Assembly: GCA_028718635.1 (NCBI GenBank) | Contig: JAQULK010000001.1 | Coordinates: 396,818-460,817 of the forward strand | Source of the DNA: Minisyncoccota bacterium | GTDB taxonomy: Bacteria > Patescibacteriota > Minisyncoccia > Phycocordibacterales > UBA9973 | Direction of reading: 5' to 3' | Length of the DNA: 64,000 bases | In this document: positions 1 through 64,000 of the stretch, piece by piece | How positions within the stretch are numbered: position 1 is the first letter of the stretch | Layout of the letters: the number at the start of each line of letters is the position of its first letter | Made by a program: the position numbers and the translations under genes | Notes under the pieces: model-generated | Told to the model about the DNA's origin: nothing | The model's input: only the letters and a program-made list of their open reading frames with translations | The model's database searches: none

Positions 1-396
1 TTGAATAATGATAATTGGCTTAAAAAGAAAAAGGGCTTCGCCTTTATGCCCGAACATGAGCGCAAAGAAATTATTGAGGCATTTGACGCCGTTGATAGAG
101 TTATCATAAGCAATCATCCAGAAAATCCTGAAGATATGAGTGTGTGTATGGGTTTAATAGAAATTAAGCCACACATTTTTGCGAATGGGGGCGATAGGGA
201 TACTAAAGATTCTCTTGATCCAAAATCTTCTTTATATAGAGAAAGAGAAATACATAAAAAACTTGGTATTGATATGATATACAATGTAGGACATGGGGGA
301 AAAGTCCAAAGCTCATCAGATTTAGTAAAGAAAGCCAAAGTAAATAAAAAGAATCCCAGTAGTAAAGCAAAGCTTACTACGGGACGAAGAAAATAA
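1..396 (+). CDS. C-terminal fragment of a cytidylyl/adenylyltransferase-like nucleotidyltransferase (HldE domain II / TagD-like). The N-terminus lies outside the window
   Basis: The ORF is open at position 1. The C-terminal 'ANGGDRD' segment resembles the KGGDY region of the cytidylyltransferase superfamily. Stop at 394-396. Confidence 0.5.
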   Translation: MNNDNWLKKKKGFAFMPEHERKEIIEAFDAVDRVIISNHPENPEDMSVCMGLIEIKPHIFANGGDRDTKDSLDPKSSLYREREIHKKLGIDMIYNVGHGGKVQSSSDLVKKAKVNKKNPSSKAKLTTGRRK

Positions 397-397
397 A

Positions 398-1150
398 ATG
401 AAACCTTTAAACGAAATGTCAAAAAAAGATATCAGTAAAATCAAGTTAGTAGTTTTTGATGTTGACGGAGTAATAGTGCCAAGAGGCACAAAAATAAAAC
501 AGATTGGAAACACAACCACCTTAGAAACAAAAGTCATTGCGCCTAGGCAAATAGAGCAAATTAAAAAATTACACAAAAAAGGATTTCTAATAAATATTAG
601 TTCTGGAAGGGGGTTATATATGCTTCAAGAAATGTTTCGAGACATTTTGCCTTTTATCAGTCTTACTTATGAATGCGGCAGCGCCACTTGGTACAAAGGG
701 AAAATCTACCAGCATATCAACAGCTTTGAACGTTTAAAAGATATTTTGCCAAAATTAAAAAAAGTGGCAATTAAAAAGAAAGATTTCAAAGGATTTGAAC
801 CTAAAGAATTCATCATAACGATTCATTGCAAAAAACAAATAAAAGAAATCGAAGACGTGGTAAAAAGTGATAAAAATCTTGTCACTCTCTGGAATGGTGA
901 AGCGTATGATGTTTTGATAAAAAAAGATCAAACAAAGGCTCTCGGTTTGAGACATACGATGAAACTTTTTAAATTAAAGAAAGAAAATGTGATGGCCATA
1001 GGGGATAATTACAATGATCAAGAACTTTTAGAAGAGAGCGGAATGCCTATATCAGCTGATAAAAGCAGAGTTCAAGGAAAGTTCTATGTTCCATTAAAAG
1101 GTAAGTTTCTTCCTGCAGACGAGTTAATGCAGAAGATTTTAAAACTTTAA
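398..1150 (+). CDS. HAD-superfamily (Cof-like, type IIB) sugar-phosphate phosphatase
   Basis: Motif I 'VVFDVDGVIV' near the N-terminus and motif IV 'GDNYNDQELL' near the C-terminus, with cap-domain length (250 aa). The ATG is 1 nt after the upstream stop. Confidence 0.7.
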   Translation: MKPLNEMSKKDISKIKLVVFDVDGVIVPRGTKIKQIGNTTTLETKVIAPRQIEQIKKLHKKGFLINISSGRGLYMLQEMFRDILPFISLTYECGSATWYKGKIYQHINSFERLKDILPKLKKVAIKKKDFKGFEPKEFIITIHCKKQIKEIEDVVKSDKNLVTLWNGEAYDVLIKKDQTKALGLRHTMKLFKLKKENVMAIGDNYNDQELLEESGMPISADKSRVQGKFYVPLKGKFLPADELMQKILKL

Positions 1151-1161
1151 AATTAAAACAA

Positions 1162-1524
1162 ATGGAAAGATTTGAAACATATCAAGAGGAACGTCCATGG
1201 GGAAATTTTAGGCAATTTACTCACAACGAAGTAACTACCGTAAAAATTATTTCAATTAAAAAAGGTTGTTCTTTAAGTCTACAATATCACAATCATCGGA
1301 TAGAGTTTTGGAAAGTTCTTTCGGGTCATCCACTTGTTACGATTGGCGAAGAGAAAATCAACGCAGAGCCTGAAAATGAGTTTAGGGTAAATAATTTGCA
1401 GATACATCAGTTGGAGGCTCCAATTGATGATGTAAAAGTTTTAGAAATAGCTTATGGGAATTTTGATGAAAATGATATTATAAGGATAAAAGATAAATAT
1501 GGCCGCGTTAAAAAAGAAAATTAA
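1162..1524 (+). CDS. Cupin-domain protein, type II phosphomannose isomerase / GDP-mannose pyrophosphorylase C-terminal domain-like
   Basis: 'EERPWGNF' matches the cupin_2 signature of mannose-6-phosphate isomerase. 120 aa. Confidence 0.6.
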   Translation: MERFETYQEERPWGNFRQFTHNEVTTVKIISIKKGCSLSLQYHNHRIEFWKVLSGHPLVTIGEEKINAEPENEFRVNNLQIHQLEAPIDDVKVLEIAYGNFDENDIIRIKDKYGRVKKEN

Positions 1525-2677
1525 AAAGATAGCTGAAAAGAAAACAGTAAAAAAAACTTCTGTAAAAAAGAAAGTCCATCTTAACTCAGCAAATCGAGCC
1601 AGAATTATAAAACGAAAAACTATATTTAAAAAAATAGTAGTAAAAAAAACTACTAAAAAATTTACTGCTCTTAATTTAGAAAGGTCAAAAAAGAATCCAA
1701 TCATTGAACCAGAAAATCATTCATACTGGGAATCAAAAGCGACGTTTAATCCCAGTGCTATCCATCATGATGGGAAGATTCATGTTATTTATCGAGCGAT
1801 TGGAGATAGTGATATTTCCGTAATGGGCTACGCAAAAAGTTCTGATGGTTATTTTTTTGATAAAAATTCAAAAGAACTGGCTTATTACCACAAAGGAAAA
1901 GTGGCAGTAAAAAAAGATCCAAAAACTAAATTATCAAATTATTCTTCGGGGGGTGGATGGGGCGGTGGTTGTGAAGATCCTCGCTTAACACTTTTAGGCA
2001 ACACTGTGTATATGATATATACAGCTTTTGATGGTTGGGGATCATTGCGAATGGCTTTGACTTCTATTAGCTTGGATGATTTTATAGCTAAACGTTGGAA
2101 CTGGAAAGAACCTGTTTTGATTTCTCCACCTGGACAAATACATAAAAATTGGGTGCTTTTTCCAGAAAAAGTAAATGGAAAATTCGCAATATTACACAGT
2201 TTTGCTCCGAAAATTCTTATTGATTATTTTGATAGTCTAGATGGGCTTGATGGTGAAAAATTTATAAATAGTAACAATACTAGACCTGTAGATGAGACGA
2301 GAGAGTGGGATAGTTGGTTTCGCGGTGTCGGTCCTTCTCCCATTAAAACAAAATATGGCTGGCTTGTTTTATATCATGCTATGGATCACAAAAATCCGGA
2401 TAAATATAAAATGGGCGCAATGATTTTAGATATGAAAGATCCAACTAAGGTTCTTTATCGTTCCAATCAACCAATTCTTGAACCGGAAGAGTGGTACGAG
2501 AATGAGGGATATAAAAGCGGAGTAATTTATTCCTGTGGAGCTGTTGTAAAGGATGGACAATTGTTTGTATACTATGGAGGAGCAGATAAAGTTTCTTGCG
2601 TAGCTACGGCGAATTTAGACTCATTTTTAAATGAGTTAGTGCATTCGAATGTCACAGTAATGAAAAAAATAAATTAA
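1499..2677 (+). CDS. GH130-family glycoside phosphorylase/hydrolase (beta-mannoside phosphorylase-like, DUF377-like) with a ~60-aa Lys-rich N-terminal tail
   Basis: 'ESKATFNPSAI..G.IHVIYRA', 'GCEDPRLT' and 'YYGGADK' five-bladed beta-propeller motifs. The N-terminus is KKK/KKT-rich. Overlaps the previous ORF by 26 nt. Confidence 0.7.
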   Translation: MAALKKKIKKIAEKKTVKKTSVKKKVHLNSANRARIIKRKTIFKKIVVKKTTKKFTALNLERSKKNPIIEPENHSYWESKATFNPSAIHHDGKIHVIYRAIGDSDISVMGYAKSSDGYFFDKNSKELAYYHKGKVAVKKDPKTKLSNYSSGGGWGGGCEDPRLTLLGNTVYMIYTAFDGWGSLRMALTSISLDDFIAKRWNWKEPVLISPPGQIHKNWVLFPEKVNGKFAILHSFAPKILIDYFDSLDGLDGEKFINSNNTRPVDETREWDSWFRGVGPSPIKTKYGWLVLYHAMDHKNPDKYKMGAMILDMKDPTKVLYRSNQPILEPEEWYENEGYKSGVIYSCGAVVKDGQLFVYYGGADKVSCVATANLDSFLNELVHSNVTVMKKIN

Positions 2678-2694
2678 AAATAAAAATTTAAATA

Positions 2695-4629
2695 ATGTAC
2701 GCAACAAAAAGATCACATCACAATCCGGTTCTTTTTCCCTATAGAGACCATTATTGGGAATCTTTTGCCACTTTTAATATGAGTGTTATTAAAAAAGGCA
2801 AGACTTTTTATGGCGTTTATCGCGCTATTGGAGCTGTCGATAAGCTGCGCGTACCGGAGCAGATTTCCATTATCGGTCTGGGGTCTAGCAAAGACAAAAC
2901 TCATTTTGAAAACTGTGTGCCGTTTATTGAACCTATAGAGGAATGGGAAAAATACGGATGTGAAGATCCTCGCATTACTTTTTTTGAAGGAAATTACTAC
3001 ATATTTTATACTGCTCTTTCCAAATATCCATTCGAGGCAAGCGGTATCAAAGTCGCCTTGGCAATTTCAAAAGATTTAAAGAAAATCGATGAACGCCATT
3101 TAATAACCCCTTTCAACGCTAAAGCCATGACTCTTTTTCCAAAACGCATAAATGGCAAAATTACTGTAATTGTAACTGTAAATACAGACATGCCTCCTTC
3201 TAAAATTGCCATTGTACAGGTTGATAAAATTGAAGATTTATGGAATCAAAAATTTTGGGAAAAATGGTACGCGAATATAGATAAAAACGCTCTTGATTTC
3301 AAAAGATTTCCGACTGATCATACCGAAATAGGCACTGCTCCTATTTATACTTCGCAAGGTTGGTTTCTTTTGTATTCTCATATTCAAAATTATTTTAAAG
3401 GGGGAGAAAATTCCGATAGAATTTTTGGAATTGAAGCGGTGCTTCTCGATTTAAAGAATCCTCTTAAAATTGTCGGGCGGACAAAAGGACCTATTTTGGT
3501 GCCGAGAGAGCCATATGAACTTCTTGGACATGTTCCCAATATAGTTTTTCCTTCCGGAGCAATTCTAGAAAAAGATACCCTTTTTATGTATTATGGAGCA
3601 GCCGATACGACGACCTGTATGGCTCATGTGAACATGACTGATCTAGTGGGTACCATGCTTCCGAAAACATCTGCTAGATGGCATTTCAAACGTTATGCCA
3701 AAAATCCTATTATTACCAAGAATGAAACACATCCCTGGGAATCCAAGGCTACCTTCAATCCAGCCGCTTTGAGGATAAAAGATACAATCCACATATTGTA
3801 TAGAGCGCTTTCGGATGATAATACTTCTTCTCTCGGTTATGCATCGAGCAAAGATGGTTTTTTGATCAATGAGAGACAAGCCCTGCCAGCTTATGTGCCG
3901 AGAGAAGGTTTTGAATTAAAAAAAATTTCGGGAGGAAATTCCGGTTGTGAAGATCCGCGGTTGACGAAAATAGGGAAAAATATTTATATGTGCTACACCG
4001 CTTTTGACGGTGTTGGTCCTGCACGGGTTGCCATTACCTCCATTACAGAAAATAATTTTTTGCAGAAAAACTGGCAATGGGAAAAGCCTGTTTTGATCAC
4101 TCCCAGAGGTTTCGATGATAAAGATACGTGTATTTTTCCTGAAAAGACAAATGGTAAATATTTTGTTTTGCATCGAGTGGGAAATGAAATATGCGGAGAT
4201 TATCTAAAGTCGCTTGATTTTAACCAAGAAACTATCCGAAAATGCATCAGGATAATCGGGCCAAGGATAAACAAATGGGACAATGCCAAAGTGGGGATTT
4301 CTGCCCCGCCTATCAAGACAAAGTATGGCTGGTTGCTCCTTTACCACGGAATTTCAAAAAATCACAATACTTACAGGATTGGAGCTGTTTTGCTTGATCT
4401 TCATGATCCAGCCACTGTTCTCACCCGCACTTCTGATCCTATTTTTGAACCGGAAGAACCATATGAAAAAAACGGCATAGTAAATAACGTTGTTTTTCCT
4501 TGTGGAATGGTAGAGAAGGATGGCTTGCTTTACATTTATTATGGGGGAGCGGATACCGTCGTCGGAGTGGCGACGATAGAACTCAGCGTATTGCTTAGAG
4601 CTCTCACTCGAGATATAATCAAGGGATGA
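2695..4629 (+). CDS. Tandem-duplicated GH130 protein (two complete GH130/DUF377 domains fused)
   Basis: Two repeats of 'W/ESxATFN...YRAxG...CEDPR..YTA...YYGxAD': residues ~20-320 and ~330-640. Confidence 0.7.
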   Translation: MYATKRSHHNPVLFPYRDHYWESFATFNMSVIKKGKTFYGVYRAIGAVDKLRVPEQISIIGLGSSKDKTHFENCVPFIEPIEEWEKYGCEDPRITFFEGNYYIFYTALSKYPFEASGIKVALAISKDLKKIDERHLITPFNAKAMTLFPKRINGKITVIVTVNTDMPPSKIAIVQVDKIEDLWNQKFWEKWYANIDKNALDFKRFPTDHTEIGTAPIYTSQGWFLLYSHIQNYFKGGENSDRIFGIEAVLLDLKNPLKIVGRTKGPILVPREPYELLGHVPNIVFPSGAILEKDTLFMYYGAADTTTCMAHVNMTDLVGTMLPKTSARWHFKRYAKNPIITKNETHPWESKATFNPAALRIKDTIHILYRALSDDNTSSLGYASSKDGFLINERQALPAYVPREGFELKKISGGNSGCEDPRLTKIGKNIYMCYTAFDGVGPARVAITSITENNFLQKNWQWEKPVLITPRGFDDKDTCIFPEKTNGKYFVLHRVGNEICGDYLKSLDFNQETIRKCIRIIGPRINKWDNAKVGISAPPIKTKYGWLLLYHGISKNHNTYRIGAVLLDLHDPATVLTRTSDPIFEPEEPYEKNGIVNNVVFPCGMVEKDGLLYIYYGGADTVVGVATIELSVLLRALTRDIIKG

Positions 4630-4745
4630 ATCCCGAACAAAATCGCGGACGCATAAAATAAACATAATTATGATTATTCAAAAAAATATTATTAACAATA
4701 AAACAAAGGATATCGCGTAAGCGTACGCGTCCTATTTTGTACGGG
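4630..4745 (+). repeat. Family A stop-to-start element, copy 1, with a mini-ORF at 4670..4720
   Basis: Starts 2 nt after the GH130 TGA and ends at the hpf ATG. tcccgaacaaaatcgcggacgc ... cgcgtaagcgtacgcgtcctattttgtacggg. Encodes MIIQKNIINNKTKDIA*. Confidence 0.7.
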
Positions 4746-5144
4746 ATGAAGATAAATTTACAAGGAAAAGGTATTGAGCTGACGGAGTCCATTAAAGACT
4801 ATGTATTAAAAAGAGTTACCAATTTAGAGAAATTGCTCTCTGGTATTGAAGCAGGGAAGGGAGAAGCGATGGTAAATTTTGAAGTGGTAAAGACTACTAA
4901 TCATCATAAGACAGGTGAGATTTTTCATGCTAGTTGTGCGATAAAGGTAGATGGAAAAAAGTTTTATAGTGAAAGTGATAATGAAGATTTATATAGTGCA
5001 GTGGATGAGGTGAAAGAAACTCTCTTTAACGAAATAAGTAAAAACAAAGACAGAAAACAAACTCTCTATAAACGTGGAGCCACCAGCGTGAAAAAAATGT
5101 TCAAAGGTCTTTCTAAAAGAAACCCTTTTACTTCAAAGTATTAG
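4746..5144 (+). CDS. hpf: Ribosome hibernation promoting factor (HPF/RaiA, short form)
   Basis: 'MKINLQGKGIELTESIKDYVLKRV..LEK' is classic HPF. I prefer the ATG at 4746 over the ORF-caller's TTG at 4737. Confidence 0.85.
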   Translation: MKINLQGKGIELTESIKDYVLKRVTNLEKLLSGIEAGKGEAMVNFEVVKTTNHHKTGEIFHASCAIKVDGKKFYSESDNEDLYSAVDEVKETLFNEISKNKDRKQTLYKRGATSVKKMFKGLSKRNPFTSKY

Positions 5145-5193
5145 TCTTCAAGAAATCCTTAAGAAATCCTCGTATTTTATTTCTTTTTTTCCT

Positions 5194-5243
5194 TCAGGAA
5201 GAACCCCATACTAGAGCGAAGCTCAGTACGGGGCATGCTTTTT
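5194..5243. terminator. Bidirectional intrinsic terminator between convergent hpf and fmt
   Basis: Imperfect GC-rich hairpin ccccatact(a)gagc-gaa-gctcagtacgggg followed by catgcttttttt. On the other strand the hairpin is preceded by an A-run. Confidence 0.6.
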
Positions 5244-6095
5244 TTAATTTACATAATCTATTTCTTTTCCATTTTCTGGTATTATTTTTTTTATCACTAA
5301 TTTTTTATTTTCTAATTTAGCTTCGGTTATTTTTATTCTTTTGCCATTTTTTATGAAATATATACCCGGCCAGCCGTAAAGCGCGCAATATTTAGTGTAA
5401 ATTTCTTTTGGCGAATCATTTAACAAATCCACCAAACCATCTTCTTTTTTGATTTTTTCACAATAGGTTGCTTTAGATTCATCTTGAGGTTTTGGAGTTA
5501 TTTTTTCTTTTATATAATCCTCCAGTACTTTTACTAATAATTTTCCGCCTTCTCGAAAAAGTTTTTCTTCTAAAATAGGCAAAAGAGGAGGCCAATCCTT
5601 GTCATCTATTTCGACATTTTTTTGCGCCACGATCGGTCCATGATCCATTTTCTCATCTAAAATTATTACTGTTGCTCCAATATCTCTTTCATTGTTGAGT
5701 ATCGATGATCTTACAGGGGAAGGTCCGCGCAATCGAGGCAACATTGAGGGATGTACATTTAAAATTCCATGCTTCGGCATGTTTAGGATTTTTTGGGGCA
5801 GAATTTTTCCATAAGCAGTTAAGACAAAAACATCATATTCCATAAGCCCTGTCGGGTGTCCAACACCCGACAGGAAGTTTTCATCAATAACTTTAGGCTG
5901 GAGTGTCGGTATCCCATGAGCCTCTGCCCATTTTTTTACTGGCGGAGCTTCAAAATGGTGACCTCGTCCGATTTTTAAGTCTGGGGCAGTTACCACAAGA
6001 GAAGGGAAATATCCATCTTCTGCAAGTTCTTCTAATACATACACAGCCAAGTCTGGTGTTCCAAAGAATACAAATTTTAAGTTTTTGTTTTGCAT
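5244..6095 (-). CDS. fmt: Methionyl-tRNA formyltransferase
   Basis: 'FFGTPDLAV..L..L......VVTAPD...GRG.....PVK..A..HGIP' N-terminal formyltransferase domain plus a C-terminal domain. Start probably at the internal Met (MQNKNLKF). Confidence 0.85.
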   Translation of the reverse strand: MQNKNLKFVFFGTPDLAVYVLEELAEDGYFPSLVVTAPDLKIGRGHHFEAPPVKKWAEAHGIPTLQPKVIDENFLSGVGHPTGLMEYDVFVLTAYGKILPQKILNMPKHGILNVHPSMLPRLRGPSPVRSSILNNERDIGATVIILDEKMDHGPIVAQKNVEIDDKDWPPLLPILEEKLFREGGKLLVKVLEDYIKEKITPKPQDESKATYCEKIKKEDGLVDLLNDSPKEIYTKYCALYGWPGIYFIKNGKRIKITEAKLENKKLVIKKIIPENGKEIDYVN

Positions 6096-6099
6096 AAAT

Positions 6100-6921
6100 T
6101 TATAAGCTATCAAATGGGCTTTTAATATTTTTTATCGCAGGATTGGTTACTTTTGTGTATAATTGTGTGGTTCTGATATTGGCGTGGCCTAAAAGCTCTT
6201 GCACATAACGCACGTCCACACCATTTTCCAAAAGGTGAGTGGCAAAACTATGACGAAGTGAGTGAAAAGTAGCTTCTTTATTAATATTGCATTTTTTTAA
6301 AGCGTTTTCAAAAATCTTTTGTGCGGTTCTTTCTGTTAATTTGCCGCCACGTTCACTAGCAAAAACATAGTCATTTAAATTTCTTCCAGTTATTGATTTT
6401 TCAATTTTTTTACTTAGTTTTTTCGGGAAAATAGTAATTCTATCTTTGTTGCCTTTTGCCCCTTTGATATGAATAGTTAATTCTGCTAAATTTAAGTCTT
6501 TAATTTTTAAATTTGTTGTTTCACTGACCCTGAATCCGGAAGCATATGATAGAGAAATTAATAGTTGATGTTTTTCATTACTTATTGAATCAATAATTTT
6601 TTCAATTTCATTTCTTGACAATACGATTGGCAATTTACTCGGTGTTTTTGCAAATTTAATGTCAATTTTATTATGAAACTTTAGTACATTCCAACAGAAA
6701 AAATTAATAGCTTGTAAGCTTTGATTGATGGTTTGCGAAGACATTTTTTTATCAATTTTTGACAATAAATATCGCTTAATAAAATCAACATCTACCGAAT
6801 CAAAATTGTTTTGCTTAGTACGCAAATATTCAGCTACACAGCCCACGTAACTTTTAATAGTTTTAGGACTATAATTTCTGAGTTTTAGCTCGTCTTCTAG
6901 TTTTTTTAAATATACTTTCAT
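6100..6921 (-). CDS. Tyrosine site-specific recombinase (XerC/XerD / phage-integrase family)
   Basis: 'HSLRHSFATHLLENGVDVRYVQELLGHANIRTTQLYTKV' carries the R-H-R-Y catalytic box. N-terminal SAM-like core-binding domain. Confidence 0.85.
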   Translation of the reverse strand: MKVYLKKLEDELKLRNYSPKTIKSYVGCVAEYLRTKQNNFDSVDVDFIKRYLLSKIDKKMSSQTINQSLQAINFFCWNVLKFHNKIDIKFAKTPSKLPIVLSRNEIEKIIDSISNEKHQLLISLSYASGFRVSETTNLKIKDLNLAELTIHIKGAKGNKDRITIFPKKLSKKIEKSITGRNLNDYVFASERGGKLTERTAQKIFENALKKCNINKEATFHSLRHSFATHLLENGVDVRYVQELLGHANIRTTQLYTKVTNPAIKNIKSPFDSL

Positions 6922-7164
6922 TTATTTATTTGTTATAATTAAACTAATATAAATATACACAATAGTCGTAAAAAGTGCAATATTATACATACTATACGAA
7001 AACACTTCGTATATAAACGAGTTAGGCGAAATAATTTTTTTCTCTCTTTTAGAAATGTTTCCTTCTGGTCTTCTTTTTTTGAATAAGGAATGCAAAATAA
7101 GATTTTCTTTTTATTTTATAGAGGGGAATAAGGTGTTTTCTTCCGCTACGCTACAGAAAACGGA

Positions 7165-7214
7165 TTTTTTATATAAGTAAGAAAAAGCCCCAAATGGTTA
7201 TACCACCGGGGCTT
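7165..7214 (-). terminator. Intrinsic terminator downstream of the GC-rich islet gene 7280..8473
   Basis: Minus-strand hairpin aagcccc-N14-ggggctt followed by a T-run. Confidence 0.6.
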
Positions 7215-7279
7215 GAGTGAACTTGAAAGAACTATTTTACTCCCTGATTCGGCAGAGAGCTTACCGACCGCGATGGTTA

Positions 7280-8473
7280 TTAGGATTTGCCGACTGCATC
7301 CAACGCGTGTTTCAACGTTTTTTGGATGCACATAAATTGGCTAATCCCTTTTTCCCAGCAATCTGGGTTAGGGACCGAAACTTCCCTATTTCCGAATTTG
7401 CCTCTTTTTTCCTCCATTACTTTTTGAATCTCGGGATCCCTTCTCTGCTCAGCAGAGAGGTCTTGATAGTAATGAAGGATGATTTGAGGTTTGTCGCTCG
7501 CTCCGATCGCCTCCACCATTAATCTGGTGTTTTTTTTGAGGTAATCGCACGAGGGACATGCAACGTTGAGCATGTCGGGCTGCTGTCTGACCGCCCTTGA
7601 CATAATGTCAAGGCTGTCAAGCACTTCCTTTGACCCAGCAATAAGCCAATGTGGGCCCTCTTCATGCTCGAACATCGCCTCAATCACATCAGAATCCTTC
7701 TGCAGTTCAGGAGTAATTCCGACGTAATTGTTGGTTGCCAAGCTGATCGCCGCAAGGGCAACATCCTTGTCGCCTTTCAACCGTTCGGAGATAAAGCACA
7801 TGTGAGAATTCAAGGCTTCAACTCTCTTCTCGATCAGCCCGAGAACAAACTCCTTGTCATCCGCCATTTCAGGCAGCAGATGCTCTTCGCAAAATGCCCC
7901 TGGATTCTCAAGGAGGTACTTTTTTATCGCCTCGGCATCCCCGACAATTTCATCAGGAAGACAACTGCCGTGATCTACCTCAGTCGAGAAACCTCCCTCT
8001 TTCAGAAGGTCCACAACCGCGGCGTAACCATCGACTTCACCATGGCCGATGATCTGGAGAAAAACCGGGATAGGGATGCAGTTTTCGTCCTCGGTGCCAC
8101 GATTGACCCAGAGGAGATCATAGTAGGTATCTCCATCACACGATCTCCGTTCGTAGGAAATCTCATTGACACCAAAAAGAGTACCGAAGAAATCTCTGTT
8201 CTTATCTTCGTACTCCGCCTCACAGCCGTCAAAATTCAATCTGTCAAATATCATTTTCTTTTCTCCTTCTTTCAGAATTTTTGCCCGCAACTGCCGGAAT
8301 TGCTTCGCGACAGAAGTCGGGATGAGGTTTTGAGCGACAAGATTCTCAAGCCCGTCTTGAAGCGTCTTGAAAACTTTTTTGGCCTGGCCTTGCTCAAGGG
8401 TCAGGACTCCTCGCACCAACTGCTCAACCGTTAGCTCCGAGGACAAACTCCCGGTGCCGTCCATTTGGTCCAT
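7280..8473 (-). CDS. Hypothetical protein with DUF4116-like repeats, in a GC-rich islet
   Basis: Repeats 'DKEFVLGLIEK', 'DKDVALAAISL', 'DSDVIEAMFE' and 'DPEIQKVMEE'. Strong SD AAGGAGG 7 nt upstream of the ATG at 8473 (the ORF-caller start at 8575 is rejected). GC visibly higher than flanks. Confidence 0.6.
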   Translation of the reverse strand: MDQMDGTGSLSSELTVEQLVRGVLTLEQGQAKKVFKTLQDGLENLVAQNLIPTSVAKQFRQLRAKILKEGEKKMIFDRLNFDGCEAEYEDKNRDFFGTLFGVNEISYERRSCDGDTYYDLLWVNRGTEDENCIPIPVFLQIIGHGEVDGYAAVVDLLKEGGFSTEVDHGSCLPDEIVGDAEAIKKYLLENPGAFCEEHLLPEMADDKEFVLGLIEKRVEALNSHMCFISERLKGDKDVALAAISLATNNYVGITPELQKDSDVIEAMFEHEEGPHWLIAGSKEVLDSLDIMSRAVRQQPDMLNVACPSCDYLKKNTRLMVEAIGASDKPQIILHYYQDLSAEQRRDPEIQKVMEEKRGKFGNREVSVPNPDCWEKGISQFMCIQKTLKHALDAVGKS

Positions 8474-8551
8474 AGCGGATCCTCCTTTTTGGAATTTTAC
8501 TACTGTCCCGCCATCTGGTCGGTAATTCCGCTTATGCGGAAAATAGCTTGC

Positions 8552-8603
8552 TACGAAGTAGCAATAAAATGGCAAAAAATTGCCGTCTTATTGCTACTTC
8601 GTA
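8552..8603. promoter_or_regulatory. Long perfect hairpin/palindrome (16-bp arms, nested 5-bp inner hairpin) ~80 nt upstream of the islet gene
   Basis: tacgaagtagcaataa ... ggcaa-aaaa-ttgcc ... ttattgctacttcgta. No T-tract on either side, so it is not a terminator. Possible operator or 5' leader structure. Confidence 0.4.
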
Positions 8604-8730
8604 ATCCATTATTCAGTTTTCAAAGTGCTGTCAATTTTGATTTTTCAGTATAGCACCTTTTCAATAATCTGTCAATAGTAATATCGTAAAATGGCTTATT
8701 TTGGCTAAATAATCCAAAAAGCAACAAGGA

Positions 8731-8785
8731 GTTTTGGGCTTTGGGCATTCACCTCTTTAATTCCCCTCTGCCCAAAGCCCAAAAC
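8731..8785. repeat. 17-bp perfect inverted repeat (gttttgggctttgggca / tgcccaaagcccaaaac) with a 21-nt loop
   Basis: Seen directly. Lies in the non-coding spacer of the islet. Confidence 0.5.
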
Positions 8786-9007
8786 GGAAAATCTTATTTT
8801 GCTCTATATTATATAAAAGAAGACCAGAAGGAAACGAATAATAAGGATGAGAAAAAATTACATCGCCTAACAAGTTGTATCAGGTTCCAGAAATTCGCCT
8901 CAATTATCTTCCAAAGGAGTGCAAATTTCTTCCACCCAAATTTTTGCCTTCTTCTTTCTTTTATATTACACTAAGGAAAGAAGGCAAAAACTTCTGATAC
9001 AACTAAC

Positions 9008-9033
9008 GTTGTCTGAAATGACGAAAAACAAAA
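9008..9033. repeat. Left 26-bp terminal inverted repeat bracketing the small islet gene
   Basis: gttgtctgaaatgacgaaaaacaaaa. The partner at 9595..9620 matches 24 of 26 in inverted orientation. Confidence 0.55.
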
Positions 9034-9054
9034 AATGCAAAGTTATTTTTGGAA

Positions 9055-9098
9055 ATTTTTAAAAACAAAAAAAGGAGGGCAACAAAATGAAGCCCTCC
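9055..9098 (-). terminator. Intrinsic terminator of gene 9122..9457
   Basis: Minus-strand ggagggc-N11-gccctcc followed by TTTTTTTTGTTTTT. Confidence 0.7.
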
Positions 9099-9121
9099 GA
9101 AGTGTGCGTTAAAAAACGCTG

Positions 9122-9457
9122 TTAAATATCTTTGACATACAACCTGAATCCGCCGCCACCCCACGCCGACCACTGCTCAAGGCTGATTGTCCTTTCGGGG
9201 CTTATTACATCCTTGAGTTCCTCGATGTCGGCCTGGTCAAGCTCGGCACTGAACTCGCCAGGAAAGTCACATTTGGGGTGTTTGAACACGATTTTATTGC
9301 CCTCAAATGCGATGTCGGCGGTTCCGTCCCTAAACAGTGCCTTCGGAAATGACGCGCAAAAATCGATTGACTCCGTGTGTGGTTTTGCGCTCAGCTTAAC
9401 GCCGTTTATTCTTCCTGCATCATTCTTTGTTACCTCAACGTCAATCTCGTAGTTCAT
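9122..9457 (-). CDS. Hypothetical 111-aa protein, GC-rich islet cargo
   Basis: SD AGAGGAGG 6 nt upstream of the ATG at 9457. No recognisable motifs (ends SAWGGGGFRLYVKDI). Confidence 0.5.
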   Translation of the reverse strand: MNYEIDVEVTKNDAGRINGVKLSAKPHTESIDFCASFPKALFRDGTADIAFEGNKIVFKHPKCDFPGEFSAELDQADIEELKDVISPERTISLEQWSAWGGGGFRLYVKDI

Positions 9458-9594
9458 GGCCGCCTCCTCTTTTGGATTGTTTTTAAAAATTTCCAAAAAT
9501 AACTTGGAAATCGATGTGGTTAGATGTCGTTACTACCTTTAAAGAACTTCAAAGTAGTATACAGATTGTAGCGAAAATGTCAATATCGATTTCC

Positions 9595-9620
9595 TTTTGT
9601 TTTTCGTCACATCAGACAAC
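9595..9620. repeat. Right 26-bp terminal inverted repeat (partner of 9008..9033)
   Basis: ttttgtttttcgtcacatcagacaac. Confidence 0.55.
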
Positions 9621-9660
9621 ACAGCACATGCGGTTCAGAAATTTCTCATTTAAAGAGAAA

Positions 9661-9676
9661 GGGGTCAGGTACCTTT
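9661..9676. repeat. REP-like sequence, left flank of the RAYT
   Basis: ggggtcaggtaccttt. Its inverse complement occurs twice at the 3' flank. Confidence 0.6.
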
Positions 9677-9703
9677 AATTTAAAAATATGATATAATAAA
9701 AAA

Positions 9704-10375
9704 ATGCCACGTTCACCACGAGTCGATGTTGGAAATGAGTTATACCATGTGATCAACCGTGCTAATGCTCGTTTACCTATTTTCTTCAAAGAAGAAGATT
9801 TTGAACTTTTTGTTTCTATTTTAGAAGATGCACAAAAAAAATACGACATGAGAATTATTGCATATTGTTTAATGCCAAATCACTTTCATCTTGTTTTATA
9901 TCCAAGACAAGATAATGATTTGCAGAAATTTATGCAATGGGTAACACTTACTCACACTCAAAGATGGCACATCCATAACAAAACAATTGGTAGTGGACAT
10001 CTGTATCAAGGGAGATATAAATCTTTTTTAATAGAAGGGGATAAGCATCTTTTGTCTGTGATTCGTTATGTAGAACGCAATCCATTACGCGCAAAATTAG
10101 TTAAAAAAGCAGAGAATTGGAAATTTAACAGTTTGTCATATAGGCTTTTTAAAAATACTAATAAAAAACTTCTATCCAAATGGCCAATAGAAGAACCGAA
10201 AGATTATCTTTCTTTTGTAAATACACCGCAAACAAATTTTGAAGAGGAAAGTATTAGAATACCAATAATTAAAAGTAACCCATTTGGAAGCATTGATTGG
10301 TCGATTAAAACTATTAAAAAATTTGGTCTTGAATCAACAATTAGACAAAAAGGAAGACCTAGAAAAGGTACCTGA
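9704..10375 (+). CDS. REP-associated tyrosine transposase (RAYT; IS200/IS605-family Y1 transposase-like)
   Basis: 'YHVINRANARLPIF', 'IIAYCLMPNHFHLVLYP' (HUH motif) and 'GHLYQGRYKSFLIEGDKHLLSVIRYVERNPLRAKLV' (catalytic Y). The stop lies inside the 3' REP. Confidence 0.8.
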   Translation: MPRSPRVDVGNELYHVINRANARLPIFFKEEDFELFVSILEDAQKKYDMRIIAYCLMPNHFHLVLYPRQDNDLQKFMQWVTLTHTQRWHIHNKTIGSGHLYQGRYKSFLIEGDKHLLSVIRYVERNPLRAKLVKKAENWKFNSLSYRLFKNTNKKLLSKWPIEEPKDYLSFVNTPQTNFEEESIRIPIIKSNPFGSIDWSIKTIKKFGLESTIRQKGRPRKGT

Positions 10376-10419
10376 CCCCTTTTATTCCTAGAAAAGGTAC
10401 CTGACCCCTTTTATTCCTT
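10364..10419. repeat. Two tandem 28-bp REP copies (aaaaggtacctgaccccttttattcc x2), inverted relative to 9661..9676
   Basis: Direct tandem duplication seen in the sequence. Only two copies and no spacer periodicity, so not CRISPR. Confidence 0.6.
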
Positions 10420-10423
10420 TTAT

Positions 10424-10744
10424 TTGGTTACAAGAGAAAAAGGGGAATTCTCAGGTTGTTGGGAGACGCCTGGGGGACATATAGAACAGGGAGAAACACC
10501 AGAAGAGGCACTCATCAGAGAAGTCAAGGAAGAAGCAGGAGTTGATGTAAGAATTATAAAATTTTTAGGCATTTTTGAAAACAACAATAGTATTTGTAAT
10601 TATTTTGATTGTGAATTAGTGTCACCTAGGCAAATTGAGGGAAATAATCAAATAAGATTAATTTCCGTTAATGATATTTCAAAATATACAATAACACCAT
10701 TTGCCCTTGAGAATTTAATCAAGCTAGGGCTTTATAAAAAGTAA
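10424..10744 (+). CDS. NUDIX hydrolase, apparently N-terminally truncated (TTG start abutting the REP)
   Basis: Nudix box 'GGHIEQGETPEEALIREVKEEAGV'. Only ~15 aa precede the box, where ~35 would be expected. Confidence 0.6.
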   Translation: MVTREKGEFSGCWETPGGHIEQGETPEEALIREVKEEAGVDVRIIKFLGIFENNNSICNYFDCELVSPRQIEGNNQIRLISVNDISKYTITPFALENLIKLGLYKK

Positions 10745-10771
10745 ATGTAAAATATATGACGAATAGTTAGT

Positions 10772-11224
10772 TTATAGTTCCAACCTTAGATAATCTCTCC
10801 CATTTACCTCATCGAGTTCTTCACTAAATCCTTCTTTAAGTAAAAATTCTTCACCTTCTTCAGTGTCAGCAATTGCAGTGATATATTCGCAATTGTTTTT
10901 TGTAGCAATATTCTTGAGTTCCAAAATTAAATTTTTCATTACACCCCCACCTTGTGATTCTTTTTTAGTTAACATTATGCCGATAGAAAGATATTGCATA
11001 CCTTTTTCATCTTTATTAATGACATAGCTAATCATTCCCTCGATTTCATTGTCTTTGTTTCTCTTTTCTATAACATCCATTCCTTCTAACCCACTATTTA
11101 TGAGTTCATCCATTTTATAATTGCTTTTTTTCTGAGGATAGTTTTCTTTAACAAAACGCTCTCTTTCTACAAAAAGAATTTTGTCATCTTTTCTTTCATT
11201 TTTAATTTGATCAAAATTTGTCAT
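10772..11224 (-). CDS. Putative GNAT-family acetyltransferase-like protein
   Basis: 'QGGGVMKNLILELKNIA...YITAIADTEEGEEFLLKEGF' resembles the GNAT acetyl-CoA-binding motif. Weak. Confidence 0.35.
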   Translation of the reverse strand: MTNFDQIKNERKDDKILFVERERFVKENYPQKKSNYKMDELINSGLEGMDVIEKRNKDNEIEGMISYVINKDEKGMQYLSIGIMLTKKESQGGGVMKNLILELKNIATKNNCEYITAIADTEEGEEFLLKEGFSEELDEVNGRDYLRLEL

Positions 11225-11233
11225 AGATTTTAG

Positions 11234-11767
11234 CTATCTAGGTAATTCTTCCCTTATGTCTTTTGCATGGTCGATAAAGAGTATGCCTTTTAGGTGGTCA
11301 GTCTCGTGTTGGAAGATCTGCGCCAAAAGACCCGAGGCGCCGCGAGTGAATTTTTTGCCATTTTCATCATAAGCTGTAACTGTTGCTTTTTTTGATCTAA
11401 AAGTATTCCCATAGAGCCATCTGACGGACAGACATCCTTCTGGCACCCACATTTTCTCACGGGAAAGTTTGGAAATTTTTGGATTGATAAAAATTAAATC
11501 TTTAGGGATTTCTTTTTTGTTAATTTCTTTTAATTCATCTTTTCCTCTTAAAAAATCTTTATGAAAAATTTTTCCAGAAACGACAAAAATTTGTAAATTA
11601 TATCCGATCTGCGGTGCCGCTATGGCCACGCCGTCATCTTGGCTCTTGAGAGCCGCAGACATTTCTTTTAAAACCTTTTTTATTTTAGGAGTTGTAATTT
11701 CTTTTACGGATATTTCTTTTGCTTGTTCGCGTAAAACTTTATTTTCTTTTTGAACTATTTTCTTCAT
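11234..11767 (-). CDS. def: Peptide deformylase
   Basis: 'GVAIAAPQIG', 'EGCLS' and 'QHETDHLKG' are the three Def motifs. Confidence 0.9.
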   Translation of the reverse strand: MKKIVQKENKVLREQAKEISVKEITTPKIKKVLKEMSAALKSQDDGVAIAAPQIGYNLQIFVVSGKIFHKDFLRGKDELKEINKKEIPKDLIFINPKISKLSREKMWVPEGCLSVRWLYGNTFRSKKATVTAYDENGKKFTRGASGLLAQIFQHETDHLKGILFIDHAKDIREELPR

Positions 11768-11804
11768 TGTTTTTTCCGTAGTGAGCTTTGTTCTACTACT
11801 GGGA

Positions 11805-13121
11805 CTATTTAAGTTCTTTAAGATATTCCAGAAGCTTAGTCAACTTAACTGTTTCTTGCGATCTATTTGACATATCTCGAACAATAACAGAATTATCAAG
11901 AGCTTCTTTTAATCCAAAGATTATGGCGTGGGGAATAGAAAGCTTTTCCGCGATAGCTAGTTGAGACCCAAGACTGTCTTTGGAGAGCGATTGGGCTATA
12001 GGAATGCGTGCTTTGCGCAATATTTCAATAATATTCAAGCTTTTTAATTTTGCCTCAGGGCCTAATTGGATGAAATAAATTTTTGGTTTCTTGAGAATGC
12101 GGGGTGAAAGTTTTTTATACCAATCTGATGCGATTATTCTATCTACTCCGATGGATATTCCCACTGCCGGCACATCGCGCTTGTTTCCCATTTGGCGAGC
12201 CAAATAATCATAACGTCCGCCACCAGCCAAAGTGAGCGGAGCGCCTTCTTCACCGCCTGTTTGCTCAATAATTTCAAAAACTGTCCGGGTATAATAGGAA
12301 ATTCCCCGCACTAAATTTTTATTCACATTGTAAGATATGCCCATTTCCTCCAAGTATTCCAGCACTTCTTTGAAATGTTTTTTGCATGAGGCGCAAAGAA
12401 AGGAAACTGAATCGGGGGCATTTTCATTGATTTCTTTTGTTTTTGGATCTTTTGAATCTAAAATCCGAAGCGGATTTGTTTTTAGGCGCTCTCTGTCTAT
12501 TGCTCCTAAATTATTCAGGTGTTTTTTATAATAACTTGTAAGTTCTTTGAGATACACATTTCGACATTCTTTATCGCCGATTGAATTTATGTCAATTGTC
12601 AGGTTCGTTGCTCCCGCTTCTTCTAAAATACTCATACCCACTTTTATTACCAATGCATCCATAATGCTTTTATCATTACCAAGGCAATCTAAATCAAATT
12701 GCCAAAATTGCCGGTAGCGTCCTCTCTGAGGTTTGTCATGTCTAAAAACCGGACCGTATTGATAAAACATTACAGGCTGAGGCAGGGTTTGCATTCCATG
12801 TTCTATATAAGCGCGCATTAGGGGAGCAGTGTGTTCGGGACGCAACGCTAGGTGATCTCCGCCTTTGGTTTTGAGGGTGTACATCTCTTTATCTATAATA
12901 TCTGTCCCCAGGCCGATCGTTCTAGAAAAAATTTCTTCATTTTCCAATATCGGAGTATCTATCGGTTTGAAACCATAATGCACGGCTACTTCTTGCGCTT
13001 TTTCAAAAAAACCTTGGAAAGAATAATATTCTTCATTCATCAAATCCCTCATCCCCTTAGACGAGGATATTTCCATTGTTTTATTCTTAATTGTCTTTTT
13101 CATATTTTTTGTAGAAAGCAC
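11805..13121 (-). CDS. hisS: Histidyl-tRNA synthetase
   Basis: Class II motifs including 'AGGGRYDYLARQMG'. Start uncertain among Met1, Met7 and Met16. Confidence 0.85.
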   Translation of the reverse strand: MLSTKNMKKTIKNKTMEISSSKGMRDLMNEEYYSFQGFFEKAQEVAVHYGFKPIDTPILENEEIFSRTIGLGTDIIDKEMYTLKTKGGDHLALRPEHTAPLMRAYIEHGMQTLPQPVMFYQYGPVFRHDKPQRGRYRQFWQFDLDCLGNDKSIMDALVIKVGMSILEEAGATNLTIDINSIGDKECRNVYLKELTSYYKKHLNNLGAIDRERLKTNPLRILDSKDPKTKEINENAPDSVSFLCASCKKHFKEVLEYLEEMGISYNVNKNLVRGISYYTRTVFEIIEQTGGEEGAPLTLAGGGRYDYLARQMGNKRDVPAVGISIGVDRIIASDWYKKLSPRILKKPKIYFIQLGPEAKLKSLNIIEILRKARIPIAQSLSKDSLGSQLAIAEKLSIPHAIIFGLKEALDNSVIVRDMSNRSQETVKLTKLLEYLKELK

Positions 13122-13691
13122 CTAAGGTACTATTTGTTGGTAATTACCAGGCAACAGGTTTAATTTGCTTATCGGCAACAAACGAAGAAATGCTCTTCCT
13201 GTAAATAAATCTTTTTTTACCGGGCCCCAAGCTCTTGAGTCTGAGCTGGCACTTCTGTTGTCGCCCATAACAAAATATTCATCGCTTTTCAGCACAATGT
13301 GCTCTTCGTTGTTGGAAGTATTTTTTACGAAAGGCTGGTCTATCTTGAAACCCTCCGGATGGGCGCTGTTGGTAATAGTTACGTCGTTACCTTTTATATC
13401 CACTGTTTCGTTTGGCAAGCCGATGACTCTCTTAATGAAAAATTTTGTGGTGTCTCCTGGGTATCGGAAAACTACCACATCGTCCCTTTTTGGATTGCCT
13501 AATTCATAAGATATTTTGTCTATTATAAGATAATCTCCGTTTGTAAATGTCGGGACCATCGAACTTCCCGAGACTATAAAAGGCTCAGCGACAAAGGCTC
13601 TGATAGGGACGACGATAATCAATGCTACAAGGGCAAAACGTACTAGCTCCCAAAATGACTGCCATTTGGTTTTTTTAATTTGTTCTTCCAT
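13122..13691 (-). CDS. lepB: Signal peptidase I
   Basis: 'SGSSMVPT' (catalytic Ser) and 'GDNRSASSDSRAWG' box. Confidence 0.9.
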   Translation of the reverse strand: MEEQIKKTKWQSFWELVRFALVALIIVVPIRAFVAEPFIVSGSSMVPTFTNGDYLIIDKISYELGNPKRDDVVVFRYPGDTTKFFIKRVIGLPNETVDIKGNDVTITNSAHPEGFKIDQPFVKNTSNNEEHIVLKSDEYFVMGDNRSASSDSRAWGPVKKDLFTGRAFLRLLPISKLNLLPGNYQQIVP

Positions 13692-13753
13692 TGCTATAAT
13701 ATAGCATATAATGTCCTTGACAGCTCAGTGTTTTTTGTTGGGTAATATTAAAT

Positions 13754-13800
13754 TCACCTCTCCCCAACCCTCTCCTGTCAGGAGAGGGCGAAGGGTGAGG
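13754..13800. repeat. GC-rich palindromic element (family E, short copy) in the lepB/pth divergent intergenic region
   Basis: cacctctccccaaccctctcc-tgtc-aggagagggcgaagggtgagg. Same consensus as the in-frame insert in lepA at 26480..26551. Confidence 0.5.
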
Positions 13801-13807
13801 TTTTGTG

Positions 13808-13813
13808 TTATAA
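13808..13813 (+). promoter_or_regulatory. -10 box TATAAT 8 nt upstream of the pth ATG (leaderless or near-leaderless)
   Basis: gtgttataatcctaaccATG. Confidence 0.4.
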
Positions 13814-13821
13814 TCCTAACC

Positions 13822-14349
13822 ATGAAATTAGTAGTAGGTTTGGGAAATCCGGGAAAAGAATATGAAAATACTAGACACAATACTGGGCGGATTTTGGTTG
13901 GGATTTTGGAAAAAAAATTGGCGGACAGCAAGATAAAATTTCTTACCCCGGATACTTTTATGAATAATTCTGGAAAAGCTGTTGCGCCTCTGATAAAAAG
14001 TAAAAAAGATTTAAAAGATCTTATAGTGATTTATGATGATATTGATTTGCCAATTGGTAAAATGAAAATTTCCTTTGATAAAAGTTCCGGCGGGCACAAT
14101 GGATTAGAATCGGTTATTAAAAAATTAAAATCACGAGAATTTGTAAGAATCAGGATTGGCATTTCACCTGCCACTCCGAAAGGCGTAGTAAAAAAACCAA
14201 AAGGGGAGAAAGCGGTTTTGAATTTCTTGCTTGGCGAATATAAAAAATCAGAATTGGAAACATTAAAAAAGCTTTCGAAAAAAGTTGCCGAAGCGGTGGA
14301 GATGATTTTTACCGAAAGCAAAGAAAAGGCAATGAGTTTGTATAATTAA
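13822..14349 (+). CDS. pth: Peptidyl-tRNA hydrolase
   Basis: 'MKLVVGLGNPGKEYENTRHNTG'. The ORF-caller's upstream extension (13711) runs through the GC-rich hairpin and is rejected. Confidence 0.9.
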   Translation: MKLVVGLGNPGKEYENTRHNTGRILVGILEKKLADSKIKFLTPDTFMNNSGKAVAPLIKSKKDLKDLIVIYDDIDLPIGKMKISFDKSSGGHNGLESVIKKLKSREFVRIRIGISPATPKGVVKKPKGEKAVLNFLLGEYKKSELETLKKLSKKVAEAVEMIFTESKEKAMSLYN

Positions 14350-14353
14350 ATAT

Positions 14354-17300
14354 TTAGATCTCTTTTACCGCTTCGATAATGATGCTTTTTTCTCCGTTTT
14401 TATTAGAGACTTTTCCAGAGAGAGCGATACATTTTTCGGCGATAAGTATCTCGATAGATTCTTTAAAGAGGGAAGGGAAAGCAACGGCTTCTATAGAATC
14501 AGTCAAATCTGCAATTTTAAGGAAGGCCATGCGTTCATTATTTCTTGTCACTACTTGCCTGGAAGTTTCTATAATTCCAGCGATGGTGATCTGCATTCCG
14601 TTGCCGAATTCCTCTTTTATTTTTTTGATGTTAACAGTTCTTTTTTCAAGTTTTTCACGCAAGCGATCCAGCGGATGTCCTGAAATATAAAGTCCTAATA
14701 GTTCCTTTTCCCAAAGCAATTTTTCTGCTTGGCTGGCAGTTTGGGCGGTCTGTAATTTGAATTCCGGAGCCTTGATAGAATTTTCACCTCCAAAAAGAGA
14801 AATTTGATTTTGGTTTTGTTTAGAATTTTCATGACTATATTTCAACATTGCCTCTAGATTAGCAAGAAGCACTCCGCGATCCTCCCAATCATCCATGCAT
14901 CCAGATTTGATCAATGCTTCCATTGATTTTTTATTTAAATTTTTATGCTTTATTCTATTTAGAAAATCCGTGATGGATTTGAATTTTCCATTCAATTTTC
15001 TTTCCGCAATTATTGCGTCTGAAATATCAGTGCCTAAATTTTTAATAGTATAAAATCCAAACCTAATCCTTCCTACTTTTTTTTGAGTGGTCGACGTGGC
15101 AGGTTGACCATTTTTGTTTTCTCGAATTACAGTAAAACCCCCATAACTTTCATTGATGTTCGGAGGAAGAATATCAATCTTCATTTTTTTACATTCCTCA
15201 ATTATTTCTGAGATTTTTTCTACGTCCCCTGATTCAGCAGTGAGGATCGCAGCCATATATTCGACTGGATAATGCGCTTTCATATAAGCTGTCTGGTAGG
15301 CCACTCTGCCGTATGAAGCCGCGTGCGCTTTATTGAAACCATATGCCTGAAACGGTTCAAAAAGTTTCCATAATTTTTCAGCAAATTCTGGAGTCTGGCC
15401 GTTTGCGATTATGCCTTTGGTAAATTTCTCTCTCTGGGCAGCCATTTCTTTTGGAATTTTTTTACCAACAGCCTTACGGAACTTATCTGCTTCTTCCCAA
15501 TTGTATCCCGCGAGTTCTATCGCCGAGAAAAGCAAGTCGTCTTGATAGACGATGAGCCCGTATGATTCTCCTAAGAATTTTTTCATTCGAGGATCCAAAT
15601 ATTTTACGAGATTAGGATTATGTTTGCGTTTTATGTATTCCGGTATTGATTCCATAGGTCCCGGACGATAAAGCGCGACCATGGCATTAATATCATGAAT
15701 TGAAGTAGGCTTTAATTCTTTTAGATATCTGGTCATACCGCTGCCGTTTAATTGGAACAAGCCTTCTGTCTGACCACTAGCTAAAAGTTCAAAGGTTTTC
15801 CGGTCGTTCAATGGAATGCGATCTATATCTATATCTATATTGTAGAATTTTTTTACAAGATTTACTGCGTCTGAAAGAATGGCTAAGTTCCTTATTCCCA
15901 AAAAGTCGAATTTAAGCAACCCAGCCTCTTCGGCGCTATACATATCATATTGCGTGATTATCTTTCCTCCTTTTGGATCAAACTGAGTCGGCATATATTC
16001 ATAGATTGGTTGCGGGGCGATGACTACTCCAGCCGCATGCACCGAAATATGCCTGACGCAGCCCTCCAATTTTTTAGCTAAATCAATTATCTCTTTCGTG
16101 TCTTTTTCTTTTTGATACGCCTCTTTTAATTCTGGAACTATCTCCATCGCATGGTCTATGGTCATCGGCATACCTTGCGAACCGAGTGGAATCATTTTTG
16201 AAATTCTATCTCCAGTAGCATAAGGATAGGCAAGTGCTCGAGCGACGTCGCGGATGGCGCCTTTGGCCATCATGGTGCCGAAAGTTCCTATCTGGGCAAC
16301 TTTATCTTCCCCGTATTTTCTTTTAACATATTCAATCATTTCATCTCGTCTGTTGTCGGCATAGTCCATATCGATATCAGGAGGTGAAGGACGAAATGGA
16401 TTTAAAAATCTTTCAAAAGGGAGTTTGTATTCAATTGGGTTTATATTAGTAATACCTAACAGATAAGTAACCATTGATCCCGCGACCGAGCCTCGGATAG
16501 CGCTTAAAATACCATTTTCTTTAGCGTAACGTAGCAGATCACCAACCACCAAGAAATATGGCGAATATCCTTTTTTAAAAATAACTTGTAATTCATATTC
16601 TACTCTTTCTTTGATTTCCGGAGTTTCTTTTAAGTTAAGCCTTTCAAATCCAGCATAGGTGAGTTCTCGCAGTTTCTCATCAGGAGTTTTTCCATCGGGT
16701 ATTTTAAAATCTGGAAAAACCCAACGTCCTAATTCCAATTCCAAATTGCACATTTCTACCACTTTCATAGTATTGGTCACAGCCTCCGGTGTTTCTTTGA
16801 AAAGTTCTTTTGCCTGCTCGGTGTTTACAAAAAAATAATCATCCTCGCCAAAAGTAAATTTATTTTCATCCTTGATGTCTGAGTTGGTCTGAATAGCGAG
16901 CAGAGTTTCATGCGCCTTTCGGTCTTCATGACAAGGATAGTGTGAATCAATTGTCCCTACTAAGGGAATGTTAAATTTTTTTCCAAGAGCAATGATTCTT
17001 TTGTGGACTTCCTCATCGTTGGGTGATTTTGGATGTCTTTGAATTTCTAGAAAATAATTTTCTTTTCCAAAAATTTCCTGATATTCTTTTATTATCGATT
17101 CTCCCTTTTCTTCATCTTTATTCATGAGCGCCTGAGCAAGTTCTCCGCCGAGACATCCTGAAAGAGCAATTATTCCTTCTGAATATTGTCTTAATATTTC
17201 TTTATCCATTCGAGGTTTGTAATAGTATCCTTCCAAGTTTGAGATAGTCACCAGCCTCATCAAATTTTTATAGCCTTGGAGGTTTTTTGCTAGGAGAGTG

Positions 17301-17590
17301 AGATGGTAGTAACGCTTAGCTCCATTTTCTAGTGTCTTATCTTTCCGTGAACCTGCGGTCATATAAGCCTCTACTCCGAGAATTGGTTTGATACCAGCTT
17401 TTTTAGCTAATTTATAGAATTCAATTGCACCGTACATATTTCCGTGGTCGGTAATAGCCAGAGCTCCCATTCCGTTTTTTTTAACTAAATCCACCAAATC
17501 CTCAAGCTTTGAAAGCCCATCCAGTAATGAATAATGGGAGTGAGTATGGAGGTGTATAAACTTTATTTCTGTGTCTTTTTCCATTTTCAT
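14354..17590 (-). CDS. dnaE: DNA polymerase III alpha subunit
   Basis: PHP domain 'HLHTHSHYSLLDG', polymerase core, C-terminal OB fold. 1078 aa. Confidence 0.95.
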   Translation of the reverse strand: MKMEKDTEIKFIHLHTHSHYSLLDGLSKLEDLVDLVKKNGMGALAITDHGNMYGAIEFYKLAKKAGIKPILGVEAYMTAGSRKDKTLENGAKRYYHLTLLAKNLQGYKNLMRLVTISNLEGYYYKPRMDKEILRQYSEGIIALSGCLGGELAQALMNKDEEKGESIIKEYQEIFGKENYFLEIQRHPKSPNDEEVHKRIIALGKKFNIPLVGTIDSHYPCHEDRKAHETLLAIQTNSDIKDENKFTFGEDDYFFVNTEQAKELFKETPEAVTNTMKVVEMCNLELELGRWVFPDFKIPDGKTPDEKLRELTYAGFERLNLKETPEIKERVEYELQVIFKKGYSPYFLVVGDLLRYAKENGILSAIRGSVAGSMVTYLLGITNINPIEYKLPFERFLNPFRPSPPDIDMDYADNRRDEMIEYVKRKYGEDKVAQIGTFGTMMAKGAIRDVARALAYPYATGDRISKMIPLGSQGMPMTIDHAMEIVPELKEAYQKEKDTKEIIDLAKKLEGCVRHISVHAAGVVIAPQPIYEYMPTQFDPKGGKIITQYDMYSAEEAGLLKFDFLGIRNLAILSDAVNLVKKFYNIDIDIDRIPLNDRKTFELLASGQTEGLFQLNGSGMTRYLKELKPTSIHDINAMVALYRPGPMESIPEYIKRKHNPNLVKYLDPRMKKFLGESYGLIVYQDDLLFSAIELAGYNWEEADKFRKAVGKKIPKEMAAQREKFTKGIIANGQTPEFAEKLWKLFEPFQAYGFNKAHAASYGRVAYQTAYMKAHYPVEYMAAILTAESGDVEKISEIIEECKKMKIDILPPNINESYGGFTVIRENKNGQPATSTTQKKVGRIRFGFYTIKNLGTDISDAIIAERKLNGKFKSITDFLNRIKHKNLNKKSMEALIKSGCMDDWEDRGVLLANLEAMLKYSHENSKQNQNQISLFGGENSIKAPEFKLQTAQTASQAEKLLWEKELLGLYISGHPLDRLREKLEKRTVNIKKIKEEFGNGMQITIAGIIETSRQVVTRNNERMAFLKIADLTDSIEAVAFPSLFKESIEILIAEKCIALSGKVSNKNGEKSIIIEAVKEI

Positions 17591-17614
17591 GATTATACAC
17601 TTTTTTTATTTTTT

Positions 17615-17623
17615 GGTATAATT
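17615..17623 (+). promoter_or_regulatory. Extended -10 (TGgTATAAT) 5 nt upstream of the gap ATG
   Basis: ttggtataatttaattATG implies a leaderless gap transcript. Confidence 0.4.
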
Positions 17624-17628
17624 TAATT

Positions 17629-18651
17629 ATGAAAAAAATACGAGTAGGTATAAATGGTTTTGGAAGGATTGGTAGAGCTTTTTTAAAGATTGCTTGGGAT
17701 AAGCCGGAGATTGAGATTGTGGCGGTGAATGACCTAGGGTCACTCGAAAGCCTTTCTTATTTATTAAAATATGACACCGTGTACAAGACCTGGTCTCACG
17801 ATGTGAAGCACGATGCCGGTAATATTATTATTGACGGCAAAATGGTTAAATTCTTGTCGTTGAAAGATACCTCGAAACTGCCCTGGAAAGAACTCAACAT
17901 TGATCTAGTCGTAGAGTCTACGGGACTTTTTACTTCTTATGAAAAAGCAAAATTTCATATTGATCAAGGTGCAAAGAAAGTTGTGATTTCAGCACCATCA
18001 AAAGGAGATGTGGGAGGAGCTCACGGCGAGACTATTTTATTGGGTGTGAATGAAGAAAAATTTGGTACATGTGACATTACTTCAAACGCTTCTTGTACGA
18101 CCAATGCAGCCAGTCCTCTTATCGCAATACTCTTTGAAGAGATTGGCATAGAGAAAGCAATCTTAAATACTGTGCATGGATATACTGCATCTCAAGCGCT
18201 TGTCGATGGACCAAGTAAAAAAGATTTGCGTGAAGGACGAGCTGCTGCGCAAAACATTGTGCCTTCTTCTACTGGGGCGGCTGTGGCGGTGACAGAGGCA
18301 TTTCCTGCCTTGACGGGTTTGTTTGACGGTATCTCTATTCGGGTGCCTGTGCCAGCTGGGTCAATCGTAGATATTACATTTATTGCAAATAAAAATACAA
18401 GTGTAGAAGAAGTAAATAAAATATTAAAAAAACAAGCTGGTTCAGATAAGTGGAAAAATATTTTTTCAGTTACAGAAGAGCCCCTTGTGTCCTCGGATAT
18501 TTTAGGGAGCAAATATGCTTCAATCGCAGACCTTGCCATGACGCGCGTCGTCGGAGGCAATTTAGTAAAAGTGATGGCTTGGTATGATAATGAGATGGGG
18601 TATACCCATACGTTGGTGGACCATGTTATTAAGACAGGGAACACTGTATAA
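17629..18651 (+). CDS. gap: Glyceraldehyde-3-phosphate dehydrogenase, type I
   Basis: 'INGFGRIGR' Rossmann and active-site 'SNASCTTNAASP'. Confidence 0.95.
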   Translation: MKKIRVGINGFGRIGRAFLKIAWDKPEIEIVAVNDLGSLESLSYLLKYDTVYKTWSHDVKHDAGNIIIDGKMVKFLSLKDTSKLPWKELNIDLVVESTGLFTSYEKAKFHIDQGAKKVVISAPSKGDVGGAHGETILLGVNEEKFGTCDITSNASCTTNAASPLIAILFEEIGIEKAILNTVHGYTASQALVDGPSKKDLREGRAAAQNIVPSSTGAAVAVTEAFPALTGLFDGISIRVPVPAGSIVDITFIANKNTSVEEVNKILKKQAGSDKWKNIFSVTEEPLVSSDILGSKYASIADLAMTRVVGGNLVKVMAWYDNEMGYTHTLVDHVIKTGNTV

Positions 18652-18731
18652 TAAAAACAATACTTGTCCCGTTATAAATTCAACAAATGGGACACAGTAG
18701 ATAAAAATTATTAATTAAAATTTATAATGGG

Positions 18732-19217
18732 ATGAAAATTTATATTGGAACAGATCATGCAGGGTACGTATTAAAAGAGGCTCTTGTGGTTTTTTTAAAA
18801 ACTCAAGGGCATGAAGTCATAGATGAAGGTGCGTATGATTATGACGAAAATGATGATTATCCGGATTTCATTTCCAAAGTTGCCCGAGCTGTCTCTAAAG
18901 ACGTGCATGATTCAACAAAAGTAAGAGGCATTATTTTAGGAGGTACTGGACAAGGAGAGGCAATAGTCGCCAATAGATTCCCCTATGTAAGAGCTATCGT
19001 TTATTACGGTAGAGCAACAGCAGTGGTGGAAGCTGAGTCAGGAATTCTCGCTAGATCAAGAGCGCACAATGACGCCAATATTCTTTCCTTGGGCGCTCGA
19101 TATTTTACCGAAGCGGATTTGGTAGAAATTGTTAACTTTTGGTTAAATGCCCCGTATAGCGGAGATGAAAGACATATTCGTCGTTTGGCAAAAATAGATG
19201 AGTTAAAAATAGACTAA
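18732..19217 (+). CDS. rpiB: Ribose-5-phosphate isomerase B
   Basis: 'MKIYIGTDHAGYVLKEAL' and 'GILLGGTGQGEAIVANR' (LacAB_rpiB family). Confidence 0.85.
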   Translation: MKIYIGTDHAGYVLKEALVVFLKTQGHEVIDEGAYDYDENDDYPDFISKVARAVSKDVHDSTKVRGIILGGTGQGEAIVANRFPYVRAIVYYGRATAVVEAESGILARSRAHNDANILSLGARYFTEADLVEIVNFWLNAPYSGDERHIRRLAKIDELKID

Positions 19218-19220
19218 ATT

Positions 19221-19916
19221 ATGGCAGAAATAATTCCGGCAATTTTAGAAAAAGATTATGAAAACTTAAAAAATAAAATTGCTTTAGCGCGAGGCGTGGC
19301 GCCTGTGGTGCAAATAGATCTTTGTGATGGAATTTTTGTGCCTACTCGCACTTGGCCGTTTTCTTCCGGTGGTGGAGCAGATCTCCATTTTCAAAGAATT
19401 TTGAATGAACAAGAAGGAATGCCTTTTTGGGAAGACATTGATTTTGAGCTTGATTTAATGGTGGCTGACGCTGTGGAAAATTTCGATATTTATACCAAGC
19501 TCGGTCCAAAGAGAATAATATTTCATATTGAGGCTGTGGGGGAAATTGAAAGTTTCCATCATTTCTTAGAAGGAATAGATATGTATATTAGAGATTGTAT
19601 CGAAATAGGTATCGCTATAAATCCGTCAACACCACTTGAGCAAATTTATCCATTGATTTCTTCTGTAGATTTTGTGCAATGTATGGGAAACGATATCATA
19701 GGACATAAAGGGATTCCCTTAGATGAACAGGTTTATGAAAAAATTAAAATTTTAAGAGAGAAGTACCCTGATCTACCTATTGCAATTGACATCGGTGTCA
19801 ACAAAACAACAGCGCCACTTTTAATCAAAGCAGGAGCGACAAAACTTGTTGCCGGTTCGGCTATTTTTAATGTTGATGATATAATTGGAACGATAGAAGA
19901 ATTTGAAAGCTTATAA
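19221..19916 (+). CDS. rpe: Ribulose-phosphate 3-epimerase-like (TIM barrel)
   Basis: 'IPAILEKDY...VQIDLCDGIFVP' matches the Rpe 'SILSAD...HVDVMDGHFVP' pattern. Divergent. Confidence 0.7.
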   Translation: MAEIIPAILEKDYENLKNKIALARGVAPVVQIDLCDGIFVPTRTWPFSSGGGADLHFQRILNEQEGMPFWEDIDFELDLMVADAVENFDIYTKLGPKRIIFHIEAVGEIESFHHFLEGIDMYIRDCIEIGIAINPSTPLEQIYPLISSVDFVQCMGNDIIGHKGIPLDEQVYEKIKILREKYPDLPIAIDIGVNKTTAPLLIKAGATKLVAGSAIFNVDDIIGTIEEFESL

Positions 19917-20760
19917 AAACATGCTTACTGAAGAAAAAATTTTGGAGTTGGAAAAGAAGGCGAACGAGATTCGCATCTCTATTATTGAAATGCTTATGGA
20001 GGCGGGGAGTGGACATACTGCTGGGCCTCTCGGGATGGCGGATATTTTTACTCTTTTTTATTTTCATATTCTTAAACATGATCCCAAAAATCCTTCTTGG
20101 GAAGAACGGGATAGAGTGGTGCTTTCTAATGGTCATATTTGCCCAGTGTTGTATTCGGTAATGGCGCATGCTGGATATTTCCCAGTTGAAGAATTGAAAA
20201 CCTTAAGAAAATTTGGCACTAGGCTTCAAGGGCATCCTCATAGGGAATATCTGCCATATATGGAAACTTCTTCTGGCCCGCTCGGCTCTGGTCTTTCACA
20301 AGCAGTCGGTATGGCACTTGCTGACAAGATAGATGGTAAAGACAAAGATAGATTTATTTATTGTTTTATGTCTGATGGAGAGATGGACGAAGGAAATACT
20401 TGGGAAGCAATCATGCTTGCAGGGAAAAATAAATTACATAATTTGATTGCAGTTGTCGATAGAAATAACATTCAGATTGAAGGATATACCGAAGATGTAA
20501 TGCCTCTTGAACCTTTTCACGCAAAATGGAAAAGTTTTAATTGGCACGTGATAGAAGTTTCCGGACACGATTTTAGATCATTGAATGAAGTGATAGAAGA
20601 AGCGCAAGCTATCTATGAAAAGCCGACGGTCATAATAGCGCATACCATACCAGGCAAAGGCGTAAAAGAATTTGAAAGAAATTATAAATGGCATGGCAAG
20701 GCTCCAAACAAAGAAGAGGGGGAGATGGCAATAAAAGAATTGCGGGAAGTAAGATTTTAA
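19903..20760 (+). CDS. tkt: Transketolase, N-terminal (TPP-binding) subunit of a split enzyme
   Basis: 'SGHTAGPLGMADIFTLFYFH...NGHICPVLYSVMAHAGY'. Confidence 0.9.
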   Translation: MKAYKNMLTEEKILELEKKANEIRISIIEMLMEAGSGHTAGPLGMADIFTLFYFHILKHDPKNPSWEERDRVVLSNGHICPVLYSVMAHAGYFPVEELKTLRKFGTRLQGHPHREYLPYMETSSGPLGSGLSQAVGMALADKIDGKDKDRFIYCFMSDGEMDEGNTWEAIMLAGKNKLHNLIAVVDRNNIQIEGYTEDVMPLEPFHAKWKSFNWHVIEVSGHDFRSLNEVIEEAQAIYEKPTVIIAHTIPGKGVKEFERNYKWHGKAPNKEEGEMAIKELREVRF

Positions 20761-20775
20761 AATTATTTTATTTTT

Positions 20776-21774
20776 ATGTTGAATCCGAAATTAAAATTGA
20801 ATCCCAAAATTTTCAATGACGATGTCGAACAGGTCCCCATACGTAAAGGTTTCGGGCAGGGGCTGTTGATAGCGGGTGGGGTTAGTGAAAATGTCGTAGG
20901 ACTTTGCGCCGACCTGACAGAAAGCACTCAAATGAATTTATTTGCGGAAAAATTTCCCAATAGATTTATCCAAGTCGGAGTAGCAGAACAAAACCTAGTA
21001 ACAGTGGCTTCGGGTATGGCAGCTATGGGCAAGATTCCTTTTTGTTCTTCTTATGCGATGTTTTCTCCCGGGAGAAATTGGGAACAAATCAGAACAACAA
21101 TAACTTACAATGATAGGCCGGTAAAAATCGTGGGCTCTCATTCGGGTATTTCTGTGGGTCCTGATGGCGGTACGCACCAAGCGCTTGAAGACATAGCTTT
21201 GATGCGGGTGATGCCGAACGTTGACGTCATTTCTCCTTGTGACGCCCTTGAAGCTAAAAAAGCGACAATAGCGCTTGCAAAAACGGGGAAACCAGCATAC
21301 TTGCGTCTTGTTCGTGAAAAAACGCCAATCATTACCACGGAGGAAACTCCTATGCAAATAGGTAAAGCAGAAATTTTTTGGATGCCGGATGTAGGGTTGG
21401 CCCAGGTGGGAATAATCGTTACTGGCGGACTCATGTCGCACGCGCTTTTTGCCGCCAAAGAATTAGAGCAAGAAGGCATAAAAACAAAAGTGATGAATTT
21501 ATCAAGTATAAAACCAATAGATTCTGAAGCAATTGTCGCTTTAGCAAAAGAATGTAAAGCAATAGTGACAGCAGAAGAACATCAAATTGCCGGAGGCATG
21601 GGTTCGGCTGTAGCAGAGGTTTTAGCGGCCAATTATCCAACTGCCATTGAATTCATCGGTGTGCATGACCGATTCGGCCAATCCGGTACTCCAAAAGAAC
21701 TTATCGAACATTATGGTATGGGCAAAAATTCTATCAAAGAAGCGGTGAGGAAAGTTTTAAAAAGAAAAATTTAA
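20776..21774 (+). CDS. tkt: Transketolase, C-terminal (pyrimidine-binding) subunit
   Basis: 'GVAEQNLVTVASGMA', 'GPDGGTHQALEDIALMR'. Confidence 0.9.
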   Translation: MLNPKLKLNPKIFNDDVEQVPIRKGFGQGLLIAGGVSENVVGLCADLTESTQMNLFAEKFPNRFIQVGVAEQNLVTVASGMAAMGKIPFCSSYAMFSPGRNWEQIRTTITYNDRPVKIVGSHSGISVGPDGGTHQALEDIALMRVMPNVDVISPCDALEAKKATIALAKTGKPAYLRLVREKTPIITTEETPMQIGKAEIFWMPDVGLAQVGIIVTGGLMSHALFAAKELEQEGIKTKVMNLSSIKPIDSEAIVALAKECKAIVTAEEHQIAGGMGSAVAEVLAANYPTAIEFIGVHDRFGQSGTPKELIEHYGMGKNSIKEAVRKVLKRKI

Positions 21775-21785
21775 AATAGAACTTT

Positions 21786-21866
21786 TTTCGGTACGGATTT
21801 TTTGAAGCTTAAAAAATCCTGAAGTTTTCGGCTCGACAGCCTCAAAACCCCTTCAAAAGTTTATTT
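21786..21866 (+). repeat. Family C ~80-nt REP-like intergenic element, copy 1
   Basis: aactttttcggtacgg-GGATTTTTT-gaagctta-AAAAAATCC-tgaagtt-GC hairpin (ggct-cgac-agcc)-aaaaccccttcaaaagtt. Confidence 0.7.
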
Positions 21867-22867
21867 TAAATTTTTACAGTTTTATAGCTTTCTGGTATAT
21901 TTTCTAGATATTCTTCCAATTTTTCTTTTGTCAAAAGTCCTCTTTGCGCTCCGACTTCTTGGACCACGGACATAGAGTTTATGCCTGCCCAAGCCAAAGC
22001 TTCAGGCAAAGTTTTACCCAATATGGTTGCAATTACAATAGTGGAGGAAAAAGCATCTCCAGCGCCGGTGCGTTCATGGGGAGGTTTTGGATCAGGGTAA
22101 GGGGGCATAAATAAGTACTCTGCGCCGTCAAAAGTATAAGCGCCTTTTGGTCCGTCTGTAATTATCACAGTCTTTGGCCCGAGAGAATAAATCTTTTGGA
22201 GTAATTCTTTGATTTCTCCGCTATCTAACCCTAATATTTTTTTTGCTTCCTCAACATTGCAGAAAAACATATCAGTATGTTTATAGAGTCTTTGCAATTT
22301 TTCTTTTCCCAATTTTATTTCAAATTTTCCCGGCTCGAAAGCGAATTTTGTTTCTGGATGGGCATCTAAATAGTCGGCTATAGTGTAATGAAAAGGAAAG
22401 GCTGTTTCATTTACAGAACTGAAATAAATCCATTTTGGTTCGTCAAATTCTGGCAAGCTGTATGGATAAATTTCATGTTTTATTAAAATAGTTCTTTCAG
22501 CTTCATACCATAGAACAAAATGTTGATTAGTTTTTATTCCAGAATTTATTTTTATCAACTCGGTGCCGACCCCGTCCTTTTTAAGTGAATCTAAACAATC
22601 TATTCCTGCTTTATCATCCCCAACGTTGGAAACGAGCTTTGTCTCAAGTCCTAGCCGAGCAGCTGCCACCGCAACATTGCCTGCATTACCTACGGCGGGG
22701 AGAGCAAAAACATCTTCGTATGGAACTTTGTCCGCAAAAGGCAGGCATATCTCGTAATCTTTATTGTCAGGAGTCCCCTTGATGCTTGCGTCTTTTAATT
22801 TAATAAAAACATCTATCACAATATCCCCAATTGCTAAAAAATCAATTTTTTTATTGTCTTCACTCAT
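21866..22867 (-). CDS. PfkB-family carbohydrate kinase (ribokinase/fructokinase-like)
   Basis: N-terminal GG motif 'GDIVIDV' and C-terminal 'TGAGDAFSS'. Confidence 0.8.
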   Translation of the reverse strand: MSEDNKKIDFLAIGDIVIDVFIKLKDASIKGTPDNKDYEICLPFADKVPYEDVFALPAVGNAGNVAVAAARLGLETKLVSNVGDDKAGIDCLDSLKKDGVGTELIKINSGIKTNQHFVLWYEAERTILIKHEIYPYSLPEFDEPKWIYFSSVNETAFPFHYTIADYLDAHPETKFAFEPGKFEIKLGKEKLQRLYKHTDMFFCNVEEAKKILGLDSGEIKELLQKIYSLGPKTVIITDGPKGAYTFDGAEYLFMPPYPDPKPPHERTGAGDAFSSTIVIATILGKTLPEALAWAGINSMSVVQEVGAQRGLLTKEKLEEYLENIPESYKTVKI

Positions 22868-22881
22868 GGTATCATTCTACC

Positions 22882-24207
22882 ATGTTTAAAAAACTGATTC
22901 TAGTGGGGTTTGTTTTTTTATTTTTGGGATTTAAGTTGGTATTAGCTACAGAAGTGACACCGATTATTTCTTATACTTTAAATGGAACTTCTTCCAATAT
23001 TGTGGCAAATCCTGTTGTTAATCCTGTAGAAATTAAGTTCTCTGCTAATGAAAACATACCTAATTGGGTTTCAATAAAAATTGAAAAAAACGATGATTCT
23101 AGTATTTATAAAACATTTTCTCCTAATTCTTGTGACGGCACCGCTTATTGTACTGAAACATGGAATGGTGCCATATCTCCTAAAAATAAAGTCTTAGTTG
23201 ATGGTATATATAATATTTCTGTTCATGTGAAGAAAGATGTTGCAAGCCCAGTTACTTACGATTTCATATTGACTTCGCCTTATACAATAACAGTTGATAG
23301 CTCTTTATCTACTCCGTTACCTGTCTCTGATTCACCTAGTAATGATTCAAATTCTTCAACCAACACTTCAACAACTCAGCCAGAACCCAAGCCAAAAGTG
23401 ATTGAAAATCCGACCATGAAAGTAAAAATTTTAGCCAATGCTTTAGCTTTTACCGGGCAACCGCTTGAAATAAAAACTAATGTCTTAGGGTTTTCCAATG
23501 AAAATGTTGTTCTCGGCAGGGCTTCGTGGAATTTTGGCGACGGCGGTTCGTTGGAACAAATAAATAATTTTGAAAAATTTTCTCATACTTATTATTATTC
23601 AGGCGAGTATGTTTTATTTTTGGAATACTACCAAAATAATTTTTCAAAAACCCCCGAAGCGACCAGCAAAATGGTGGTAAAAGTTCTTCCGACTTCTGTT
23701 TTTATTTCTAAAGTAGGGGATGCAAAAGATTTTTTTATTGAACTCTCAAACAATGCCAGCTCGGACATAGATATCTCAAATTGGGTCATTAATGCAAATG
23801 GAAAAATTTTTATTTTTCCCAAAAACAGCGTGATTATGTCTAAAAAACAAGTAATTGTTCCTGGTAAAATAACCGGATTTACCCAGAACGATCAAAACAA
23901 CTTAAAACTTTATTCTGGAACTGGTGAATTGATATCTGATTATAATGCGGAAATACAACCCCCTAAATCTCCCCATCAAAATATGACGAGTAAAGTTTCT
24001 ACAGCGGTTCAACCGCTGGGAAATTCAGGAACTATCAATTTACAAAGCAATGTTATGAATAGTAGCAGTGAAGACAATTACTCTGTGCCCATCATTCCCA
24101 TCGCTTCTTTTGTTTTTATTGGAGCTAGCGCGGGCGCAGTTTATTTTATTCGCCGGAAAAAAGCCGTTGTCCAAGAAGGGGATGATTTTGATATTTTAGA
24201 TGAATAA
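22882..24207 (+). CDS. Membrane-anchored surface protein with a lamin-tail-like domain
   Basis: Signal peptide MFKKLILVGFVFLFLGF, Ser/Thr/Pro linker, LTD-like 'DFFIELSNNASSDIDISNWVINANGKIFIFP', C-terminal TM plus 'RRKK'. Confidence 0.6.
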   Translation: MFKKLILVGFVFLFLGFKLVLATEVTPIISYTLNGTSSNIVANPVVNPVEIKFSANENIPNWVSIKIEKNDDSSIYKTFSPNSCDGTAYCTETWNGAISPKNKVLVDGIYNISVHVKKDVASPVTYDFILTSPYTITVDSSLSTPLPVSDSPSNDSNSSTNTSTTQPEPKPKVIENPTMKVKILANALAFTGQPLEIKTNVLGFSNENVVLGRASWNFGDGGSLEQINNFEKFSHTYYYSGEYVLFLEYYQNNFSKTPEATSKMVVKVLPTSVFISKVGDAKDFFIELSNNASSDIDISNWVINANGKIFIFPKNSVIMSKKQVIVPGKITGFTQNDQNNLKLYSGTGELISDYNAEIQPPKSPHQNMTSKVSTAVQPLGNSGTINLQSNVMNSSSEDNYSVPIIPIASFVFIGASAGAVYFIRRKKAVVQEGDDFDILDE

Positions 24208-24223
24208 AAGTTACGAAACATAA

Positions 24224-24306
24224 ACTTTTCTTTGGTACGGATTTTTCGAAGCTTGAAAAATCCTGAAGTTCTCGCGCCGTCGCGCTCGAAACCCCTTCGA
24301 AAAGTT
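24224..24306 (+). repeat. Family C element, copy 2, itself nested inside a 14-bp outer inverted repeat (gttacgaaacataa / ttatgtttcgtaac)
   Basis: cttttctttggtacggatttttcgaagcttgaaaaatcctgaagttctcgcgccgtcgcgctcgaaaccccttcgaaaag. Confidence 0.7.
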
Positions 24307-24396
24307 ATGTTTCGTAACTCACGATTATAATGCCCTTTGAAATAAGGGTTTTTTCTGCTAGAATAAAAAATAGGGCAAAAATTGTCCTCTTTTTAT

Positions 24397-26166
24397 ATGG
24401 AAAAAGATTTTTCAAATTTAGATGTTGGGTTGGTGCTCAAATATTATTGGCAGGTAATTAAGAATTTTAAATTCTCCTTTTTTTGCGTTCTTGTCTCCAC
24501 AACACTTTTTTCTGCTCTCGATATCTATATACCGCTCCAATTTTTAAAACTTTGGGATATTCTTAATACCAATAATTTTGCCGTCGTTTCGACTGCTAAA
24601 TCGATTATTATTCTGATATTAATATTGGGACTAATTGGCTGGGTGCTTCGCAGGACTTCTGGATTTTTCCTATCATATTTCGAATCAGGAGTGATGGCCG
24701 GCCTCCGAGAACAGGCTTTTTCTTATATGATCGGTCATTCCCATTCTTTTTTTGCAAATAATTTTTCAGGTTCATTAACCAGGAAAATAAATAAATATGC
24801 TAATGCTTTTGAAAAATTAACAGACAGAATGGCTGCCGATGCTTTACCGCTTTTTGTCCGCAGTATCGGCGTATTCATTGCTGTTTATTCTTTGATTCCG
24901 AAATATGCATATATTTTAGGAATATTCTGTTTAGTTTTTTTATTAACTGCCTTTTTTTATATTCGATTTAAAATTAAATATGATGTGATCTCAGCTTTGG
25001 CTGACACCAGAACCACAGGAGTTTTTGCTGATGCCATTGGCAATCATTCCTCAATCCAGATTTTTACTGGTCATAAGTATGAGGAAAATCGAACAAGAAA
25101 AATAATTCAAAAACAACGGAAAGCGACAGTCTTTAATTGGTATTTATGGGAGGGACTTAATGCCATTCAAAGTTTTTATTCGGTCATCGTTCAATTTATT
25201 ATTTTTTGGGTAGCAATTAATGATTGGAGACTATCTCTCGTTACTTTACCCTTTATGGTATTACTTCAAAGTTATCTAGTTCGTTTGATTGATAGTTTAT
25301 GGAGTTTTGGCGGTATTGTGCGTACTTTTTATAACAGCTTTGCTGATGCTCAAGAAATGGCTATAGTTTTAGATTCGCCGTATGAAATAAGTGATAATGT
25401 AGAAAAAGTCGCGGAAAATATTAAAGGAGAAGTTGTTTTTAATAATGTTACTTACACATATAAAAATAATAAAAATAAAGTATTAGATAATTTTTCTTTA
25501 ACCATACCACCAGGACAAAAGATTGCATTGGTCGGTTCGTCTGGCGCCGGCAAGACGACCTTGGTTCGCTTATTGATGAGGTTGTTTAATATTCCTTCAG
25601 GGAAGATTACTATTGATGGAATTGATATCAGTAAAATTTCCCAAGAAAATCTTCGAGAGCAAATAGCTTTTGTTCCGCAAGACCCTGTTCTTTTTCATCG
25701 TACCTTGATGGAAAATATTCGTTATGGTAAAAGAAACGCCACAGACGAAGAAGTCATGAGAGCAGCCAAGCTCGCGCATTGTGATGAGTTTATTGATTCT
25801 TTGCCATTTCGCTATGAGACATACGTGGGAGAACGGGGAATAAAACTCTCGGGTGGGGAGCGTCAGAGGGTGGCTATCGCCCGCGCCATTATCAAAAATG
25901 CGCCGATTCTTATTTTAGATGAAGCTACTTCTTCGCTTGATTCCCATTCTGAATCTTTGATCCAAGATGCCCTTACTAAACTTATTGCCGGGAAAACTAC
26001 TATTGTTATCGCTCATCGACTTTCCACTATTAGGCAGATGGATAGAATAATCGTATTAGAAAAAGGAAAAATTGTCGAAGACGGAATCCACAGCGAACTG
26101 ATAAATAAAAAAGATGGATATTATAAAAAATTATGGGATCTTCAAGCGGGAGGATTTTTAGATTAA
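24397..26166 (+). CDS. ABC transporter, fused permease/ATPase (MsbA-like exporter)
   Basis: 6-TM N-terminus, Walker A 'GSSGAGKTT', signature 'LSGGERQRVAIARA', Walker B 'ILILDEATS'. I prefer the ATG at 24397 over the TTG at 24382. Confidence 0.85.
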   Translation: MEKDFSNLDVGLVLKYYWQVIKNFKFSFFCVLVSTTLFSALDIYIPLQFLKLWDILNTNNFAVVSTAKSIIILILILGLIGWVLRRTSGFFLSYFESGVMAGLREQAFSYMIGHSHSFFANNFSGSLTRKINKYANAFEKLTDRMAADALPLFVRSIGVFIAVYSLIPKYAYILGIFCLVFLLTAFFYIRFKIKYDVISALADTRTTGVFADAIGNHSSIQIFTGHKYEENRTRKIIQKQRKATVFNWYLWEGLNAIQSFYSVIVQFIIFWVAINDWRLSLVTLPFMVLLQSYLVRLIDSLWSFGGIVRTFYNSFADAQEMAIVLDSPYEISDNVEKVAENIKGEVVFNNVTYTYKNNKNKVLDNFSLTIPPGQKIALVGSSGAGKTTLVRLLMRLFNIPSGKITIDGIDISKISQENLREQIAFVPQDPVLFHRTLMENIRYGKRNATDEEVMRAAKLAHCDEFIDSLPFRYETYVGERGIKLSGGERQRVAIARAIIKNAPILILDEATSSLDSHSESLIQDALTKLIAGKTTIVIAHRLSTIRQMDRIIVLEKGKIVEDGIHSELINKKDGYYKKLWDLQAGGFLD

Positions 26167-26286
26167 TCCCGTTAGAAGCCGCGATCGCAATTTAAAAACA
26201 AACAAAAACATGAAATTAGAAATTATAAAAATTAATAATATTAAACATCAGATACGCGAGTTGATCGCGATCTGCTTCTAAACGGG
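26167..26286 (+). repeat. Family B ~120-nt stop-to-start intergenic element, copy 1, with a mini-ORF at 26210..26281
   Basis: Terminal inverted repeats tcccgttagaagccgcgatcgc / gcgatcgcgatctgcttctaaacggga. Starts 1 nt after the ABC-transporter TAA and ends at the lepA ATG. Encodes MKLEIIKINNIKHQIRELIAICF*. Confidence 0.7.
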
Positions 26287-28170
26287 ATGGATTTAAAACA
26301 CATTAGAAACTTTAGCATAATAGCGCACATTGACCACGGTAAAAGTACTTTAGCGGATAGAATGCTTGAAATTACGCATACAATAGAAACACGGAAAATG
26401 CGCAACCAGTTTTTAGACTCTATGGAACTGGAGCGCGAAAGAGGAATTACTATAAAAATGCAACCCGTTCGAATGGAATACACCCCTCCCCAAACCCCTC
26501 CCCAAAAGGGAGGGGCACCTTCTCTTTTGGAGAAGGCGGGGGAAGGGGTGTATATTTTAAATCTTATTGATACGCCCGGTCATATAGATTTTTCTTATGA
26601 AGTTTCTCGAGCATTAAAGGCGGTAGAGGGTTCTATTTTGCTTATTGACTCAACTCAAGGGGTGCAAGCGCAAACGCTTACCACTCTCGCTATGGCGCGA
26701 GAGGGAGGTCTTAAAATAATCCCAGTACTCTCTAAGATTGATTCGCCTTTATCCAGAGTTTCGGAGGTAAAAGATGAAGTAGTGGATCTTTTAAATTGCG
26801 ATCCGGATGAAATTTTATTAGTTTCTGGACGCACAGGAGAAGGAGTTGAAAATCTTCTTAAGGAAGTAATAAAACGAGTACCAGAACCAAAAGAAACCAT
26901 TTCGGACGTTGGACGTCTGGATTCCGGACGTCCAACGTCCGAAATCCTGCGCGCCTTAGTTTTTGATTTTAAATATTCAAATCATAGAGGGGTGATAGTT
27001 TTTGTGCGCGTCTTTGATGGAAAAGTCGCAAAGGGCGACAGTTTGGTTTTTGCAGTTTCTGGCGAGAAATTTACCGCTCTTGAAGTCGGAACTTTTTCTC
27101 CAGAAGAAACCCCGCGCGATTTTCTTTCTCCTGGGGACACGGGTTATATCGTCACTGGCATAAAGAAGCCCGGCATAGCATCCGTTGGAGATACTATTAC
27201 GATGTTTAAAAATCCTTTGCCTGCATTTGAGGGATATATGCAACCATTGCCCGTAGTGTGGGCGAGCGTTTTTCCAGAAGATGCGGATGATTTTGCAGAA
27301 TTAAAACTTGCTTTAGGAAAATTAAAACTTTCTGATTCAGCGTTTTCCTACGAAGAAGAATCTTCTGGGTCCTTGGGCAGGGGATTCAGATGCGGATTCT
27401 TAGGAATGCTTCATTTGGAAATTATCACTGAGAGACTAAAACGCGAATTTAATTTGGAATTAGTCATCACTACGCCTTCCATCACTTATGAAGTTTTGTT
27501 AAAAAATGGAAAAAGAGAAAAAGTTTATTCCCCGTTTCATTTTCCGGACGATGGCCTAATCGAGAAGGTTTTCGAGCCTTGGGTAAGTTTGAAGATTATT
27601 ACTCCAGTCCAATATGTCGGCAGTGTTATCCAACTTCTTTTTGACCATGAGGGAGAAGTAGGTGATACAGAGAATTTTGGAGACAATCGCTCTACTATCT
27701 CCGTGAAAATGCCCTTACGAGAGCTTATGCGGAATTTTTTCGATGAATTAAAAAGTATTTCTTCTGGTTATGCTTCAATTTCTTATTCCATTGGGGAATT
27801 GCGGGAGGCAAATGTCACTAGGCTTGATCTACTAGTAGCAGACGAAGTGGTGCCAGCTTTTTCTCGGGTGGTGGCTAAAAAGAGAGCTGAAGTTGAAGCA
27901 GAAAATGCCGTCTTAAAATTAGATAATTTATTGCCGAGACAAATGTTTACTTTGAAAATTCAAGGCCGAGCGCTTGGACGGATTATTTCTTCCCGCACGA
28001 AATTCGGCATGAAAAAGGATGTGACTCAGCATATGTATGGAGGCGATATTACGCGAAAAATGAAACTTCGAGAGAAACAAAAGAAAGGCAAAAAGAAGAT
28101 GAAGGAAAGGGGACGAGTGAACATTCCGCAAGATGTGTTTTTGAAAATGATGCGAACGGGGGAAAAGTAA
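26287..28170 (+). CDS. lepA: Elongation factor 4 (LepA) carrying two in-frame palindromic insertions
   Basis: 'IIAHIDHGKSTLADR' and 'DTPGHIDF' G-domain motifs. Extra segments 'TPPQTPPQKGGAPSLLEKAGEGV' and 'ISDVGRLDSGRPTSEI' relative to canonical LepA. Confidence 0.9.
   Translation: MDLKHIRNFSIIAHIDHGKSTLADRMLEITHTIETRKMRNQFLDSMELERERGITIKMQPVRMEYTPPQTPPQKGGAPSLLEKAGEGVYILNLIDTPGHIDFSYEVSRALKAVEGSILLIDSTQGVQAQTLTTLAMAREGGLKIIPVLSKIDSPLSRVSEVKDEVVDLLNCDPDEILLVSGRTGEGVENLLKEVIKRVPEPKETISDVGRLDSGRPTSEILRALVFDFKYSNHRGVIVFVRVFDGKVAKGDSLVFAVSGEKFTALEVGTFSPEETPRDFLSPGDTGYIVTGIKKPGIASVGDTITMFKNPLPAFEGYMQPLPVVWASVFPEDADDFAELKLALGKLKLSDSAFSYEEESSGSLGRGFRCGFLGMLHLEIITERLKREFNLELVITTPSITYEVLLKNGKREKVYSPFHFPDDGLIEKVFEPWVSLKIITPVQYVGSVIQLLFDHEGEVGDTENFGDNRSTISVKMPLRELMRNFFDELKSISSGYASISYSIGELREANVTRLDLLVADEVVPAFSRVVAKKRAEVEAENAVLKLDNLLPRQMFTLKIQGRALGRIISSRTKFGMKKDVTQHMYGGDITRKMKLREKQKKGKKKMKERGRVNIPQDVFLKMMRTGEK
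26480..26551 (+). repeat. Family E GC-rich palindromic element inserted in frame in lepA (72 nt, 24 codons)
   Basis: acacccctccccaaacccctcccc-aaaa-gggaggggcaccttctc-tttt-ggagaaggcgggggaaggggtgt. Nested inverted repeats. Confidence 0.65.
26899..26945 (+). repeat. Family F 19-bp-arm perfect palindrome inserted in frame in lepA
   Basis: atttcggacgttggacgtc-tggattccg-gacgtccaacgtccgaaat. Confidence 0.65.
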
Positions 28171-28172
28171 TG

Positions 28173-28300
28173 AAATGCGAAACTCTTTCTTGGCACAAGT
28201 TTTCTGTCAGCACACATAAAAATCTGCTGATTTTTTGCTATGCTCGGCTACCCGCCTGCGCAATGCTTCCATAAAACTATGCCTGCGACGAGTTTCGCAT
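28173..28300 (+). repeat. Family D element, second (rearranged) copy, intergenic after lepA
   Basis: Shares ~60 nt with the tsaD in-frame insert (43672..43800): ctgctgatttttt-gctatgctcggct..cctgcgcaatgcttcc and cacaagttttctg. Confidence 0.55.
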
Positions 28301-28442
28301 TTAAAATTACCTACCTAAAAATCGGCGAGTAGAGCAGGATCATGCTGATGATAATCAGTATACTTACTACTGCCCAAACTATTTGTATTTTCTTTTGATG
28401 TTTTTTATTAAAAAGCATACAATAAGGATAGCATATTATGAG

Positions 28443-28565
28443 TCCCGTTAGAAGCCGCGGTCGCAGTTTAATATAATAAAATAATGTTGTCAAAATAAAT
28501 ATGAAATTTAATCACATAATTGAGCATAGTATCGGTATACAGACCGCGACCTGCTTCTAAACGGG
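28443..28565 (+). repeat. Family B element, copy 2, with a mini-ORF at 28501..28560, ending at the ATG of the ftsB-like gene
   Basis: tcccgttagaagccgcggtcgcag ... cagaccgcgacctgcttctaaacggg ATG. Encodes MKFNHIIEHSIGIQTATCF*. Confidence 0.7.
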
Positions 28566-28940
28566 ATGAGAAATTTTCAAGAAAAAAGAGGCTGGAGAAA
28601 TATAGTCCAATCAAAACCATTTTTGATACTTTTTTGCATTGTAATTTTATTTTTTTCATGGAATGTTTTTGTTTTCTGGAATAAAATGCAAGAGACCGTA
28701 AAAAATAAAAGAATAGTCGAAGACAAAATTGCTTTGCTGGAAAAACAAAAACAAGATATTTCTTCTGAAATAAGTAGTTTAAATACGCCGGAAGGCAAGG
28801 AAAAGTTCTTTAGGGAAAATTTGGGCTTAGCAAAAGAAGGGGAAGACGTGACGGTGGTGATAGAAGACAAAAACCCGCCTGCAGCTTCCAAACCGGCGTC
28901 TTCGGGTTTTTGGTCCTTTTTTACCAATTTGTTTAGATAA
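28566..28940 (+). CDS. Septum formation initiator (FtsB/DivIC-like)
   Basis: N-terminal TM, coiled coil 'IALLEKQKQDISSEISSL', C-terminal 'EKFFRENLGLAKEGEDVTVV' (DivIC signature). Confidence 0.7.
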   Translation: MRNFQEKRGWRNIVQSKPFLILFCIVILFFSWNVFVFWNKMQETVKNKRIVEDKIALLEKQKQDISSEISSLNTPEGKEKFFRENLGLAKEGEDVTVVIEDKNPPAASKPASSGFWSFFTNLFR

Positions 28941-28962
28941 TATCTATGATATAATATAGATT

Positions 28963-29970
28963 ATGAAAATAGCATTTTTTGAGGTGCCTAAAGAAGAACA
29001 ATCCTTTTTCTCCCAAGCTTTTAGCGGAGCGGAGGTTTCTTTTTTTGAGGAAAAATTAACTGAGCATAACGCGGAAAAAGCAAAAGACGCGGAGATTCTT
29101 TCCGTTTTTATTAATTCAATTATTAGTAAAAGTGTTATCGAATTATTGCCGAATTTAAAATTTATCACTACTCGCTCCACAGGCTTCGAACACACAGATC
29201 TCGAGTATTGTGCCACCAAAGGTATCTTGGTTTCCAACGTTCCTTCTTACGGTTCTCACACTGTGGCTGAATTCGCTTTCTCTTTGATATTGAATCTCTC
29301 CCGAAAGATAATAAATGCAAACAATCATCTGCGGGATTCAATGGACTTCAATTTTTACTCTTCTTTACAGGGTTTCGATCTAGATGGCAAGACCTTGGGA
29401 GTCATCGGCACGGGGAAAATTGGTAAAAATTCCATAAAGATAGGGAAGGGTTTCGGAATGAATATTGTCGCTTACGATTTGTTCCCAGATTTAGCTTTTG
29501 CCAAGGAAAATAATTTTACGTATAAGAGTTTATTAGAAGTCTTGGGAGAGTCTGACATTGTGACCATTCACACTCCTTACACTAAAGAAAATCATCACTT
29601 AATAAATAAAGAGAATATTTCCAAAATGAAAAAAGGAATATTGGTCATAAACACCGCGAGGGGAGCCTTGGTAGACACAGAGGCCTTAATTTGGGGAATA
29701 AATGAAGGGATTATCGCAGGCGCTGGGCTGGATGTTTTGGAAGGGGAAAGGGATTTGAAGATCAAAAAAGAGATTATCGGTTTTAATACCACTGAAAAAA
29801 TAGACTATAAAATAGTAGTCGAGGATCAAGTCTTGATTGATATGCCACAAGTCATAGTCACTCCACACATTGCTTTTTATTCTAAAGAAGCCGTAAGAGA
29901 AATTACCAAAACAACCATAGAAAACATCGAAGGATTCATTCAAAATCAGCCAAAGAATCTTGTAAAATAA
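28963..29970 (+). CDS. D-isomer-specific 2-hydroxyacid dehydrogenase (D-lactate/phosphoglycerate dehydrogenase family)
   Basis: NAD-binding 'GVIGTGKIGKN', catalytic R...E..H pattern ('NTARGALVD', 'VTPHIAFYS'). Confidence 0.8.
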   Translation: MKIAFFEVPKEEQSFFSQAFSGAEVSFFEEKLTEHNAEKAKDAEILSVFINSIISKSVIELLPNLKFITTRSTGFEHTDLEYCATKGILVSNVPSYGSHTVAEFAFSLILNLSRKIINANNHLRDSMDFNFYSSLQGFDLDGKTLGVIGTGKIGKNSIKIGKGFGMNIVAYDLFPDLAFAKENNFTYKSLLEVLGESDIVTIHTPYTKENHHLINKENISKMKKGILVINTARGALVDTEALIWGINEGIIAGAGLDVLEGERDLKIKKEIIGFNTTEKIDYKIVVEDQVLIDMPQVIVTPHIAFYSKEAVREITKTTIENIEGFIQNQPKNLVK

Positions 29971-29974
29971 TATT

Positions 29975-31273
29975 ATGACTAAGCATTGGATAAAAAATTT
30001 TGATCAGTTAGCTACGACTGAAAACAGGAAGAATGCGATGGAAATCATGGAAGCTGGGCTCGACGCTATAAATACACAAGAAGTAATTCGAAATAAAATA
30101 AAACTTGAAAATAATATTTTAACTATAAACGGCGAGAGTTTTGACTTAACGAAATTTAAAAATATAAAAGTTGTCGGTTTTGGCAAGTCCTCTTGCGAGG
30201 GTGCTTTAGTATTAGAAGAAATTCTAGGTTCTAGAATTAAAGAAGGCGCAGTCATCGGGCTTTGCAAAGCGAACACTGTGCATATAGAAACTTTTGAAGG
30301 AACTCATCCCAAACCGAGCGAGGTAAATGTTTTAGCCGGAAAAAGAATATATGAAATAGTAAAAGACTCCACTATTGATGATTTAATCATCGTTTTGGTT
30401 TCTGGCGGAGGTTCGGCTCTTTTGTGCTATCCGGAGACCGAGAGCGCCATGGGAGCAAAACTTTATGATGCATTTTTAGGATCAGGCAAAACAATAATTG
30501 AAATAAATACGATCAGAAAGCATTTATCGCTTCTCAAAGGCGGAGGTTTGGCAAAATTAGCTTATCCTGCGACGATTGTCGGGCTTATTTTTTCGGATAT
30601 TCCCGGGGATGATTTTGAAAATGTCGCTTCCGGTCCGACTTGTAAAGATGAAACGACTGTAAGCGATGCAAAGAAAATCATTAAAGAAAGTAATTTAGGG
30701 GAATTTGATCTGATTGAAACACCTAAAGAAGATAAATATTTTGAGAAAGTTCATAATTTCGTTTTGGTTTCAAATAAGATTGCCGTAGAAGCGATGGCGA
30801 AAAAAGCGGAGGAGCTTAATTTTAAAACAAATATTGTTTCGACTAATTTATACGACGAAGAAGAAAAAGCCACTCAAAAAATATTTTCTGCCAAAGAAGA
30901 AAACACAGTAGTGCTTGTTGCGGGTGAACCAGAGATTGTAATAACAAAAAAAGGAGGAAAGGGCGGGAGAAATTTGCATATGGGATTAGAAGTAATAAAA
31001 AATGAAATGATAAATAAAAAAAATACAAAAGAAAATTACAGTGATTTTGTTTTTATATCGTTTGCAAGTGACGGTATGGACAATAGCGATGTGGCTGGAG
31101 CGGTGGTGGACAAAAACACGCTAGAAAAAGCTGAGAAGCTTAGCTTATCAATTGATGATTATCTGGAAAGATTTGACTCTTATAATTTTTTCCAAAAGAC
31201 TGGCGATATGATTATTACCGGTCCGACTGGGGCAAATGTTTCGGATCTGATGATTTTATTGAAAAAAAAATAA
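29975..31273 (+). CDS. Glycerate kinase (MOFRL family, glycerate 2-kinase)
   Basis: DUF4147 N-terminal domain 'LVSGGGSALL' and C-terminal MOFRL 'ITGPTGANVSDLMILL'. Confidence 0.8.
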   Translation: MTKHWIKNFDQLATTENRKNAMEIMEAGLDAINTQEVIRNKIKLENNILTINGESFDLTKFKNIKVVGFGKSSCEGALVLEEILGSRIKEGAVIGLCKANTVHIETFEGTHPKPSEVNVLAGKRIYEIVKDSTIDDLIIVLVSGGGSALLCYPETESAMGAKLYDAFLGSGKTIIEINTIRKHLSLLKGGGLAKLAYPATIVGLIFSDIPGDDFENVASGPTCKDETTVSDAKKIIKESNLGEFDLIETPKEDKYFEKVHNFVLVSNKIAVEAMAKKAEELNFKTNIVSTNLYDEEEKATQKIFSAKEENTVVLVAGEPEIVITKKGGKGGRNLHMGLEVIKNEMINKKNTKENYSDFVFISFASDGMDNSDVAGAVVDKNTLEKAEKLSLSIDDYLERFDSYNFFQKTGDMIITGPTGANVSDLMILLKKK

Positions 31274-31275
31274 AA

Positions 31276-31773
31276 ATGAAAGAAAAAGAAAACAACGTTG
31301 CGTATATAGATGGGGCAAACTTACACAAAGGAGTGGAAAACCTAGATTGGGATTTTGACTACGGACGTTTTAGAATTTGGTTGAAAGAAAAATATGGTGT
31401 TCAACAGGCGTATTTATTTTTGGGATTAATTCCAAAGTATAAAGATCTTTATACAAGACTGCAGGAACAAGGTTACACTTTAGTTTTTAAAGAAGTAATT
31501 TTTGACGGTGATGGAAAAGCAAAAGGTAATTGCGACGCAGATATTGTTGTCCATGCTATGAAAAGTGCATATGAAAACAGATTTGAAAAGGCAATTTTAG
31601 TGACTAGCGATGGTGATTATGCTCCTTTAGTAAAATTTTTAAAAGAAAAAAATAAAATCGGATTTATTTTATCGCCATATGAAACAAAAAAATGTTCTAT
31701 TTTATTAAAAAGAACCGGAGTGAAAATATCTTATCTTACTGATCAGAAGAATATTCTTAAAAAAGATATATAA
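31276..31773 (+). CDS. NYN-domain (LabA/PIN-like) putative RNase
   Basis: 'AYIDGANL', 'GNCDADIVV' and 'VTSDGDYAPLV' acidic residues. Confidence 0.7.
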   Translation: MKEKENNVAYIDGANLHKGVENLDWDFDYGRFRIWLKEKYGVQQAYLFLGLIPKYKDLYTRLQEQGYTLVFKEVIFDGDGKAKGNCDADIVVHAMKSAYENRFEKAILVTSDGDYAPLVKFLKEKNKIGFILSPYETKKCSILLKRTGVKISYLTDQKNILKKDI

Positions 31774-31885
31774 AAAGAAAAAGCCCCCGGTGTGGACGAA
31801 CCACACAAGGGTCTTTTTCGTAAGGATGCTTACATTATAACAAGATCTTAAACAAAAAGTCAATAATTATCCACAAGCAGTAAAT

Positions 31886-33127
31886 ATGTTAAAATATAAA
31901 GGTGTTATGGAAACTAAAATTACAAAAATCACAGCAGAAGAAATAAAAGATTCGAGAGGGAATCCAACTCTAAAGGTTAAGGTGTTTGTCGGCAATGTTG
32001 AAGATGATTTTTCTGACCCGTCCGGAGCTTCAACAGGCATTCATGAAGCTCATGAATTGCGTGACCTGGATGGTAGGGGTGTACAGAATGCTATAAAAGA
32101 GGTAGACAGTGTAATTGCTCCAGCATTAATTGGATTGAACGTCTTAAATCAGAATGAAATAGATAAAAGGATGCTTGAATTGGACGGTACTACCAACAAA
32201 GACAGGCTGGGTGGAAATTCTATGATTGGGGTTTCCATTGCTTGCGCCAAAGTGGCAGCGAAAGTCTCTGGAGTAGAAGTTTATGAACACTTACGCACTC
32301 TAGCGGAAATCAAACCTTCTCGTAAAATACCATTTTTATATATGAATTTAATTAATGGTGGGAAACACGCGAAAGATGGGCTTGCTTTTCAGGAATATCA
32401 TATTGTCCCTGATACAGAAAATATCAAGGAAGCCATAGAAATTGGAATAAGTGTAGATAACACATTAAAGGAAATAATCTTGAAGGATTTGGGAGAAGAA
32501 TCTGTGATCATGGGGGATGAGGGAGGTTTTGCTCCGCAAATTTCAGACATCAGAAAACCACTTTTTTATTTGAGAGAAGCGATAAAACAAAATGATTTAG
32601 AGGGAAAAGTGAGACTGGCTTTAGACGTTGCTTCTTCTTCTTTTTATAAAAATTATTTTTATAAAATTGATGGCAGAGATGTATCAAAAGAAGAATTGCT
32701 GGGGATCTATATTTCTCTTATAAAAGAATTTAATTTACTTTCCATTGAAGATCCTTTTAATGAAGAAGATTTTGAAAGTTTTGCAAAATTAAAAGAACAA
32801 AATGATGGTCTTTATGTAGTGGGAGATGATTTAACGGTGACAAATGTTTTACTTCTTAAAAAAGCGATTGAAAATAAAAGCATCAATGCAATGATTATAA
32901 AACCAAATCAAATAGGTACGCTTTCTGAAACGCTAGAAACCATGAAATTAGCTCGAGAAAATGACATAGAGCTTATTGTAAGCCATCGAAGTGGAGAAAC
33001 AGAGGATAGTTTTATCGCGGATCTGGCTTATGCATTTGGTTGTTTCGGATTGAAAGCCGGTGCCCCCACAAAACCAGAAAGAATGGTAAAATACAATAGA
33101 TTGATTAAAATTTCAACAAATTTGTAA
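31886..33127 (+). CDS. eno: Enolase
   Basis: 'SRGNPTLKV' and 'IKPNQIGTLSETLETMKLARENDIELIVSHRSGETEDSFIADLA'. Confidence 0.95.
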   Translation: MLKYKGVMETKITKITAEEIKDSRGNPTLKVKVFVGNVEDDFSDPSGASTGIHEAHELRDLDGRGVQNAIKEVDSVIAPALIGLNVLNQNEIDKRMLELDGTTNKDRLGGNSMIGVSIACAKVAAKVSGVEVYEHLRTLAEIKPSRKIPFLYMNLINGGKHAKDGLAFQEYHIVPDTENIKEAIEIGISVDNTLKEIILKDLGEESVIMGDEGGFAPQISDIRKPLFYLREAIKQNDLEGKVRLALDVASSSFYKNYFYKIDGRDVSKEELLGIYISLIKEFNLLSIEDPFNEEDFESFAKLKEQNDGLYVVGDDLTVTNVLLLKKAIENKSINAMIIKPNQIGTLSETLETMKLARENDIELIVSHRSGETEDSFIADLAYAFGCFGLKAGAPTKPERMVKYNRLIKISTNL

Positions 33128-33147
33128 ATTATGATATTATATATTCT

Positions 33148-33435
33148 ATGAGTATTAAAGATTTACAAAATAAATTATCCCCAATATTTAAGCAATATGG
33201 TGTCAAACATGCTGCAATTTTTGGATCCGTGTCCAGGGGAGAAGATACCCCAGAAAGTGATGTTGACGTGCTTGTAAAATTAGGTAAGCCAATGGGTTTA
33301 GTGGGCTTTTCGGGATTAGTGATAAAGATGGAAGAAATACTAGGACGAAAAGTTGATCTATTAGCTGAAGGTGGTGTAAATAAATTTTTAGAACCTTACA
33401 TTTTACCAGATCTAAAAACCATCTATGAAGAATAA
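33148..33435 (+). CDS. Nucleotidyltransferase (MNT-type antitoxin)
   Basis: 'IFGSVSRGEDTPESDVDVLV' minimal NTase fold. Confidence 0.8.
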   Translation: MSIKDLQNKLSPIFKQYGVKHAAIFGSVSRGEDTPESDVDVLVKLGKPMGLVGFSGLVIKMEEILGRKVDLLAEGGVNKFLEPYILPDLKTIYEE

Positions 33436-33745
33436 TAAAGTTTACATAGATCAAATTCTTGATTCGATTAAAAAAATTGAGTTATTTGTAAATGGAATTG
33501 ATAAAGAAAATTTTCTAACAAATTCTTTAGTTCAAAGTGGAGTGATTATGCAACTCACATTAATTGGAGAAATTTCAAAAAAAATTTCTAATGATTTAAA
33601 ATTAAAAATAAATTTGCCATGGAAAGAAATAGCTGGATTTAGAGATAAAGCTATTCATAATTATTTTGATATTAATTTAGATGTGGTTTGGAATACAATT
33701 ATTATTGATTTACCACCGTTAAAAGAAGAATTGATTAAGCAATAA
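33425..33745 (+). CDS. HepT-like HEPN (DUF86) toxin, overlapping the MNT gene by 11 nt
   Basis: 'WKEIAGFRDKAIHNYFDINLDVVW' is the Rx4-6H HEPN motif. Confidence 0.8.
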   Translation: MKNNKVYIDQILDSIKKIELFVNGIDKENFLTNSLVQSGVIMQLTLIGEISKKISNDLKLKINLPWKEIAGFRDKAIHNYFDINLDVVWNTIIIDLPPLKEELIKQ

Positions 33746-33783
33746 ATTAAAAATTTTATATGACGACAATTTTAACCACGAAT

Positions 33784-33802
33784 CGAGAGAGAGAGAGAGA
33801 GA
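33784..33802 (+). repeat. (GA)9 dinucleotide repeat abutting the GTG start codon of the beta-helix protein
   Basis: cgagagagagagagagagag-tg. Confidence 0.8.
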
Positions 33803-36427
33803 GTGAATGACGCTCGCCAATTTTGTCATCCTGAACTTGTTTCAGGATCTAATGCGTTTGCCAAAATAATAAAACTTTTCCGTTTCATTTTTTTCTTCTC
33901 GATATTTCTGGGAAGCTTTTTTGTTTTGGCAAACGAAGCAAGCGCGGCGACGTATTATGTGGATGCGACTCTTGGAAAGGATACATATAATGGTATAACC
34001 ACAACTATAAATGATGGAGCAAGTGAAGGTCCATGGAAAACACTAACTAAAGTAAATGCCGCGCTGAATGCCGCTTCTATTCATGCTGGTGATAGTGTTT
34101 TATTTAAAGCAGGGGAGACTTTCTTTGGCTATTTGTATGTTAAGGTAACGGGAACGGTAGGAAATATATTAACATTTGATTCCTATGGAAGTGGAAATAA
34201 ACCTATAATCGACGCTACTGGAAATAATAGCGGTATCGATCTTCGTGGAATAAATTATGTTACGTTTAATAATTTGGATGTTAGAAATGCAACATTCCAA
34301 GGATACTTTTTTCTCAATGGAAATGACCACATAACAATAAATAATGGAAGTATATCTTCTTCTGCAAAGGCTATCCATCTCTATAACAATACAATTTCAA
34401 ATCTAACAATTTCAAATCTAAATGCCAGTAATAATACATATGGTATTTATGGATTTGCCGGGGTTACTGTTAACACATTGTCCATATCCAATAGCCATTT
34501 CGACGACAACACATCAGAAGGTTTTTTCACCGATGGCACTGCGAACGGGAGTAATTTTACGATAACAGATACCACCATGTCCCGTAATGGGATCGGATCT
34601 GATAAAAATGGATTTTTACTACAAGGGACCGGCAGTACAGTTATCCTTACCAGGGTAACATCAGCCAACAACGGAGGGGATGGATTTGGTGTCCATAACA
34701 CTTGGATTGGTGTTATTTTTGATTATTGTACGGCGGATACTAACGGAACAGACGGGATAGGATCAGATGGAGACGGATTCAGTTTCCATGAGACTTCTTC
34801 TGGAATAATCAGGTATTCAATCAGCAAAAATAATTTAAAAACTGCGATTGCTCACGTTAATAGCTCCGCTGTTGAAATGTATTATGATCTTTTTTATCAT
34901 GCAACCAATGGCACCTTGCCGCTTGTTTTATTACAAAATACTGGAAATCATAAATTATATAATAATATTATTTACAGTGGAAGTCAGACTGGTGATGCAG
35001 TAAGCGTTGAAGGGACCGTTGATATGCAAAACAATATAATAGATGGTTTCAATCGTGGCCTTATAAAAACTGGAGGAACAATATCCAATGACCATGATAT
35101 TATTTATGGAGTATTAACTTCTAATTATGTTGGTATTTCTGCCGGTGCTTATTCAATTATACAGGATCCAAAATTTTTTAATTCCAGTATTTATAACTTT
35201 TCCCTTCTCCCCACTTCCCCCGCCATCGACTCTGGCACCGATGTCTCATTAACCACCGACTACGCCGGCAATTCCATCTACGGTACGCCCGACATCGGCG
35301 CTTATGAATACCAGCCGCCATATACCATGGGCACGGATGCAGTAAACACTTCCACCAGTGTCAGAATGTACGGAGACGAAAAGTTCAGAAACAAAACCGC
35401 CACCACCACGGAAACCACGGCTGATCTCTCAATTACCATTCCCGACTCGGATAAAACCAAGTGGCTGGACATAGCAGTTTCCACCTGGGACAACTCCGGA
35501 ACTTATCACAAAACCTGGACGGAAAACACTACCAGCACCATTACCAACACCCTCCATACCATCGGAGACCTGGAACCCAACAAATACTACAATGTGTCCG
35601 TGGATTCCGTTCTGGGAAACAACATTACCGGCGATAACTGTTCAAACGGCCTCTGTCTTTCCAACGCGGAAGGTAAAATATCTTTTACCTATACTGGTTC
35701 ATATTCCGAACACACCTTTGACGTGGAAGAAGGAGATAATACCGCCCCCATCCGTTCCGCCGGTTTGCCTTCCGGCAGTCAACCTGCTGGCACAACGCAA
35801 GTAACAATGTCTTTGACCACCGACGAAAACGCCACCTGCAAATACTCCACCTCTGCCGACACCGCTTACGCTTCCATGACCGATACCTTTACCACAACTG
35901 GCACCCAATCCCATTCCACCACCATTTCCGGTCTCTCCAACGGCAATACATACAATTACTATGTCCGCTGCACTGACGGCTCAAATGCTAACAGCAACGA
36001 TTACCCTATTTCTTTTTCCATTACTAACCCTACCGCGCATTCTTCAGGCAACAGTGCTCAGAGTCGAATCAACAATCTGCTCTCCATGGGCAACTACACC
36101 CAAGCGCAACAATTGGCTAATCAATACAATATTTCAATTCCAGTAATTACCACCCCGCCTACAGCACCCCTCCTGAATCAAGGAGGGGAAAGAAGTGTTA
36201 ATGCTTACAACTTTGGTCTCTCTGTTCTCAAAAAAGGAAGCAAGGGTGAGGCTGTGAAAGAATTGCAGAAGTTCTTAAACCAAGATCTGAAACTAAACTT
36301 GAAAATAGACGGCATCTTGGGATCAAAAACAACTATGGCTATCAAACAATACCAAAAAGCGCATAATCTAAAAGTGGATGGGGTAGTGGGGGAGAAGACG
36401 AGGGGGAGGATGAATGGGGAGAAATAG
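33803..36427 (+). CDS. Large secreted right-handed beta-helix protein with a C-terminal peptidoglycan-binding domain
   Basis: Signal/TM 'FRFIFFFSIFLGSFFVLANEASA', repeated 'NNxI.N' beta-helix rungs, C-terminal PG_binding_1-like 'GSKGEAVKELQKFLN...DGILGSKTTMAIKQYQKAHNLKVDGVVG'. GTG start. Confidence 0.7.
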   Translation: MNDARQFCHPELVSGSNAFAKIIKLFRFIFFFSIFLGSFFVLANEASAATYYVDATLGKDTYNGITTTINDGASEGPWKTLTKVNAALNAASIHAGDSVLFKAGETFFGYLYVKVTGTVGNILTFDSYGSGNKPIIDATGNNSGIDLRGINYVTFNNLDVRNATFQGYFFLNGNDHITINNGSISSSAKAIHLYNNTISNLTISNLNASNNTYGIYGFAGVTVNTLSISNSHFDDNTSEGFFTDGTANGSNFTITDTTMSRNGIGSDKNGFLLQGTGSTVILTRVTSANNGGDGFGVHNTWIGVIFDYCTADTNGTDGIGSDGDGFSFHETSSGIIRYSISKNNLKTAIAHVNSSAVEMYYDLFYHATNGTLPLVLLQNTGNHKLYNNIIYSGSQTGDAVSVEGTVDMQNNIIDGFNRGLIKTGGTISNDHDIIYGVLTSNYVGISAGAYSIIQDPKFFNSSIYNFSLLPTSPAIDSGTDVSLTTDYAGNSIYGTPDIGAYEYQPPYTMGTDAVNTSTSVRMYGDEKFRNKTATTTETTADLSITIPDSDKTKWLDIAVSTWDNSGTYHKTWTENTTSTITNTLHTIGDLEPNKYYNVSVDSVLGNNITGDNCSNGLCLSNAEGKISFTYTGSYSEHTFDVEEGDNTAPIRSAGLPSGSQPAGTTQVTMSLTTDENATCKYSTSADTAYASMTDTFTTTGTQSHSTTISGLSNGNTYNYYVRCTDGSNANSNDYPISFSITNPTAHSSGNSAQSRINNLLSMGNYTQAQQLANQYNISIPVITTPPTAPLLNQGGERSVNAYNFGLSVLKKGSKGEAVKELQKFLNQDLKLNLKIDGILGSKTTMAIKQYQKAHNLKVDGVVGEKTRGRMNGEK

Positions 36428-36501
36428 TACTAATTAATTTTATGTTATAATACACTCATATTTAGTGAGGTATATTTATTATTAATTAAAAAAATATTTT
36501 T

Positions 36502-38919
36502 ATGGCAGAACAGGAAGGACAAAGTTTTATAAAATGGTTCAATGAAGTGAATATTGATGATGTCGGAATTGTGGGAGGAAAGAATGCAGCTTTGGGAGAA
36601 ATGTTTTCTAATCTTGTACCGCTTGGTATAAAAATTCCTGACGGATTTGCTCTTACCGCGGATGCATATAGACATTTTTTTAAGGATACTGGGTTAGATG
36701 AAAAAATAAAAGAAATTTTAGCAGATCTTAATACTAAAGACCTTCGTAATCTTCAAAAGAGAGGAGAAAAAGTCCGCTCAGCTATTTTAAAAGCTAAGTT
36801 ACCACAAGACCTAAATGATGTAATTAAAGAGTATTACATAGAATTAGGAAATAAATACGGCAAGGATCCAGATGTGGCTGTGCGTTCCTCTGCTACTGCG
36901 GAGGATCTTCCCGGGGCATCTTTTGCCGGTCAGCAAGAAACTTTTTTAAACGTGCGTGGTATAAACAATGTTTTAGAAGCGACAAAAAAATGTATTGCCT
37001 CTCTTTTTACTGATAGAGCTATATCCTATCGCGCTGACAAAGGATTTTCACATTTTGATGTAGCGCTTTCGGTGGGTATTCAGTGTATGGTACGTTCCGA
37101 TCTCGCAGCTTCAGGCGTAGCTTTTACGATAGACACGGAAACAGGTTTTGATAAAGCAATAGTAATTACTAGTATTTATGGTCTGGGAGAATTTATAGTG
37201 CAAGGGAAAGTTATTCCTGATGAATATATAATTTTCAAACCTGCTCTTGATAATGAAAAAAAGTATCCTATTATTTCAAAAAGCATAGGCAAGAAAAATA
37301 TTAAACTTGTCTATTCCTCTAATGGAACCAAGGAAGAAAAAGTTTCCAAAGATGATCAACAAAAATTCTGCCTTACAGATGAAGAAGTAGTTAAGCTTGC
37401 AAAATGGTGTTATGAGATAGAAAAATATTTTTCAAAAAGACATGGACATTATCAGCCTATGGATATTGAGTGGGCAAAAGATGGAAAAACAGGAGAGCTT
37501 TACATAGTTCAGGCTCGTCCAGAGACTGTCGCTTCAGCCGTAGATAGAAAAATCTTGAAAGAATACAAACTTGAGAAAACTAGCAATGTTAGATTGAAAG
37601 GTATAGCTGTAGGTTCTAAGATTGGTGCAGGCAAAGTGAGGGTTTTAGATAATGCAAAAGACATTAATGCTTTTAAAGAAGGCGAAGTTTTAGTTACAGA
37701 GATTACGGATCCAGATTGGGAGCCTATTATGAAGATAGCTAGCGCTATTGTGACAGACGAAGGCGGACGCACGTCTCATGCGGCCATAGTCTCACGAGAG
37801 CTTGGGATTCCTTGTATAGTAGGTTCTAATAATGCTACGACATTGTTAAAGACAGGGGAGGAAGTGACTATTGACTGTTCTTCTGGAAATGTCGGCAATG
37901 TTTATGAAGGAATTTTGCCATTCAAAATAAACGAACATCATTTAGACAAAATACCTCAAATAGAGACAAAGATCATGATGAACATTGGTTCTCCCGATGA
38001 AGCATTTAAGAATTACAATCTTCCTGCGCAGGGTGTTGGTCTCGGGAGATTAGAATTTATAATCGCTTCTCACATCGGGGTACACCCAAATGTTTTGATT
38101 GATTATGATAAATTACAAAAAGAAAAGAAAACTCCTGAAATTCAAAAAGTTTTAAATAAGATTGACGAGCTTACGCCTTTATATAAAGACAAAAAACAAT
38201 ACTACGTGGACAATCTCGCTTTGGGTATCGCCAAGATCGGCGCTGCTTTTTATCCAAATAAAGTTATTATTCGTTTTTCTGATTTTAAGACGAATGAATA
38301 TCGCACCTTGCTTGGGGGAGAAATGTATGAACCCCATGAAGAGAACCCTATGATAGGTTGGCGCGGGGCATCTCGTTATTATGATCCAAAGTTTAAAGAA
38401 GCTTTTGGTCTTGAGTGTGTGGCTATGAAGCGGGTGCGGGAAGACATGGGTCTTACAAATGTTCTTCCTATGATTCCATTTTGCAGAACTCCAGAAGAAG
38501 GCAAACAAGTGATTGAAGAAATGAGAGTAAATGGTTTAGATCGAGCTAAAGATGAAACACTCAAAGTGTACGTCATGTGTGAAATTCCTTCAAATATTCT
38601 TTTGGCTGATGATTATCTGGAGATTTTTGATGGCATGTCGATTGGCTCAAACGACCTGACTCAGCTTACTCTTGGGCTCGATCGTGATTCTGGAATAGTC
38701 ACTCACATTGCAAATGAAAATAATGGAGCAGTGAAGAAACTTATTGCTGAAATCATCCATAAATGCAAAGAAAAAGGAAAGTACATAGGCATTTGCGGTC
38801 AAGCGCCTTCAGACTATCCTGATTTTGCTCAATTTCTCGTAGATGAAGGCATAGAGAGCATGTCGCTCAATCCTGATACCGTGATTAAAATAATCATGGC
38901 GCTTGGAGAAAAGAAATAA
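36502..38919 (+). CDS. ppsA: Phosphoenolpyruvate synthase (pyruvate, water dikinase)
   Basis: 'GGRTSHAAIVSRELGIPCIVG' phosphohistidine domain, N-terminal ATP-grasp, C-terminal PEP-utilizing TIM barrel. Confidence 0.9.
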   Translation: MAEQEGQSFIKWFNEVNIDDVGIVGGKNAALGEMFSNLVPLGIKIPDGFALTADAYRHFFKDTGLDEKIKEILADLNTKDLRNLQKRGEKVRSAILKAKLPQDLNDVIKEYYIELGNKYGKDPDVAVRSSATAEDLPGASFAGQQETFLNVRGINNVLEATKKCIASLFTDRAISYRADKGFSHFDVALSVGIQCMVRSDLAASGVAFTIDTETGFDKAIVITSIYGLGEFIVQGKVIPDEYIIFKPALDNEKKYPIISKSIGKKNIKLVYSSNGTKEEKVSKDDQQKFCLTDEEVVKLAKWCYEIEKYFSKRHGHYQPMDIEWAKDGKTGELYIVQARPETVASAVDRKILKEYKLEKTSNVRLKGIAVGSKIGAGKVRVLDNAKDINAFKEGEVLVTEITDPDWEPIMKIASAIVTDEGGRTSHAAIVSRELGIPCIVGSNNATTLLKTGEEVTIDCSSGNVGNVYEGILPFKINEHHLDKIPQIETKIMMNIGSPDEAFKNYNLPAQGVGLGRLEFIIASHIGVHPNVLIDYDKLQKEKKTPEIQKVLNKIDELTPLYKDKKQYYVDNLALGIAKIGAAFYPNKVIIRFSDFKTNEYRTLLGGEMYEPHEENPMIGWRGASRYYDPKFKEAFGLECVAMKRVREDMGLTNVLPMIPFCRTPEEGKQVIEEMRVNGLDRAKDETLKVYVMCEIPSNILLADDYLEIFDGMSIGSNDLTQLTLGLDRDSGIVTHIANENNGAVKKLIAEIIHKCKEKGKYIGICGQAPSDYPDFAQFLVDEGIESMSLNPDTVIKIIMALGEKK

Positions 38920-38922
38920 ATT

Positions 38923-38996
38923 TGGTGCGAGTAGGGGGAATCGAACCCCCGTCTAATCCTTGGGAAGGACTCATTCTACCACTAAACCATACTCGC
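38923..38996 (-). tRNA. tRNA-Gly (CCC), CCA encoded
   Basis: Cloverleaf folded by eye: acceptor gcgagta/tactcgc, anticodon loop ttCCCaa, T-loop ttcgatt. Confidence 0.8.
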
Positions 38997-39041
38997 ATAT
39001 TATGCTATAATAGCTTATTACAAATAATTTACAATATTTTT

Positions 39042-39275
39042 ATGCAAAATGTAACAATTTATTCTACCAATACGTGTCATTTTTGCCACATAGCAAAAGA
39101 TTTTTTTACGGCAAATGGAGTAGTTTTTACAGAATATAATGTAGGAACTGATCAAGAAAAAAGAAAGGAAATGATGGAAAAAAGCGGGCAAATGGGCGTG
39201 CCGGTTATTGTGATCGGGAATGAAATTATCGTGGGTTTTGATCAGTCAAGAATTTCCAAATTACTTGGACTTTAG
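39042..39275 (+). CDS. Glutaredoxin-like (NrdH/Grx)
   Basis: 'CHFC' active site, 77 aa. The ORF-caller's upstream extension is the antisense of tRNA-Gly. Confidence 0.8.
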   Translation: MQNVTIYSTNTCHFCHIAKDFFTANGVVFTEYNVGTDQEKRKEMMEKSGQMGVPVIVIGNEIIVGFDQSRISKLLGL

Positions 39276-39303
39276 TCTATTTCTACTATATGATTGTTCT
39301 GTT

Positions 39304-39375
39304 GCCCTCGTAGTTCAATGGATAGAACAGTTCCGTCCTAAGGAATAGATGCACGTTCGATTCGTACCGAGGGCA
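39304..39375 (+). tRNA. tRNA-Arg (CCU)
   Basis: Acceptor gccctcg/cgagggc, anticodon loop gtCCTaa, T-loop ttcgatt. One C-A mismatch in the T-stem. CCA not encoded. Confidence 0.65.
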
Positions 39376-39433
39376 CAAAAAAGAAAACCTTTTTTAAATT
39401 GGTATTTTTGAATTTTTATGTTAAATTATATCT

Positions 39434-39691
39434 ATGGATCCTGAATCCAAAAAGCTTTTAGAAGATACCCTTGTTCTTGCACAAGAGAACAATAAAATGC
39501 TTCATTCTGTAATGCGTTCCATGCGTCTTGCTCGCATAATGCGCATTATTTATTGGGTTATTATTATCGGTTCTGCTTTGGGTGCTTATTATTTCATCCA
39601 GCCATATATTGATCAATTAATTGGCGTATATAGTGGAGCAAAGAGTGATTTAGATAATGTCGGTTCCTTTTTGAACAAAATACCAAATTAA
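39434..39691 (+). CDS. Small hypothetical membrane protein (1 TM)
   Basis: 'IIYWVIIIGSALGAYYFI' hydrophobic segment. 85 aa. Confidence 0.4.
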   Translation: MDPESKKLLEDTLVLAQENNKMLHSVMRSMRLARIMRIIYWVIIIGSALGAYYFIQPYIDQLIGVYSGAKSDLDNVGSFLNKIPN

Positions 39692-39696
39692 ATATT

Positions 39697-39769
39697 GCCG
39701 AGGTAGCTCAGTGGTAGTAGCGCTTCCCTGAAGAGGAAGATGTCGGCGGTTCGAGCCCGCCCCTCGGCA
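39697..39769 (+). tRNA. tRNA-Phe (GAA)
   Basis: Acceptor gccgagg/cctcggc, anticodon stem cttcc/ggaag with loop ctGAAga, T-arm ggcgg-ttcgagc-ccgcc. Confidence 0.8.
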
Positions 39770-39783
39770 CAAAAAAAGTTTAC

Positions 39784-40269
39784 CTAGATTGATTTCACTT
39801 TGACGGTATTTTTCTTTTCTTTGTCTACTTTTTTAATTTTAATGGTGACTAATCCATGTCTCTCAGTTGCTTCCACTTCTTCTGGCTCCACTTCTAGGGG
39901 AAGCGATATGGTGCGGGAAAACTTTCCCCAATAAAGTTCTTTGGTGAAATAATTTTCATCGTCGATATTTCTATTTTCTTCACGCTTACCGGAAATGGTG
40001 ATAATATCTCGCGCAATTGATAATTCTAGATCTTCCGGCTTAACTCCGGCTATCATTGTTTGCACAACGATATCAGTCGGCGTTTGATAAACGTCGACTG
40101 ACAATTCCGCCTCTTCGTTTTCTTCTTCAATCCAATTGCTGTTTCTTTTGTCTCCGTTGTTTTCTTTTATGTTTTTCAACGAATAATTCTTTCTGTAGGT
40201 TATTTCTTCCTCTTCATTATTTACGCTTCCAGTTAATCTTTCAAAAAAACTTCTTTTTCTATTTTCCAT
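39784..40269 (-). CDS. Hsp20/alpha-crystallin small heat-shock protein
   Basis: 'VDVYQT.TDIVVQTMIAGVKPEDLELSI' ACD core and C-terminal 'GLVTIKI'. Confidence 0.8.
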   Translation of the reverse strand: MENRKRSFFERLTGSVNNEEEEITYRKNYSLKNIKENNGDKRNSNWIEEENEEAELSVDVYQTPTDIVVQTMIAGVKPEDLELSIARDIITISGKREENRNIDDENYFTKELYWGKFSRTISLPLEVEPEEVEATERHGLVTIKIKKVDKEKKNTVKVKSI

Positions 40270-40284
40270 AATTTATTTTGTTAG

Positions 40285-40989
40285 TTAATAATTTTTGCTC
40301 ATTCTTCTTACTTTTTCAAAAAGTAACATTATTATAATTGTGACGACCCACAGAAAAGTTAAAACTTTCAAGGAATCATTTCCATCGTTTCTTATTATAA
40401 AAAAATTAAAGGCGGTATGCAAGGCAATAGCAATCAAAAAACCAACGAAAAGAGAAATATTTTTTTCCCATTTTTTTGCGTAAAAGGAAATTCCTATGGA
40501 AATACCCACAATTCCGCTTGAGATGGCATGAAGCAGATTGGCTCCAAGAAATCTTAAGTTGCCAGTACTCAGGCTCTGGGTGGTGCCGATCGATGCAGGG
40601 AAAATTTTGAGCAAAAATAACATATTTTCAAGAGCGGCAAAGCCCAAAGCTGCGGTAATGATATATATTGGCCAATCGATCGGCTTACTAGCATTGTTTG
40701 TTTTACACAGGATTATCAATACCGCCAAATATTTCAAAATTTCTTCTACACTTGCCCACAATATAAGTTTACCTTCATATGAACCCACATTGTCTTGGAT
40801 AAATTTTTGAATAGGCAAAACCAATATAACCGCTATCATGCCCATAATAAATATTATGGTGACTAATCCTTTAGGTTCAGGATGCTCTTCATCTTCTTTT
40901 AGCCAAAACCAAAGCCATAAAAGAGAGGGGATGATCCCGCCAAAGAATGCTATCAGCAAAGTTTTGGGATCGATTGTTAAGATGGCCAT
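40285..40989 (-). CDS. PrsW-family intramembrane metalloprotease-like membrane protein
   Basis: Multi-TM. 'EEILKY' (EExxK), 'HAISSG' and 'HTAFNF' motifs. Confidence 0.55.
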   Translation of the reverse strand: MAILTIDPKTLLIAFFGGIIPSLLWLWFWLKEDEEHPEPKGLVTIIFIMGMIAVILVLPIQKFIQDNVGSYEGKLILWASVEEILKYLAVLIILCKTNNASKPIDWPIYIITAALGFAALENMLFLLKIFPASIGTTQSLSTGNLRFLGANLLHAISSGIVGISIGISFYAKKWEKNISLFVGFLIAIALHTAFNFFIIRNDGNDSLKVLTFLWVVTIIIMLLFEKVRRMSKNY

Positions 40990-43169
40990 TGTCCAATCAT
41001 TAAAAGTCCCGACCTATGTCGGGATCCCGACTCTGGTCGGGAATTTATAATTTGCCAAATTTCTTCTGTGACGAAAGGCATAAAAGGATGAAGTATTTTT
41101 AAACAATCTTTCCAGATTGAGGCTAAAGCAATTCTTCTTTCATCCGCTTTTTCACCGTTCGTTTTGAGAATCTCTTTTGTTTCCTCAATAATCTGATCAG
41201 CAAACCTGTGCCAAATATATTGGTATATTTTTTCTGACGCCAAATGGAAACGATAATTTTCCATATCAGTCGTTATATCTTCTTTGATTTCTTTAAACTC
41301 TTTTGTTAGTTTATTTTCTATAGTTTTTCCAAAGTTGTTTTCATCCACATTGTCTAAAATAAAACGGGTAATGTTCCAAATTTTATTTGCAAAATTTTTG
41401 TAGCCTTTTATTTTGTCCTCTGAAATTTTACTATCTGTGCCAGGCGCAGTGCCCACGATGAGCGCCATTCGTCCAGCATCGGCTCCGAATTTTTCCGCTA
41501 TATCAATAGGATCAAGCCCGTTATTTAGGGATTTAGACATCTTTCTTCCTTTTGCGTCCCGAACAGTTCCATGAAGGAATATATTTTTGAAAGGGACTTC
41601 ACCCAAAGCATATTCTGACATTAATACCATTCTCGCCACCCAAAAGAAAAGAATATCATAACCAGTTTCTAGGACGTCTGTGGGGTGATAGGTTTTTAGG
41701 TCTCCTGTTTTTTCGGGTTTACCCGCCGTAGTGGAAACGGAGGCGGGCCAGCCTAGAGTGGAAAAAGTCCAAAGTCCGGAAGAAAACCAAGTATCTAAGG
41801 TATCCTCATCTTGTTTCCAATTTTCACCAACAGGAGCTTTTGTGTCGCAATAAACTCCACCTTTACTGTCGTACCAAACTGGAATCCTGTGTCCATACCA
41901 AATTTGCCTTGAAATGCACCAATCGCGTAAATTTTCTATCCAGTGAAAATATGTTTTAGAAAAATAATCCGGAATAATTTTTATTTCTCCCTTGGAGAAT
42001 GGCTCACGCATCAAATCCTTGAGAGTTTTATTACCGCGTTCTTTTATAGGCTTATTTACGTTTATAAACCATTGCAATTTAGGAAGTGGTTCTATTGTTC
42101 CGCCAGTACGTTCAGCGGTAGCGATATTTTGTTTTATTTCTTCTTCTTTTTCTAGTAGATTTTGGGAGCGAAGCCATTCTACAATAATTTTTCTTGCTTC
42201 CGTTGTCTTTTTGCCTAGTAAACTTTCTCCGCCAATAGACATTTTGGCATATTCATTTATGACTTGCGGGCGAGGTAAGTCATGTCTGTCAGCCATTTCC
42301 CAGTCAATCATAGAATGGGCTGGAGTGACTCCAAGTGCTCCGGTGCCAAACTCTGGATCAACTTCTTTGTCAGCTATTATTTTAATATGAATTGGTACTT
42401 CACAAAACTTTAAATCATATTCTTTTCCAATAAATTTCTCATATCTTTTATCGTCAGGATGCACCGCTACAGCGGTGTCGCCGATCTTTGTTTCAGGTCT
42501 GGTGGTTGAAATTGCAATGGGAAATTCGTGGGAATACTTAAAAGTATAAAGCTTCGCTTCGCGTTCCTCATAAACTATTTCATCATCAGAAATTGTGGTT
42601 TGGCCTTTTGGGTCCCAATTTACTATTCTATTACCACGATAGATAAGTTCATCGTCATACATTTTCTTGAATATCGTGTTTACAGCAAGATTTCTTTTAT
42701 CATCTAAAGTAAAAGCTTCACGAGACCAGTCACATGAGGCGCCCATCGTTCTCATCTGCGATGTCATAATATCTCTATTTTTTTCTACAAATTCATCAAT
42801 GCGTTTTAGCAACTTTTCTCTCCCCAAATCATGCCTGGAAAGACCTTCCTTTTTTTGAATTTCTTTTTCAACTTTTGATTGGGTAGCAATGGAGGCATGA
42901 TCTGTTCCGGGCAACCAAAGCGTTTTATATCCTCGCATACGCTTGTAACGAATCATAATGTCTTCGAGCGTTAAAAAAAGGGCATGCCCCATGTGCAAAG
43001 TGCCGGTAGCGTTTGGCGGAGGCATCATGATAGTGAAAGCTTCTTTTTGCTGTCCGTCTTCCTTGCCAGGCAGATTGTCTGGGTTAAAAAAACCGCTTTC
43101 TTCCCAAAGTTTGTAAATTCTTTTTTCTGTATTTTTGGGGTCGTACGGCTTGAGTAACTTTTCGTTCAT
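40977..43169 (-). CDS. valS: Valyl-tRNA synthetase (short form, 730 aa, no C-terminal coiled coil)
   Basis: HIGH 'GTLHMGHA', KMSKS 'RKMSKS'. Two tandem cccgac-N4-gtcggg hairpins lie in the 3' end. Confidence 0.9.
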   Translation of the reverse strand: MNEKLLKPYDPKNTEKRIYKLWEESGFFNPDNLPGKEDGQQKEAFTIMMPPPNATGTLHMGHALFLTLEDIMIRYKRMRGYKTLWLPGTDHASIATQSKVEKEIQKKEGLSRHDLGREKLLKRIDEFVEKNRDIMTSQMRTMGASCDWSREAFTLDDKRNLAVNTIFKKMYDDELIYRGNRIVNWDPKGQTTISDDEIVYEEREAKLYTFKYSHEFPIAISTTRPETKIGDTAVAVHPDDKRYEKFIGKEYDLKFCEVPIHIKIIADKEVDPEFGTGALGVTPAHSMIDWEMADRHDLPRPQVINEYAKMSIGGESLLGKKTTEARKIIVEWLRSQNLLEKEEEIKQNIATAERTGGTIEPLPKLQWFINVNKPIKERGNKTLKDLMREPFSKGEIKIIPDYFSKTYFHWIENLRDWCISRQIWYGHRIPVWYDSKGGVYCDTKAPVGENWKQDEDTLDTWFSSGLWTFSTLGWPASVSTTAGKPEKTGDLKTYHPTDVLETGYDILFFWVARMVLMSEYALGEVPFKNIFLHGTVRDAKGRKMSKSLNNGLDPIDIAEKFGADAGRMALIVGTAPGTDSKISEDKIKGYKNFANKIWNITRFILDNVDENNFGKTIENKLTKEFKEIKEDITTDMENYRFHLASEKIYQYIWHRFADQIIEETKEILKTNGEKADERRIALASIWKDCLKILHPFMPFVTEEIWQIINSRPESGSRHRSGLLMIGQWPS

Positions 43170-43207
43170 AGTTAGATAATATCACATTTATCTTGACTCG
43201 AGAAGGA

Positions 43208-44422
43208 TTAGAGCCTTAAATCACCAATTGCTTTTATGCTATCTAATTTAGGAACTTTCTTTTTATTTTTTATATAATTTAAGTACCCAGCAATCCCGAT
43301 CATTATGGAATTATCTCCAATAAGTCCTTTTGGTGGAAACATAAACTTGATTTTACTTTTAGTAATTTTCTTTATTTCATCTTGCAAATATTTATTTGCT
43401 GCAACCCCTCCGGCAACAATGAGAGTTTTTATATCGTATTTTTCTAAAGCTTTTTTTGTTTTATAGGTTAGACATTCGATGGCGGCGTTCTCAAATTCCA
43501 AAGCAATTTGTTTTTTTGTATTCTGATCGATTTTCTCAATTCCGCCTAGGTCTCTTATTAAATATAAAACTGCCGTTTTAAGACCAGAAAAAGAAAAATT
43601 AAAATCTTTTGTATGCAGCATCGGGCGGGGGAGGGAGAAAGAAAGAGAATCAATCTTTATAGTGTCGCGCGAGAGAGAGAAGCGAGAAACTTGTGCGGAC
43701 TCAGCACGCATAATTTTCTGCTGAAAATTTGCTATGCTCGGCTCGACAGCCTGCGCAATGCTTCCCTCGCACAAGTTTCTCGCTTCTCCAGCTAATTTTG
43801 AAATTTGTGGCCCTCCAGGGTAAGGCAGATCAAGCATTCTGGCTACTTTATCAAAAGCTTCTCCGACTGCATCATCAAGCGTTTTGCCAATGATTTCATA
43901 ATCCATCCACTTTTTCGAAAGTACTAATTGCGTATGTCCGCCAGACACTAGAAGCGTTAGGATTGGTGTTTCCACTTTTTTTATTTTAAAAGTTCCTTTT
44001 TCTTTTCCAAAAACGGAAAGAACATGTCCTTCCATATGATTGACCGGTATCAAGGGCACTTTCCATTTTTGGGCGAGTTCTTTGGCAAAGGCGATTCCGG
44101 TCCAAAGAGACATCTCAAGACCTGGACCATAAGTTATCATTATCGCGTCTATTGGCTTTTTCTTTTTATCTAATTTGGCTTGTTTAAGACAAAGCTCAAG
44201 TAAAATAGGTAGATTCTTGATATGTTCTTGTTTAGCGAGTTTTGGGAAAACACCTCCAAAAGGAATGTGAATATTTATTTGAGAATTTGAATTATTCGCC
44301 AACACTTTAAAGGAAGCATTTGTAATGCCTCCTTTCTTGCCCGCCTTCGGCGGGTGAACTTCCATAATACTTATTGCTGTATCATCGCAAGATGTTTCGA
44401 TGCTTAAGATTTTCATTGTCAT
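43208..44422 (-). CDS. tsaD: tRNA t6A37 threonylcarbamoyladenosine synthase TsaD (Kae1/Gcp), with a ~43-aa in-frame insertion
   Basis: 'HMEGH' metal site, 'GGPQISKLA' and 'DFNFSFSGLKTAV'. Extra ~43 aa between GGP and PRPM. Confidence 0.85.
   Translation of the reverse strand: MTMKILSIETSCDDTAISIMEVHPPKAGKKGGITNASFKVLANNSNSQINIHIPFGGVFPKLAKQEHIKNLPILLELCLKQAKLDKKKKPIDAIMITYGPGLEMSLWTGIAFAKELAQKWKVPLIPVNHMEGHVLSVFGKEKGTFKIKKVETPILTLLVSGGHTQLVLSKKWMDYEIIGKTLDDAVGEAFDKVARMLDLPYPGGPQISKLAGEARNLCEGSIAQAVEPSIANFQQKIMRAESAQVSRFSLSRDTIKIDSLSFSLPRPMLHTKDFNFSFSGLKTAVLYLIRDLGGIEKIDQNTKKQIALEFENAAIECLTYKTKKALEKYDIKTLIVAGGVAANKYLQDEIKKITKSKIKFMFPPKGLIGDNSIMIGIAGYLNYIKNKKKVPKLDSIKAIGDLRL
43672..43800. repeat. 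Family D palindromic element inserted in frame in tsaD (19-bp TIRs gaagcgagaaacttgtgcg / cgcacaagtttctcgcttc)
   Basis: TIRs seen directly. The core shares gctatgctcggctcgacagcctgcgcaatgcttcc with 28173..28300. Confidence 0.65.
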
Positions 44423-44429
44423 ATTCTTG

Positions 44430-44501
44430 TGCGCGATGAGGGGATTGAACCCCCGGCCTACCCCACGTCAAGGGGTCGCTCTACCACTGAGCTAATCGCG
44501 C
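44430..44501 (-). tRNA. tRNA-Val (GAC)
   Basis: Acceptor gcgcgat/atcgcgc, D-arm gctcagtggtagagc, anticodon loop ttGACgt. Confidence 0.8.
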
Positions 44502-44510
44502 ATTTAGACA

Positions 44511-45266
44511 CTATACTACCAATTTCTCTAATGTTTCAAGTTCTTCTTTTGAATTTACACCTAAAGCTTCACGTGGATCTATGTTTATAGATTGTATTTG
44601 ATTTTTTTCTTTCATGGCTATTTTTACTAAATCAGTCAAATAATATTCTTTTTGAGCGTTGTTGGTATTTAATTTTTTAAGATTCTCCCAAAGCCATTTT
44701 GCTTCAAAACAAAAATAACAAGGATTTAACTCCTTTATATTTTTTTCTTCGTCATTAGTATCTTTGAATTGTACATCTTTTACAATGTATCCATTTAGAT
44801 CTCGAATTATGCGAGAAAAATTTTTATAAAATACAGTCCTCCAATCATTAAAATCTTGAACGATAAAAGTGGCCATGGTTATTTTTTTATTAGAAGCTAA
44901 GTGTGTATCTTTTAATTTCTTTATTGTTTCAGGGCTAACAAGTGGGTGATCTCCATAAAGAACCATTATGTGGTCTGCATTATTTTCAAGTATTTTTTGG
45001 GTATTTATTACTGCATGTCCTGTGCCGAGTTGTTCTTCCTGAACCACATAATCATAATTTTTACCAAGGGCTTCCATTACTTTTTCTTTGCCATAGCCGA
45101 CGACAATGATAGGTTTGTCGCTTATTCCAGATTTTTCAATAGATTCGAGCAAATACTCGATCATTATTTTACCCCTTATGGTTTCTAGAACCTTGGGCAA
45201 ATCACTCTGCATCCTTTTACCTTTACCGGCAGCCAAGATTATTATTTTTATTTTATTTTCGCTCAT
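44511..45266 (-). CDS. GlmU-like sugar-1-phosphate nucleotidyltransferase (N-terminal uridyltransferase domain only)
   Basis: 'ILAAGKGKRM' and 'QEEQLGTGHAV' match the GlmU N-domain. No LbH acetyltransferase domain. Confidence 0.7.
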   Translation of the reverse strand: MSENKIKIIILAAGKGKRMQSDLPKVLETIRGKIMIEYLLESIEKSGISDKPIIVVGYGKEKVMEALGKNYDYVVQEEQLGTGHAVINTQKILENNADHIMVLYGDHPLVSPETIKKLKDTHLASNKKITMATFIVQDFNDWRTVFYKNFSRIIRDLNGYIVKDVQFKDTNDEEKNIKELNPCYFCFEAKWLWENLKKLNTNNAQKEYYLTDLVKIAMKEKNQIQSINIDPREALGVNSKEELETLEKLVV

Positions 45267-45270
45267 ACTG

Positions 45271-45342
45271 TGACCCTACCGGGAGTCGGACCCGGATTTA
45301 GTGCTTGAAAAGCACTCGTCCTAACCGTTAGACGATAGGGCC
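45271..45342 (-). tRNA. tRNA-Glu (UUC)
   Basis: Acceptor ggcccta/tagggtc, anticodon stem agtgc/gcact with loop ttTTCaa, T-arm ccggg-tccgact-cccgg. Confidence 0.75.
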
Positions 45343-45416
45343 TTCTTGTTGCTTAAAAACATTAGTATCATAACATTTTTTGAAAAAACTGCAAAAAATG
45401 CTAGATTATCAAACGA

Positions 45417-45498
45417 GGAGGGTTCGCCTAATGGTATGGCACTGGTTTCGAAAACCAGCGGGAGCAATCCCTTACAGGTTCAAGTCCTGTACCCTCCG
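45417..45498 (+). tRNA. tRNA-Ser (CGA), long variable arm
   Basis: Acceptor ggagggt/accctcc, anticodon stem ctggt/accag with loop ttCGAaa, 15-nt variable arm, T-arm acagg-ttcaagt-cctgt. Confidence 0.75.
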
Positions 45499-45511
45499 CA
45501 AATACTTTTCT

Positions 45512-45553
45512 ACTTGTGCAACATCCGATGTTGCACAAGTTTATTTTGCTTTT
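45512..45553. terminator. Intrinsic terminator (13-bp stem acttgtgcaacat/atgttgcacaagt) after tRNA-Ser, overlapping the trxB stop
   Basis: Hairpin followed by ttattttgctttt. Confidence 0.6.
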
Positions 45554-46545
45554 AGAGTAATATAGATATCTTCTATGGCGCGGACGGCATCGCCGGCTGC
45601 GATGAGGTTTTGATGATAGTGAATATTAGTGCAGTCCCCAGCAGCCCAAATTCCAAGGACTTCTGTTTTTTGGGACCAAGCATCTATTTTTACTTTACCT
45701 ATTTCATCTAAAGGAACCAAATCTTTTACAAAGTCAGTATTTGGAATCTGTCCGATTTCTACGAAAATGCCTGCTACTTTTAATTCTTTTTGTTCTCCGG
45801 AAATTTTATCCTTATAAATTATTCCTTCTACAAATTTATCGCCCTGTATTTCTAAAATATCAGCATTTTTTATTATTTTTATTTTTGGATTTTTTAAAAT
45901 TTTATCAATTGTAGTTTGGTCAGCGCGAAAAGAGTCGCTTCTGATTATAAGCGTGACAGATTTACAATATGCTAAAAGCTGGGAGGCTGATCCGAAAGCG
46001 GCATTACCTCCGCCGATCACAGCCACATCCATGTCTGCAAAAAGTGGACCATCACAACTGGCGCAGTAGGTAAGGCCTTTGTGCTCTAAAGTATCTGCAT
46101 TCTTAGCGGTGAGTTTTCTGTGTCCACTGCCGCTCCCTATTAAAATTGTTTTAGTTTCAAATTCCTTTCCAGATTCTGTTTTTACAGAAAAAAAGGAAGC
46201 AAGGCTTCCTTCAGCTCTTCCTTCAGCTGAAGGAAGCCTTGCTTCCTTTTTTTTAATTGCTGTTACTTTTTCGCCTTCTTTTACTTCTAGACTTTCTCCC
46301 ACATTTTCTAAAACATGTTTTTTAAAATTTTCTGCAAGTTGTGCTCCGGAGATAGCAGGGGATCCTATCCAATTTTTAATTTCTTCTGAAGCTATGCTCT
46401 GCCCACCCCACTCTGAAATAACAAAAAGTGTCTTCAGTTTCTTTCGAGCTGCGTAAACAGCCGCTGCGCTCCCAGCCGGCCCACCTCCAATAATTATTAG
46501 ATCGTAAATCATTTGCATATTATACATCATGAATAGGAATTTCAA
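45541..46545 (-). CDS. trxB: Thioredoxin-disulfide reductase with an in-frame palindromic insertion
   Basis: 'IIGGGPAGSAAAVYAAR' FAD site, 'CASCDG' redox centre. Extra 'KKEARLPSAEGRAEGSLASFF' segment. Confidence 0.85.
   Translation of the reverse strand: MKFLFMMYNMQMIYDLIIIGGGPAGSAAAVYAARKKLKTLFVISEWGGQSIASEEIKNWIGSPAISGAQLAENFKKHVLENVGESLEVKEGEKVTAIKKKEARLPSAEGRAEGSLASFFSVKTESGKEFETKTILIGSGSGHRKLTAKNADTLEHKGLTYCASCDGPLFADMDVAVIGGGNAAFGSASQLLAYCKSVTLIIRSDSFRADQTTIDKILKNPKIKIIKNADILEIQGDKFVEGIIYKDKISGEQKELKVAGIFVEIGQIPNTDFVKDLVPLDEIGKVKIDAWSQKTEVLGIWAAGDCTNIHYHQNLIAAGDAVRAIEDIYITLKAK
46187..46253. repeat. Family G 21-bp-arm perfect palindrome flanked by A7/T9, inserted in frame in trxB
   Basis: aaaaaaa-ggaagcaaggcttccttcagc-tcttccttca-gctgaaggaagccttgcttcc-ttttttttt. 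Confidence 0.7.
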
Positions 46546-46550
46546 AATAA

Positions 46551-46633
46551 ACTTTTGCAGGGGTTTTCCGAGCGACGGCGAGGAAACTTCAGGAATTTTT
46601 AAGCTTAAAAAATTCCGTACCGGAAAAAGTTTA
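46551..46633 (-). repeat. Family C element, copy 4 (minus orientation), between ftsZ and trxB
   Basis: Reverse complement reads aactttttccggtacgg-GGAATTTTTT-aagctt-AAAAATTCC-tgaagtt...aaaacccctgcaaaagtt. Confidence 0.7.
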
Positions 46634-46645
46634 ATTTTGGAATTC

Positions 46646-47851
46646 CTATTTCTTGTTGCGTCTCAAGAATGCTGGAACAGCGCTCCAGTCATCGCCATCA
46701 TCTTCTATGATATCTTCTTTGGTTTCTTTTTTTTCTATCTTTTTTATAAAATCATTATTGTGGATATTTGTACTGTGGGTATTGTGCAGATTGCTTTGGA
46801 TAGTATTGTGAATTTCTTTTTTTACTACTGCTGGAGTTTCATCTTTTAAAAGCTGGCCTGCTGTTGTTCCACTAAAAAGATTCTTGCGAGGCATATCGGC
46901 AGGGAACGAAGTGGCGATAACAGTGACTTTGATTTCTCCTTTTTTTAATTTTTCATCTCGGATTGTTCCAAAGATTACTTTAGCATCTTTATCGATTGAC
47001 TCTGTGATAATTTTTGCAGCTTCCTGAATTTCATTGATAGTCAAATCATCACCGCCAGAAATAGCAAACAATACTCCCTTGGCGCCGTGGATGGAGACCT
47101 CAAGAAGAGGTGAATTGATAGCGGCCAAAGCTGCTTTTTCAGCACGTTTCTCGCCAGAAGATGCGCCGATACCCATAAGTGCCGAGCCGGCGTTTGACAT
47201 TACAGCTCTAATGTCTGCAAAATCAACATTGATAATACCTGGAGTGGTAATCAAATCGGAAATTCCTTCTACGGCTTGGCGCAAGATATCATCGCATTTT
47301 GCAAAAGCGTCTTTGAAGTTAGTGTTTTTATCAGTCAATTGAAGTAATTTGTCGTTCGGAATAATAATGATCGCATCCACTTCTTTAGCCAAATCCTCAA
47401 TTCCTTTTTCCGCTATTTTCATACGGTGATTTCCTTCAAAAAAGAAAGGCTTGGTAGTGACTGCTACGGTCAAGATTCCTTGTTCTCTCGCTGCGCGAGC
47501 GACGATAGGAGCAGCTCCTGTGCCGGTGCCTCCACCCATTCCACAAGCAAGAAAAATCATGTCCGCCCCTTTGATGACGTCTTGGATTTCAGATTTTGTT
47601 TCTTCGGCTGCCTTTTTCCCAACTTCTGGATCCATGCCTGCGCCAAGACCCTTGGTAAGATTTTTTCCGATATGAATTTTTTTCTCAGCGAGGGAGTGGT
47701 GCAAGTCTTGAGTGTCAGTATTCATACAGATAAAAGAGACACCTTTGACTTTAGAATTTATCATATGGTTCACCGCGTTCTTGCCTGATCCACCGATTCC
47801 GATGACCATAATGCGAGCAAAACTTTGTATTTCTTGGTTTATTTTTGGCAT
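46646..47851 (-). CDS. ftsZ: Cell division GTPase FtsZ
   Basis: 'GGGTGTGAAPIVA' tubulin signature. Confidence 0.95.
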   Translation of the reverse strand: MPKINQEIQSFARIMVIGIGGSGKNAVNHMINSKVKGVSFICMNTDTQDLHHSLAEKKIHIGKNLTKGLGAGMDPEVGKKAAEETKSEIQDVIKGADMIFLACGMGGGTGTGAAPIVARAAREQGILTVAVTTKPFFFEGNHRMKIAEKGIEDLAKEVDAIIIIPNDKLLQLTDKNTNFKDAFAKCDDILRQAVEGISDLITTPGIINVDFADIRAVMSNAGSALMGIGASSGEKRAEKAALAAINSPLLEVSIHGAKGVLFAISGGDDLTINEIQEAAKIITESIDKDAKVIFGTIRDEKLKKGEIKVTVIATSFPADMPRKNLFSGTTAGQLLKDETPAVVKKEIHNTIQSNLHNTHSTNIHNNDFIKKIEKKETKEDIIEDDGDDWSAVPAFLRRNKK

Positions 47852-47950
47852 ATTTTATACTTAAAAATGATTAGGTTTATATAGAATCATACTAGCACTA
47901 GCGCAAAAAAAAGCAAACCCCCACAACTTATGAAATAAGTGTGGGGCAAC

Positions 47951-49114
47951 CTACGGCATCAATTGCTTGAGGTTTGATTTTAAAAGGTTTTTGAAATCTT
48001 TGAAAAGATTACCCAAAGAGCTGTCGGAATAACTGTCGCCGTCCTTGCCGGAAGAGAGAAGGCCAATAGCGGTGAAATAAGACGGGTCGCGAAGTTTTGT
48101 CTTGGCATTGCCGAAGATTTCTATAGCGCCAATATTCGATGGAAGCTTGAGAATCGATTTTGATAATTCTGTCAAACGAGGAGTATTTGCTCCGCCGCCT
48201 ACGAATACTATGCCCGCCGGCAAGAGTTCTGATCTTTTTATTTTTCTTAAATTATTTTCTATTGATTCAAAAATATCGCACAATCGCGCTTCGATAATCT
48301 CATCGAGTTTTTTCTTAGAAAATTCTCCCGTATCGTTTCCGAGTTTTAAAGCTTCCGCTTTCTCTAGTGGGATTTTAAAACCAAGAGCGATGTCGTTGGT
48401 TATTTTATTCGAGCCTATAAGAAAGGTGCTCATTGATACCAATAATCCATTTTCAAAAACAGAAAGGGAAGTCGTCTGGTCTCCGATGTCTACCAATGCC
48501 ACTCCCACGATTTTTTGTTTTTCTGACAAGGCTATGTCCGCAATGGCGACCGGCGATGCTATGACATCCAAGGTATCGACTCCGGCTTCTGCAATAGCTT
48601 TTACCAAATCTTCTAAATATACGATAGAATAAGTGACAAAAAGAGTTTTAACTTCAAGCTTCGTTCCAAACATTCCCTCTAATCTTCCCAGCACTTCTTT
48701 TCCATCAAGCCTGAAAGTTTGCGGATAAATATGAATGATTTTTTTATTGCTTAGGTTTAAATTGTTTTCACAATCTTGAACGGCTTTATTGATGTCGAGA
48801 GCAGTTACTTCGCCGTTTGCTTTTGAAATAATTGTTTCCCCTGAACTTGCGATGCTCTGCAAAGTGGCGCCAGAGATCGAAACAAAGCATCGTTTGATTT
48901 TTAGGCCGGAAGTTTTTTCAGCCATCTTCACGGCAGAACTTACCGAAGCGGTTACGAGAGAAGAGTTTACGACATAACCATTCCGCATGCCGAGCGTCAC
49001 ACTTTCACCCATACCAATAATTTTAGGATTTTTTTCTCCCTTGATGAATTCTCCGACTACGACTCGCGTCATGGACGATCCCACGTCTATGCCTACCGAA
49101 ATATTTCTTATCAT
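47951..49114 (-). CDS. ftsA: Cell division protein FtsA
   Basis: Actin-like ATPase fold, 'VGIDVGSSMTRVVV', 'VFVGGGANTPRL'. Confidence 0.9.
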   Translation of the reverse strand: MIRNISVGIDVGSSMTRVVVGEFIKGEKNPKIIGMGESVTLGMRNGYVVNSSLVTASVSSAVKMAEKTSGLKIKRCFVSISGATLQSIASSGETIISKANGEVTALDINKAVQDCENNLNLSNKKIIHIYPQTFRLDGKEVLGRLEGMFGTKLEVKTLFVTYSIVYLEDLVKAIAEAGVDTLDVIASPVAIADIALSEKQKIVGVALVDIGDQTTSLSVFENGLLVSMSTFLIGSNKITNDIALGFKIPLEKAEALKLGNDTGEFSKKKLDEIIEARLCDIFESIENNLRKIKRSELLPAGIVFVGGGANTPRLTELSKSILKLPSNIGAIEIFGNAKTKLRDPSYFTAIGLLSSGKDGDSYSDSSLGNLFKDFKNLLKSNLKQLMP

Positions 49115-49175
49115 CCCGATACTAAAATTTTAACTTTTAATACCCTTATTATATCACTTTCTCAAAAATTAGGCG

Positions 49176-49556
49176 CTAGCCGTTACGGGATAAATATTTT
49201 TCTTCCATTTCTTCCATTTTCGAGCCGTGTTCATATCCTTTTAGATGCAGCATTCCGTGGATAACTAAAAAGCCCAAAAAGTCGCTGAAAGTTTTGTTAA
49301 AATTTTTAGCCTCCTTTTTTATAACAGCGGGGCACAATATTATTTCTCCTTCATTTTTACTTAACAAAAAAGATAAAATGTTTGTGGGTTTATTTTTGTT
49401 CCTATATTTTTTATTTATTTCTTTAGAAGTTTTTTCATCGACGCAAGCGATGGACAAGGAATATTTCTTACCTAAAATATCTTCTTTTAAAAGTACAAAA
49501 GGCAAGCGAGGAAGCTTGCCTTTTGTTTTGTTTATTAAAGAAAAATTCTCCTCCAT
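49176..49556 (-). CDS. ybeY: Endoribonuclease YbeY (rRNA maturation)
   Basis: 'HGMLHLKGYEH' zinc-binding H3xH5xH motif. Confidence 0.85.
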   Translation of the reverse strand: MEENFSLINKTKGKLPRLPFVLLKEDILGKKYSLSIACVDEKTSKEINKKYRNKNKPTNILSFLLSKNEGEIILCPAVIKKEAKNFNKTFSDFLGFLVIHGMLHLKGYEHGSKMEEMEEKYLSRNG

Positions 49557-49560
49557 GTTT

Positions 49561-49794
49561 TTACTTAGATATCATTTTGCCCAGTTTGCGAAGCTTCTCT
49601 ATTTCTTTTCTTCTGCTGATTTTCTTTAGAGCGCCTTTTTTTAATTTAAGTTTTGATTCTTTTCTCAAATTATAGCGAGAACCTTTGACTTTGCGAATGA
49701 TGCCGGATTCTTGAATCTTGCGCGAAAAACGGCGCAAGACGCTCGAATTGTTTTCGTTCGGATTTTTTCTCACTTCAATTACTGTTTTTGCCAT
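49561..49794 (-). CDS. rpsU: 30S ribosomal protein S21
   Basis: 'VLRRFSRKIQESGIIRKVKGSRYNLRKESK' S21-like basic pattern. Confidence 0.75.
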   Translation of the reverse strand: MAKTVIEVRKNPNENNSSVLRRFSRKIQESGIIRKVKGSRYNLRKESKLKLKKGALKKISRRKEIEKLRKLGKMISK

Positions 49795-49851
49795 AACCTA
49801 CACTATCATATAATTGACTCTTTTGTCAAAAAAAGATAAGATATTCAAATA

Positions 49852-50319
49852 ATGCAACAAACAGCGGATTATATAACCGAAGAAAAAAAGCAAATGCTTT
49901 TAGCGGAGTTGAAAGATTTAAAAGGTCCTAAAAGGAAAGAAATTTTGCAAAATTTGGAGTACGCAAAATCACTTGGGGATTTATCAGAAAATGCAGAATA
50001 TCATCAATCTCGCGAAGATCAAGGCAAACTAGAAGCGCGTATCGCTAAAATAGAGCAGATTTTACAATCCTCCCAAGTCGTCAAAGGTGGAGGAGGAGAT
50101 GTGGTTAGTATTGGCTCTAATGTAATAGTCCAAAAAGTTGGTACCAAAGAAGAGAAAAACTATATCATAGTCGGGTCAGAAGAAGCAGATATGGCATCGG
50201 GGAAAATTTCTAATCGTTCCCCTGTAGGGACTGCGCTTTTTGGAAAAAAGAAAGGCGACAATGTTTCTTTTCAAACTCCGAACGGCTTGGTTAATTATAA
50301 AATCATTAATGTATCTTAA
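49852..50319 (+). CDS. greA: Transcription elongation factor GreA
   Basis: N-terminal coiled coil and 'SLGDLSENAEYH' acidic tip, C-terminal FKBP-like domain. Confidence 0.85.
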   Translation: MQQTADYITEEKKQMLLAELKDLKGPKRKEILQNLEYAKSLGDLSENAEYHQSREDQGKLEARIAKIEQILQSSQVVKGGGGDVVSIGSNVIVQKVGTKEEKNYIIVGSEEADMASGKISNRSPVGTALFGKKKGDNVSFQTPNGLVNYKIINVS

Positions 50320-51779
50320 TGTCTTCAATTGATGAAATTAGGGACGCTCGAATAAAAAAACTCGAACTTTTAAAAAAGAAAGGGCATGAGGCGTATCCCG
50401 CAAATTCAAAAAGAGAAATTTCTTTGAAGGATGCAGTTGATGATTTTGAAAATCTTGAGAAAGAAAAACAAGCAAAATGGATTGCCGGTAGAATAATGTC
50501 TATTCGTGGACAGGGGGCAATTATTTTTATTACCTTGAATGATGGTACTGGACTCTTCCAAGGACTTTTGAAAAAAGATGTTCTTGGCGATGAGAAATTC
50601 GATTTTTGGAATGAAGTGGTTGATATTGGAGATTTTGTAGAAATCCAAGGAACTTTTTTTACGACTAAAAGAGGAGAGAAAACATTAGAAGCAAAAGATT
50701 GGCGGATGCTCTCAAAGAGTTTGCGCCCGCTTCCCGAAAAATGGCATGGATTAGTGGATGTGGAAGAAAGATTCCGCAAAAGATATTTGGATATTTTAAT
50801 GAATCCTGAGATAAAGGATCTTTTTGAAAAAAAAGCAAAATTTTGGGATGTTGTGCGTAATTTTATGAAAGAAAAAGGTTTTTTAGAAGTTGAAACTCCA
50901 ACTTTAGAAACTACGACCGGTGGAGCAGAGGCCACTCCTTTTAAAACCCACCATAATGATTATGATTTAGATGTTTATTTGCGTATTTCTGTTGGTGAAT
51001 TATGGCAAAAGAGATTGATGGCAGCTGGTTTTCCTAAAACTTTTGAAATTGGCAGAGTTTATAGAAACGAAGGCACTAGTCCAGAACATGCTCAAGAATT
51101 TACCAATATGGAGTTTTACTGGGCCTTTGCTAATTATAATGATGGCATGAAACTGGTTCGAGAAATGTATATTAAAATTGCTAAAGAAGTTTTCGGTACG
51201 ACAAAATTTACTGTGCACAAACATACTTTTGATTTAGCTGATGAATGGGAGAAGATTGACTATGTTTCTAAAATAAAAGAAATGACAGGAATTGATATTT
51301 TTAAAGCCAGTGAAAAAGATATAAAGGAAAAACTTAACAAGCTTGGTGTAAAATATGATGGAGACAATAAGGAACGTTTGATCGATTCACTTTGGAAATA
51401 TTGTCGTAAACAGATTTCTGGTCCAGCTTTTCTTGTTCATCATCCTGTGTTGGTTGCACCGCTTGCAAAAATAAATCGAGAGGATTCTCTTACCACTGAA
51501 CGATTTATGCCTATTATTGCTGGTAGTGAAGTAGGGAATGGATATTCAGAATTAAATGATCCGATTGATCAAAGGGAGAGATTTGAATCTCAGCAGAAGA
51601 TGTTGGATAAAGGGGATACTGAAGCCATGATGCCAGACGATGAATTTGTAGAAATGCTTGAGTATGGTATGCCTCCAACTTGCGGGTTTGGTTTTGGTGA
51701 AAGACTTTTTTCTATTCTATTAAACAAGCCTCTTCGCGAAACTCAAATGTTTCCACTAATGAAACCAATTAAAGAATAA
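50319..51779 (+). CDS. lysS: Lysyl-tRNA synthetase, class II
   Basis: OB anticodon-binding domain plus class II motifs 'RVYRNEGTSPEHAQEFTNMEFYWA' and 'GFGFGERL'. Confidence 0.9.
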   Translation: MSSIDEIRDARIKKLELLKKKGHEAYPANSKREISLKDAVDDFENLEKEKQAKWIAGRIMSIRGQGAIIFITLNDGTGLFQGLLKKDVLGDEKFDFWNEVVDIGDFVEIQGTFFTTKRGEKTLEAKDWRMLSKSLRPLPEKWHGLVDVEERFRKRYLDILMNPEIKDLFEKKAKFWDVVRNFMKEKGFLEVETPTLETTTGGAEATPFKTHHNDYDLDVYLRISVGELWQKRLMAAGFPKTFEIGRVYRNEGTSPEHAQEFTNMEFYWAFANYNDGMKLVREMYIKIAKEVFGTTKFTVHKHTFDLADEWEKIDYVSKIKEMTGIDIFKASEKDIKEKLNKLGVKYDGDNKERLIDSLWKYCRKQISGPAFLVHHPVLVAPLAKINREDSLTTERFMPIIAGSEVGNGYSELNDPIDQRERFESQQKMLDKGDTEAMMPDDEFVEMLEYGMPPTCGFGFGERLFSILLNKPLRETQMFPLMKPIKE

Positions 51780-51795
51780 ATTAAAAATTATTATA

Positions 51796-51828
51796 AAAAA
51801 CCATCAATAAATTGATGGTTTTTTATTG
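51796..51828 (+). terminator. Intrinsic terminator after lysS
   Basis: aaccatcaa-taaa-ttgatggtt followed by ttttatt. Confidence 0.7.
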
Positions 51829-51887
51829 TTATTAAGAACTACAAAGTTATCCACAGGGGAGGGGTTGGAGGTATTTTTTTAGTGGTT

Positions 51888-51925
51888 TATAATGTATATC
51901 AGGTGGGAAAAAGTGGGAAATTTTA
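51888..51925 (+). promoter_or_regulatory. dcw-cluster promoter -10 (TATAAT, 51888..51893) followed by MraZ-box direct repeats GTGGG-N5-GTGGG (51903..51917)
   Basis: ggtttataatgtatatcaGGTGGGaaaaaGTGGGaaatttt. MraZ is known to bind GTGGG-like repeats at 10-bp phasing near its own promoter. Confidence 0.55.
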
Positions 51926-52048
51926 AGAAGCGACAGCGACTGTAAAATTTCACCACCCTGTTAAATAATTTTTACAAAGCAAAAATTGCCAAAAGGCATT
52001 TAACAGGGTAAAGATTTTTATGTTCACTTTCCTCTCTAAAAATCATTT

Positions 52049-52492
52049 ATGTTAATTGGCGAATACATACACACAATAGATGAAAAGAATAGAATGTCTT
52101 TGCCAGCAAAGTTTCGCAAAGAGCTCGGCAAGAAAATAATTATCACCCCAGGACTCGGACAATGCTTGTTCATTTTTACAAGTAAAGAATGGGAAAAAGT
52201 AAGCAAGAAACTTTCTGATTCAGACAACGACCTTTCATTTTTAAAAGCAGATCAAAGAAATTTTAATAGATATATGTTTGGACGGGCGGCAGAAATAGAG
52301 ATAGATTCGATCGGCAGAATTTTGATTCCAGATTTTCTGAAAGAAAGAATCGGACTCAAAAATACGGCAGCGATCGTGGGAGTCAAAGACAGAGTAGAAG
52401 TTTGGAGCGAGAAGAAGTGGTCAGAGGAAAAAGCGTTAGTAGAGAAGCAAGCAGAAGCATTAGCAGAGAAGCTCGGAAACGACGGAAAATAA
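52049..52492 (+). CDS. mraZ: Transcriptional regulator MraZ
   Basis: Duplicated SpoVT/AbrB-like halves: 'MLIGEYIHTIDEKNRMSLP' and 'VGVKDRVEVWS'. Confidence 0.9.
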   Translation: MLIGEYIHTIDEKNRMSLPAKFRKELGKKIIITPGLGQCLFIFTSKEWEKVSKKLSDSDNDLSFLKADQRNFNRYMFGRAAEIEIDSIGRILIPDFLKERIGLKNTAAIVGVKDRVEVWSEKKWSEEKALVEKQAEALAEKLGNDGK

Positions 52493-52493
52493 G

Positions 52494-53390
52494 ATGGCCT
52501 CGCCTATAGGACAACGGCCGAAGGAGAGTATACACCAGACAGTTCTTTTAAATGAAACAATAGAAGGTTTGAACTTGAAAATAGATTCTGTCGTTTTGGA
52601 TTGCACTTTTGGGGGAGGCGGACATAGCCTCGAGATCTTAAAAAGATTTCCAAAAGTGAAAATTATTGCGCTTGATCAAGACAAAGGTGTGTGGAGAAAT
52701 AATGATAAGAGAATTTCTTTTCATAATGAAAATTTTTCCAATCTAGATAAAGTATTGAAGGAAGAAAAAGTGGATGGCATTATCTTTGATTTAGGTTTGA
52801 GTTCTGACCAATTGGAAAATTCTGGACGAGGATTTTCTTTTATGAAAAATGAGCCTTTGCTTATGACCATGAAAGAAAATCCTCAGGCAGAAGATCTCAC
52901 TGCGATGGATATCGTAAACACATGGAATGAGAAAAGTTTGGCTGACATTATTTATGGTTACGGAGAAGAAAGATACAGCAGAAGGATAGCCAAAGGAATC
53001 GTGGAAGCAAGAAAGAAAGGAAAGATAGAGACGACCTTCGATTTAGTAAAGATAATCAGCGAGTCAGTTCCAGCATCATATAAAAGAGGGAGATTGCATC
53101 CAGCCACCAAAACATTTCAAGCATTACGAATCGCAGTCAATGATGAGTTAGGAGTTTTAAAAGATGGTTTGGAAAAAGGATTTGGCAAATTAAAGACGGG
53201 TGGAAGGATGGCAGTAATTTCTTTCCATAGCCTAGAAGACAGGATAGTAAAAAGATTTTATAAAGAATTAGAAAAAGAAGGAAAAGTAAAATTAATAAAT
53301 AAGAAAATCATTTTAGCAAGCGATGAAGAGTTAAAAAATAATCCCCGATCAAGAAGCGCAAAATTAAGAGTTATGGAAAAAATAAAATAA
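52494..53390 (+). CDS. rsmH: 16S rRNA (cytosine1402-N4)-methyltransferase RsmH
   Basis: 'LDCTFGGGGHS' SAM motif, 'FDLGLSSDQL'. Confidence 0.9.
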   Translation: MASPIGQRPKESIHQTVLLNETIEGLNLKIDSVVLDCTFGGGGHSLEILKRFPKVKIIALDQDKGVWRNNDKRISFHNENFSNLDKVLKEEKVDGIIFDLGLSSDQLENSGRGFSFMKNEPLLMTMKENPQAEDLTAMDIVNTWNEKSLADIIYGYGEERYSRRIAKGIVEARKKGKIETTFDLVKIISESVPASYKRGRLHPATKTFQALRIAVNDELGVLKDGLEKGFGKLKTGGRMAVISFHSLEDRIVKRFYKELEKEGKVKLINKKIILASDEELKNNPRSRSAKLRVMEKIK

Positions 53391-53800
53391 TGAGACAAGC
53401 AACCTTACAATTAAAAACACGAATATCCAATGTAAATATTATGAACAATAATATTGAAATTAAAAAAAATATTTTGTATACAATGATCTTTATTTTTGCG
53501 GGTTTGGCGCTTTTTTATGTATTTATTTTGGGAAACATGGTTTTCAACATTGTGGAAAGAAGAAATTTAGAAAAAGAAATGCTTTCTTTGTCCAATGAGG
53601 TGGGCAACTTACAAGTTTCTTATTTAGCTGTTTCAAATAGTGTTGATATGAATCTTTCATCTTCTATGGGATTTAAGGAAACCAAGGCAACTTTTGCCAC
53701 TCGAAAAACCCTCGGCCGTAGCCCTACGGGCGAGGCTCTCGGATTCAATGCAAGCAGTGATCATCTTGGAAACGTAAAATTTGCCAATAATGAAATCTAG
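53390..53800 (+). CDS. FtsL-like cell-division protein (TM plus coiled coil). True start probably internal (MNNNIEI, ~53438)
   Basis: In the ftsL position between rsmH and ftsI. TM 'ILYTMIFIFAGLALFYVFIL' then coiled coil. Confidence 0.5.
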   Translation: MRQATLQLKTRISNVNIMNNNIEIKKNILYTMIFIFAGLALFYVFILGNMVFNIVERRNLEKEMLSLSNEVGNLQVSYLAVSNSVDMNLSSSMGFKETKATFATRKTLGRSPTGEALGFNASSDHLGNVKFANNEI

Positions 53801-55508
53801 TTTTGTTTTTAGATCCAGAATAATTCTTCTTTTTGTTTTGATTTTTGCCGGTGTGCTCGTAACAAAACTTTTTTTTGTGCAATTAGTACATAGCAATACT
53901 TATTCAGAAACCGCAGATCGCCAATATTCCACGCCTTCATCCAATATTTTTGAACGCGGAACTATTTATTTTGTACGCAAAGATGGAGCGCTTGTTCCGG
54001 CTGCGATCCAAACTGCCGGTTTTAAAATGGCTATCAATCCAAATAAAATTACCAATGGAGAAGCTGTCTATAAAAAATTATCAAAAATAGCAACTTTTGA
54101 TTACACGAATTTTATATTAAGAGCAGGACAAAAGAATGATCCATATGAAGAGATAGCGAACCATCTTTCTAAAGAACAAGCTGATGCCATCTCAGCATTA
54201 AAAATTCCCGGAGTAAATATTTTTAAAGAAAAATGGCGTTTTTACCCTGGAGGCAATTTGGCTGCGCACGCGCTCGGCTTTGTGGGGTATAAAGGTGATG
54301 AATTGGGAGGGCGTTATGGGCTTGAAAGGCAATATGATTCCATCCTTGCCCGAAACGTGGACAATCCTTATGTTAATTTTTTTGCTGAAGTTTTCTCCAA
54401 TATTAATGAAACTTTGTTTGAAAAAAATAAAGTGGCAGAGGGGGACATCGTGACGACAATCGAGCCTCAAGTTCAAAGTTTTTTAGAAAAAAAATTGGCT
54501 GAAGTAAAGAATAAATATCAGATTGATTCTGTCGGTGGAATAATTATGAATCCTATGGACGGATCCATCTATGCGCTCGGAGCGCTACCTTCTTTTGATC
54601 CGAATAATTTTGCTCAAAATAAAACTGTCTTAGTTTTCTCGGATCCATTAGTAGAAAATGTTTTAGAGTTTGGTTCCGTGGTTAAACCTTTAGTTATGGC
54701 ATCTGCTCTGGACGCAAAAGTAGTCACTGCCAACACGACGTACAACGATAAAGGCGAAGTTACTGTCGAAAAACACCAAATATTTAATTTCGATAAAAAA
54801 GGCAGAGGCCTAGGCACTACTATGCAGGATGTTCTTAATCAATCTCTCAACACCGGTATGGTTTTTGTAGAACAGAAATTAGGTAAAGTAAAATTACGCG
54901 ATTATTTATTGAGTTTTGGCATTAAAGATAAAACTGGGATAGATCTGCCGAATGAAACCTCGGGACTTGTTTCTGGGATACTGACTAGTCCTCGCGAGAT
55001 CGAGTATGCCAATGCGGCTTTTGGACAAGGAATTGCTTTTACCCCATTTGAATTAATTCGAGCTTTAGCCTCTCTTAGTAATGGCGGTAATTTAGTTACT
55101 CCTCATCTTGTTTCTGAAATAAAATATACTGATGGGACTTCTAAGAAAATTACTTATTCGGCAATTCCTACAAAAATTACCAAAGCCTCCTCGGAAGAGA
55201 TAACCAGAATGCTGGTGCAAGTTATGGATAAAGGAATAGCTGGAGATTCGAAAAAACTTGAGCATTTTAGCGTAGCAGCCAAGACAGGTACGGCGCAAGT
55301 TGCGGATAATCTAAATGGAGGATATTATAAAGATAGGCATAACCATTCTTTTGTAGGTTATTTCCCCGCTTACGATCCTAAATTTATAGTTTTTCTTTAT
55401 GCCATAAATCCTAAAGGGGTGCTTTATTCTGCTACGACTTGGACGGATCCTTTTTTGGAAATTGCGAAATTTTTATTAAATTATTACAATGTTCCGCCGG
55501 ATAGGTAA
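53781..55508 (+). CDS. ftsI: Penicillin-binding protein 2/3 (FtsI-like transpeptidase)
   Basis: N-terminal TM, 'GSVVKP' (SxxK), 'NQSLNTG' (SxN) and 'KTGTAQ' (KTG). Confidence 0.9.
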   Translation: MPIMKSSFVFRSRIILLFVLIFAGVLVTKLFFVQLVHSNTYSETADRQYSTPSSNIFERGTIYFVRKDGALVPAAIQTAGFKMAINPNKITNGEAVYKKLSKIATFDYTNFILRAGQKNDPYEEIANHLSKEQADAISALKIPGVNIFKEKWRFYPGGNLAAHALGFVGYKGDELGGRYGLERQYDSILARNVDNPYVNFFAEVFSNINETLFEKNKVAEGDIVTTIEPQVQSFLEKKLAEVKNKYQIDSVGGIIMNPMDGSIYALGALPSFDPNNFAQNKTVLVFSDPLVENVLEFGSVVKPLVMASALDAKVVTANTTYNDKGEVTVEKHQIFNFDKKGRGLGTTMQDVLNQSLNTGMVFVEQKLGKVKLRDYLLSFGIKDKTGIDLPNETSGLVSGILTSPREIEYANAAFGQGIAFTPFELIRALASLSNGGNLVTPHLVSEIKYTDGTSKKITYSAIPTKITKASSEEITRMLVQVMDKGIAGDSKKLEHFSVAAKTGTAQVADNLNGGYYKDRHNHSFVGYFPAYDPKFIVFLYAINPKGVLYSATTWTDPFLEIAKFLLNYYNVPPDR

Positions 55509-55518
55509 TAGGATATGA

Positions 55519-55634
55519 ATCCCGAACGAAATCGCGGACGCATAAAATAAATAAATTTATGAAATTGATTAAAGATATTTTTAATAGTAAAACAAAGGAA
55601 AAAGCGTAAGCGTACGCGTCCTATTTCGTACGGG
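55519..55634 (+). repeat. Family A ~116-nt stop-to-start element, copy 2, with a mini-ORF at 55559..55609
   Basis: tcccgaacgaaatcgcggacgc ... cgtaagcgtacgcgtcctatttcgtacggg ATG (murF). Encodes MKLIKDIFNSKTKEKA*. Confidence 0.7.
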
Positions 55635-56957
55635 ATGAAAACAACTTTCAAAAAAATAATAGTTTATATTTTAAGAATAGAGTCGGAGCTAGTGCTTTTA
55701 AAATATAAACCTAAGATCATAGCCATCACCGGATCAGTGGGAAAAACTTCCACCAAGGACGCAGTCTTTGCTGTCCTTTCAAAAATATCCCATGTACGAA
55801 AAAGTGAAAAAAGTTTTAATAGTGAGATAGGTTTGCCTCTTACCATTTTGGGTGTTCCGAATGGGTGGAACAATCCGCTTATCTGGCTTTTAAATATATT
55901 AAAAGGGTTGTGGCTTTTTCTCAATCCTTTTAATACTGACAAATATCCCAAATGGCTCGTGCTTGAGGTCGGCATAGGGAAGCCTGACGATATGAAAAAG
56001 ACAGCGTCCTGGCTTAAAACTGATGTCGTGATTATGACAGCGATAGGAGACACGCCTTCACATGTTGAGTTTTTCAATTCACACAAGCACCTCGTGGAAG
56101 AAAAAAGTCTGTTGATAAAAACCTTAAAAAAAGACGGTCTTTTGTTGTTAAACGCAGATGATCCGACGATCTTGGAAATGAAAGAAAAAAGCAAAAATCT
56201 TACTGTCACCTATGGATTTAAAGAAGGCGCTGATGTTTTGGGTTCAGGAGATACTATTTTTTACAACAAAGACAACAAACCCGAAGGAATAATATTCAGA
56301 GTAGATGTAGAAGGCAAGAGTTTGCCTATCGTAATAGAAAAAGTTTTTGGAAGAAATCATGTCTATGCGGCTCTCTCCGCTTTGGCATTATCCTTTGGCT
56401 TGAAATTTAATATGATGACAGCGGTAGATTCGCTCAAAGATTATGACGTGGCGCCTGGGCGAATGAGACTGCACAATGGGATAAACGGTAGTTTGATCAT
56501 TGATGATACTTACAATTCTTCTCCCTTTGCTTGCGAGTTTGCGCTTAGAACTTTGGGACAGATAAAAATAGAAAAAAATAAAAACGAAAAGGGGAGGAGG
56601 GTGGCTGTTTTGGGTGATATGCTCGAACTCGGCAAGCATACCAGTGAAGCTCATAAAAATATTGGGAAAATTGCCAAAGATAACGTAGATATTTTAATTG
56701 TTGTGGGTCCAAGAGCAGAAAAGATAAAAGAAGGGGCGATAGAAGCAAGAATGAATGAAGAAAGTATTATTCAATTTTTAAATTCACGTGAGGCAGGGAA
56801 TTTTATAAAAACTTTTGTAGAGAAAAATGACATTGTGCTGGTAAAAGGTTCGCAAGGGATGCGTATGGAGCGTGTCGTCGAGACTATTCTTTTAGATCAA
56901 GAAAATAAAAGCAAATTATTAGTGCGCCAAGAGAGAGAGTGGCTGGAGAAGAAATAA
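55635..56957 (+). CDS. murF: UDP-N-acetylmuramoyl-tripeptide--D-alanyl-D-alanine ligase
   Basis: 'IIAITGSVGKTSTKD' P-loop, Mur ligase middle and C-terminal domains. Confidence 0.9.
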   Translation: MKTTFKKIIVYILRIESELVLLKYKPKIIAITGSVGKTSTKDAVFAVLSKISHVRKSEKSFNSEIGLPLTILGVPNGWNNPLIWLLNILKGLWLFLNPFNTDKYPKWLVLEVGIGKPDDMKKTASWLKTDVVIMTAIGDTPSHVEFFNSHKHLVEEKSLLIKTLKKDGLLLLNADDPTILEMKEKSKNLTVTYGFKEGADVLGSGDTIFYNKDNKPEGIIFRVDVEGKSLPIVIEKVFGRNHVYAALSALALSFGLKFNMMTAVDSLKDYDVAPGRMRLHNGINGSLIIDDTYNSSPFACEFALRTLGQIKIEKNKNEKGRRVAVLGDMLELGKHTSEAHKNIGKIAKDNVDILIVVGPRAEKIKEGAIEARMNEESIIQFLNSREAGNFIKTFVEKNDIVLVKGSQGMRMERVVETILLDQENKSKLLVRQEREWLEKK

Positions 56958-57023
56958 AAAAGAGGGCCAGCTATACGCTAACCCCCAAAGTGCTCCTCAC
57001 CACTGAGGAGGGGATACTGAAAT

Positions 57024-57323
57024 TCAAGACTTTGGAGTCGAAGGACGATCGGGCTCAGGCAGATTTGCATATCTGCATAGCTGCCTCATTGGATTTTCTG
57101 GAAACAGACTGTACATGTACCTCGTACAGCCCTTATCCTGACCCAGTGCCCGTTTTATCTCTAAAACGAACACTTTAAAAGTGGGTACAATTCCCCACTT
57201 TTCATGATAAACCAAAAGAAAATTAAGTATCTCTAAGTGGTCTATCGTAAGATCTAAACCGTCCGCCTTGGCCAACTTAATGGCCAAATCTAAATCAAAA
57301 TCAGTCGGCATACTCACACTCAC
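57024..57323 (-). CDS. TusE/DsrC-family protein lacking the canonical penultimate cysteine
   Basis: 'LAIKLAKADGLDLTIDHLEILNFLLVYHEKWGIVPTFKVFVLEIKRALGQDKGCTRYMYSLFPENPMRQLCRYANLPEP' aligns with the TusE motifs (HWEV..F.R.YY, KG.SRYLY.LFP.GP..Q..KIAGLPKP). Ends ...DRPSTPKS rather than ...CV. GTG start. Confidence 0.6.
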   Translation of the reverse strand: MSVSMPTDFDLDLAIKLAKADGLDLTIDHLEILNFLLVYHEKWGIVPTFKVFVLEIKRALGQDKGCTRYMYSLFPENPMRQLCRYANLPEPDRPSTPKS

Positions 57324-57420
57324 TCCACCTCCTTTCTTTTCCTTCCTAAGAAGGAAATATTATTTTTTTGCTACATTATTGTCTTTTTTGAGATTACGCC
57401 TAAGTATGAAGAAAGTCAAA

Positions 57421-57672
57421 TCAGATCTCCCCGATAAATTCTTTTATTTTATTCTCGATTTTTTCTATTTTCTCAACCAAATGAGGGTGTTTGTGTAAAT
57501 ATCTTTTTAAAATAGTGTTGGTTTGGGGAAAATAAAAAGACAGTAGTAAAAATCCTATTATCAAAAAAAGAATTCCTTGCAAAAGAGGTACTACTAAACC
57601 AAGCAATCCAAGTAGAATAAAAAATATTCCAAGACCCAAGATTATTATTTTTTTGATTTTCTTTTTCATCAT
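57421..57672 (-). CDS. DUF454 (YbaN-like) small inner-membrane protein
   Basis: 'ILGLGIFFILLGLLGLVVPLLQGILFLIIGFLLLSFYFP' has the typical YbaN architecture. Confidence 0.6.
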   Translation of the reverse strand: MMKKKIKKIIILGLGIFFILLGLLGLVVPLLQGILFLIIGFLLLSFYFPQTNTILKRYLHKHPHLVEKIEKIENKIKEFIGEI

Positions 57673-57725
57673 AAATTTAATATAACATGAAAATATGATA
57701 TTATCATTAAAACTTATTATTCAAA

Positions 57726-58154
57726 ATGAGATTGGATCAGCTTACAAAATTAGCTATACGCCACACCTTGCACTGCCTATTTGGTTGTTCAATAGGGGAA
57801 ATGCTAGGTATGTCCATAACGACCTTGCTTGGCTGGGCAGTATTCGCGAAAGTGATTTTTTCTATACCGCTCGCATTCTTTTTCGGGTACCTTCTTACAT
57901 CTTGGTCGCTTAAAAAGAGTGGTATTTCCTGGCGTCATGCTATCAAGACCGCTTTGTCTATAGACACCGTCTCTATACTTTCCATGGAGGCTGTTGACAG
58001 TACTTTTCTGCTTTTCATTCCGGGTGCAACAAACGCACACCTTGGAGACTCGCTCTATTGGTTTAAATTATTGGCTTCACTCGTAGTCGCCTTTGTTATC
58101 ACTATTCCCGTCAATCGTTATTTCATCTCCCGTAAAAGCGATCATAAACATTAA
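57726..58154 (+). CDS. DUF4396-like membrane protein
   Basis: 'HCLFGCSIGE' signature followed by 3-4 TM segments. Confidence 0.55.
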   Translation: MRLDQLTKLAIRHTLHCLFGCSIGEMLGMSITTLLGWAVFAKVIFSIPLAFFFGYLLTSWSLKKSGISWRHAIKTALSIDTVSILSMEAVDSTFLLFIPGATNAHLGDSLYWFKLLASLVVAFVITIPVNRYFISRKSDHKH

Positions 58155-58163
58155 AAGATTTTT

Positions 58164-58742
58164 TTATCTTATACCTGTATCGCAAGAAATAGTTGTTGTG
58201 GTAAAAGTATTTGCGCTTACAGTGATTTGAGGATGATCGCATCTTGGTAGAGTGCCTTCTCCGGCGACTAAGGTATAGTCTCCGGGCGGTAGGGAAACTG
58301 AGAAAATTCCTTTTGTGTCACTGGTAGTCGTTGCAAATGAATGAGCGAGATCGCTTGCTTGAAATACAACAATGTTAGTTTTAAATGGCTTGTCGGCGCA
58401 ATTTGGATCTGGAGGAATGTGCTCGACTGGGCATGTCGGGCCCAACACGACTTTTCCTTTCACTCCTGATTTATACGGAAGAATATTCTTTGTTCCATTA
58501 TTATTGTTTGCGGGAGCAGCCTCGGGGCAAACAGCAAAGTCGCAATTTAATCCCATACGTCCCACATAAGAACCATCTGGGCAGAGTTTCGCTTCCATCG
58601 TGCATGCGACATGGTTAACTGGAATGGCATTATTTTTTTTATTGCTTTTTGCCAAGATACTGCATACTATAGTACATACAATAAACGCCAAGATTAAGAG
58701 CGAGATTGATATGTATAAAAAACGTTTTTCAAAATTTTTCAT
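58164..58742 (-). CDS. Secreted/membrane-anchored Cys-rich hypothetical protein
   Basis: Signal anchor 'ISISLLILAFIVCTIVCSILA'. 12 Cys in paired spacing, Thr-rich C-terminus. Confidence 0.45.
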   Translation of the reverse strand: MKNFEKRFLYISISLLILAFIVCTIVCSILAKSNKKNNAIPVNHVACTMEAKLCPDGSYVGRMGLNCDFAVCPEAAPANNNNGTKNILPYKSGVKGKVVLGPTCPVEHIPPDPNCADKPFKTNIVVFQASDLAHSFATTTSDTKGIFSVSLPPGDYTLVAGEGTLPRCDHPQITVSANTFTTTTISCDTGIR

Positions 58743-58856
58743 AATTAACTATAATGATGACACTAAAGCCAAAACTTTTCAACTGGCAAAATTTTCAATC
58801 AAAAAAAAAGTGTTTTAATAACAAATTAATGATATTATGCTTAAATAAATAATAAG

Positions 58857-59342
58857 ATGATTAAAAAAATTATATTAGCGGGAGGATGTTTCTGGGGATT
58901 GCAGGATCTGATACGAAAACAAGCAGGTGTCGTGAAAACGCGTGTGGGATATACCGGTGGAAAAGTAGGAAATCCAACTTATCGAAATCATGAGGGTCAT
59001 GCGGAAGCAGTAGAGATAGAATATGACACAGAAAAAACTTCTTATAAAAAATTGCTGGATTTTTTCTTTCAAATTCACAATCCTACGACCTTAAACCAGC
59101 AAGGGAATGACAGAGGGACTTCATATCGCTCCGCGATATTTTATAGCAATGAAGAGGAGAAAAAAGAAGCAGAAAATTTTATAGATATCGTAAATAAATC
59201 AAAACGCTGGAAAGATCCTGTGGTTACAACTCTTGAACCATTGGGTGATTTTTACGAAGCGGAGGAATATCATCAAGATTATTTACAAAAGAACCCTGGC
59301 GGATATTCTTGCCATGCCATTTATTTTGATAGTTATCTGTGA
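58857..59342 (+). CDS. msrA: Peptide methionine sulfoxide reductase MsrA
   Basis: 'LAGGCFWG' active site and '[11 protein letters not shown]'. Confidence 0.9.
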
Positions 59343-59361
59343 CGTATGGTAGAATCACTTT

Positions 59362-59901
59362 ATGAAACTTTTAATACTTTTTGGTCCTCCAGCGGTGGGG
59401 AAAACTACAGTAGGGAAGATAATAGAATCAAAATCAGATTTTAAGCTTTTTCATAACCACATGGCTTTGGATGGCGTTATGCATCTATTTGGAGTTGGAA
59501 CTTCTTCTGAAAATAAACTGAGCAGGATCATTCGAGAGAATATAATAAAAGAAGCTGCAGAAAATAAAATTAATCTTATCTTCACTTATGTTTGGGATTT
59601 TGGACAAGAGAGGGGAAAGAATAATATAGATTTTTACAAAAATATTTATGAATCTGCCGGAGGTAAAGTAATCTTTGTGGAATTAGTTGCGCCGCTTTCA
59701 ATTCGAGCAGAACGCGCAGATAATCCAATGCGTGGTGTAGAAAAAAAGTATGCGCCAAATAAAGAACACGTACTTGCTCTAGAAAATACTCTTAATTTTA
59801 CCAGCCCAACTCCTTTTTTCTATCCCAATTACACAAAAATCGACACAGAAAACAAAACACCAGAAGCTATCGCGGAAGAAATTCTACCTTTGCTTTTATA
59901 G
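59362..59901 (+). CDS. P-loop NTPase / small-molecule kinase-like protein
   Basis: Walker A 'GPPAVGKTT'. 179 aa. Adenylate-kinase / chloramphenicol-phosphotransferase-like size. Confidence 0.5.
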   Translation: MKLLILFGPPAVGKTTVGKIIESKSDFKLFHNHMALDGVMHLFGVGTSSENKLSRIIRENIIKEAAENKINLIFTYVWDFGQERGKNNIDFYKNIYESAGGKVIFVELVAPLSIRAERADNPMRGVEKKYAPNKEHVLALENTLNFTSPTPFFYPNYTKIDTENKTPEAIAEEILPLLL

Positions 59902-59914
59902 CATAAGGAATCTG

Positions 59915-59986
59915 TGACTCTACTGGGAATCGCACCCAGATTTGAAGCTTGAGAAGCTTCCGTCCTGACTATTAGACGATAGAGCC
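59915..59986 (-). tRNA. tRNA-Glu (CUC)
   Basis: Acceptor ggctcta/tagagtc, anticodon stem gaagc/gcttc with loop ttCTCaa, T-arm ctggg-tgcgatt-cccag. Confidence 0.75.
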
Positions 59987-60129
59987 TAAAGAAACTTACT
60001 TGGGAAAATATAGCATTTTTCATCAAAAAACTAAAGAAAATTAAAACTAAAGGCTAAATAATAATTCCGCTAGGAAAGACCTAGCGGTAGAGTAATAACA
60101 GTTTTTACCGCTCATGTTATAATCATCAT

Positions 60130-60597
60130 ATGAAAAAATTTATATCGGTGATAATTATTATCATTATTTTAGTAATTATGGCTTTGGTCTGGCAGATTAA
60201 TGTTAAAAAAGAAACGACCATGGAGCCGAGCCTGGTAAGTAATATGGATACAGGAAACGCTGAACAGAAAAAAGATCTTATTCGCGTATTTTCACCCCAG
60301 CCAAACGATGTGATAAAAAATTCAATCGACATAAAAGGCGAGGCGAGAGGGAATTGGTTTTTTGAAGCTTCTTTTCCTATTAAATTAATTAACACCGAAG
60401 GCAAGGAAGTTCCGCTTTCTCAAGGTTATATTATGACTTCAGCAAATTGGATGACGACCGATTTTGTTCCTTTTGAACAAGTTGTCACTTTCCATACACA
60501 AAAAGCCGGGAAGGGGAAACTAATCCTAATGAAAGACAATCCATCTGGACTTCCTCAAAATGCTGATGAACTCGTCATTCCTATTTCATTTGAGTAA
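60130..60597 (+). CDS. Gmad2 immunoglobulin-like domain protein (GerM-related), N-terminal TM
   Basis: 'IRVFSPQPNDVIKNSIDIKGEARGNWFFEASFPIKLIN' matches the Gmad2 pattern. Confidence 0.55.
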   Translation: MKKFISVIIIIIILVIMALVWQINVKKETTMEPSLVSNMDTGNAEQKKDLIRVFSPQPNDVIKNSIDIKGEARGNWFFEASFPIKLINTEGKEVPLSQGYIMTSANWMTTDFVPFEQVVTFHTQKAGKGKLILMKDNPSGLPQNADELVIPISFE

Positions 60598-60603
60598 TAA
60601 AAT

Positions 60604-61659
60604 TTAGTCTCCTGATTTTGGCTTCTCCACTTCAAGAAGCGCTAGCTCGGGTGAAGCGCCGGCTATGCGAAGCACATCTTTGTCTATCTTTTTTAGTTCT
60701 TTATTTGAAGCGTTGTAGTGGTTCACCACTGTGCCCAGGGCATTGCCGAGCTTGTTGTGATATTCATCATAAGATTTTAAATGTTTGCCGAGGTCTTCTA
60801 CTTTTTTAATTATTTCTTTAGCGGACTCTTCTATTTGCAGAGCCTTGAGTCCTTGCAGGACAGTTTGCAGATAAGCAAGAAATGAAGTGGGGGAGGTGAT
60901 AATGACTTTGTACTTTCCAGCCGCGCGTTGGATTAGGTTCTCATTATCGTCACTTGCGCCGACCTTATTGGTGATCAAATCATAGTAAATGGCTTCGTGG
61001 GGGATAAACATAAATGCAAAGTCAGTAGTGCCTTTGGTGGGCTGGATGTATTTTGATGTTTCAGTAATGCGATTTTTTAAATCATTTACAAAAATTGTTT
61101 CTAGTCTTTTTTTCTCGGTGCCGTCATGTTCCTCGGCCATTTTGTTGTAATTTTCTAAGGAGAATTTTGAATCGATAGGAATGATTTTATCTTTCACAAA
61201 AACAACTGCGTCCACGATGGTTCCATCGGGGAAAGCATACTGCATCTGATAGCTTCCAGGAGGCAATACATTTTTCAAAACTGTTTCTAAATAATATTCG
61301 CCTAAAATTCCGCGTTGTTTTGGATTTTTTAAGATATTTTCCAGGCTTTGGAGCTGGTCAGCGAAGGAGATGACTTGCTTGTTTGTCTCGTCCAGACGGG
61401 TGAGTCTCTCTGTGACGTCCCGAATTATTTTATTTGATTCAGAAGAATGGAACTTCAAACTTTCATTGACCTGTTTGTGGGACTCGCCGATCTTGCTATC
61501 TACAGTTCTAGAAAGTTCATTTATTTGCGTCAAGATAAGATTCAATCCGATGTCGTCTTTTCCATTTATGTTCTTTTTTCTATTATTAAGGTAAAGCAAG
61601 AAAAAAATAATAGTTATACAGACAATTATTATAATTATTAAAAAAATATTTTCTTCCAT
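60604..61659 (-). CDS. rmuC: DNA recombination protein RmuC
   Basis: N-terminal TM plus long coiled coil, C-terminal RmuC nuclease-like region 'FAFMFIPHEAIYYDL'. Confidence 0.75.
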   Translation of the reverse strand: MEENIFLIIIIIVCITIIFFLLYLNNRKKNINGKDDIGLNLILTQINELSRTVDSKIGESHKQVNESLKFHSSESNKIIRDVTERLTRLDETNKQVISFADQLQSLENILKNPKQRGILGEYYLETVLKNVLPPGSYQMQYAFPDGTIVDAVVFVKDKIIPIDSKFSLENYNKMAEEHDGTEKKRLETIFVNDLKNRITETSKYIQPTKGTTDFAFMFIPHEAIYYDLITNKVGASDDNENLIQRAAGKYKVIITSPTSFLAYLQTVLQGLKALQIEESAKEIIKKVEDLGKHLKSYDEYHNKLGNALGTVVNHYNASNKELKKIDKDVLRIAGASPELALLEVEKPKSGD

Positions 61660-61689
61660 ATTAGTAATTTTAGCATTTTTAATTTATAA

Positions 61690-61823
61690 ACAAAAACTCT
61701 GGCCTTATGCCAGAGTTGCGTAGTCTTCTAAAGACTAAAGTTTTTGTAGTGGGTACGTCTTTGAAAGGTCTTTGGTTAAAAGTAGGATCCAACCATTCCT
61801 AAACAGTTGGCAGAAAACCTCAA
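61690..61823 (-). ncRNA. Candidate small RNA (~135 nt) with its own -10 box and intrinsic terminator. Identity unknown
   Basis: Minus-strand TATAAT at 61835..61830. Internal hairpins ccaac..gttgg and agtctt-taga-agact. Terminator ctctggc-ataag-gccagag plus TTTTTGTTT at 61715..61688. No ORF. Confidence 0.35.
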
Positions 61824-61966
61824 ACTCATATTATAAGTATGTAATTACTAATCCCCATACAAGTGAGTTGCCTCACACATTCGCAGTCGTCAGCATAGCT
61901 GGCTTTACTTCAGGGCTATACGCCTGTACAACTACTATTGTAAAATAAGTATGTTTTTTTGTAAAG

Positions 61967-62671
61967 GTGGATAACTTAAATTATTTATATAACCAGTGTG
62001 TTATGATTGCATTTATGGATTTATTTGAATTTAAAGATAAACATTTTCAAGAGGCTTATTTATTTGATCCAAAAGAATACGGGAGAATTTTTTCTTTTGT
62101 AGATTTTGCTAACGTAAGGAATTGGGCGAAAGTTTTTTGGAAAAAAGAAAATAAAGAATATTTAAAAAAAGAAATTGATATAGAAAAAATTCATAAATTA
62201 ATTAATCATATTAAGGCAAGCAAAAAATATTTTTATTATGGGCATTATAAAGAGCATATAGATTTACCTGAGGAACATACTTTAAATTTGAAATATCGCC
62301 AATCAATATTTCGTATAGATAAAGCTAGAAAATGTGGTTTCAGAGTTCGTACTAAAGATATAAAAGAAATAAACAATTTTGATGAAGATGGTAAATTTTT
62401 AGGAAAAATAAATAAATGTAACTTTGATGTAGAAATGACAATGGACATAATACAACAAATGGAAAAATACGATACAATATTTCTTTGGTCTGGAGATAGT
62501 GATTTTCATACCCTTTTACAATATTTAAAATCAAAAAAGAAAAAAGCTATTGTTATTTGTGCTAGGGATTTTGTTAGCGAAGAACTTAAGATGAATTGTG
62601 ATAAATATATTCCAGCTGATTCTTTAAAAGATCATTTAGAGTATGTAAAAACAAACTCGCCCAAGCGGTAA
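61967..62671 (+). CDS. NYN-domain protein (second paralog)
   Basis: 'FVDFANV', 'NFDVEMTMDIIQ' and 'LWSGDSDFHTLLQYLK' acidic residues. Confidence 0.65.
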   Translation: MDNLNYLYNQCVMIAFMDLFEFKDKHFQEAYLFDPKEYGRIFSFVDFANVRNWAKVFWKKENKEYLKKEIDIEKIHKLINHIKASKKYFYYGHYKEHIDLPEEHTLNLKYRQSIFRIDKARKCGFRVRTKDIKEINNFDEDGKFLGKINKCNFDVEMTMDIIQQMEKYDTIFLWSGDSDFHTLLQYLKSKKKKAIVICARDFVSEELKMNCDKYIPADSLKDHLEYVKTNSPKR

Positions 62672-62783
62672 AGCTTGGGCGAGGCATAAATACAATCCTA
62701 ATATCCTATAGGCGAGGGTAATTTTCATTACAAGTTTAGTATAATATATTTGTTGTAAAAAAACAACAATATGTGGATAACTA

Positions 62784-63515
62784 TTATTTTTCTAAATAAT
62801 GCTTCAAAGTGTAAATCCAATCTTCGTCTATGCCGTCGCCGTTTAATTTTTGGTCTAAAAGCCATTGCAAATAGCCTCTATCTACTTTTATTACATCCTC
62901 AATTCTTTTACCATTATGTTTGCCGAATTTGAAAGTGTGCAAAAGGGAAGGATGCGAAGAAATTTCTATCATTTTATTTATAACTTCCTCTTCTGTAAGT
63001 TCTTTTTCTTTCTCTGTTAGCATCTTCGACATTTTATTTTTCAATCTTTCGAAAAGTTTTTCTAACACTAAAACATCCCCCATAGCATCGTGGGCAGTGG
63101 CTTCTACTTCGATATCCAACAAATAGCGCAAATATTGCAGAGTGTACCGGTCAATTTTTTCTTCTTTATCTAAATATCTGGCGAGCCTTAGAGTGCAGAT
63201 GAAATTTTTTGGTTCTATACTTTCTTTTTTAATTATTGCCAAATCGAAGGGGGCATTGTGGGCAACGACAACAGAATCTTTGTCTTCAAAAAGTTTTTTA
63301 ATTATTGCCTGATCAGTGCTTTCTTTAAAAGTAGGTTTATCAGCTACCATTTTATTGGTGATGTGGTGCACAGCTGAAGCCTCCGGAGGAATCTTTATTT
63401 CAGGCTTATAGAGGCCTGTAAAACTTTCGTCTTTGCTTTTATAGGCGATTTGAACCAAAAAATCCTTTTCTGTATTGCCTGTGGTTTCTGTATCAAAAAA
63501 TATCAACTTAGACAT
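62784..63515 (-). CDS. DEDDh 3'-5' exonuclease (ExoX-like) with a C-terminal DUF3820-like domain
   Basis: Exo I 'FFDTETTG', Exo II 'VAHNAPFDLAII', Exo III 'HDAMGDVLVLEKLF'. C-terminal 'FKFGKHNGKRIEDV...DRGYLQWLL'. Confidence 0.75.
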   Translation of the reverse strand: MSKLIFFDTETTGNTEKDFLVQIAYKSKDESFTGLYKPEIKIPPEASAVHHITNKMVADKPTFKESTDQAIIKKLFEDKDSVVVAHNAPFDLAIIKKESIEPKNFICTLRLARYLDKEEKIDRYTLQYLRYLLDIEVEATAHDAMGDVLVLEKLFERLKNKMSKMLTEKEKELTEEEVINKMIEISSHPSLLHTFKFGKHNGKRIEDVIKVDRGYLQWLLDQKLNGDGIDEDWIYTLKHYLEK

Positions 63516-63637
63516 CCCATTAAAAATTTTAATTAATAATCTATATCATTATAACATGTTTTTTGAATTTCTAACGGGACAGGTAGTGCTATTTTAGCAT
63601 ACTTCTGGTATGATTTATATAGATTTATAAAATATCA

Positions 63638-63720
63638 ATTTTTCTTCGGTACGGATTTTTTTCTGTTGAAAAAAATCCTGAAGTTCTCGCGCCGTCGCGC
63701 TCGAAACCCCTTCAAAAATT
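63638..63720 (+). repeat. Family C element, copy 3
   Basis: aatttttcttcggtacgg-GGATTTTTTT-ctgttg-AAAAAAATCC-tgaagttctcgcgccgtcgcgctcgaaaccccttcaaaaatt. Confidence 0.7.
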
Positions 63721-63750
63721 ATATTTTATAAATTTTTGTTATGTTACACG

Positions 63751-64000
63751 AACAAATAAAAAATGGAATAAAAGAAGCGATGATGGCAAAGGATGCTTTA
63801 CGGCTGAAGGCTTTTCGCGCGATGTCCTCGGCCTTTACAAATGAACTGGTAGCGAAGAATAAAAAACCGCAAGACATGCTTTCGGATGAAGAAGCCTTGG
63901 CGGTGATTACCAGGCTGGCAAAACAGAGGAAAGACTCTATCGAGCAATTTAAAAAAGGGAATCGAGAGGATTTAGTAAAAGAAGAACAAGAAGAGCTCTC
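63751..64000 (+). CDS. GatB/YqeY-domain protein (partial, continues beyond the window)
   Basis: 'MLHEQIKNGIKEAMMAKDALRLKAFRAMSSAFTNELVAK' is YqeY-like. Confidence 0.7.

Follow-up and report, generated by a model that had tools for sequence, protein, structure and literature searches.

Correia elements (NEMIS) of Neisseria are palindromic MITEs of 100-155 bp with long terminal inverted repeats (TIRs), which lie in intergenic DNA at gene ends and are co-transcribed as hairpins. The ERIC/IRU and RUP/BOX elements of enterobacteria and pneumococcus are imperfect palindromes of ~100-130 nt in transcribed intergenic regions, for which orientation-dependent effects on mRNA have been proposed. REP units are imperfect palindromes of 20-40 nt with a GTAG/GTGG head, which form inverted pairs in REPINs and belong with a RAYT (Y1/HUH) gene, and integron attC sites carry the R''/R' core sites RYYYAAC / GTTRRRY and are arrayed behind cassettes by intI.

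The repeat analysed here (family C) occurs four times in a 64-kb stretch of DNA, hereafter the window. The four repeats are genuine copies of a small mobile DNA element without an earlier description. Like Correia elements, family C is a MITE-like palindromic repeat with long TIRs at intergenic sites near gene ends, in both orientations, and it has comparable end variants, ACTTTG.. and ATCRTG.., which combine as aa', ab' and ba'. Its sequence is unrelated, however, it belongs to another phylum, its target duplications (TSDs) are 7-8 bp rather than TA, its interior, a three-way junction, is its most conserved part, and several unrelated cores are found on one terminus pair. It shares with ERIC/IRU and RUP/BOX the modular imperfect palindrome with internal insertions at fixed places, but those elements are genus- or family-restricted whereas family C spans several candidate orders at a core identity of 88-92%. 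Rickettsia palindromic elements (RPE) can sit in frame within protein genes, as does family C in a peptidase M1 gene (locus L078), but this is the sole copy within an ORF among 135, the remainder being intergenic. REP/BIME and REPIN with RAYT share with family C an abundance of extragenic palindromes at the 3' ends of genes; these are recognised as hairpins, and roles in termination and in mRNA stability have been proposed for them. Family C lacks a GTAG-headed unit of 20-40 nt, no RAYT gene lies near it, its long forms have TSDs, and the conserved stem and variable loop of REPINs are reversed in it. A REP/REPIN unit was rejected, the core being an asymmetric 62-nt three-way junction and the arms being without a conserved REP unit, as was integron attC, whose core sites do not fit the arm ends and whose arrays behind cassettes are not seen among the dispersed copies.

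Among the matches listed, the same core is present in at least 120 stretches from at least 68 Patescibacteria assemblies (Nomurabacteria/Paceibacteria-type), and the candidate orders represented among them are Nomura-, Yanofsky-, Kaiser-, Yonath- and Vogelbacteria. Searching the window against Rfam 15 at the gathering threshold returned tRNAs only, the best sub-threshold matches over c1 and c2 being at chance level (E>1). No phage or plasmid record matching the core and no paper describing family C were found.

Copies in the window and structure of the core

The pattern GGTACGG-N15-35-CCTGAAGTT has exactly four matches in the window, at 21790, 24234, 46585 (minus strand) and 63648, against a chance expectation of 0, and a covariance model run with filters off recovers these four places with scores of 99-118 bits, the next-best match in the window scoring 18.7 bits. 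An earlier note on this DNA had described four copies of a REP-like element with a common motif order, and the count, the order, the variants that it listed for the first hairpin (P2; GGA-T6/A6-TCC, GGATTTTTC/GAAAAATCC, GGA-T7/A7-TCC and GGAATTTTT/AAAAATTCC) and the gene contexts, with c1-c3 following genes and c4 upstream of a GatB/YqeY-like gene, all agree with the sequence. The unit of ~80 nt that it proposed is a true repeat but is larger, each copy being a core of 62-63 nt within a hairpin of 110-120 nt that is closed by inverted-repeat arms of 20-25 bp (Table 1). Fold z-scores range from -4.3 to -6.4.

Table 1. Family C copies and the adjoining terminator in the window
Feature	Position	Strand	Context and remarks
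c1, whole hairpin	21765..21875	+	Arms 21765-21785 and 21855-21875; occupies the entire gap between tktC (transketolase C-terminal gene; stop 21772-21774) and a convergent sugar kinase gene (stop 21866-21868); orthologous site empty in L122
c1, core (62 nt)	21790..21851	+	Junction GGTAC; P2 21795-21819 (GGA-T6, loop GAAGCTT, A6-TCC); junction TGAAG; P3 21825-21847 (TTTT-C-GGCT cgac AGCC-TC-AAAA); CCCC
c2, whole hairpin	24209..24319	+	Arms GTTACGAAACAT / ATGTTTCGTAAC, similar to long-form termini; 3' of membrane protein gene 22831-24207, between its stop codon and a canonical terminator
c2, core	24234..24295	+	Pattern and covariance-model matches
Canonical intrinsic terminator hairpin	24332..24349	+	GCCCTT tgaaat AAGGGT and T-run; immediately 3' of c2
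c3, whole hairpin	46532..46650	-	3' of ftsZ (stop 46646-46648, within arm), between ftsZ and trxB (start 46512); arms contain 8-mer GGAATTCC / GAAATTCC
c3, core	46560..46621	-	Pattern and covariance-model matches
c4, whole hairpin	63623..63733	+	Divergent intergenic region, upstream of GatB/YqeY-like gene (start 63741)
c4, core (63 nt)	63648..63710	+	P2 one pair longer, with another loop, CTGTTG

The wider superfamily of structured MITEs occupies about six intergenic regions of the window. Further palindromes lie in frame inside its trxB and lepA genes.

Whether as RNA or as single-stranded DNA, the 62-nt core adopts a three-way junction fold. One of its hairpins is A/T (loop GAAGCTT); the other is G/C, has the tetraloop CGTC and contains a conserved 2x2 loop, CTCG/CTCG. 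The junction strands GGTAC, TGAAG(TT) and AAACC are invariant. Covariation across 131 copies, among the matches listed, is strong in both hairpins and in the closing stem: 92.7% of cells are paired against 81.4% after shuffling (0/500 shuffles), double-change cells number 420 against 166, and the covariation score is 0.297 against 0.106, slid controls reaching at most 0.104. The covariation proposed earlier is thus borne out, with a conserved structure and many independent compensatory changes. Core identity is 88-92% between genomes whose flanking genes are ~75% identical, and the junction bases are invariant, although part of this conservation is ascertainment because the search pattern fixed 25 core bases. 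Long forms add a further module with the termini ..TGAATTACGAAAC / GTTTCGTAATTCA.., and their outer termini, (C/T)nnTGAATTACGAAACTC.. / ..GAGTTTCGTAATTCAnnn, are conserved across genomes; short forms have the arms AAAATAT(C/A)AACTTTT / AAAAGTTATATTTT.

Invariant junction nucleotides and covarying stems across class-level diversity would suit a cis-acting RNA motif selected by the host, a protein-bound three-way junction in 3'-UTRs or between cistrons that serves as terminator, processing site or decay barrier, is multi-copy since many genes need it, and moves only secondarily or moved in the distant past. We consider this reading unlikely. The mismatches of the outer stem show no excess of G.U (97) over A.C (91), and tandem U.C/C.U mismatches are present on the gene-sense strand, whose fold is poorer than that of its complement in 122 of 135 copies, so that the compensatory changes are not the proof of RNA selection for which they had been taken.

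It is highly improbable that family C is a small ribozyme that cleaves itself, or a multi-copy gene for an independent small RNA. The three-way junction with conserved strands does have a superficially hammerhead-like order (GUA.., CUGAAG.., GAAAC), but no Rfam family was matched at threshold on either strand and the hammerhead (CUGANGA ... GAAA ... UH, three stems) gave no match at E<=10; U stands at the would-be A9, and alignment column 82, which would be G12, varies between G, A and C and shows covariation with column 63. Coding regions lie directly next to the copies, and no promoter/terminator pairs framing them were found.

A role at the DNA level is very unlikely. Here the core, as a folded single strand or cruciform, would be read by a structure-specific recombinase, an HUH-type enzyme or a nucleoid protein, on the model of REP/RAYT, the IS200/IS605 PATE elements or attC, with intrastrand template switching keeping the stems complementary. 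G.T and A.C mismatches that are equally common in the arms, a 2x2 loop that on one strand forms a stabilising tandem G.A, and an internal part that is conserved while the short-form ends vary are all in its favour, as are insertions at palindrome centres and inside hairpin loops of other elements and the recurrence of TTAC at long-form junctions. Against this, clean 7-8 bp TSDs and conserved long-form TIRs indicate a DDE transposase, HUH elements being without TSDs; orientation tracks transcription; and the copies are scattered among housekeeping genes, of the tkt, ftsZ, trxB and lepA type, not in cassette arrays. The 910 neighbouring ORFs clustered into housekeeping families only, with no Y1 or HUH gene beside the copies.

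Filled and empty sites

The sites of c1 and c2 are both empty in the closest relatives, whose flanking genes share 85-90% amino acid identity, which argues against a host-selected RNA motif. In L122 (kinase 85%, tktC 89% amino acid identity) the two stop codons at the c1 site overlap in GGAAAATTTAAATTTTTC, where the window reads AAAAATTTAAA-element-TTTAAATTTTT. Copy c2 is absent from L122 and L121, a single arm and the outer frame are retained at its site in L123, and L139 has a different palindrome there. Other filled/empty pairs include L002/L091 and L115/L034, and when species representatives are compared in synteny, about half of the comparisons show an empty site.

Target duplications and identical recent copies, which again speak for transposition and against the RNA motif, are clearest in long forms. 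Assembly MFTH01 has at least nine loci carrying the element, among them six near-identical long-form copies of ~150 nt, each with its own direct repeat of 7-8 bp (TTACTTA, TGTAAAAT, TTGTATA, TGATAAA, which is ambiguous, ATCATGA and TATGGAA). The loci whose long forms carry unique direct repeats of this length are L010, L018, L040, L100, L116, L120, L059 and L107, and symmetric direct repeats of at least 7 bp are found at 23% of copies compared with 8% of controls (p=3e-7). The same termini and TSD length surround other cores (families B and D and one that is G/C-rich), and insertions are nested in L040 and L107. At shared sites the orientation is opposite in 13 of 47 pairs (28%), which, like the copy within an ORF, does not favour a host-selected motif. 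The earlier suggestion that the repeat is not junk is unsupported, as it is gained and lost between close relatives and has TIRs and target duplications.

The candidate TSDs of the window copies are palindromic: TTTAAA at c1, a degenerate AATAAAG at c2, GGAATTCC/GAAATTCC at c3, where the extension is an inverted and not a direct repeat, and TTTATAAA, which borders c4 on either side. A/T palindromes in the flanks make short-form ends and TSDs ambiguous, those of c1, c3 and c4 included, with TTTAAA at c1 backed by the empty site in L122. The locus-specific outer stem, which had been read as compensatory evolution, is plausibly in large part palindromic target or target duplication, with direct evidence at copy 1 only.

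Family C is thus probably a non-autonomous, MITE-like palindromic repeat (~95-150 bp) of Paceibacteria/Parcubacteria-type CPR that is mobilised in trans, sits behind stop codons and affects its host as a 3'-end or terminator-like hairpin. It is small and non-coding (110-150 bp), multi-copy and bounded by TIRs, has a 7-8 bp TSD on long forms, and occupies orthologous sites that are filled in some genomes and empty in others. It would be moved most likely by a DDE-type transposase making staggered cuts of 7-8 bp, and would land in A/T-rich, often palindromic sequence directly behind stop codons, where a palindromic target or its duplication would add locus-specific base pairs to the hairpin. Neither an autonomous element nor a transposase with matching termini was found in 142 loci (~1 Mb), and viral contigs scanned with the terminus gave chance matches in coding sequence only.

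Position and orientation at gene ends

Cores begin a median of 26-28 nt past the stop codon in either orientation, and the gaps that hold them are co-directional in 71 cases, convergent in 32 and divergent in 9, against a background of 596/123/106 (chi-square p=9e-4). Placement behind stop codons and enrichment in convergent gaps are consistent with the boundary element suggested in the earlier note, and the orientation is non-random, with 54 sense and 17 antisense copies in co-directional gaps (p=1.3e-5; site-weighted 42.8 vs 12.8). This bias and the fixed position would be expected of a host-selected RNA motif, as would the orientation of c3, which tracks the local gene direction and not one replication strand, and the presence of different hairpin families at the same post-stop position in different genomes; one quarter of the co-directional copies, however, are antisense.

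Family C resembles bidirectional intrinsic terminators in its order of A-tract, hairpin and T-tract and in its place at gene ends, notably between convergent genes. A is abundant in the left flank and T in the right, and 66 of 129 copies have a run of at least five T past position +10. One element (L119) stands between A7T and AT7 at the spot where a relative (L009) has the canonical terminator AAAAAAATCCCCCgttGGGGGATTTTTTT, and canonical terminators are depleted at element-bearing convergent gaps (6/31, compared with 29/59 element-free gaps; p=0.007), a depletion that the RNA motif reading would also predict. An inserted element would usually be co-transcribed with the upstream gene, taking the place of the terminator hairpin, and would most likely act on the host as a terminator-like or 3'-end hairpin, either tolerated or put to use by the cell. 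Judged from sequence, such a role is plausible. Unlike intrinsic terminators, family C has a stem with an A/T-rich base and arms that are not G/C-rich, its tip is the 62-nt junction, and most co-directional copies lie so close to the next start codon (~15-20 nt) that they must be read through, many copies being within operons. A terminator scan of the window copies flagged only a CCGgtaCGG+T6 mini-hairpin of 4-5 bp in c3, and canonical terminators adjoin c2 and some other copies; c2 is therefore not the sole terminator-like hairpin at its gene end.

A plain MITE leaves the core identity and invariant junctions, the scarcity of decayed copies (4 weak matches in ~1 Mb of loci, which would also suit an RNA motif) and the 3:1 orientation bias unaccounted for. 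The near-invariance of the junctions across candidate orders, the scarcity of decay and the bias would be explained if the three-way junction were not passive cargo but had a function of its own, as a module that works with a dedicated partner protein, which seems unlikely though not markedly so. The module could be a CPR-specific RNA signal for 3'-end formation or termination that hitch-hikes in MITEs and has displaced ordinary terminator hairpins at many genes, or else a new recognition structure for transposition, by a system that reads the folded internal core and not the element ends; the assessment just given covers the two variants jointly.

Family C in the biology of Patescibacteria

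CPR/Patescibacteria have very small genomes and, to our knowledge, have usually been portrayed as containing little mobile DNA. With family C regarded as MITE-like, dozens of species share a superfamily of structured MITEs, which shows turnover among close relatives, and the element gives a marker with which the population genomics of uncultured lineages can be followed at strain level. Care is also needed in annotation, as ORF starts are miscalled into the element and in-frame insertions occur. In organisms about whose RNA biology next to nothing is known, the unusually conserved core is a candidate RNA or DNA structure for protein binding. The family as a whole provides a natural experiment on insertions in compact genomes, which tolerate them by placing them at the positions of terminator hairpins.

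Copies of family C and the fold of their core

Four copies of the repeat under study, family C, were confirmed in the window (c1 to c4, numbered by position): the spaced pattern GGTACGG-N15-35-CCTGAAGTT has exactly four matches, with 0 expected by chance, and a covariance model of the family, run with its filters off, finds these four again with scores of 99-118 bits, ahead of a next match at 18.7 bits. On re-reading, all four copies carry the motif order described in the earlier note, namely AACTTTT, yCGGTAC, an A/T hairpin (GGA-Tn ... An-TCC), TGAAGTT, a G/C hairpin, AAACCCCTTC and AAAAGTT, and the variants listed there for the A/T hairpin (P2) and the gene contexts assigned to c1-c4 were also correct. 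The unit size of ~80 nt was too small, as each copy has a core of 62-63 nt enclosed by inverted-repeat arms of 20-25 bp, which make larger hairpins with fold z-scores of -4.3 to -6.4.

Family C hairpins and other palindromic features of the window
Feature	Position	Strand	Setting
c1, whole hairpin	21765-21875		fills the gap between the convergent tktC (transketolase C-terminal gene) and sugar kinase gene
c2, whole hairpin	24209-24319		3' of a membrane-protein gene, followed by a canonical terminator
c3, whole hairpin	46532-46650	minus	between ftsZ and trxB
c4, whole hairpin	63623-63733		divergent region, upstream of a GatB/YqeY-like gene
family B, first copy	28173-28302		
family B, second copy	43677-43788		
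G/C-rich hairpin	13718-13826		intergenic
lepA palindrome	26899-26945		in frame in lepA (LepA/EF4; 26287-28170); 23-nt arms
trxB palindrome	46188-46253		in frame in trxB (thioredoxin reductase; 45541-46512, minus); 29-nt arms

The core folds as a three-way junction carrying P2 and the G/C hairpin, P3. P2 is formed by GGA-T6 / A6-TCC and closed by a GAAGCTT loop that is >90% conserved though it lies outside the search pattern. The outer part of P3 varies (TTC/GAA, TTT/AAA, TTTGC/GCAAA, TTGGC/GCCAA and others), its 2x2 internal loop always sets CTCG opposite CTCG and is able to slide along the helix, its inner stem occurs in many compensated variants (GCGC, GGCT/AGCC, GCCC/GGGC, GTGT/ACAC, ACGC/GCGT and more), and its tetraloop is CGTC or CGAC. 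We extracted 135 copies and aligned 131 of them (alignment A2). In this alignment 92.7% of cells are paired compared to 81.4% after shuffling (a level that 0/500 shuffles attain), 420 cells are changed on both sides compared to 166, and the covariation score is 0.297 compared to 0.106, falling to <=0.104 when the partners are slid. The compensatory changes noted earlier from four copies therefore hold in the larger set for P2 and P3, where the covariation cannot be explained by palindromic targets and stands; in the outer stem, they are plausibly in part the product of a palindromic target or target duplication, as seen directly at c1.

Two observations caution against equating this covariation with selection on the mRNA. 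Mismatches in the arms comprise 97 G.T and 91 A.C, with no excess of G.T, so the wobble test says nothing for RNA as the selected strand. The strand read in the earlier note (GGTACGG...) also folds worse than its complement in 122 of the 135 copies, and in all 135 when the core is taken alone, because the 2x2 loop there consists of U.C/C.U, whereas the other strand has tandem G.A/A.G. A hammerhead ribozyme was rejected as a reading of the junction because its would-be core positions covary, including the would-be G12 with its partner. The string CUGACGAG on the opposite strand was judged a coincidence, being limited to the GGCT variant of P3, and resemblances to 5S rRNA, tRNA-like structures and attC were weighed from sequence and dropped.

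Insertion sites, duplications and palindromic flanks

Family C is best supported as a mobile, MITE-like palindromic element. Close relatives, located by scanning metagenomes for the kinase protein (kinase 85-90% amino acid identity, tktC 89%), carry no family C in ~9 kb. In one of them (L122) the c1 site is empty and both stop codons overlap within the palindrome GGAAAATTTAAATTTTTC, where the window has AAAAATTTAAA[ATAGAAC..core..GTTTAT]TTTAAATTTTT. At the empty c2 site of L122 and L121 the stop codon runs directly into the terminator (AATAAAG|CTTTGAAAT...); L123 has lost the core, with the short direct repeat TAAC at the deletion, though one arm remains together with the outer frame, and L139 has a different perfect palindrome there. 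When loci were compared by anchoring on their flanks, both members were filled in 47 pairs, and pairs with one filled and one empty site were about as numerous. In the assembly MFTH01, six near-identical copies of the ~150-nt long form are each set between direct repeats of 7-8 bp that differ from copy to copy (TTACTTA, TGTAAAAT, TTGTATA, TGATAAA, which is ambiguous, ATCATGA and TATGGAA), and their termini, (C/T)nnTGAATTACGAAACTC..., are found again in other genomes. JBAZVG01 is another assembly with recent copies. The long-form ends occur in two variants combined as aa', ab' and ba', and other cores (family B, family D and a G/C-rich one) share both the termini and the length of the target-site duplication (TSD). 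Family C is itself a target: in L040 (6264-6381) a G/C palindrome interrupts the P2 loop at GAAGC^TT, and in L107 (2370-2585) P3 holds a ~60-nt hairpin. One copy lies in frame, antisense to the gene, in an 862-aa peptidase M1 ORF (L078, 2626-2731), falling between the catalytic domain, Peptidase_M1 (aa 225-442), and the C-terminal one, ERAP1_C (aa 532-843). Empty sites, TSDs, shared termini and nested or in-frame insertions together define a MITE superfamily.

The empty c2 target of the relatives is centred on AAAG^CTTT / AAGCTT, like the insertion point in the P2 loop. No cognate transposase was found with terminus pairs, by clustering of the ORFs neighbouring the loci, or in viral contigs, and candidate autonomous parents with terminus pairs kilobases apart proved to be either small unrelated hairpins or matches arising by chance within ORFs. 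The element ends are presumably faintly like those of the IS4/IS10 type.

In short-form copies (c1, c3 and c4 among them) the 8-mers directly beyond the conserved arms are palindromes, for example TTTTAAAA, TTTATAAA (c4), TTTCGAAA, TTTGCAAA, TCTAGA and TTTAAA (c1). A palindromic target or duplication, being self-complementary, extends the hairpin by pairs particular to the locus. Beyond the core a copy has a median of 24 Watson-Crick pairs, roughly the sum of an arm of ~15 bp and a flank of 8 bp. TTTAAA in the window and TCTAGA in L086 look like a double compensatory change, but their cores are oppositely oriented, and the likeliest account is that a hot spot of overlapping convergent stop codons received two insertions independently. 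Orientation differs in 13 of the 47 pairs of shared sites (28%), compared to ~37% expected under independent insertion at a 3:1 ratio. Inversion of the core in situ by recombination between the arms, which would also produce such flipped orthologues (L086, L061), is less likely because close relatives have empty sites and the palindromic flanks differ, and independent hot-spot insertions fit better. Growth of the palindrome by copying one flank was rejected for L002, whose arms are missing from the empty site in L091.

Other hairpins and palindromes

Family B combines the long-hairpin frame and terminus type of long-form family C with a three-way-junction core of its own. Covariation is seen in its A/T hairpin (AAAAATC-tgct-GATTTTT vs AATTTTC/GAAAATT), its G/C hairpin GCTCGGCTcgacAGCC has the CTCG..CGAC.. 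module in common with family C, and relatives occur in L044, L115, L116, L080, L081 and L099. Further hairpins (L107, 525-665; L059, 5575-5715; L029, 2705-2828; L109, 2205-2372; L082, 3210-3385), comprising family D (core AGGTCCTCGG...CCAGACC) and a G/C-rich family, either share the termini TGAATTACGAAAC / GTTTCGTAATTCA and have TSDs of 7-8 bp, or lie at post-stop sites that hold family C in other genomes. Differing hairpins in one intergenic position are seen again where the window has a G/C-rich hairpin (CCTCACCCTTCGCCCTCTCCTGACAGGAGAGGGTTGGGGAGAGGTG) and L104 a family C copy. In a distant variant (L119, 1232-1298; L036, 2507-2574) the A/T hairpin and that of CTCGCGCcgtcGCGCTC recur in another topology, with GCACG...CGTGC enclosing the first hairpin.

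Two palindromes lie within genes of the window. The perfect one in trxB encodes KKKEARLPSAEGRAEGSLASFFS, was flagged as a bidirectional terminator by the terminator scan, and resembles, from its sequence, a palindrome inserted in frame in the manner of RPE. That in lepA (ATTTCGGACGTTGGACGTCTGGA / TCCGGACGTCCAACGTCCGAAAT) encodes ISDVGRLDSGRPTSEI, and L067 has a similar intergenic sequence, TTTCGGACGTTGGACGTCCG. Mechanical ORF calls run upstream into antisense family C copies (e.g. L008, 651-1145; L034, 2751-3611; L084, 3579-5003), giving peptides like ..TSGLFKLQKIRTGKK..., and gene starts beside the element are therefore easily mis-annotated.

Placement, range and relation to known elements

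The core starts at a median of 26-28 nt 3' of the upstream stop codon in either orientation, so that the arms begin at or within the stop codon. Copies lie in 71 co-directional, 32 convergent and 9 divergent gaps, against a background of 596/123/106 in the same loci (p=9e-4). Orientation relative to genes, for which the earlier note had proposed genome-wide statistics, is non-random: GGTACGG is on the mRNA strand in 54 of the 71 co-directional gaps (p=1.3e-5; weighted by site, 42.8 to 12.8, p=7e-5), with no significant dependence on distance to the next gene, and c3 in the window follows the local gene direction. Canonical terminators are found in 6/31 convergent gaps with the element compared to 29/59 without it (p=0.007). 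In one case, a relative has a classical terminator hairpin enclosed by A7T and AT7 tracts, and the element occupies the place between those same tracts. Copies have A-rich sequence on their left flank and T-rich sequence on their right. A terminator role is opposed by the canonical terminators that adjoin c2 and several further copies, and by the position of most co-directional copies, which must be read through because there is no promoter room before the next gene.

A species-representative genome scan, using a pattern with 25 core bases fixed, placed the core in at least 120 stretches from 68 assemblies, all Patescibacteria among the matches listed, with record labels including Nomurabacteria, Paceibacterota, Yanofsky-, Kaiser-, Yonath- and Vogelbacteria, Minisyncoccia and MAG sets labelled 'Saccharibacteria'. 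Viral contigs gave 0 matches to the core and 15 to the terminus, all chance matches in coding sequence, and BLAST against phage and plasmid records gave none. Rfam had no relevant family at the gathering threshold for the whole window or at E<=10 for 21700-24400, and we found nothing on family C in the literature on structured RNAs, MITEs or REPs of CPR/Parcubacteria/Patescibacteria. An exact-protein look-up with TrxB matched only the same strain.

That the core is a functional module is unlikely, though the idea is kept alive by the 3:1 orientation bias, the near absence of decayed copies and a core identity of 88-92% between genomes whose flanking genes are ~75% identical, which is partly ascertainment because the search fixed 25 bases. 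As a mobile element, family C is alike in how it works to Correia elements, ERIC, RUP/BOX and RPE, and alike in location to REP/BIME, but differs from each in sequence, TSD, phylum and conserved-interior architecture and belongs to none of them. We class it as a new family, or rather a superfamily, of an already known element type, one that would settle where a hairpin is harmless or useful, right behind stop codons and replacing or beside terminators.

Follow-up and report, generated by a model that had tools for sequence, protein, structure and literature searches.

Ogata et al. are said to have described, in 2000, Rickettsia palindromic elements (RPEs) that lie in frame inside unrelated genes and add short peptides to their products. 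MITEs, e.g., Correia or IS630-derived elements, carry terminal inverted repeats and a TA duplication, and the GC clusters or double-hairpin elements of fungal mitochondria are GC-rich sequences in an AT-rich compact genome, some of them in frame in coding regions. RPEs are ∼150 bp long and have an alphaproteobacterial host (PMC10969869). The REP/REPIN-RAYT systems of E. coli and Pseudomonas are built on a hairpin unit of ∼20–25 nt, inverted doublets of which form one long hairpin (definitions in PMC5581495). REP singlets and dimers are also found in ORFs, including those of tRNA synthetases, where they encode 20–30 amino acids, and Rickettsia RPE-4 and RPE-6 have been equated with CGTC REPs (Di Nocera et al., 2013, PMC3733652).

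The original prediction held that lepA carries two different palindromes in frame, in the manner of RPEs, in the 64-kb stretch of DNA analyzed here (the window). ORF, palindrome and fold analyses confirmed the two palindromes, and ORF translation gave the peptides claimed for both. The host genome (37% GC) is Paceibacteria-type by its LepA relatives, which carry the public names Paceibacterota, Parcubacteria or Nomurabacteria, and is not Rickettsia. The likeness to RPEs holds: a small-genome bacterium carries palindromic repeats in multiple copies, in frame in housekeeping genes that are unrelated and intact, and these repeats add short peptides. The elements of the window, however, are 27–76 nt long and GC-rich, reside in a Paceibacteria-type host, and one of the two lepA families is linked to a Y1 transposase. 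Since the lineage is not Rickettsia, an origin independent of RPEs is plausible; the likeness is one of description. For site 2 we refine the assignment: a REP doublet (REPIN), from a family tied to a Y1/RAYT-like transposase, is the better description. The fungal mitochondrial GC clusters are alike as GC-rich hairpins, by description only, but belong to an unrelated genetic system.

Two palindromic elements in lepA

The lepA gene (26287–28170, + strand) is intact and encodes an essential translation factor, elongation factor 4 (EF4), of 627 aa, which matched Pfam GTP_EFTU, GTP_EFTU_D2, EFG_III, EFG_C and LepA_C as well as solved EF4 structures (E = 1e-164). The site-1 element is a GC-rich nested palindrome with a three-way fold, read in frame as (Y)TPPQTPPQKGGAPSLLEKAGEGV(Y). 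It had been predicted to span 72 nt (26480–26551), but extends over 76 nt (26478–26553, +). Its 70-nt core (26481–26550) has the inverted ends CACCCCTCCCC / GGGGAAGGGGTG, with TA at either side. The outer stem (14 nt, 93% complementary) encloses two hairpins, CCCCTCCCC-AAA-AGGGAGGGG (26495–26515, +) and CCTTCTC-TTTTG-GAGAAGG (26518–26536, +). The DNA fold (−29.1 kcal/mol, z = −6.5) was equalled by none of 200 shuffles.

The site-2 element is an inverted doublet (REPIN-like) of 47 nt (26899–26945, +), identified by fold and family analysis and read in frame as ISDVGRLDSGRPTSEI. The perfect 19-nt arms of the original prediction are present, and are contained in longer arms of 23 nt that include one mismatch and are separated by 1 nt. 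The left hairpin unit, TCGGACGT-TGG-ACGTCTGGA, is of the ‘AC’ subtype (26902–26921, +), and the right unit is an inverted copy of it (26923–26942, −). This fold (−25.8 kcal/mol, z = −8.2) was likewise reached by 0 of 200 shuffles. No second full copy of either palindrome was found within the 64-kb window, but the site-2 unit recurs in fmt.

The inserts were placed by alignment to the solved EF4 structures and by the Pfam domain limits; the AlphaFold model (mean pLDDT 46) was not used. Both lie between conserved LepA elements, as predicted: site 1 between switch I and DTPGH, and site 2 after the Pfam G domain and before domain II. The frame is kept at both sites, but the added length is not the 24 and 16 codons foreseen. 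Site 1 gained 17 codons relative to empty alleles (15 relative to Thermus EF4), and site 2 gained 10 (11 relative to Thermus EF4). The filled alleles lack six or seven ancestral loop codons; each palindrome has thus taken the place of part of the original loop and is no simple insertion of 24 (site 1) or 16 (site 2) codons. When compared with the empty alleles, no clear target duplication was seen at either palindrome.

Among 120 relatives, LepA varied in length from 595 to 664 aa, a range seen in homologues that are 81–91% identical, because alternative families of inserted peptides are found in at least five of its loops. These families were palindromic in every case with readable DNA. The comparison with orthologues that the original prediction had called for showed the closest ones to be without the segments: both sites are empty in the closest homologue (P0002, 91–95% identical), and site 1 is empty in P0001/L001. 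Of 121 sequences, 64 had no insert at site 1 and 75 had none at site 2. The site-2 doublet has 13 carriers, which are scattered on a neighbour-joining tree and require at least 10 changes. From the tree-based classification we used only the totals and the site-2 counts, as the TPPQ pattern also matches GTPPQQ and mixes two site-1 families. One and the same LepA loop is occupied by different, unrelated families in different genomes, and the copy in the L001 lepA has several arm mismatches. The ACCTC.CCC...CCCTCTCCTG.CAGGAGAGGG...GGGTGAGGT family, with an intergenic copy upstream of pth in the window (13756–13805, +), also fills site 1 in the lepA of L003 and site 2 in that of L010.

The site-1 element belongs to a dispersed family, CCCCTCCCC/GGGGAGGGG, separate from that of site 2. 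It was also found at the matching lepA position in L010 and L083, and site-1-type families occur in the genes for LeuRS, MnmA, PurH and SMC and in a TsaD-like gene. Like MITEs, the element has inverted ends (11–14 nt). TA flanks the site-1-type element in the window, L010 and L082, but TA also extends the palindrome, of which it may merely be part, and the empty alleles have no clean TA site. Moreover, the 70-nt length is at the lower size limit of MITEs. A second MITE-like insertion (∼118 nt, 26168–26286), with imperfect terminal inverted repeats of ∼26 nt around a middle part that is AT-rich, lies between the stop of an ABC-transporter gene and the lepA start, a gap of only ∼7–14 nt in four syntenic relatives (L001, L002, L003 and L083). 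In 2.2 Mb of fetched DNA, a Y1 profile search revealed no transposase linked to the site-1 families, and no parent insertion sequence of the Y1 class with site-1 ends was found.

Dispersal and reading frame of the site-2 unit

Related copies were found in other genes, as the original prediction had anticipated. The site-2 unit is a hairpin of ∼20 nt, TCGGACGT-TGG-ACGTCCGA, with the sister subtype TCGGGTGT-TGG-ACACCCGA and the consensus TCGG(AC/GT)GT-TGG-AC(GT/AC)CCGA, whose stems extend to 9–16 bp. Stem differences between the subtypes are always compensatory, and the outer stem bases vary among copies with complementarity kept.

Within the window, a singlet of the ‘GT’ subtype, CCTGTCGGGTGT-TGG-ACACCCGACAGG (5848–5874, −; z = −7.0), lies in frame in fmt (5244–6113, −), where it is read LSGVGHPTG; Fmt is 4 aa longer than its L162 orthologue. 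The lepA genes of L081/L082 share 19 identical bases, CTGTCGGGTGTTGGACACC, with this fmt. Other hairpin elements were also in frame. In trxB (45541–46545, −), a perfect palindrome of 66 nt with 29-nt arms (46188–46253, −), read KKKEARLPSAEGRAEGSLASFF, represents another hairpin family, GGAAGCAAGGCTTCC, as a doublet, and the hairpin of that family also flanks a Y1 gene in L108 and L166. In L145 and L193 this TrxB loop is filled by the SGVGH/SDVGR doublet, and in L023 it has no insert. Near the C-terminus of valS (40977–43169, −), two adjacent TCCCGAC-N4-GTCGGGA hairpins (41003–41046, −; z = −6.0) are read SRPESGSRHRSG and make the product ∼7 aa longer than roughly 40 orthologues. An intergenic hairpin, ACTTGTGCAACATC-C-GATGTTGCACAAGT, follows tRNA-Ser (45512–45540), and its core resembles the hairpins flanking the L049 Y1 gene. 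A scan of the window for GC islands was unspecific, with Gly-rich motifs predominant.

Beyond the window, the site-2 unit is dispersed as singlets and doublets, intergenic or in frame, in AT-rich contigs with protein names of Paceibacterota or Nomurabacteria. A metagenome scan found one or the other of the two self-complementary stem versions in 83 of 95 matches in AT-rich contigs vs. 5 of 44 in GC-rich contigs, and viral contigs gave only chance matches with non-complementary stems. The census of 99 elements comprised 70 singlets, 27 inverted doublets and 2 tandem pairs, and several contigs carry 3–5 copies. On these contig fragments, density ranged from 2 per 64 kb in the window to as many as 5 per 10–13 kb near the transposase gene; lepA-flanking DNA of 80 other genomes (1.39 Mb) contained one unit only. 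ORFs of at least 80 aa harbored 63 of the 99 elements and ORFs of at least 300 aa 26 of them; both window copies are intragenic. The unit was in frame in ∼13 genes, i.e., those for MurE, GatB, TopA, PurH, MurD, MnmA, LeuRS, TrxB, NifS/IscS and PurL (NCBIfam names), LepA, Fmt and SMC (the latter recognized by eye). Divergent contigs share the gene-sites LepA site 2, GatB, MurE, PurH and TrxB. The L094 GatB singlet corresponds to the L130 doublet less 18 nt between CAGG repeats.

In-gene copies are all in frame and free of stops, with one frame predominant. The stem is read as S-(G/D)-V-x-(H/R)-P at 14 of 18 distinct gene-sites (p = 1.4e-4), and all six frames are free of stops.

Linkage to a Y1 transposase gene

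On five contigs (L139, L100, L210, L098 and L173), site-2 units flank a 219-aa ORF at 7–25 nt from each end, and one unit lies inside it, read in frame. In all five, the flanking and internal units are of one subtype per contig. The 219-aa protein has an HUH motif (NHFHF) and a marginal match to Pfam Y1_Tnp (23–26 bits, cutoff 23); it scored 24 bits against the NCBIfam RAYT model REP_Tyr_transpos (cutoff 80), and some homologues are named ‘REP element-mobilizing transposase RayT’ by JGI. At one position among the transposase homologues, the hairpin loop occurs in either orientation. Each of 11 other Y1 genes is flanked by its own repeat, mostly hairpin-forming, and none of these carries the site-1 motif.

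The window is without a cognate gene of the 219-aa type. It does encode an IS200-like Y1 (RAYT-like) transposase of 223 aa (9704–10375, +; detected by tblastn; Pfam Y1_Tnp, 61 bits, E = 1.5e-16), with the inverted repeat AAGGGGTCAGGTACCTT upstream (9659–9675, +) and two inverted copies of it downstream (10365–10381 and 10394–10410, −). This gene was rejected as the cognate of the lepA elements: it is 25% identical to the L139 type and has a different flanking repeat.

Given its dispersal and its flanking and internal position at the 219-aa IS200-like (RAYT-like) transposase gene, the site-2 unit is REP/REPIN-like. It shares with the systems of E. coli and Pseudomonas the size of the hairpin unit, the folding of inverted doublets into a single long hairpin, the presence of the same units on both sides of a Y1 HUH transposase gene, and the pairing of each transposase gene seen with its own repeat. 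Classical REPs, however, are almost all extragenic, whereas one third to two thirds of the copies sampled here lie in ORFs; the linked transposase gene carries its own unit in frame, and the lineage is beyond those described. GTAG is absent, and CGTC appears only within the stem of the AC subtype and is missing from the GT subtype (tags per PMC3733652).

The intragenic GTAG/CGTC REPs are similar in that singlets and dimers occur in ORFs, but the site-2 unit as a rule has neither terminal tag. Its hosts are mostly translation, cell-wall and purine genes, in contrast to the replication and repair genes of the GTAG/CGTC REPs, and the paper on the latter (PMC3733652) reports no reading-frame bias such as that seen here. 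The site-2 family adds to the intragenic REPs already documented elsewhere; for CPR bacteria, a literature search for in-frame palindromic elements, REP or RAYT in CPR, Patescibacteria or Parcubacteria returned nothing relevant.

Origin of the lepA palindromes

We observed how the elements are built, that close relatives lack them, that they are dispersed over many genes and linked to a transposase gene, and that their reading frame is biased. Overall, both lepA palindromes are probably copies of repeat elements, short, GC-rich and able to form hairpins, with which this AT-rich, gene-dense lineage is populated. We infer that the elements do transpose, as well as the direction and time of the moves, and that the peptides are neutral. 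The Y1 (RAYT-like, IS200-related) HUH enzyme would recognize the hairpin on single-stranded DNA and copy or move singlets and doublets, the site-2 doublet among them, in trans. Most intragenic insertions would be lost, with selection sparing those in tolerant loops and in a benign frame, and the surviving copies would then decay by point mutation and in-frame deletion. The palindromes would persist in lepA because each occupies a loop, leaves the reading frame unbroken and free of stops, and adds a small peptide rich in Gly, Pro and Ser.

Many copies, however, sit at orthologous sites in divergent contigs, a pattern that old vertical inheritance or recombination fits equally. The segments could then be old, vertically inherited loop expansions, no longer mobile and kept for a function, either as an EF4-modulating peptide or as a translation-pacing mRNA hairpin. 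The shared occupancy at LepA site 2, GatB, MurE, PurH and TrxB, the strong reading-frame bias, the near-perfect site-2 arms of the window and the always compensatory stem changes between subtypes speak for such retention. Yet an identical unit recurs in ∼13 unrelated proteins, between genes and on both sides of a transposase gene, close relatives are without the segments, carriers are scattered on the tree, unrelated families share one loop across genomes, and copies decay, so that we regard this explanation as unlikely. Template switching or snap-back synthesis during replication could have made the palindromes in place, in the absence of a mobile element. This accommodates a net gain smaller than the palindrome, with ancestral loop codons overwritten, the outer stem bases that vary but remain complementary, and the two orientations of the hairpin loop at one position of the transposase homologues. 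It is nonetheless improbable: independent events cannot yield one 19–25-nt core across many genes and genomes, nor its pairing with a transposase. Template switching may have extended or repaired arms after insertion.

Insertions are present in the rRNA genes of CPR bacteria, and strong hairpins typify bypass elements; the segments might likewise be removed before the mature protein is made (mini-intron, translational bypass or intein-like), which would render the frame irrelevant. But frame dominance and the lack of stops in every in-gene copy are expected only if the copies are translated, 27–76 nt is far below the size of inteins or self-splicing introns, and an Rfam search matched only tRNAs and no family in lepA; removal is thus very improbable. 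That the palindromes are an error of assembly or sequencing, for instance a chimeric inverted duplication, is unlikely in the extreme: library and assembly errors can create palindromes, and the source is probably a metagenome assembly, but assemblies made independently, in several studies and from several sources, have homologous inserts at these sites, the reading frame is preserved, and the point differences between copies resemble normal divergence.

Under the preferred explanation, copies of mobile hairpin repeats, selfish elements would have colonized essential genes in a second, unrelated small-genome bacterial group, and for one family the likely mobilizing enzyme adjoins the repeat, something the Rickettsia elements never offered. 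With a transposase, a hairpin of 20 nt and dozens of alleles that are filled or empty in nature, there is a testable system for studying how proteins tolerate and acquire loop insertions. The elements would also explain why conserved proteins vary puzzlingly in length among CPR metagenome bins, where such GC-rich islands should not be mistaken for assembly errors or contamination. More tentatively, and with considerable doubt, Paceibacteria-type bacteria may harbor REP-RAYT systems adapted to coding sequence, with hairpins open in six frames but read nearly always in one benign frame, repeated return to a few loops (possibly by turnover at occupied sites) and a copy in the transposase gene through which that gene could regulate itself. 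If true, such systems would continually supply loop variation to the essential proteins of genomes with almost no intergenic space.

Two palindromic elements within lepA

The window lepA gene (26287-28170, + strand) encodes a 627-aa LepA/EF4 with the full set of expected Pfam domains, which matched solved EF4 structures (E = 1e-164). Two GC-rich palindromes lie in frame in this ORF, in a window with a GC content of 32-42%. At site 1 (26478-26553), a 14-nt outer stem encloses two hairpins, and the single-stranded DNA folds into a three-way structure (-29.1 kcal/mol, z = -6.5); the arms of site 2 (26899-26945) are 23 nt long and differ by a single mismatch (fold of -25.8 kcal/mol, z = -8.2). Alignment to Thermus EF4 placed site 1 at the turn joining the post-switch I strand and the strand into DTPGH, and site 2 after the PPPK motif, in the interval separating the Pfam matches for the G domain and domain II. 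The original prediction, of two in-frame palindromes located between conserved LepA motifs, was borne out by the ORF, the palindrome coordinates, the folds, the alignment and the Pfam domain limits. A ~118-nt element (26168-26286), with imperfect terminal inverted repeats of ~26 nt and an AT-rich middle, occupies the gap from an ABC-transporter stop codon to the lepA start codon; the equivalent gap is only 7-14 nt in four syntenic relatives. Three different inserted elements are therefore associated with lepA.

The window LepA was compared with its 120 best homologues (81-91% identical; 121 sequences in all), named Paceibacterota, Parcubacteria or Nomurabacteria in public sources. These homologues ranged from 595 to 664 aa, and inserts in the alignment clustered at five or more hot spots (following residues 65, ~140, 205, ~410 and ~465 of the query), each with several recurring peptide families. 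Both sites were empty in the closest homologue, P0002, and only site 2 was filled in P0001, as anticipated for lineage- or strain-specific segments. Empty alleles made up 64 of the 121 sequences at site 1 and 75 at site 2. The 13 carriers of a site-2 doublet (two inverted hairpin units) require at least 10 changes on a neighbour-joining tree of core columns, which is weakly resolved and may be affected by recombination.

The lepA DNA was read from 80 species-representative genomes and three metagenome contigs. The inserted families were palindromic in every case with readable DNA, and the same LepA loops held different palindrome families in different genomes. In the codon alignment with empty alleles, filled alleles were longer by a net 17 codons (site 1) and 10 codons (site 2) only, and they lacked the ancestral loop codons. 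The reading frame is kept, as had been proposed, but the notion of a clean insertion of the palindrome's length did not stand: the small gain and the missing loop codons mark the elements as replacements or trimmed insertions.

The site-2 hairpin family and a linked RAYT-like transposase gene

In site 2, a ~20-nt hairpin unit, TCGGACGT-TGG-ACGTCCGA, occurs twice in inverted orientation, with a short spacer in between. In two relatives (loci L081 and L082), lepA site 2 holds CTGTCGGGTGTTGGACACC-TGAATTC-CGGGTGTCCAACACCCGACAT, in which all AC/GT steps are exchanged and pairing is preserved when compared to the window element. The window fmt gene carries a singlet of the unit, CCTGTCGGGTGTTGGACACCCGACAGG (read LSGVGHPTG), with 19 bases in common with the L081 element. 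A metagenome collection was scanned with one pattern for both subtypes (AC and GT). Either of two versions of a self-complementary stem was present in 83 of 95 matches in AT-rich contigs vs. 5 of 44 in GC-rich contigs; the GC-rich matches were therefore attributed to chance and rejected as family members. More copies of the unit therefore exist, one of them in fmt; the 99 elements counted comprised 70 singlets, 27 inverted doublets and 2 tandem pairs. ORFs of 80 aa or longer contained 63 of the 99, and those of 300 aa or longer contained 26. Hosts identified by NCBIfam were MurE, GatB, TopA, PurH, MurD, MnmA, LeuRS, TrxB, NifS/IscS and PurL, in addition to LepA, Fmt and, by eye only, SMC.

The unit is stop-free in all six frames, yet the stem was read as S-(G/D)-V-x-(H/R)-P at 14 of 18 distinct gene-sites (p = 1.4e-4); the frames that are disfavoured contain Cys, Trp and Arg codons. 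This bias argues for translation of the inserts and for filtering of the peptides that they encode. Decay was also observed: the arms of the L001 copy are mismatched at several positions, and the GatB singlet of L094 corresponds to the L130 doublet minus 18 nt between CAGG repeats.

A 219-aa ORF in five contigs (L139, 10503-11159; likewise L098, L100, L173 and L210) has a unit 7-25 nt from each end and one internal unit in frame, the flanking and internal units being of the same subtype in all five. This RAYT-like (REP-associated) transposase ORF marginally passed the Pfam Y1_Tnp cutoff (23-26 bits, cutoff 23), matched the NCBIfam RAYT model weakly and has NHFHF as its HUH motif. It has more than 3000 homologues, some of which bear the JGI name RayT and are attributed to Nomurabacteria, Paceibacterota or Zambryskibacteria. 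The internal unit directly precedes the HUH strand, and S-(G/D)-V-(G/Q)-(H/R)-P occupies its position in nearly all of the best 120 homologues (P0121-P0240), which have the hairpin loop in one orientation or the other (SGVGHP or SGVQHP).

All other Y1 genes in the fetched DNA are each flanked by their own repeat, mostly hairpin-forming, an arrangement described for REP/REPIN-RAYT systems (PMC5581495). The IS200-like Y1 gene of the window (9704-10375; Y1_Tnp, 61 bits) has one copy of AAGGGGTCAGGTACCTT upstream and two inverted copies downstream (9659-10410); no further copies were present in the rest of the window or at the fetched loci. Two more strong intergenic palindromes (8552-8603 and 8731-8785, with 24-nt and 17-nt arms) lie upstream of this region in a gene-poor stretch.

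The site-1 family and palindromes in other genes

The ends of the 70-nt site-1 core are inverted (CACCCCTCCCC / GGGGAAGGGGTG); two hairpins lie inside the core, and TA is present on either side of it. The family is present at the same lepA site in L010 and L083, and a 78-nt element of L082 lepA has the same architecture. Two related pieces lie in the LeuRS gene of L008, sister families in MnmA, PurH, SMC and a TsaD-like gene, and an intergenic member of a site-1-type family at window 13756-13805. In the AT-rich fetched DNA there were 81 occurrences of the ACCCCTCCCC motif, and no transposase linked to it was found there. The LeuRS frame of L008 (1-2031, a Nomurabacteria contig) opens with a DUF559/Vsr-type endonuclease-like stretch (VIEIDGDIH...LRF).

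The best palindrome of the window (46188-46253, 29-nt perfect arms) is in frame in trxB (45541-46545, - strand). It is a doublet of a hairpin that in L108 and L166 flanks a Y1 gene, and its family differs from those in lepA; in L145 and L193, the same TrxB loop is occupied by an SGVGH/SDVGR doublet, and in L023 it is empty. Two adjacent hairpins in valS (TCCCGAC-N4-GTCGGGA, 7-bp stems; 41003-41046, - strand) add ~7 residues near the ValRS C-terminus that are absent in ~40 orthologues. A small, membrane-protein-like ORF (53390-53800, + strand) contains the GC-rich hairpin CCTCGGCCGTAGCCCTACGGGCGAGG (53710-53735, 12-bp stem), read LGRSPTGEA. One gene often has at least two distinct GC-rich palindromic peptide inserts (L094 GatB, L103 TopA, L141 PurH and L198 SMC), and the L103 TopA insert PEGKQASDGAG belongs to a family also present at LepA site 4.

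Relation to known palindromic repeats

Rickettsia palindromic elements (RPEs) are the classic example of palindromic repeats read in frame (PMC10969869). REPs within genes were documented in several bacteria by Di Nocera et al., who treated RPE-4 and RPE-6 as equivalent to CGTC-type REPs (PMC3733652). The window elements are shorter than RPEs and occur in a different phylum, and they lack the GTAG and CGTC tags of REPs so named. We found no description of such elements in CPR bacteria in the literature, the incomplete coverage of which makes this weak evidence of novelty.

The in-frame, RPE-like reading holds, the elements being palindromic, dispersed in unrelated housekeeping genes and absent from the closest homologue. 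(i) Site 1 would be best labelled an in-frame RPE/MITE-like repeat element; and (ii) site 2 would be best labelled an in-frame REP/REPIN-like repeat element. One family here is linked to a transposase whose own gene contains the repeat.

What the first reader, a model, noticed from the sequence alone, without database searches (positions are those of the whole stretch)
43672..43800. TIR-bounded ~130-nt element inserted in frame in tsaD, with a second copy downstream of lepA
Perfect 19-bp terminal inverted repeats (gaagcgagaaacttgtgcg / cgcacaagtttctcgcttc) bound a segment that adds ~43 aa between the conserved GGPxIxKLA and PRPM motifs of TsaD. The core (gctatgctcggctcgacagcctgcgcaatgcttcc) recurs at 28173-28300 in an intergenic context. 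It also shares the ggctcgacagcc hairpin with family C copy 1, suggesting modular exchange between element families.
Basis: seen in the sequence. Interest (0 to 1): 0.65.

Follow-up and report, generated by a model that had tools for sequence, protein, structure and literature searches.

The report
In-frame hairpin repeat inside tsaD
A 112-base hairpin-forming repeat sits in frame inside the essential tsaD gene of a tiny "candidate phyla radiation" bacterium, and it belongs to a previously undescribed multi-copy family that also sits in frame in other housekeeping genes, much like the palindromic elements of Rickettsia.

Summary
Perfect 21-bp inverted repeats (43677-43697 / 43768-43788) bound a 70-nt core inside tsaD (43208-44422, minus strand). 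A second copy lies at 28173-28302, just past lepA.

It is one member of a repeat family found only in Paceibacteria/Nomurabacteria-type Patescibacteria. Each unit is a long closing stem plus a conserved three-way-junction core, supported by strong covariation. An exact core pattern found 54 loci in about 30 genomes. Three sister-family copies are also in the window.

About half the copies lie at gene 3' ends. The rest are in frame in TsaD, a UvrD/PcrA-type helicase, RsmA and Fmt. Filled versus empty sites, and the same 127-nt unit at unrelated loci, show duplicative spread. I found no target-site duplication and no transposase.

In TsaD the insert replaces 0-5 residues of solved structures with about 44 residues that AlphaFold models as a disordered loop. 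The fold around it stays intact.

The same TsaD loop is occupied in 104 of 119 relatives, by different subfamilies, sometimes two in tandem. The core can flip between its arms and still read open.

It works like Rickettsia palindromic elements but is not a member of that family. "Modular exchange" with family C is better read as common ancestry. How it moves, and whether it has a function, remain unknown.

The parts
43208..44422 (-). tsaD (404 aa), the host gene of copy 1
   Evidence: ORF. Pfam TsaD E=7.5e-79 in two stretches split by the insert. 100% identical to an NCBI MAG TsaD on a 671,958-bp contig.
43677..43788 (-). Copy 1, the full hairpin unit (112 nt): two perfect 21-bp arms plus a 70-nt core, read in frame as ...EARNLCEGSIAQAVEPSIANFQQKIMRAESAQVSRFS...
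   Evidence: Covariance-model match 43682-43781, 97.9 bits, E=2e-25.
43768..43788 (-). 5' arm in tsaD sense (GAGAAGCGAGAAACTTGTGCG)
43698..43767 (-). Three-way-junction core. Hairpin A is GGCUGUCGAGCC closed by UGC/GCA. Hairpin B is GCAAAUUUUC-AGCA-GAAAAUU. The core is stop-free in one frame in each orientation, both in register with tsaD.
43677..43697 (-). 3' arm in tsaD sense (CGCACAAGTTTCTCGCTTCTC)
43634..43671 (-). 3' remnant (core end plus right arm) of an older element of the L061 type. It is translated as ...SRDTIKIDSLSFS.
   Evidence: It aligns with the 3' part of the element in the closest relative's tsaD (L061) and with a similar remnant in L002. It is absent in L001.
28173..28302 (-). 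Copy 2, a full unit (130 nt) between the convergent stop codons of lepA (28170) and a conserved 35-aa minus-strand ORF (28311-28418)
   Evidence: Covariance-model match 28188-28285, 73.6 bits. 89-94% identical over 127 nt, arms included, to units at unrelated loci in other genomes. The orthologous site in L055 is empty.
21768..21870 (-). Sister-family ('family C') unit between convergent transketolase-type and PfkB-type genes
   Evidence: Covariance model E=5e-8, full length. Folds as the same three-way junction. Flanking genes.
24212..24314 (-). Sister-family unit, 5 nt after the stop codon of ORF 22831-24207
   Evidence: Covariance model E=1.2e-6. Fold.
63625..63729 (-). Sister-family unit, intergenic
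   Evidence: Covariance model E=2e-6. Fold.

Best explanation
The segment is one copy of a non-coding, hairpin-forming repeat family restricted, as far as sampled, to Paceibacteria/Nomurabacteria-type Patescibacteria.

Anatomy. A unit is about 100-130 nt. It has a long closing stem of 20-45 bp whose sequence differs between most copies. The stem encloses a conserved core of 58-70 nt that folds into a three-way junction with two hairpins.

Spread. Units spread duplicatively as DNA through an unidentified trans-acting mechanism. I detected no target-site duplication and no linked transposase.

Where copies survive. They persist only where they do little harm. One place is directly past stop codons or between convergent genes, where they can take the place of a terminator hairpin. 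The other is permissive surface loops of housekeeping proteins. There the core's single stop-free frame in each orientation lets the ribosome read through, adding a disordered loop of about 37-44 aa. In this window that loop lies between GGPQISKLA and LPRPM of TsaD.

Consequences of the long arms. The complementary arms allow the core to flip over evolutionary time. Occupied sites are re-hit or overwritten, which makes the TsaD loop a long-lived hot spot.

Shown here: the structure and its covariation; the multi-copy distribution; in-frame copies in four gene families; filled and empty sites; one core flip; the disordered-loop model.

Inferred: that the insert is translated; that the family is essentially selfish or neutral; how it moves; and what keeps the arms complementary (selection, or template-switch correction of quasi-palindromes).
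For: Structure. In a 40-copy alignment, 90% of cells form standard pairs, against 33-52% when partners are slid. 27 of 41 pairs show changes on both sides, and 0 of 500 shuffles reach the observed values. Hairpin B keeps its pairing while the encoded peptide changes radically: ANFQQKIM, AIRQQADM and AISQQGNM. The constraint is therefore on the nucleic acid, not the protein.

Family size. The exact core pattern occurs in 54 loci of about 30 Patescibacteria genomes, with up to 5 loci per genome. There are 79 covariance-model hits in 514 kb of fetched loci and 5 in this 64-kb window.

Contexts. The copies split roughly evenly between intergenic sites and in-frame sites within genes. The in-frame ones lie in TsaD, a UvrD/PcrA-type helicase, RsmA and Fmt (Pfam). 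Intergenic copies abut stop codons.

Mobility.
- L054's helicase has a 40-aa insert (both arms plus core) that four orthologues lack.
- Window copy 2 is absent from the orthologous L055 site, which has a plain terminator hairpin instead.
- The 127-nt copy-2 unit is 89-94% identical to units in unrelated flanks in other genomes.
- L058 and L033 have 92-97% identical flanks but different arms and core variants.

Tolerance in TsaD. Solved TsaDs have 0-5 residues where the window protein has 44. In the AlphaFold2 model (pLDDT 84, pTM 0.83), residues 222-256 score below 50 while the flanks score above 90.

Reading frames. Only one sense frame and one flipped frame of the core lack stop codons. Flipping 43698-43767 in silico leaves tsaD open.

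Flip. The L044 and L056 helicases share directly oriented arms, but the core matches 54/65 as reverse complement against 38/65 direct.

Hot spot. Of 119 TsaD relatives, 15 have no insert, 92 have one unit's worth and 8 have two. A remnant of an older element lies next to copy 1.
Against: - No transposase, no target-site duplication and no family-wide conserved terminal sequence was found, so mobility is inferred from distribution only.
- Orthologous copies keep their stems through compensatory changes over long divergence: the window, L002 and L001 in tsaD, and L027 versus L045 in fmt. The core is more conserved than the surrounding coding DNA. Both facts could instead mean a selected function.
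- G-U-type mismatches outnumber A-C-type mismatches 75 to 34 on the core-sense strand. This hints at a strand-specific RNA or single-stranded DNA role, although strand-biased mutation could also cause it.
- Translation of the insert has not been shown.
- The exact-match search biases the sample towards conserved cores.
Confidence: 0.62

Rival explanations
1. The unit is a domesticated, functional structured RNA or single-stranded DNA module. Candidates are a terminator or mRNA-stabilising hairpin, an RNase III or other processing site, or the binding site of a factor specific to this lineage. On this view its presence in tsaD, pcrA, rsmA and fmt is maintained because it acts in cis on those transcripts.
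For: - The junction and loop nucleotides of the core are highly conserved, with strong covariation.
- Stems at orthologous sites are maintained by compensatory change.
- G-U-type mismatches exceed A-C-type mismatches 75 to 34. Two core pairs are U-G or G-U, which would be mismatches on the other strand.
- Copy 2 sits exactly where a relative has an intrinsic terminator between convergent genes.
- Sites in TsaD, the helicase and RsmA are occupied across many genomes.
Against: - Intergenic copies lie in either orientation relative to neighbouring genes: roughly 9 antisense, 6 sense, 8 convergent and 3 divergent.
- The core can be flipped at the same site.
- 15 of 119 TsaD relatives do without any insert.
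- No Rfam family matches.
- Different, apparently unrelated hairpin families can occupy the same TsaD site (L062).
Confidence: 0.2
2. The unit is a programmed intragenic inverton. On this view the core is flipped reversibly between its inverted repeats to switch TsaD (and the other hosts) between two loop variants.
For: - Inverted repeats flank a segment that stays open in both orientations, in register.
- Both orientations occur in nature at the same sites. This is shown at the DNA level for the helicase in L044 versus L056.
- TsaD peptide classes pair up as reverse complements of each other.
- The concept has precedent in the paper on intragenic DNA inversions (bioRxiv 10.1101/2023.03.11.532203, found).
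Against: - The arms differ from copy to copy, so there is no common recombinase site.
- Ten clusters of TsaDs at 90% identity or more (about 60 sequences from many samples) contain no flipped or insert-less variant.
- No invertase gene was seen next to copies.
- The encoded loop is modelled as disordered.
Confidence: 0.05
3. The insert is an ancient, lineage-specific protein loop or domain of TsaD, selected at the protein level. On this view its inverted repeats are incidental.
For: Most relatives (104 of 119) have extra residues at this position.
Against: - The peptides fall into unrelated classes that are different frames or orientations of related DNA.
- The same DNA unit occurs intergenically and in three other proteins.
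- Base pairing, not amino-acid sequence, is what is conserved.
- The loop is modelled as disordered.
Confidence: 0.02
4. The insert is an assembly or binning artefact, that is, a chimeric join inside tsaD.
For: The window comes from a metagenome-assembled genome. One relative (L018) has a split tsaD at the element.
Against: - The ORF is intact.
- The same architecture recurs in dozens of independent assemblies from different projects.
- Orthologous copies differ by compensatory substitutions.
Confidence: 0.01

Closest known systems
Rickettsia palindromic elements (RPEs)
   Same: Both are palindromic repeats of about 100-150 nt with no transposase of their own. Both are found between genes and, unusually often, in frame inside unrelated housekeeping genes of a reduced genome. 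In both cases they add a peptide at positions compatible with the protein fold (review PMC10969869; here).
   Different: The host phylum is unrelated (Patescibacteria). I tested no sequence relationship. Here the conserved part is an internal three-way-junction core, and the closing stem varies between copies. The same protein loop is occupied repeatedly by several subfamilies, in tandem, and with flipped cores.
Classical bacterial MITEs (e.g. Correia/NEMIS, ERIC, RUP)
   Same: Small, multi-copy, non-autonomous and bounded by inverted repeats. They are often at gene ends and co-transcribed, and occasionally form in-frame fusions (PMC10969869).
   Different: I found no target-site duplication at filled versus empty sites. 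No terminal sequence is conserved across the family. No parent insertion sequence was identified.
REP/BIME elements with RAYT transposases, and IS200/IS605-derived palindromic elements
   Same: Recognition would be by folded hairpins rather than terminal repeats, and these elements make no target duplications. A Y1-transposase-family gene (PF01797) was seen 5.5 kb from tsaD in one relative (L004).
   Different: REPs are 20-40 nt long and extragenic. No element copies flank the L004 gene. No association with such a gene was tested genome-wide.
Intragenic invertons
   Same: A segment flanked by inverted repeats inside an ORF that stays open in both orientations. Both orientations are seen among relatives.
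   Different: There is no conserved recombinase site and no neighbouring invertase. No mixed orientations occur among near-identical sequences. Flips look like rare evolutionary events, as with the hairpin-loop inversions known from chloroplast DNA (my own knowledge, not tested here).

Membership tests
Classical MITE | Terminal inverted repeats conserved among copies (the transposase binding sites) | tested here: not met
   The arms are complementary within each copy but differ in sequence between most copies. They are conserved only within subfamilies, for example the 127-nt copy-2 type at 89-94% identity.
Classical MITE | Direct target-site duplication flanking the element | tested here: not met
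   No duplication is visible at two filled/empty comparisons (L054 helicase; window copy 2 versus L055) or at the ends of the intergenic copies I inspected.
Classical MITE | Small, multi-copy, no transposase gene inside | tested here: met
   Units are 100-130 nt. There are 54 exact-core loci, 79 model hits and 5 copies in the window.
Classical MITE | A related autonomous insertion sequence with matching ends | not tested
   None was seen in the fetched loci, but I made no systematic search.
Rickettsia palindromic elements | Palindromic repeat of about 100-150 bp inserted in frame in unrelated housekeeping genes | tested here: met
   In-frame copies occur in TsaD, a UvrD-type helicase, RsmA and Fmt.
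Rickettsia palindromic elements | Sequence homology to RPE families and occurrence in Rickettsiales | not tested
   No RPE sequences were compared. All hits here are in Patescibacteria. I therefore treat it as an analogue, not a member.
Rfam RNA families (any) | Reaches the family's gathering score | tested here: not met
   Only tRNAs pass in the window. At the element, only sub-threshold hairpin-like microRNA precursor matches appear, the best at 27.5 bits against a threshold of 75.
Intragenic inverton | Segment flanked by inverted repeats within an ORF, open in both orientations | tested here: met
   The in-silico flip of 43698-43767 gives 0 stop codons.
Intragenic inverton | Both orientations coexist in one population, driven by an invertase | tested here: inconclusive
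   No flipped variants occur in 10 clusters of TsaDs at 90% identity or more. Assemblies report only the majority orientation, and read-level data were not available.
REP/RAYT | Extragenic palindromes of 20-40 nt associated with a RAYT gene | tested here: not met
   Units are 100-130 nt and often lie within genes. The single Y1_Tnp gene seen (L004) is not flanked by units.

The most novel reading that the evidence does not exclude
The unit is not junk. On this reading it is a selected, lineage-wide nucleic-acid module: a conserved three-way-junction RNA or single-stranded DNA. It would be embedded in the coding sequence of several translation- and repair-related housekeeping genes (tsaD, pcrA/uvrD, rsmA, fmt) and at gene ends, and recognised by a Patescibacteria-specific factor. 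Its role could be co-regulation, mRNA processing or termination. The protein loops would merely tolerate it, and the invertible core would add a second state.
Probability: 0.15. Interest if true: 0.85.

Novelty: new variant of a known kind. Interest (0 to 1): 0.62.

Why it matters
Patescibacteria have some of the smallest and most streamlined bacterial genomes. Even so, this lineage carries dozens of copies of a structured repeat, including inside essential genes.

This gives a second, independent example of the Rickettsia phenomenon, in which hairpin repeats become part of proteins. It has added features that can be studied by comparison: a conserved junction core with free-running stems, core flipping, and re-use of the same protein loop.

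There are also practical consequences. These units inflate and diversify protein sequences at fixed loops, which affects alignments, orthology calls and structure prediction for this phylum. They may also break assemblies (see the split tsaD in L018).

If the core turns out to have a partner protein or a regulatory role, it would be a new RNA or DNA motif class.

Tried and rejected
1. Known RNA family. I ran Rfam at gathering thresholds over the window and at permissive E-values over both copies. Nothing relevant matched. The hammerhead-like CUGACGA string in hairpin A co-varies as a plain stem and loop.

2. Arms made by inverted duplication of the local flank at insertion. This was tempting, because some arm codons look native (EEAR in TsaD, ILSE in the helicase). 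I rejected it as a general rule. The L054 filled/empty comparison shows both arms inside the inserted 40 aa. The copy-2 arms travel with the unit between genomes.

3. Independent insertions as the only source of both orientations. I replaced this with core inversion between the arms.

4. Rapid phase variation. No flipped variants occur within clusters of 90% identity.

5. Strand bias with replication. All five window units are on the minus strand, and the plus strand has positive GC skew. However, L013 has mixed orientations within 5 kb, so I make no claim.

6. Split genes around 'intergenic' copies. The five cases I checked are distinct neighbouring genes.

7. Phage carriage. There were 0 hits in viral contigs.

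8. Exact look-up of the window's own TsaD contig. It is not on record.

9. Literature. Searches for palindromic elements or MITEs in Patescibacteria, the candidate phyla radiation or Parcubacteria found nothing relevant.

Full report
**1. What is in the sequence**

Window 43677-43788 contains a perfect 21-bp inverted repeat (43677-43697 / 43768-43788) around a 70-nt centre. It lies inside a 404-aa minus-strand ORF, 43208-44422. That ORF is TsaD: Pfam PF00814 at E=7.5e-79, matched in two stretches. It is 100% identical to a TsaD from a Patescibacteria MAG on a 672-kb contig.

The insert lies between GGPQISKLA and LPRPM. A sequence search against solved TsaD structures splits exactly there. Query residues 3-217 align to chain residues 1-192 of 8iey, and 262-383 align to 193-309. 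About 44 residues therefore have no counterpart. An insert-free relative (L060) has 29 residues from GGP to PRPM, where the window has 66.

The second copy, 28173-28302, begins 3 nt after the lepA stop codon. It shares a core of about 65 nt with copy 1, with a compensatory change in one hairpin. Both copies fold as a long stem closing a three-way junction with two hairpins (z = -7.0 and -5.8 against shuffles). No Rfam family matches.

**2. It is a family, and its structure is conserved**

An exact pattern from the core (GCATTGCGCAGGC N4-8 GCCGAGCATAG) found 54 loci in about 30 species-representative genomes. All are Patescibacteria, labelled Nomurabacteria, Paceibacterota or Minisyncoccia. Up to five loci come from one genome. 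None were found in viral contigs.

In every copy the core is flanked by complementary arms, but the arm sequence differs between most copies.

On a 40-copy, 100-column alignment, the structure I wrote down pairs 90% of cells. Slid controls pair 33-52%. 27 of 41 pairs have changes on both sides, and no shuffle out of 500 reaches the observed scores. The search pattern fixes columns 22-34 and 40-50, so the informative covariation is in the closing stem and hairpin B.

Hairpin B switches between AAUUUUC/GAAAAUU, AUCCGCC/GGCGGAU and AUUUCCC/GGGAAAU. This changes the encoded peptide from NFQQKI to IRQQAD to ISQQGN. The constraint is therefore on base pairing, not on the protein.

A covariance model built from this alignment finds both window copies. 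It also finds three full-length sister units at 21768-21870, 24212-24314 and 63625-63729, with E-values from 5e-8 to 2e-6. It gives 79 hits in 514 kb of fetched loci, including GC-rich variants. They match the model end to end, so shared ancestry explains the common ggctcgacagcc hairpin better than modular exchange does.

**3. Where copies sit**

About half of the exact-core copies are intergenic. They abut stop codons, in either orientation relative to their neighbours. The neighbouring ORFs I checked are distinct genes, not halves of a split gene.

The rest are in frame inside long ORFs:
- TsaD at the main site, and occasionally at other sites (L050, L012).
- A UvrD/PcrA-type helicase at about residue 350. 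All six orthologues examined are occupied there.
- RsmA at about residue 100.
- Fmt at about residue 70.

These host genes were identified with Pfam and aligned.

Only one of the three frames of the core lacks stop codons in each orientation. In-ORF copies use those frames.

**4. Evidence that units are gained, replaced and flipped**

Gains. L054's helicase carries a second unit near its N-terminus, a 40-aa insert made of both arms plus the core. Four orthologues lack it, and there is no direct repeat at the junctions.

Window copy 2 is missing from the orthologous lepA / small-ORF interval of L055. That interval holds an ordinary intrinsic-terminator hairpin instead. Yet the 127-nt copy-2 unit, arms included, is 89-94% identical to units in unrelated flanks of other genomes.

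Replacement. L058 and L033 have flanks that are 92-97% identical, but their units have different arms and core variants. In the window's tsaD, 43634-43671 aligns with the 3' end of the different-subfamily element in the closest relative's tsaD (L061). It is a leftover of an earlier occupant.

Flip. The L044 and L056 helicases share orthologous, directly oriented arms with compensatory differences. Their cores, however, match 54/65 as reverse complements against 38/65 directly.

The TsaD insert peptides of 119 relatives fall into classes. Several of these are frame or orientation variants of related DNA. For example, GSLSPRARGALPLGSS is the reverse-complement reading of GVSQADGPRGSAPR.

Of the 119 relatives, 15 have no insert, 4 have a short one, 92 have one unit's worth and 8 have two.

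Flipping 43698-43767 in silico leaves tsaD open. However, ten clusters of TsaDs at 90% identity or more (about 60 sequences from many samples) contain no flipped or empty variants. Flips and turnover are therefore evolutionary events, not rapid switching, as far as assemblies can show.

**5. Effect on TsaD**

An AlphaFold2 model built with 68 relatives has a mean pLDDT of 84 and a pTM of 0.83. Residues 222-256 score below 50, while the flanking blocks score above 90. The insert is modelled as a disordered excursion from an otherwise intact fold. Whether it affects TsaB or TsaE binding was not tested.

**6. Interpretation**

The best-supported reading is a selfish or near-neutral hairpin repeat. 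It spreads as DNA and is filtered by selection to gene ends and to permissive loops, where an open frame exists. This is the behaviour described for Rickettsia palindromic elements (review PMC10969869).

It is not a member of that family, because no homology was tested and the phylum is different. It fails two defining tests for a classical MITE: there is no family-wide terminal repeat sequence and no target-site duplication.

Several things remain unexplained:
- The mobilising machinery is unknown.
- It is unclear why the core is so well conserved.
- It is unclear what keeps the arms complementary at orthologous sites. The arms in the window, L002 and L001 differ by paired substitutions. So do those in the fmt copies of L027 and L045. 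Selection for a folded RNA or DNA is one candidate. Template-switch correction of quasi-palindromes, a known mutational process (my own knowledge), is another.

A functional RNA or DNA module is the main rival, which I rate at about 0.2. It is supported by the conservation, by a 75:34 excess of G-U-type over A-C-type stem mismatches, and by the terminator-position copy. It is weakened by the random orientation of intergenic copies, by flipped cores and by insert-free TsaDs.

**7. Novelty**

Full-text searches found no description of palindromic or MITE-like in-frame elements in Patescibacteria, the candidate phyla radiation or Parcubacteria. That library is incomplete, so prior description cannot be excluded.

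I class the finding as a new variant of a known kind. It behaves like an RPE but has a distinct anatomy: a conserved junction core, free-running stems, an invertible core, and repeated occupancy of the same loop.

Noticed in passing
window 46192-46249: A perfect hairpin with a 23-bp stem (extendable to about 28 bp) and an 8-nt loop, with no junction core. It lies in frame inside a Pyr_redox_2 (thioredoxin-reductase-like) ORF, 45541-46545 minus strand, and encodes ...KEARLPSAEGRAEGSLASFF.... It may be a core-less relative or remnant of the same kind of element.
   Followed up: partly
window 26899-26944: A perfect 22-bp stem with a 3-nt loop, in frame inside lepA. It encodes ...SDVGRLDSGRPTSE..., where E. 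coli LepA (from memory) has only a few residues.
   Followed up: partly
window 8552-8605, 8729-8788, 52825-52886, 33855-33937: Further long palindromes with short or unrelated loops, some of them inside ORFs. The genome appears to be rich in palindromic insertions of several kinds.
   Followed up: no
window 28311-28418 (minus strand): A 35-aa hydrophobic ORF (MLFNKKHQKKIQIVWAVVSILIIISMILLYSPIFR) convergent with lepA. Its DNA is conserved in L055, so it is probably a real small membrane protein gene.
   Followed up: partly
L004 16681-17346: A 221-aa gene with a Y1 transposase domain (PF01797) lies 5.5 kb from tsaD in one relative. It is not flanked by units of this family. It is a possible lead to the mobilising enzyme but remains unconnected so far.
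   Followed up: partly
L062 3436-3515 (tsaD of P0005): A different hairpin family, with an approximately 22-bp stem (GAACTAGAAGATTTTTCA...) and a loop of about 37 nt, encoding FSGPR..SLSQPDHEKS. It occupies the same TsaD loop in at least 7 relatives and matches the model only weakly.
   Followed up: partly
L012 (TsaD, contig end) and L050 5944-6043: One TsaD carries what look like four separate insertions at different positions. Another has a unit at about residue 62 instead of the usual loop.
   Followed up: no
L018 1382-1512 (GW2011_GWB1_37_13): In this assembly tsaD is split into two called proteins (P0122 and P0123). A stretch of about 100 nt is missing immediately upstream of the element, compared with the near-identical L003. 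This is either an element-associated deletion or a misassembly.
   Followed up: no
L059 761-1831 (tsaD of P0049): An 'insert-free' TsaD still has a -21.5 kcal/mol hairpin (GAAGAAGCTAGAG...TCTGGCTTCTC) at the site. This looks like arms left behind after loss of the core. L060 has no such hairpin.
   Followed up: partly
P0133 (member of the P0019 cluster): A 190-aa fragment whose sequence differs from its 91%-identical relatives only in the hairpin-B/left-arm part of the second TsaD element (NFFAKNLPSS versus NFFTKKFAQS). It is a local variant of unknown origin.
   Followed up: no
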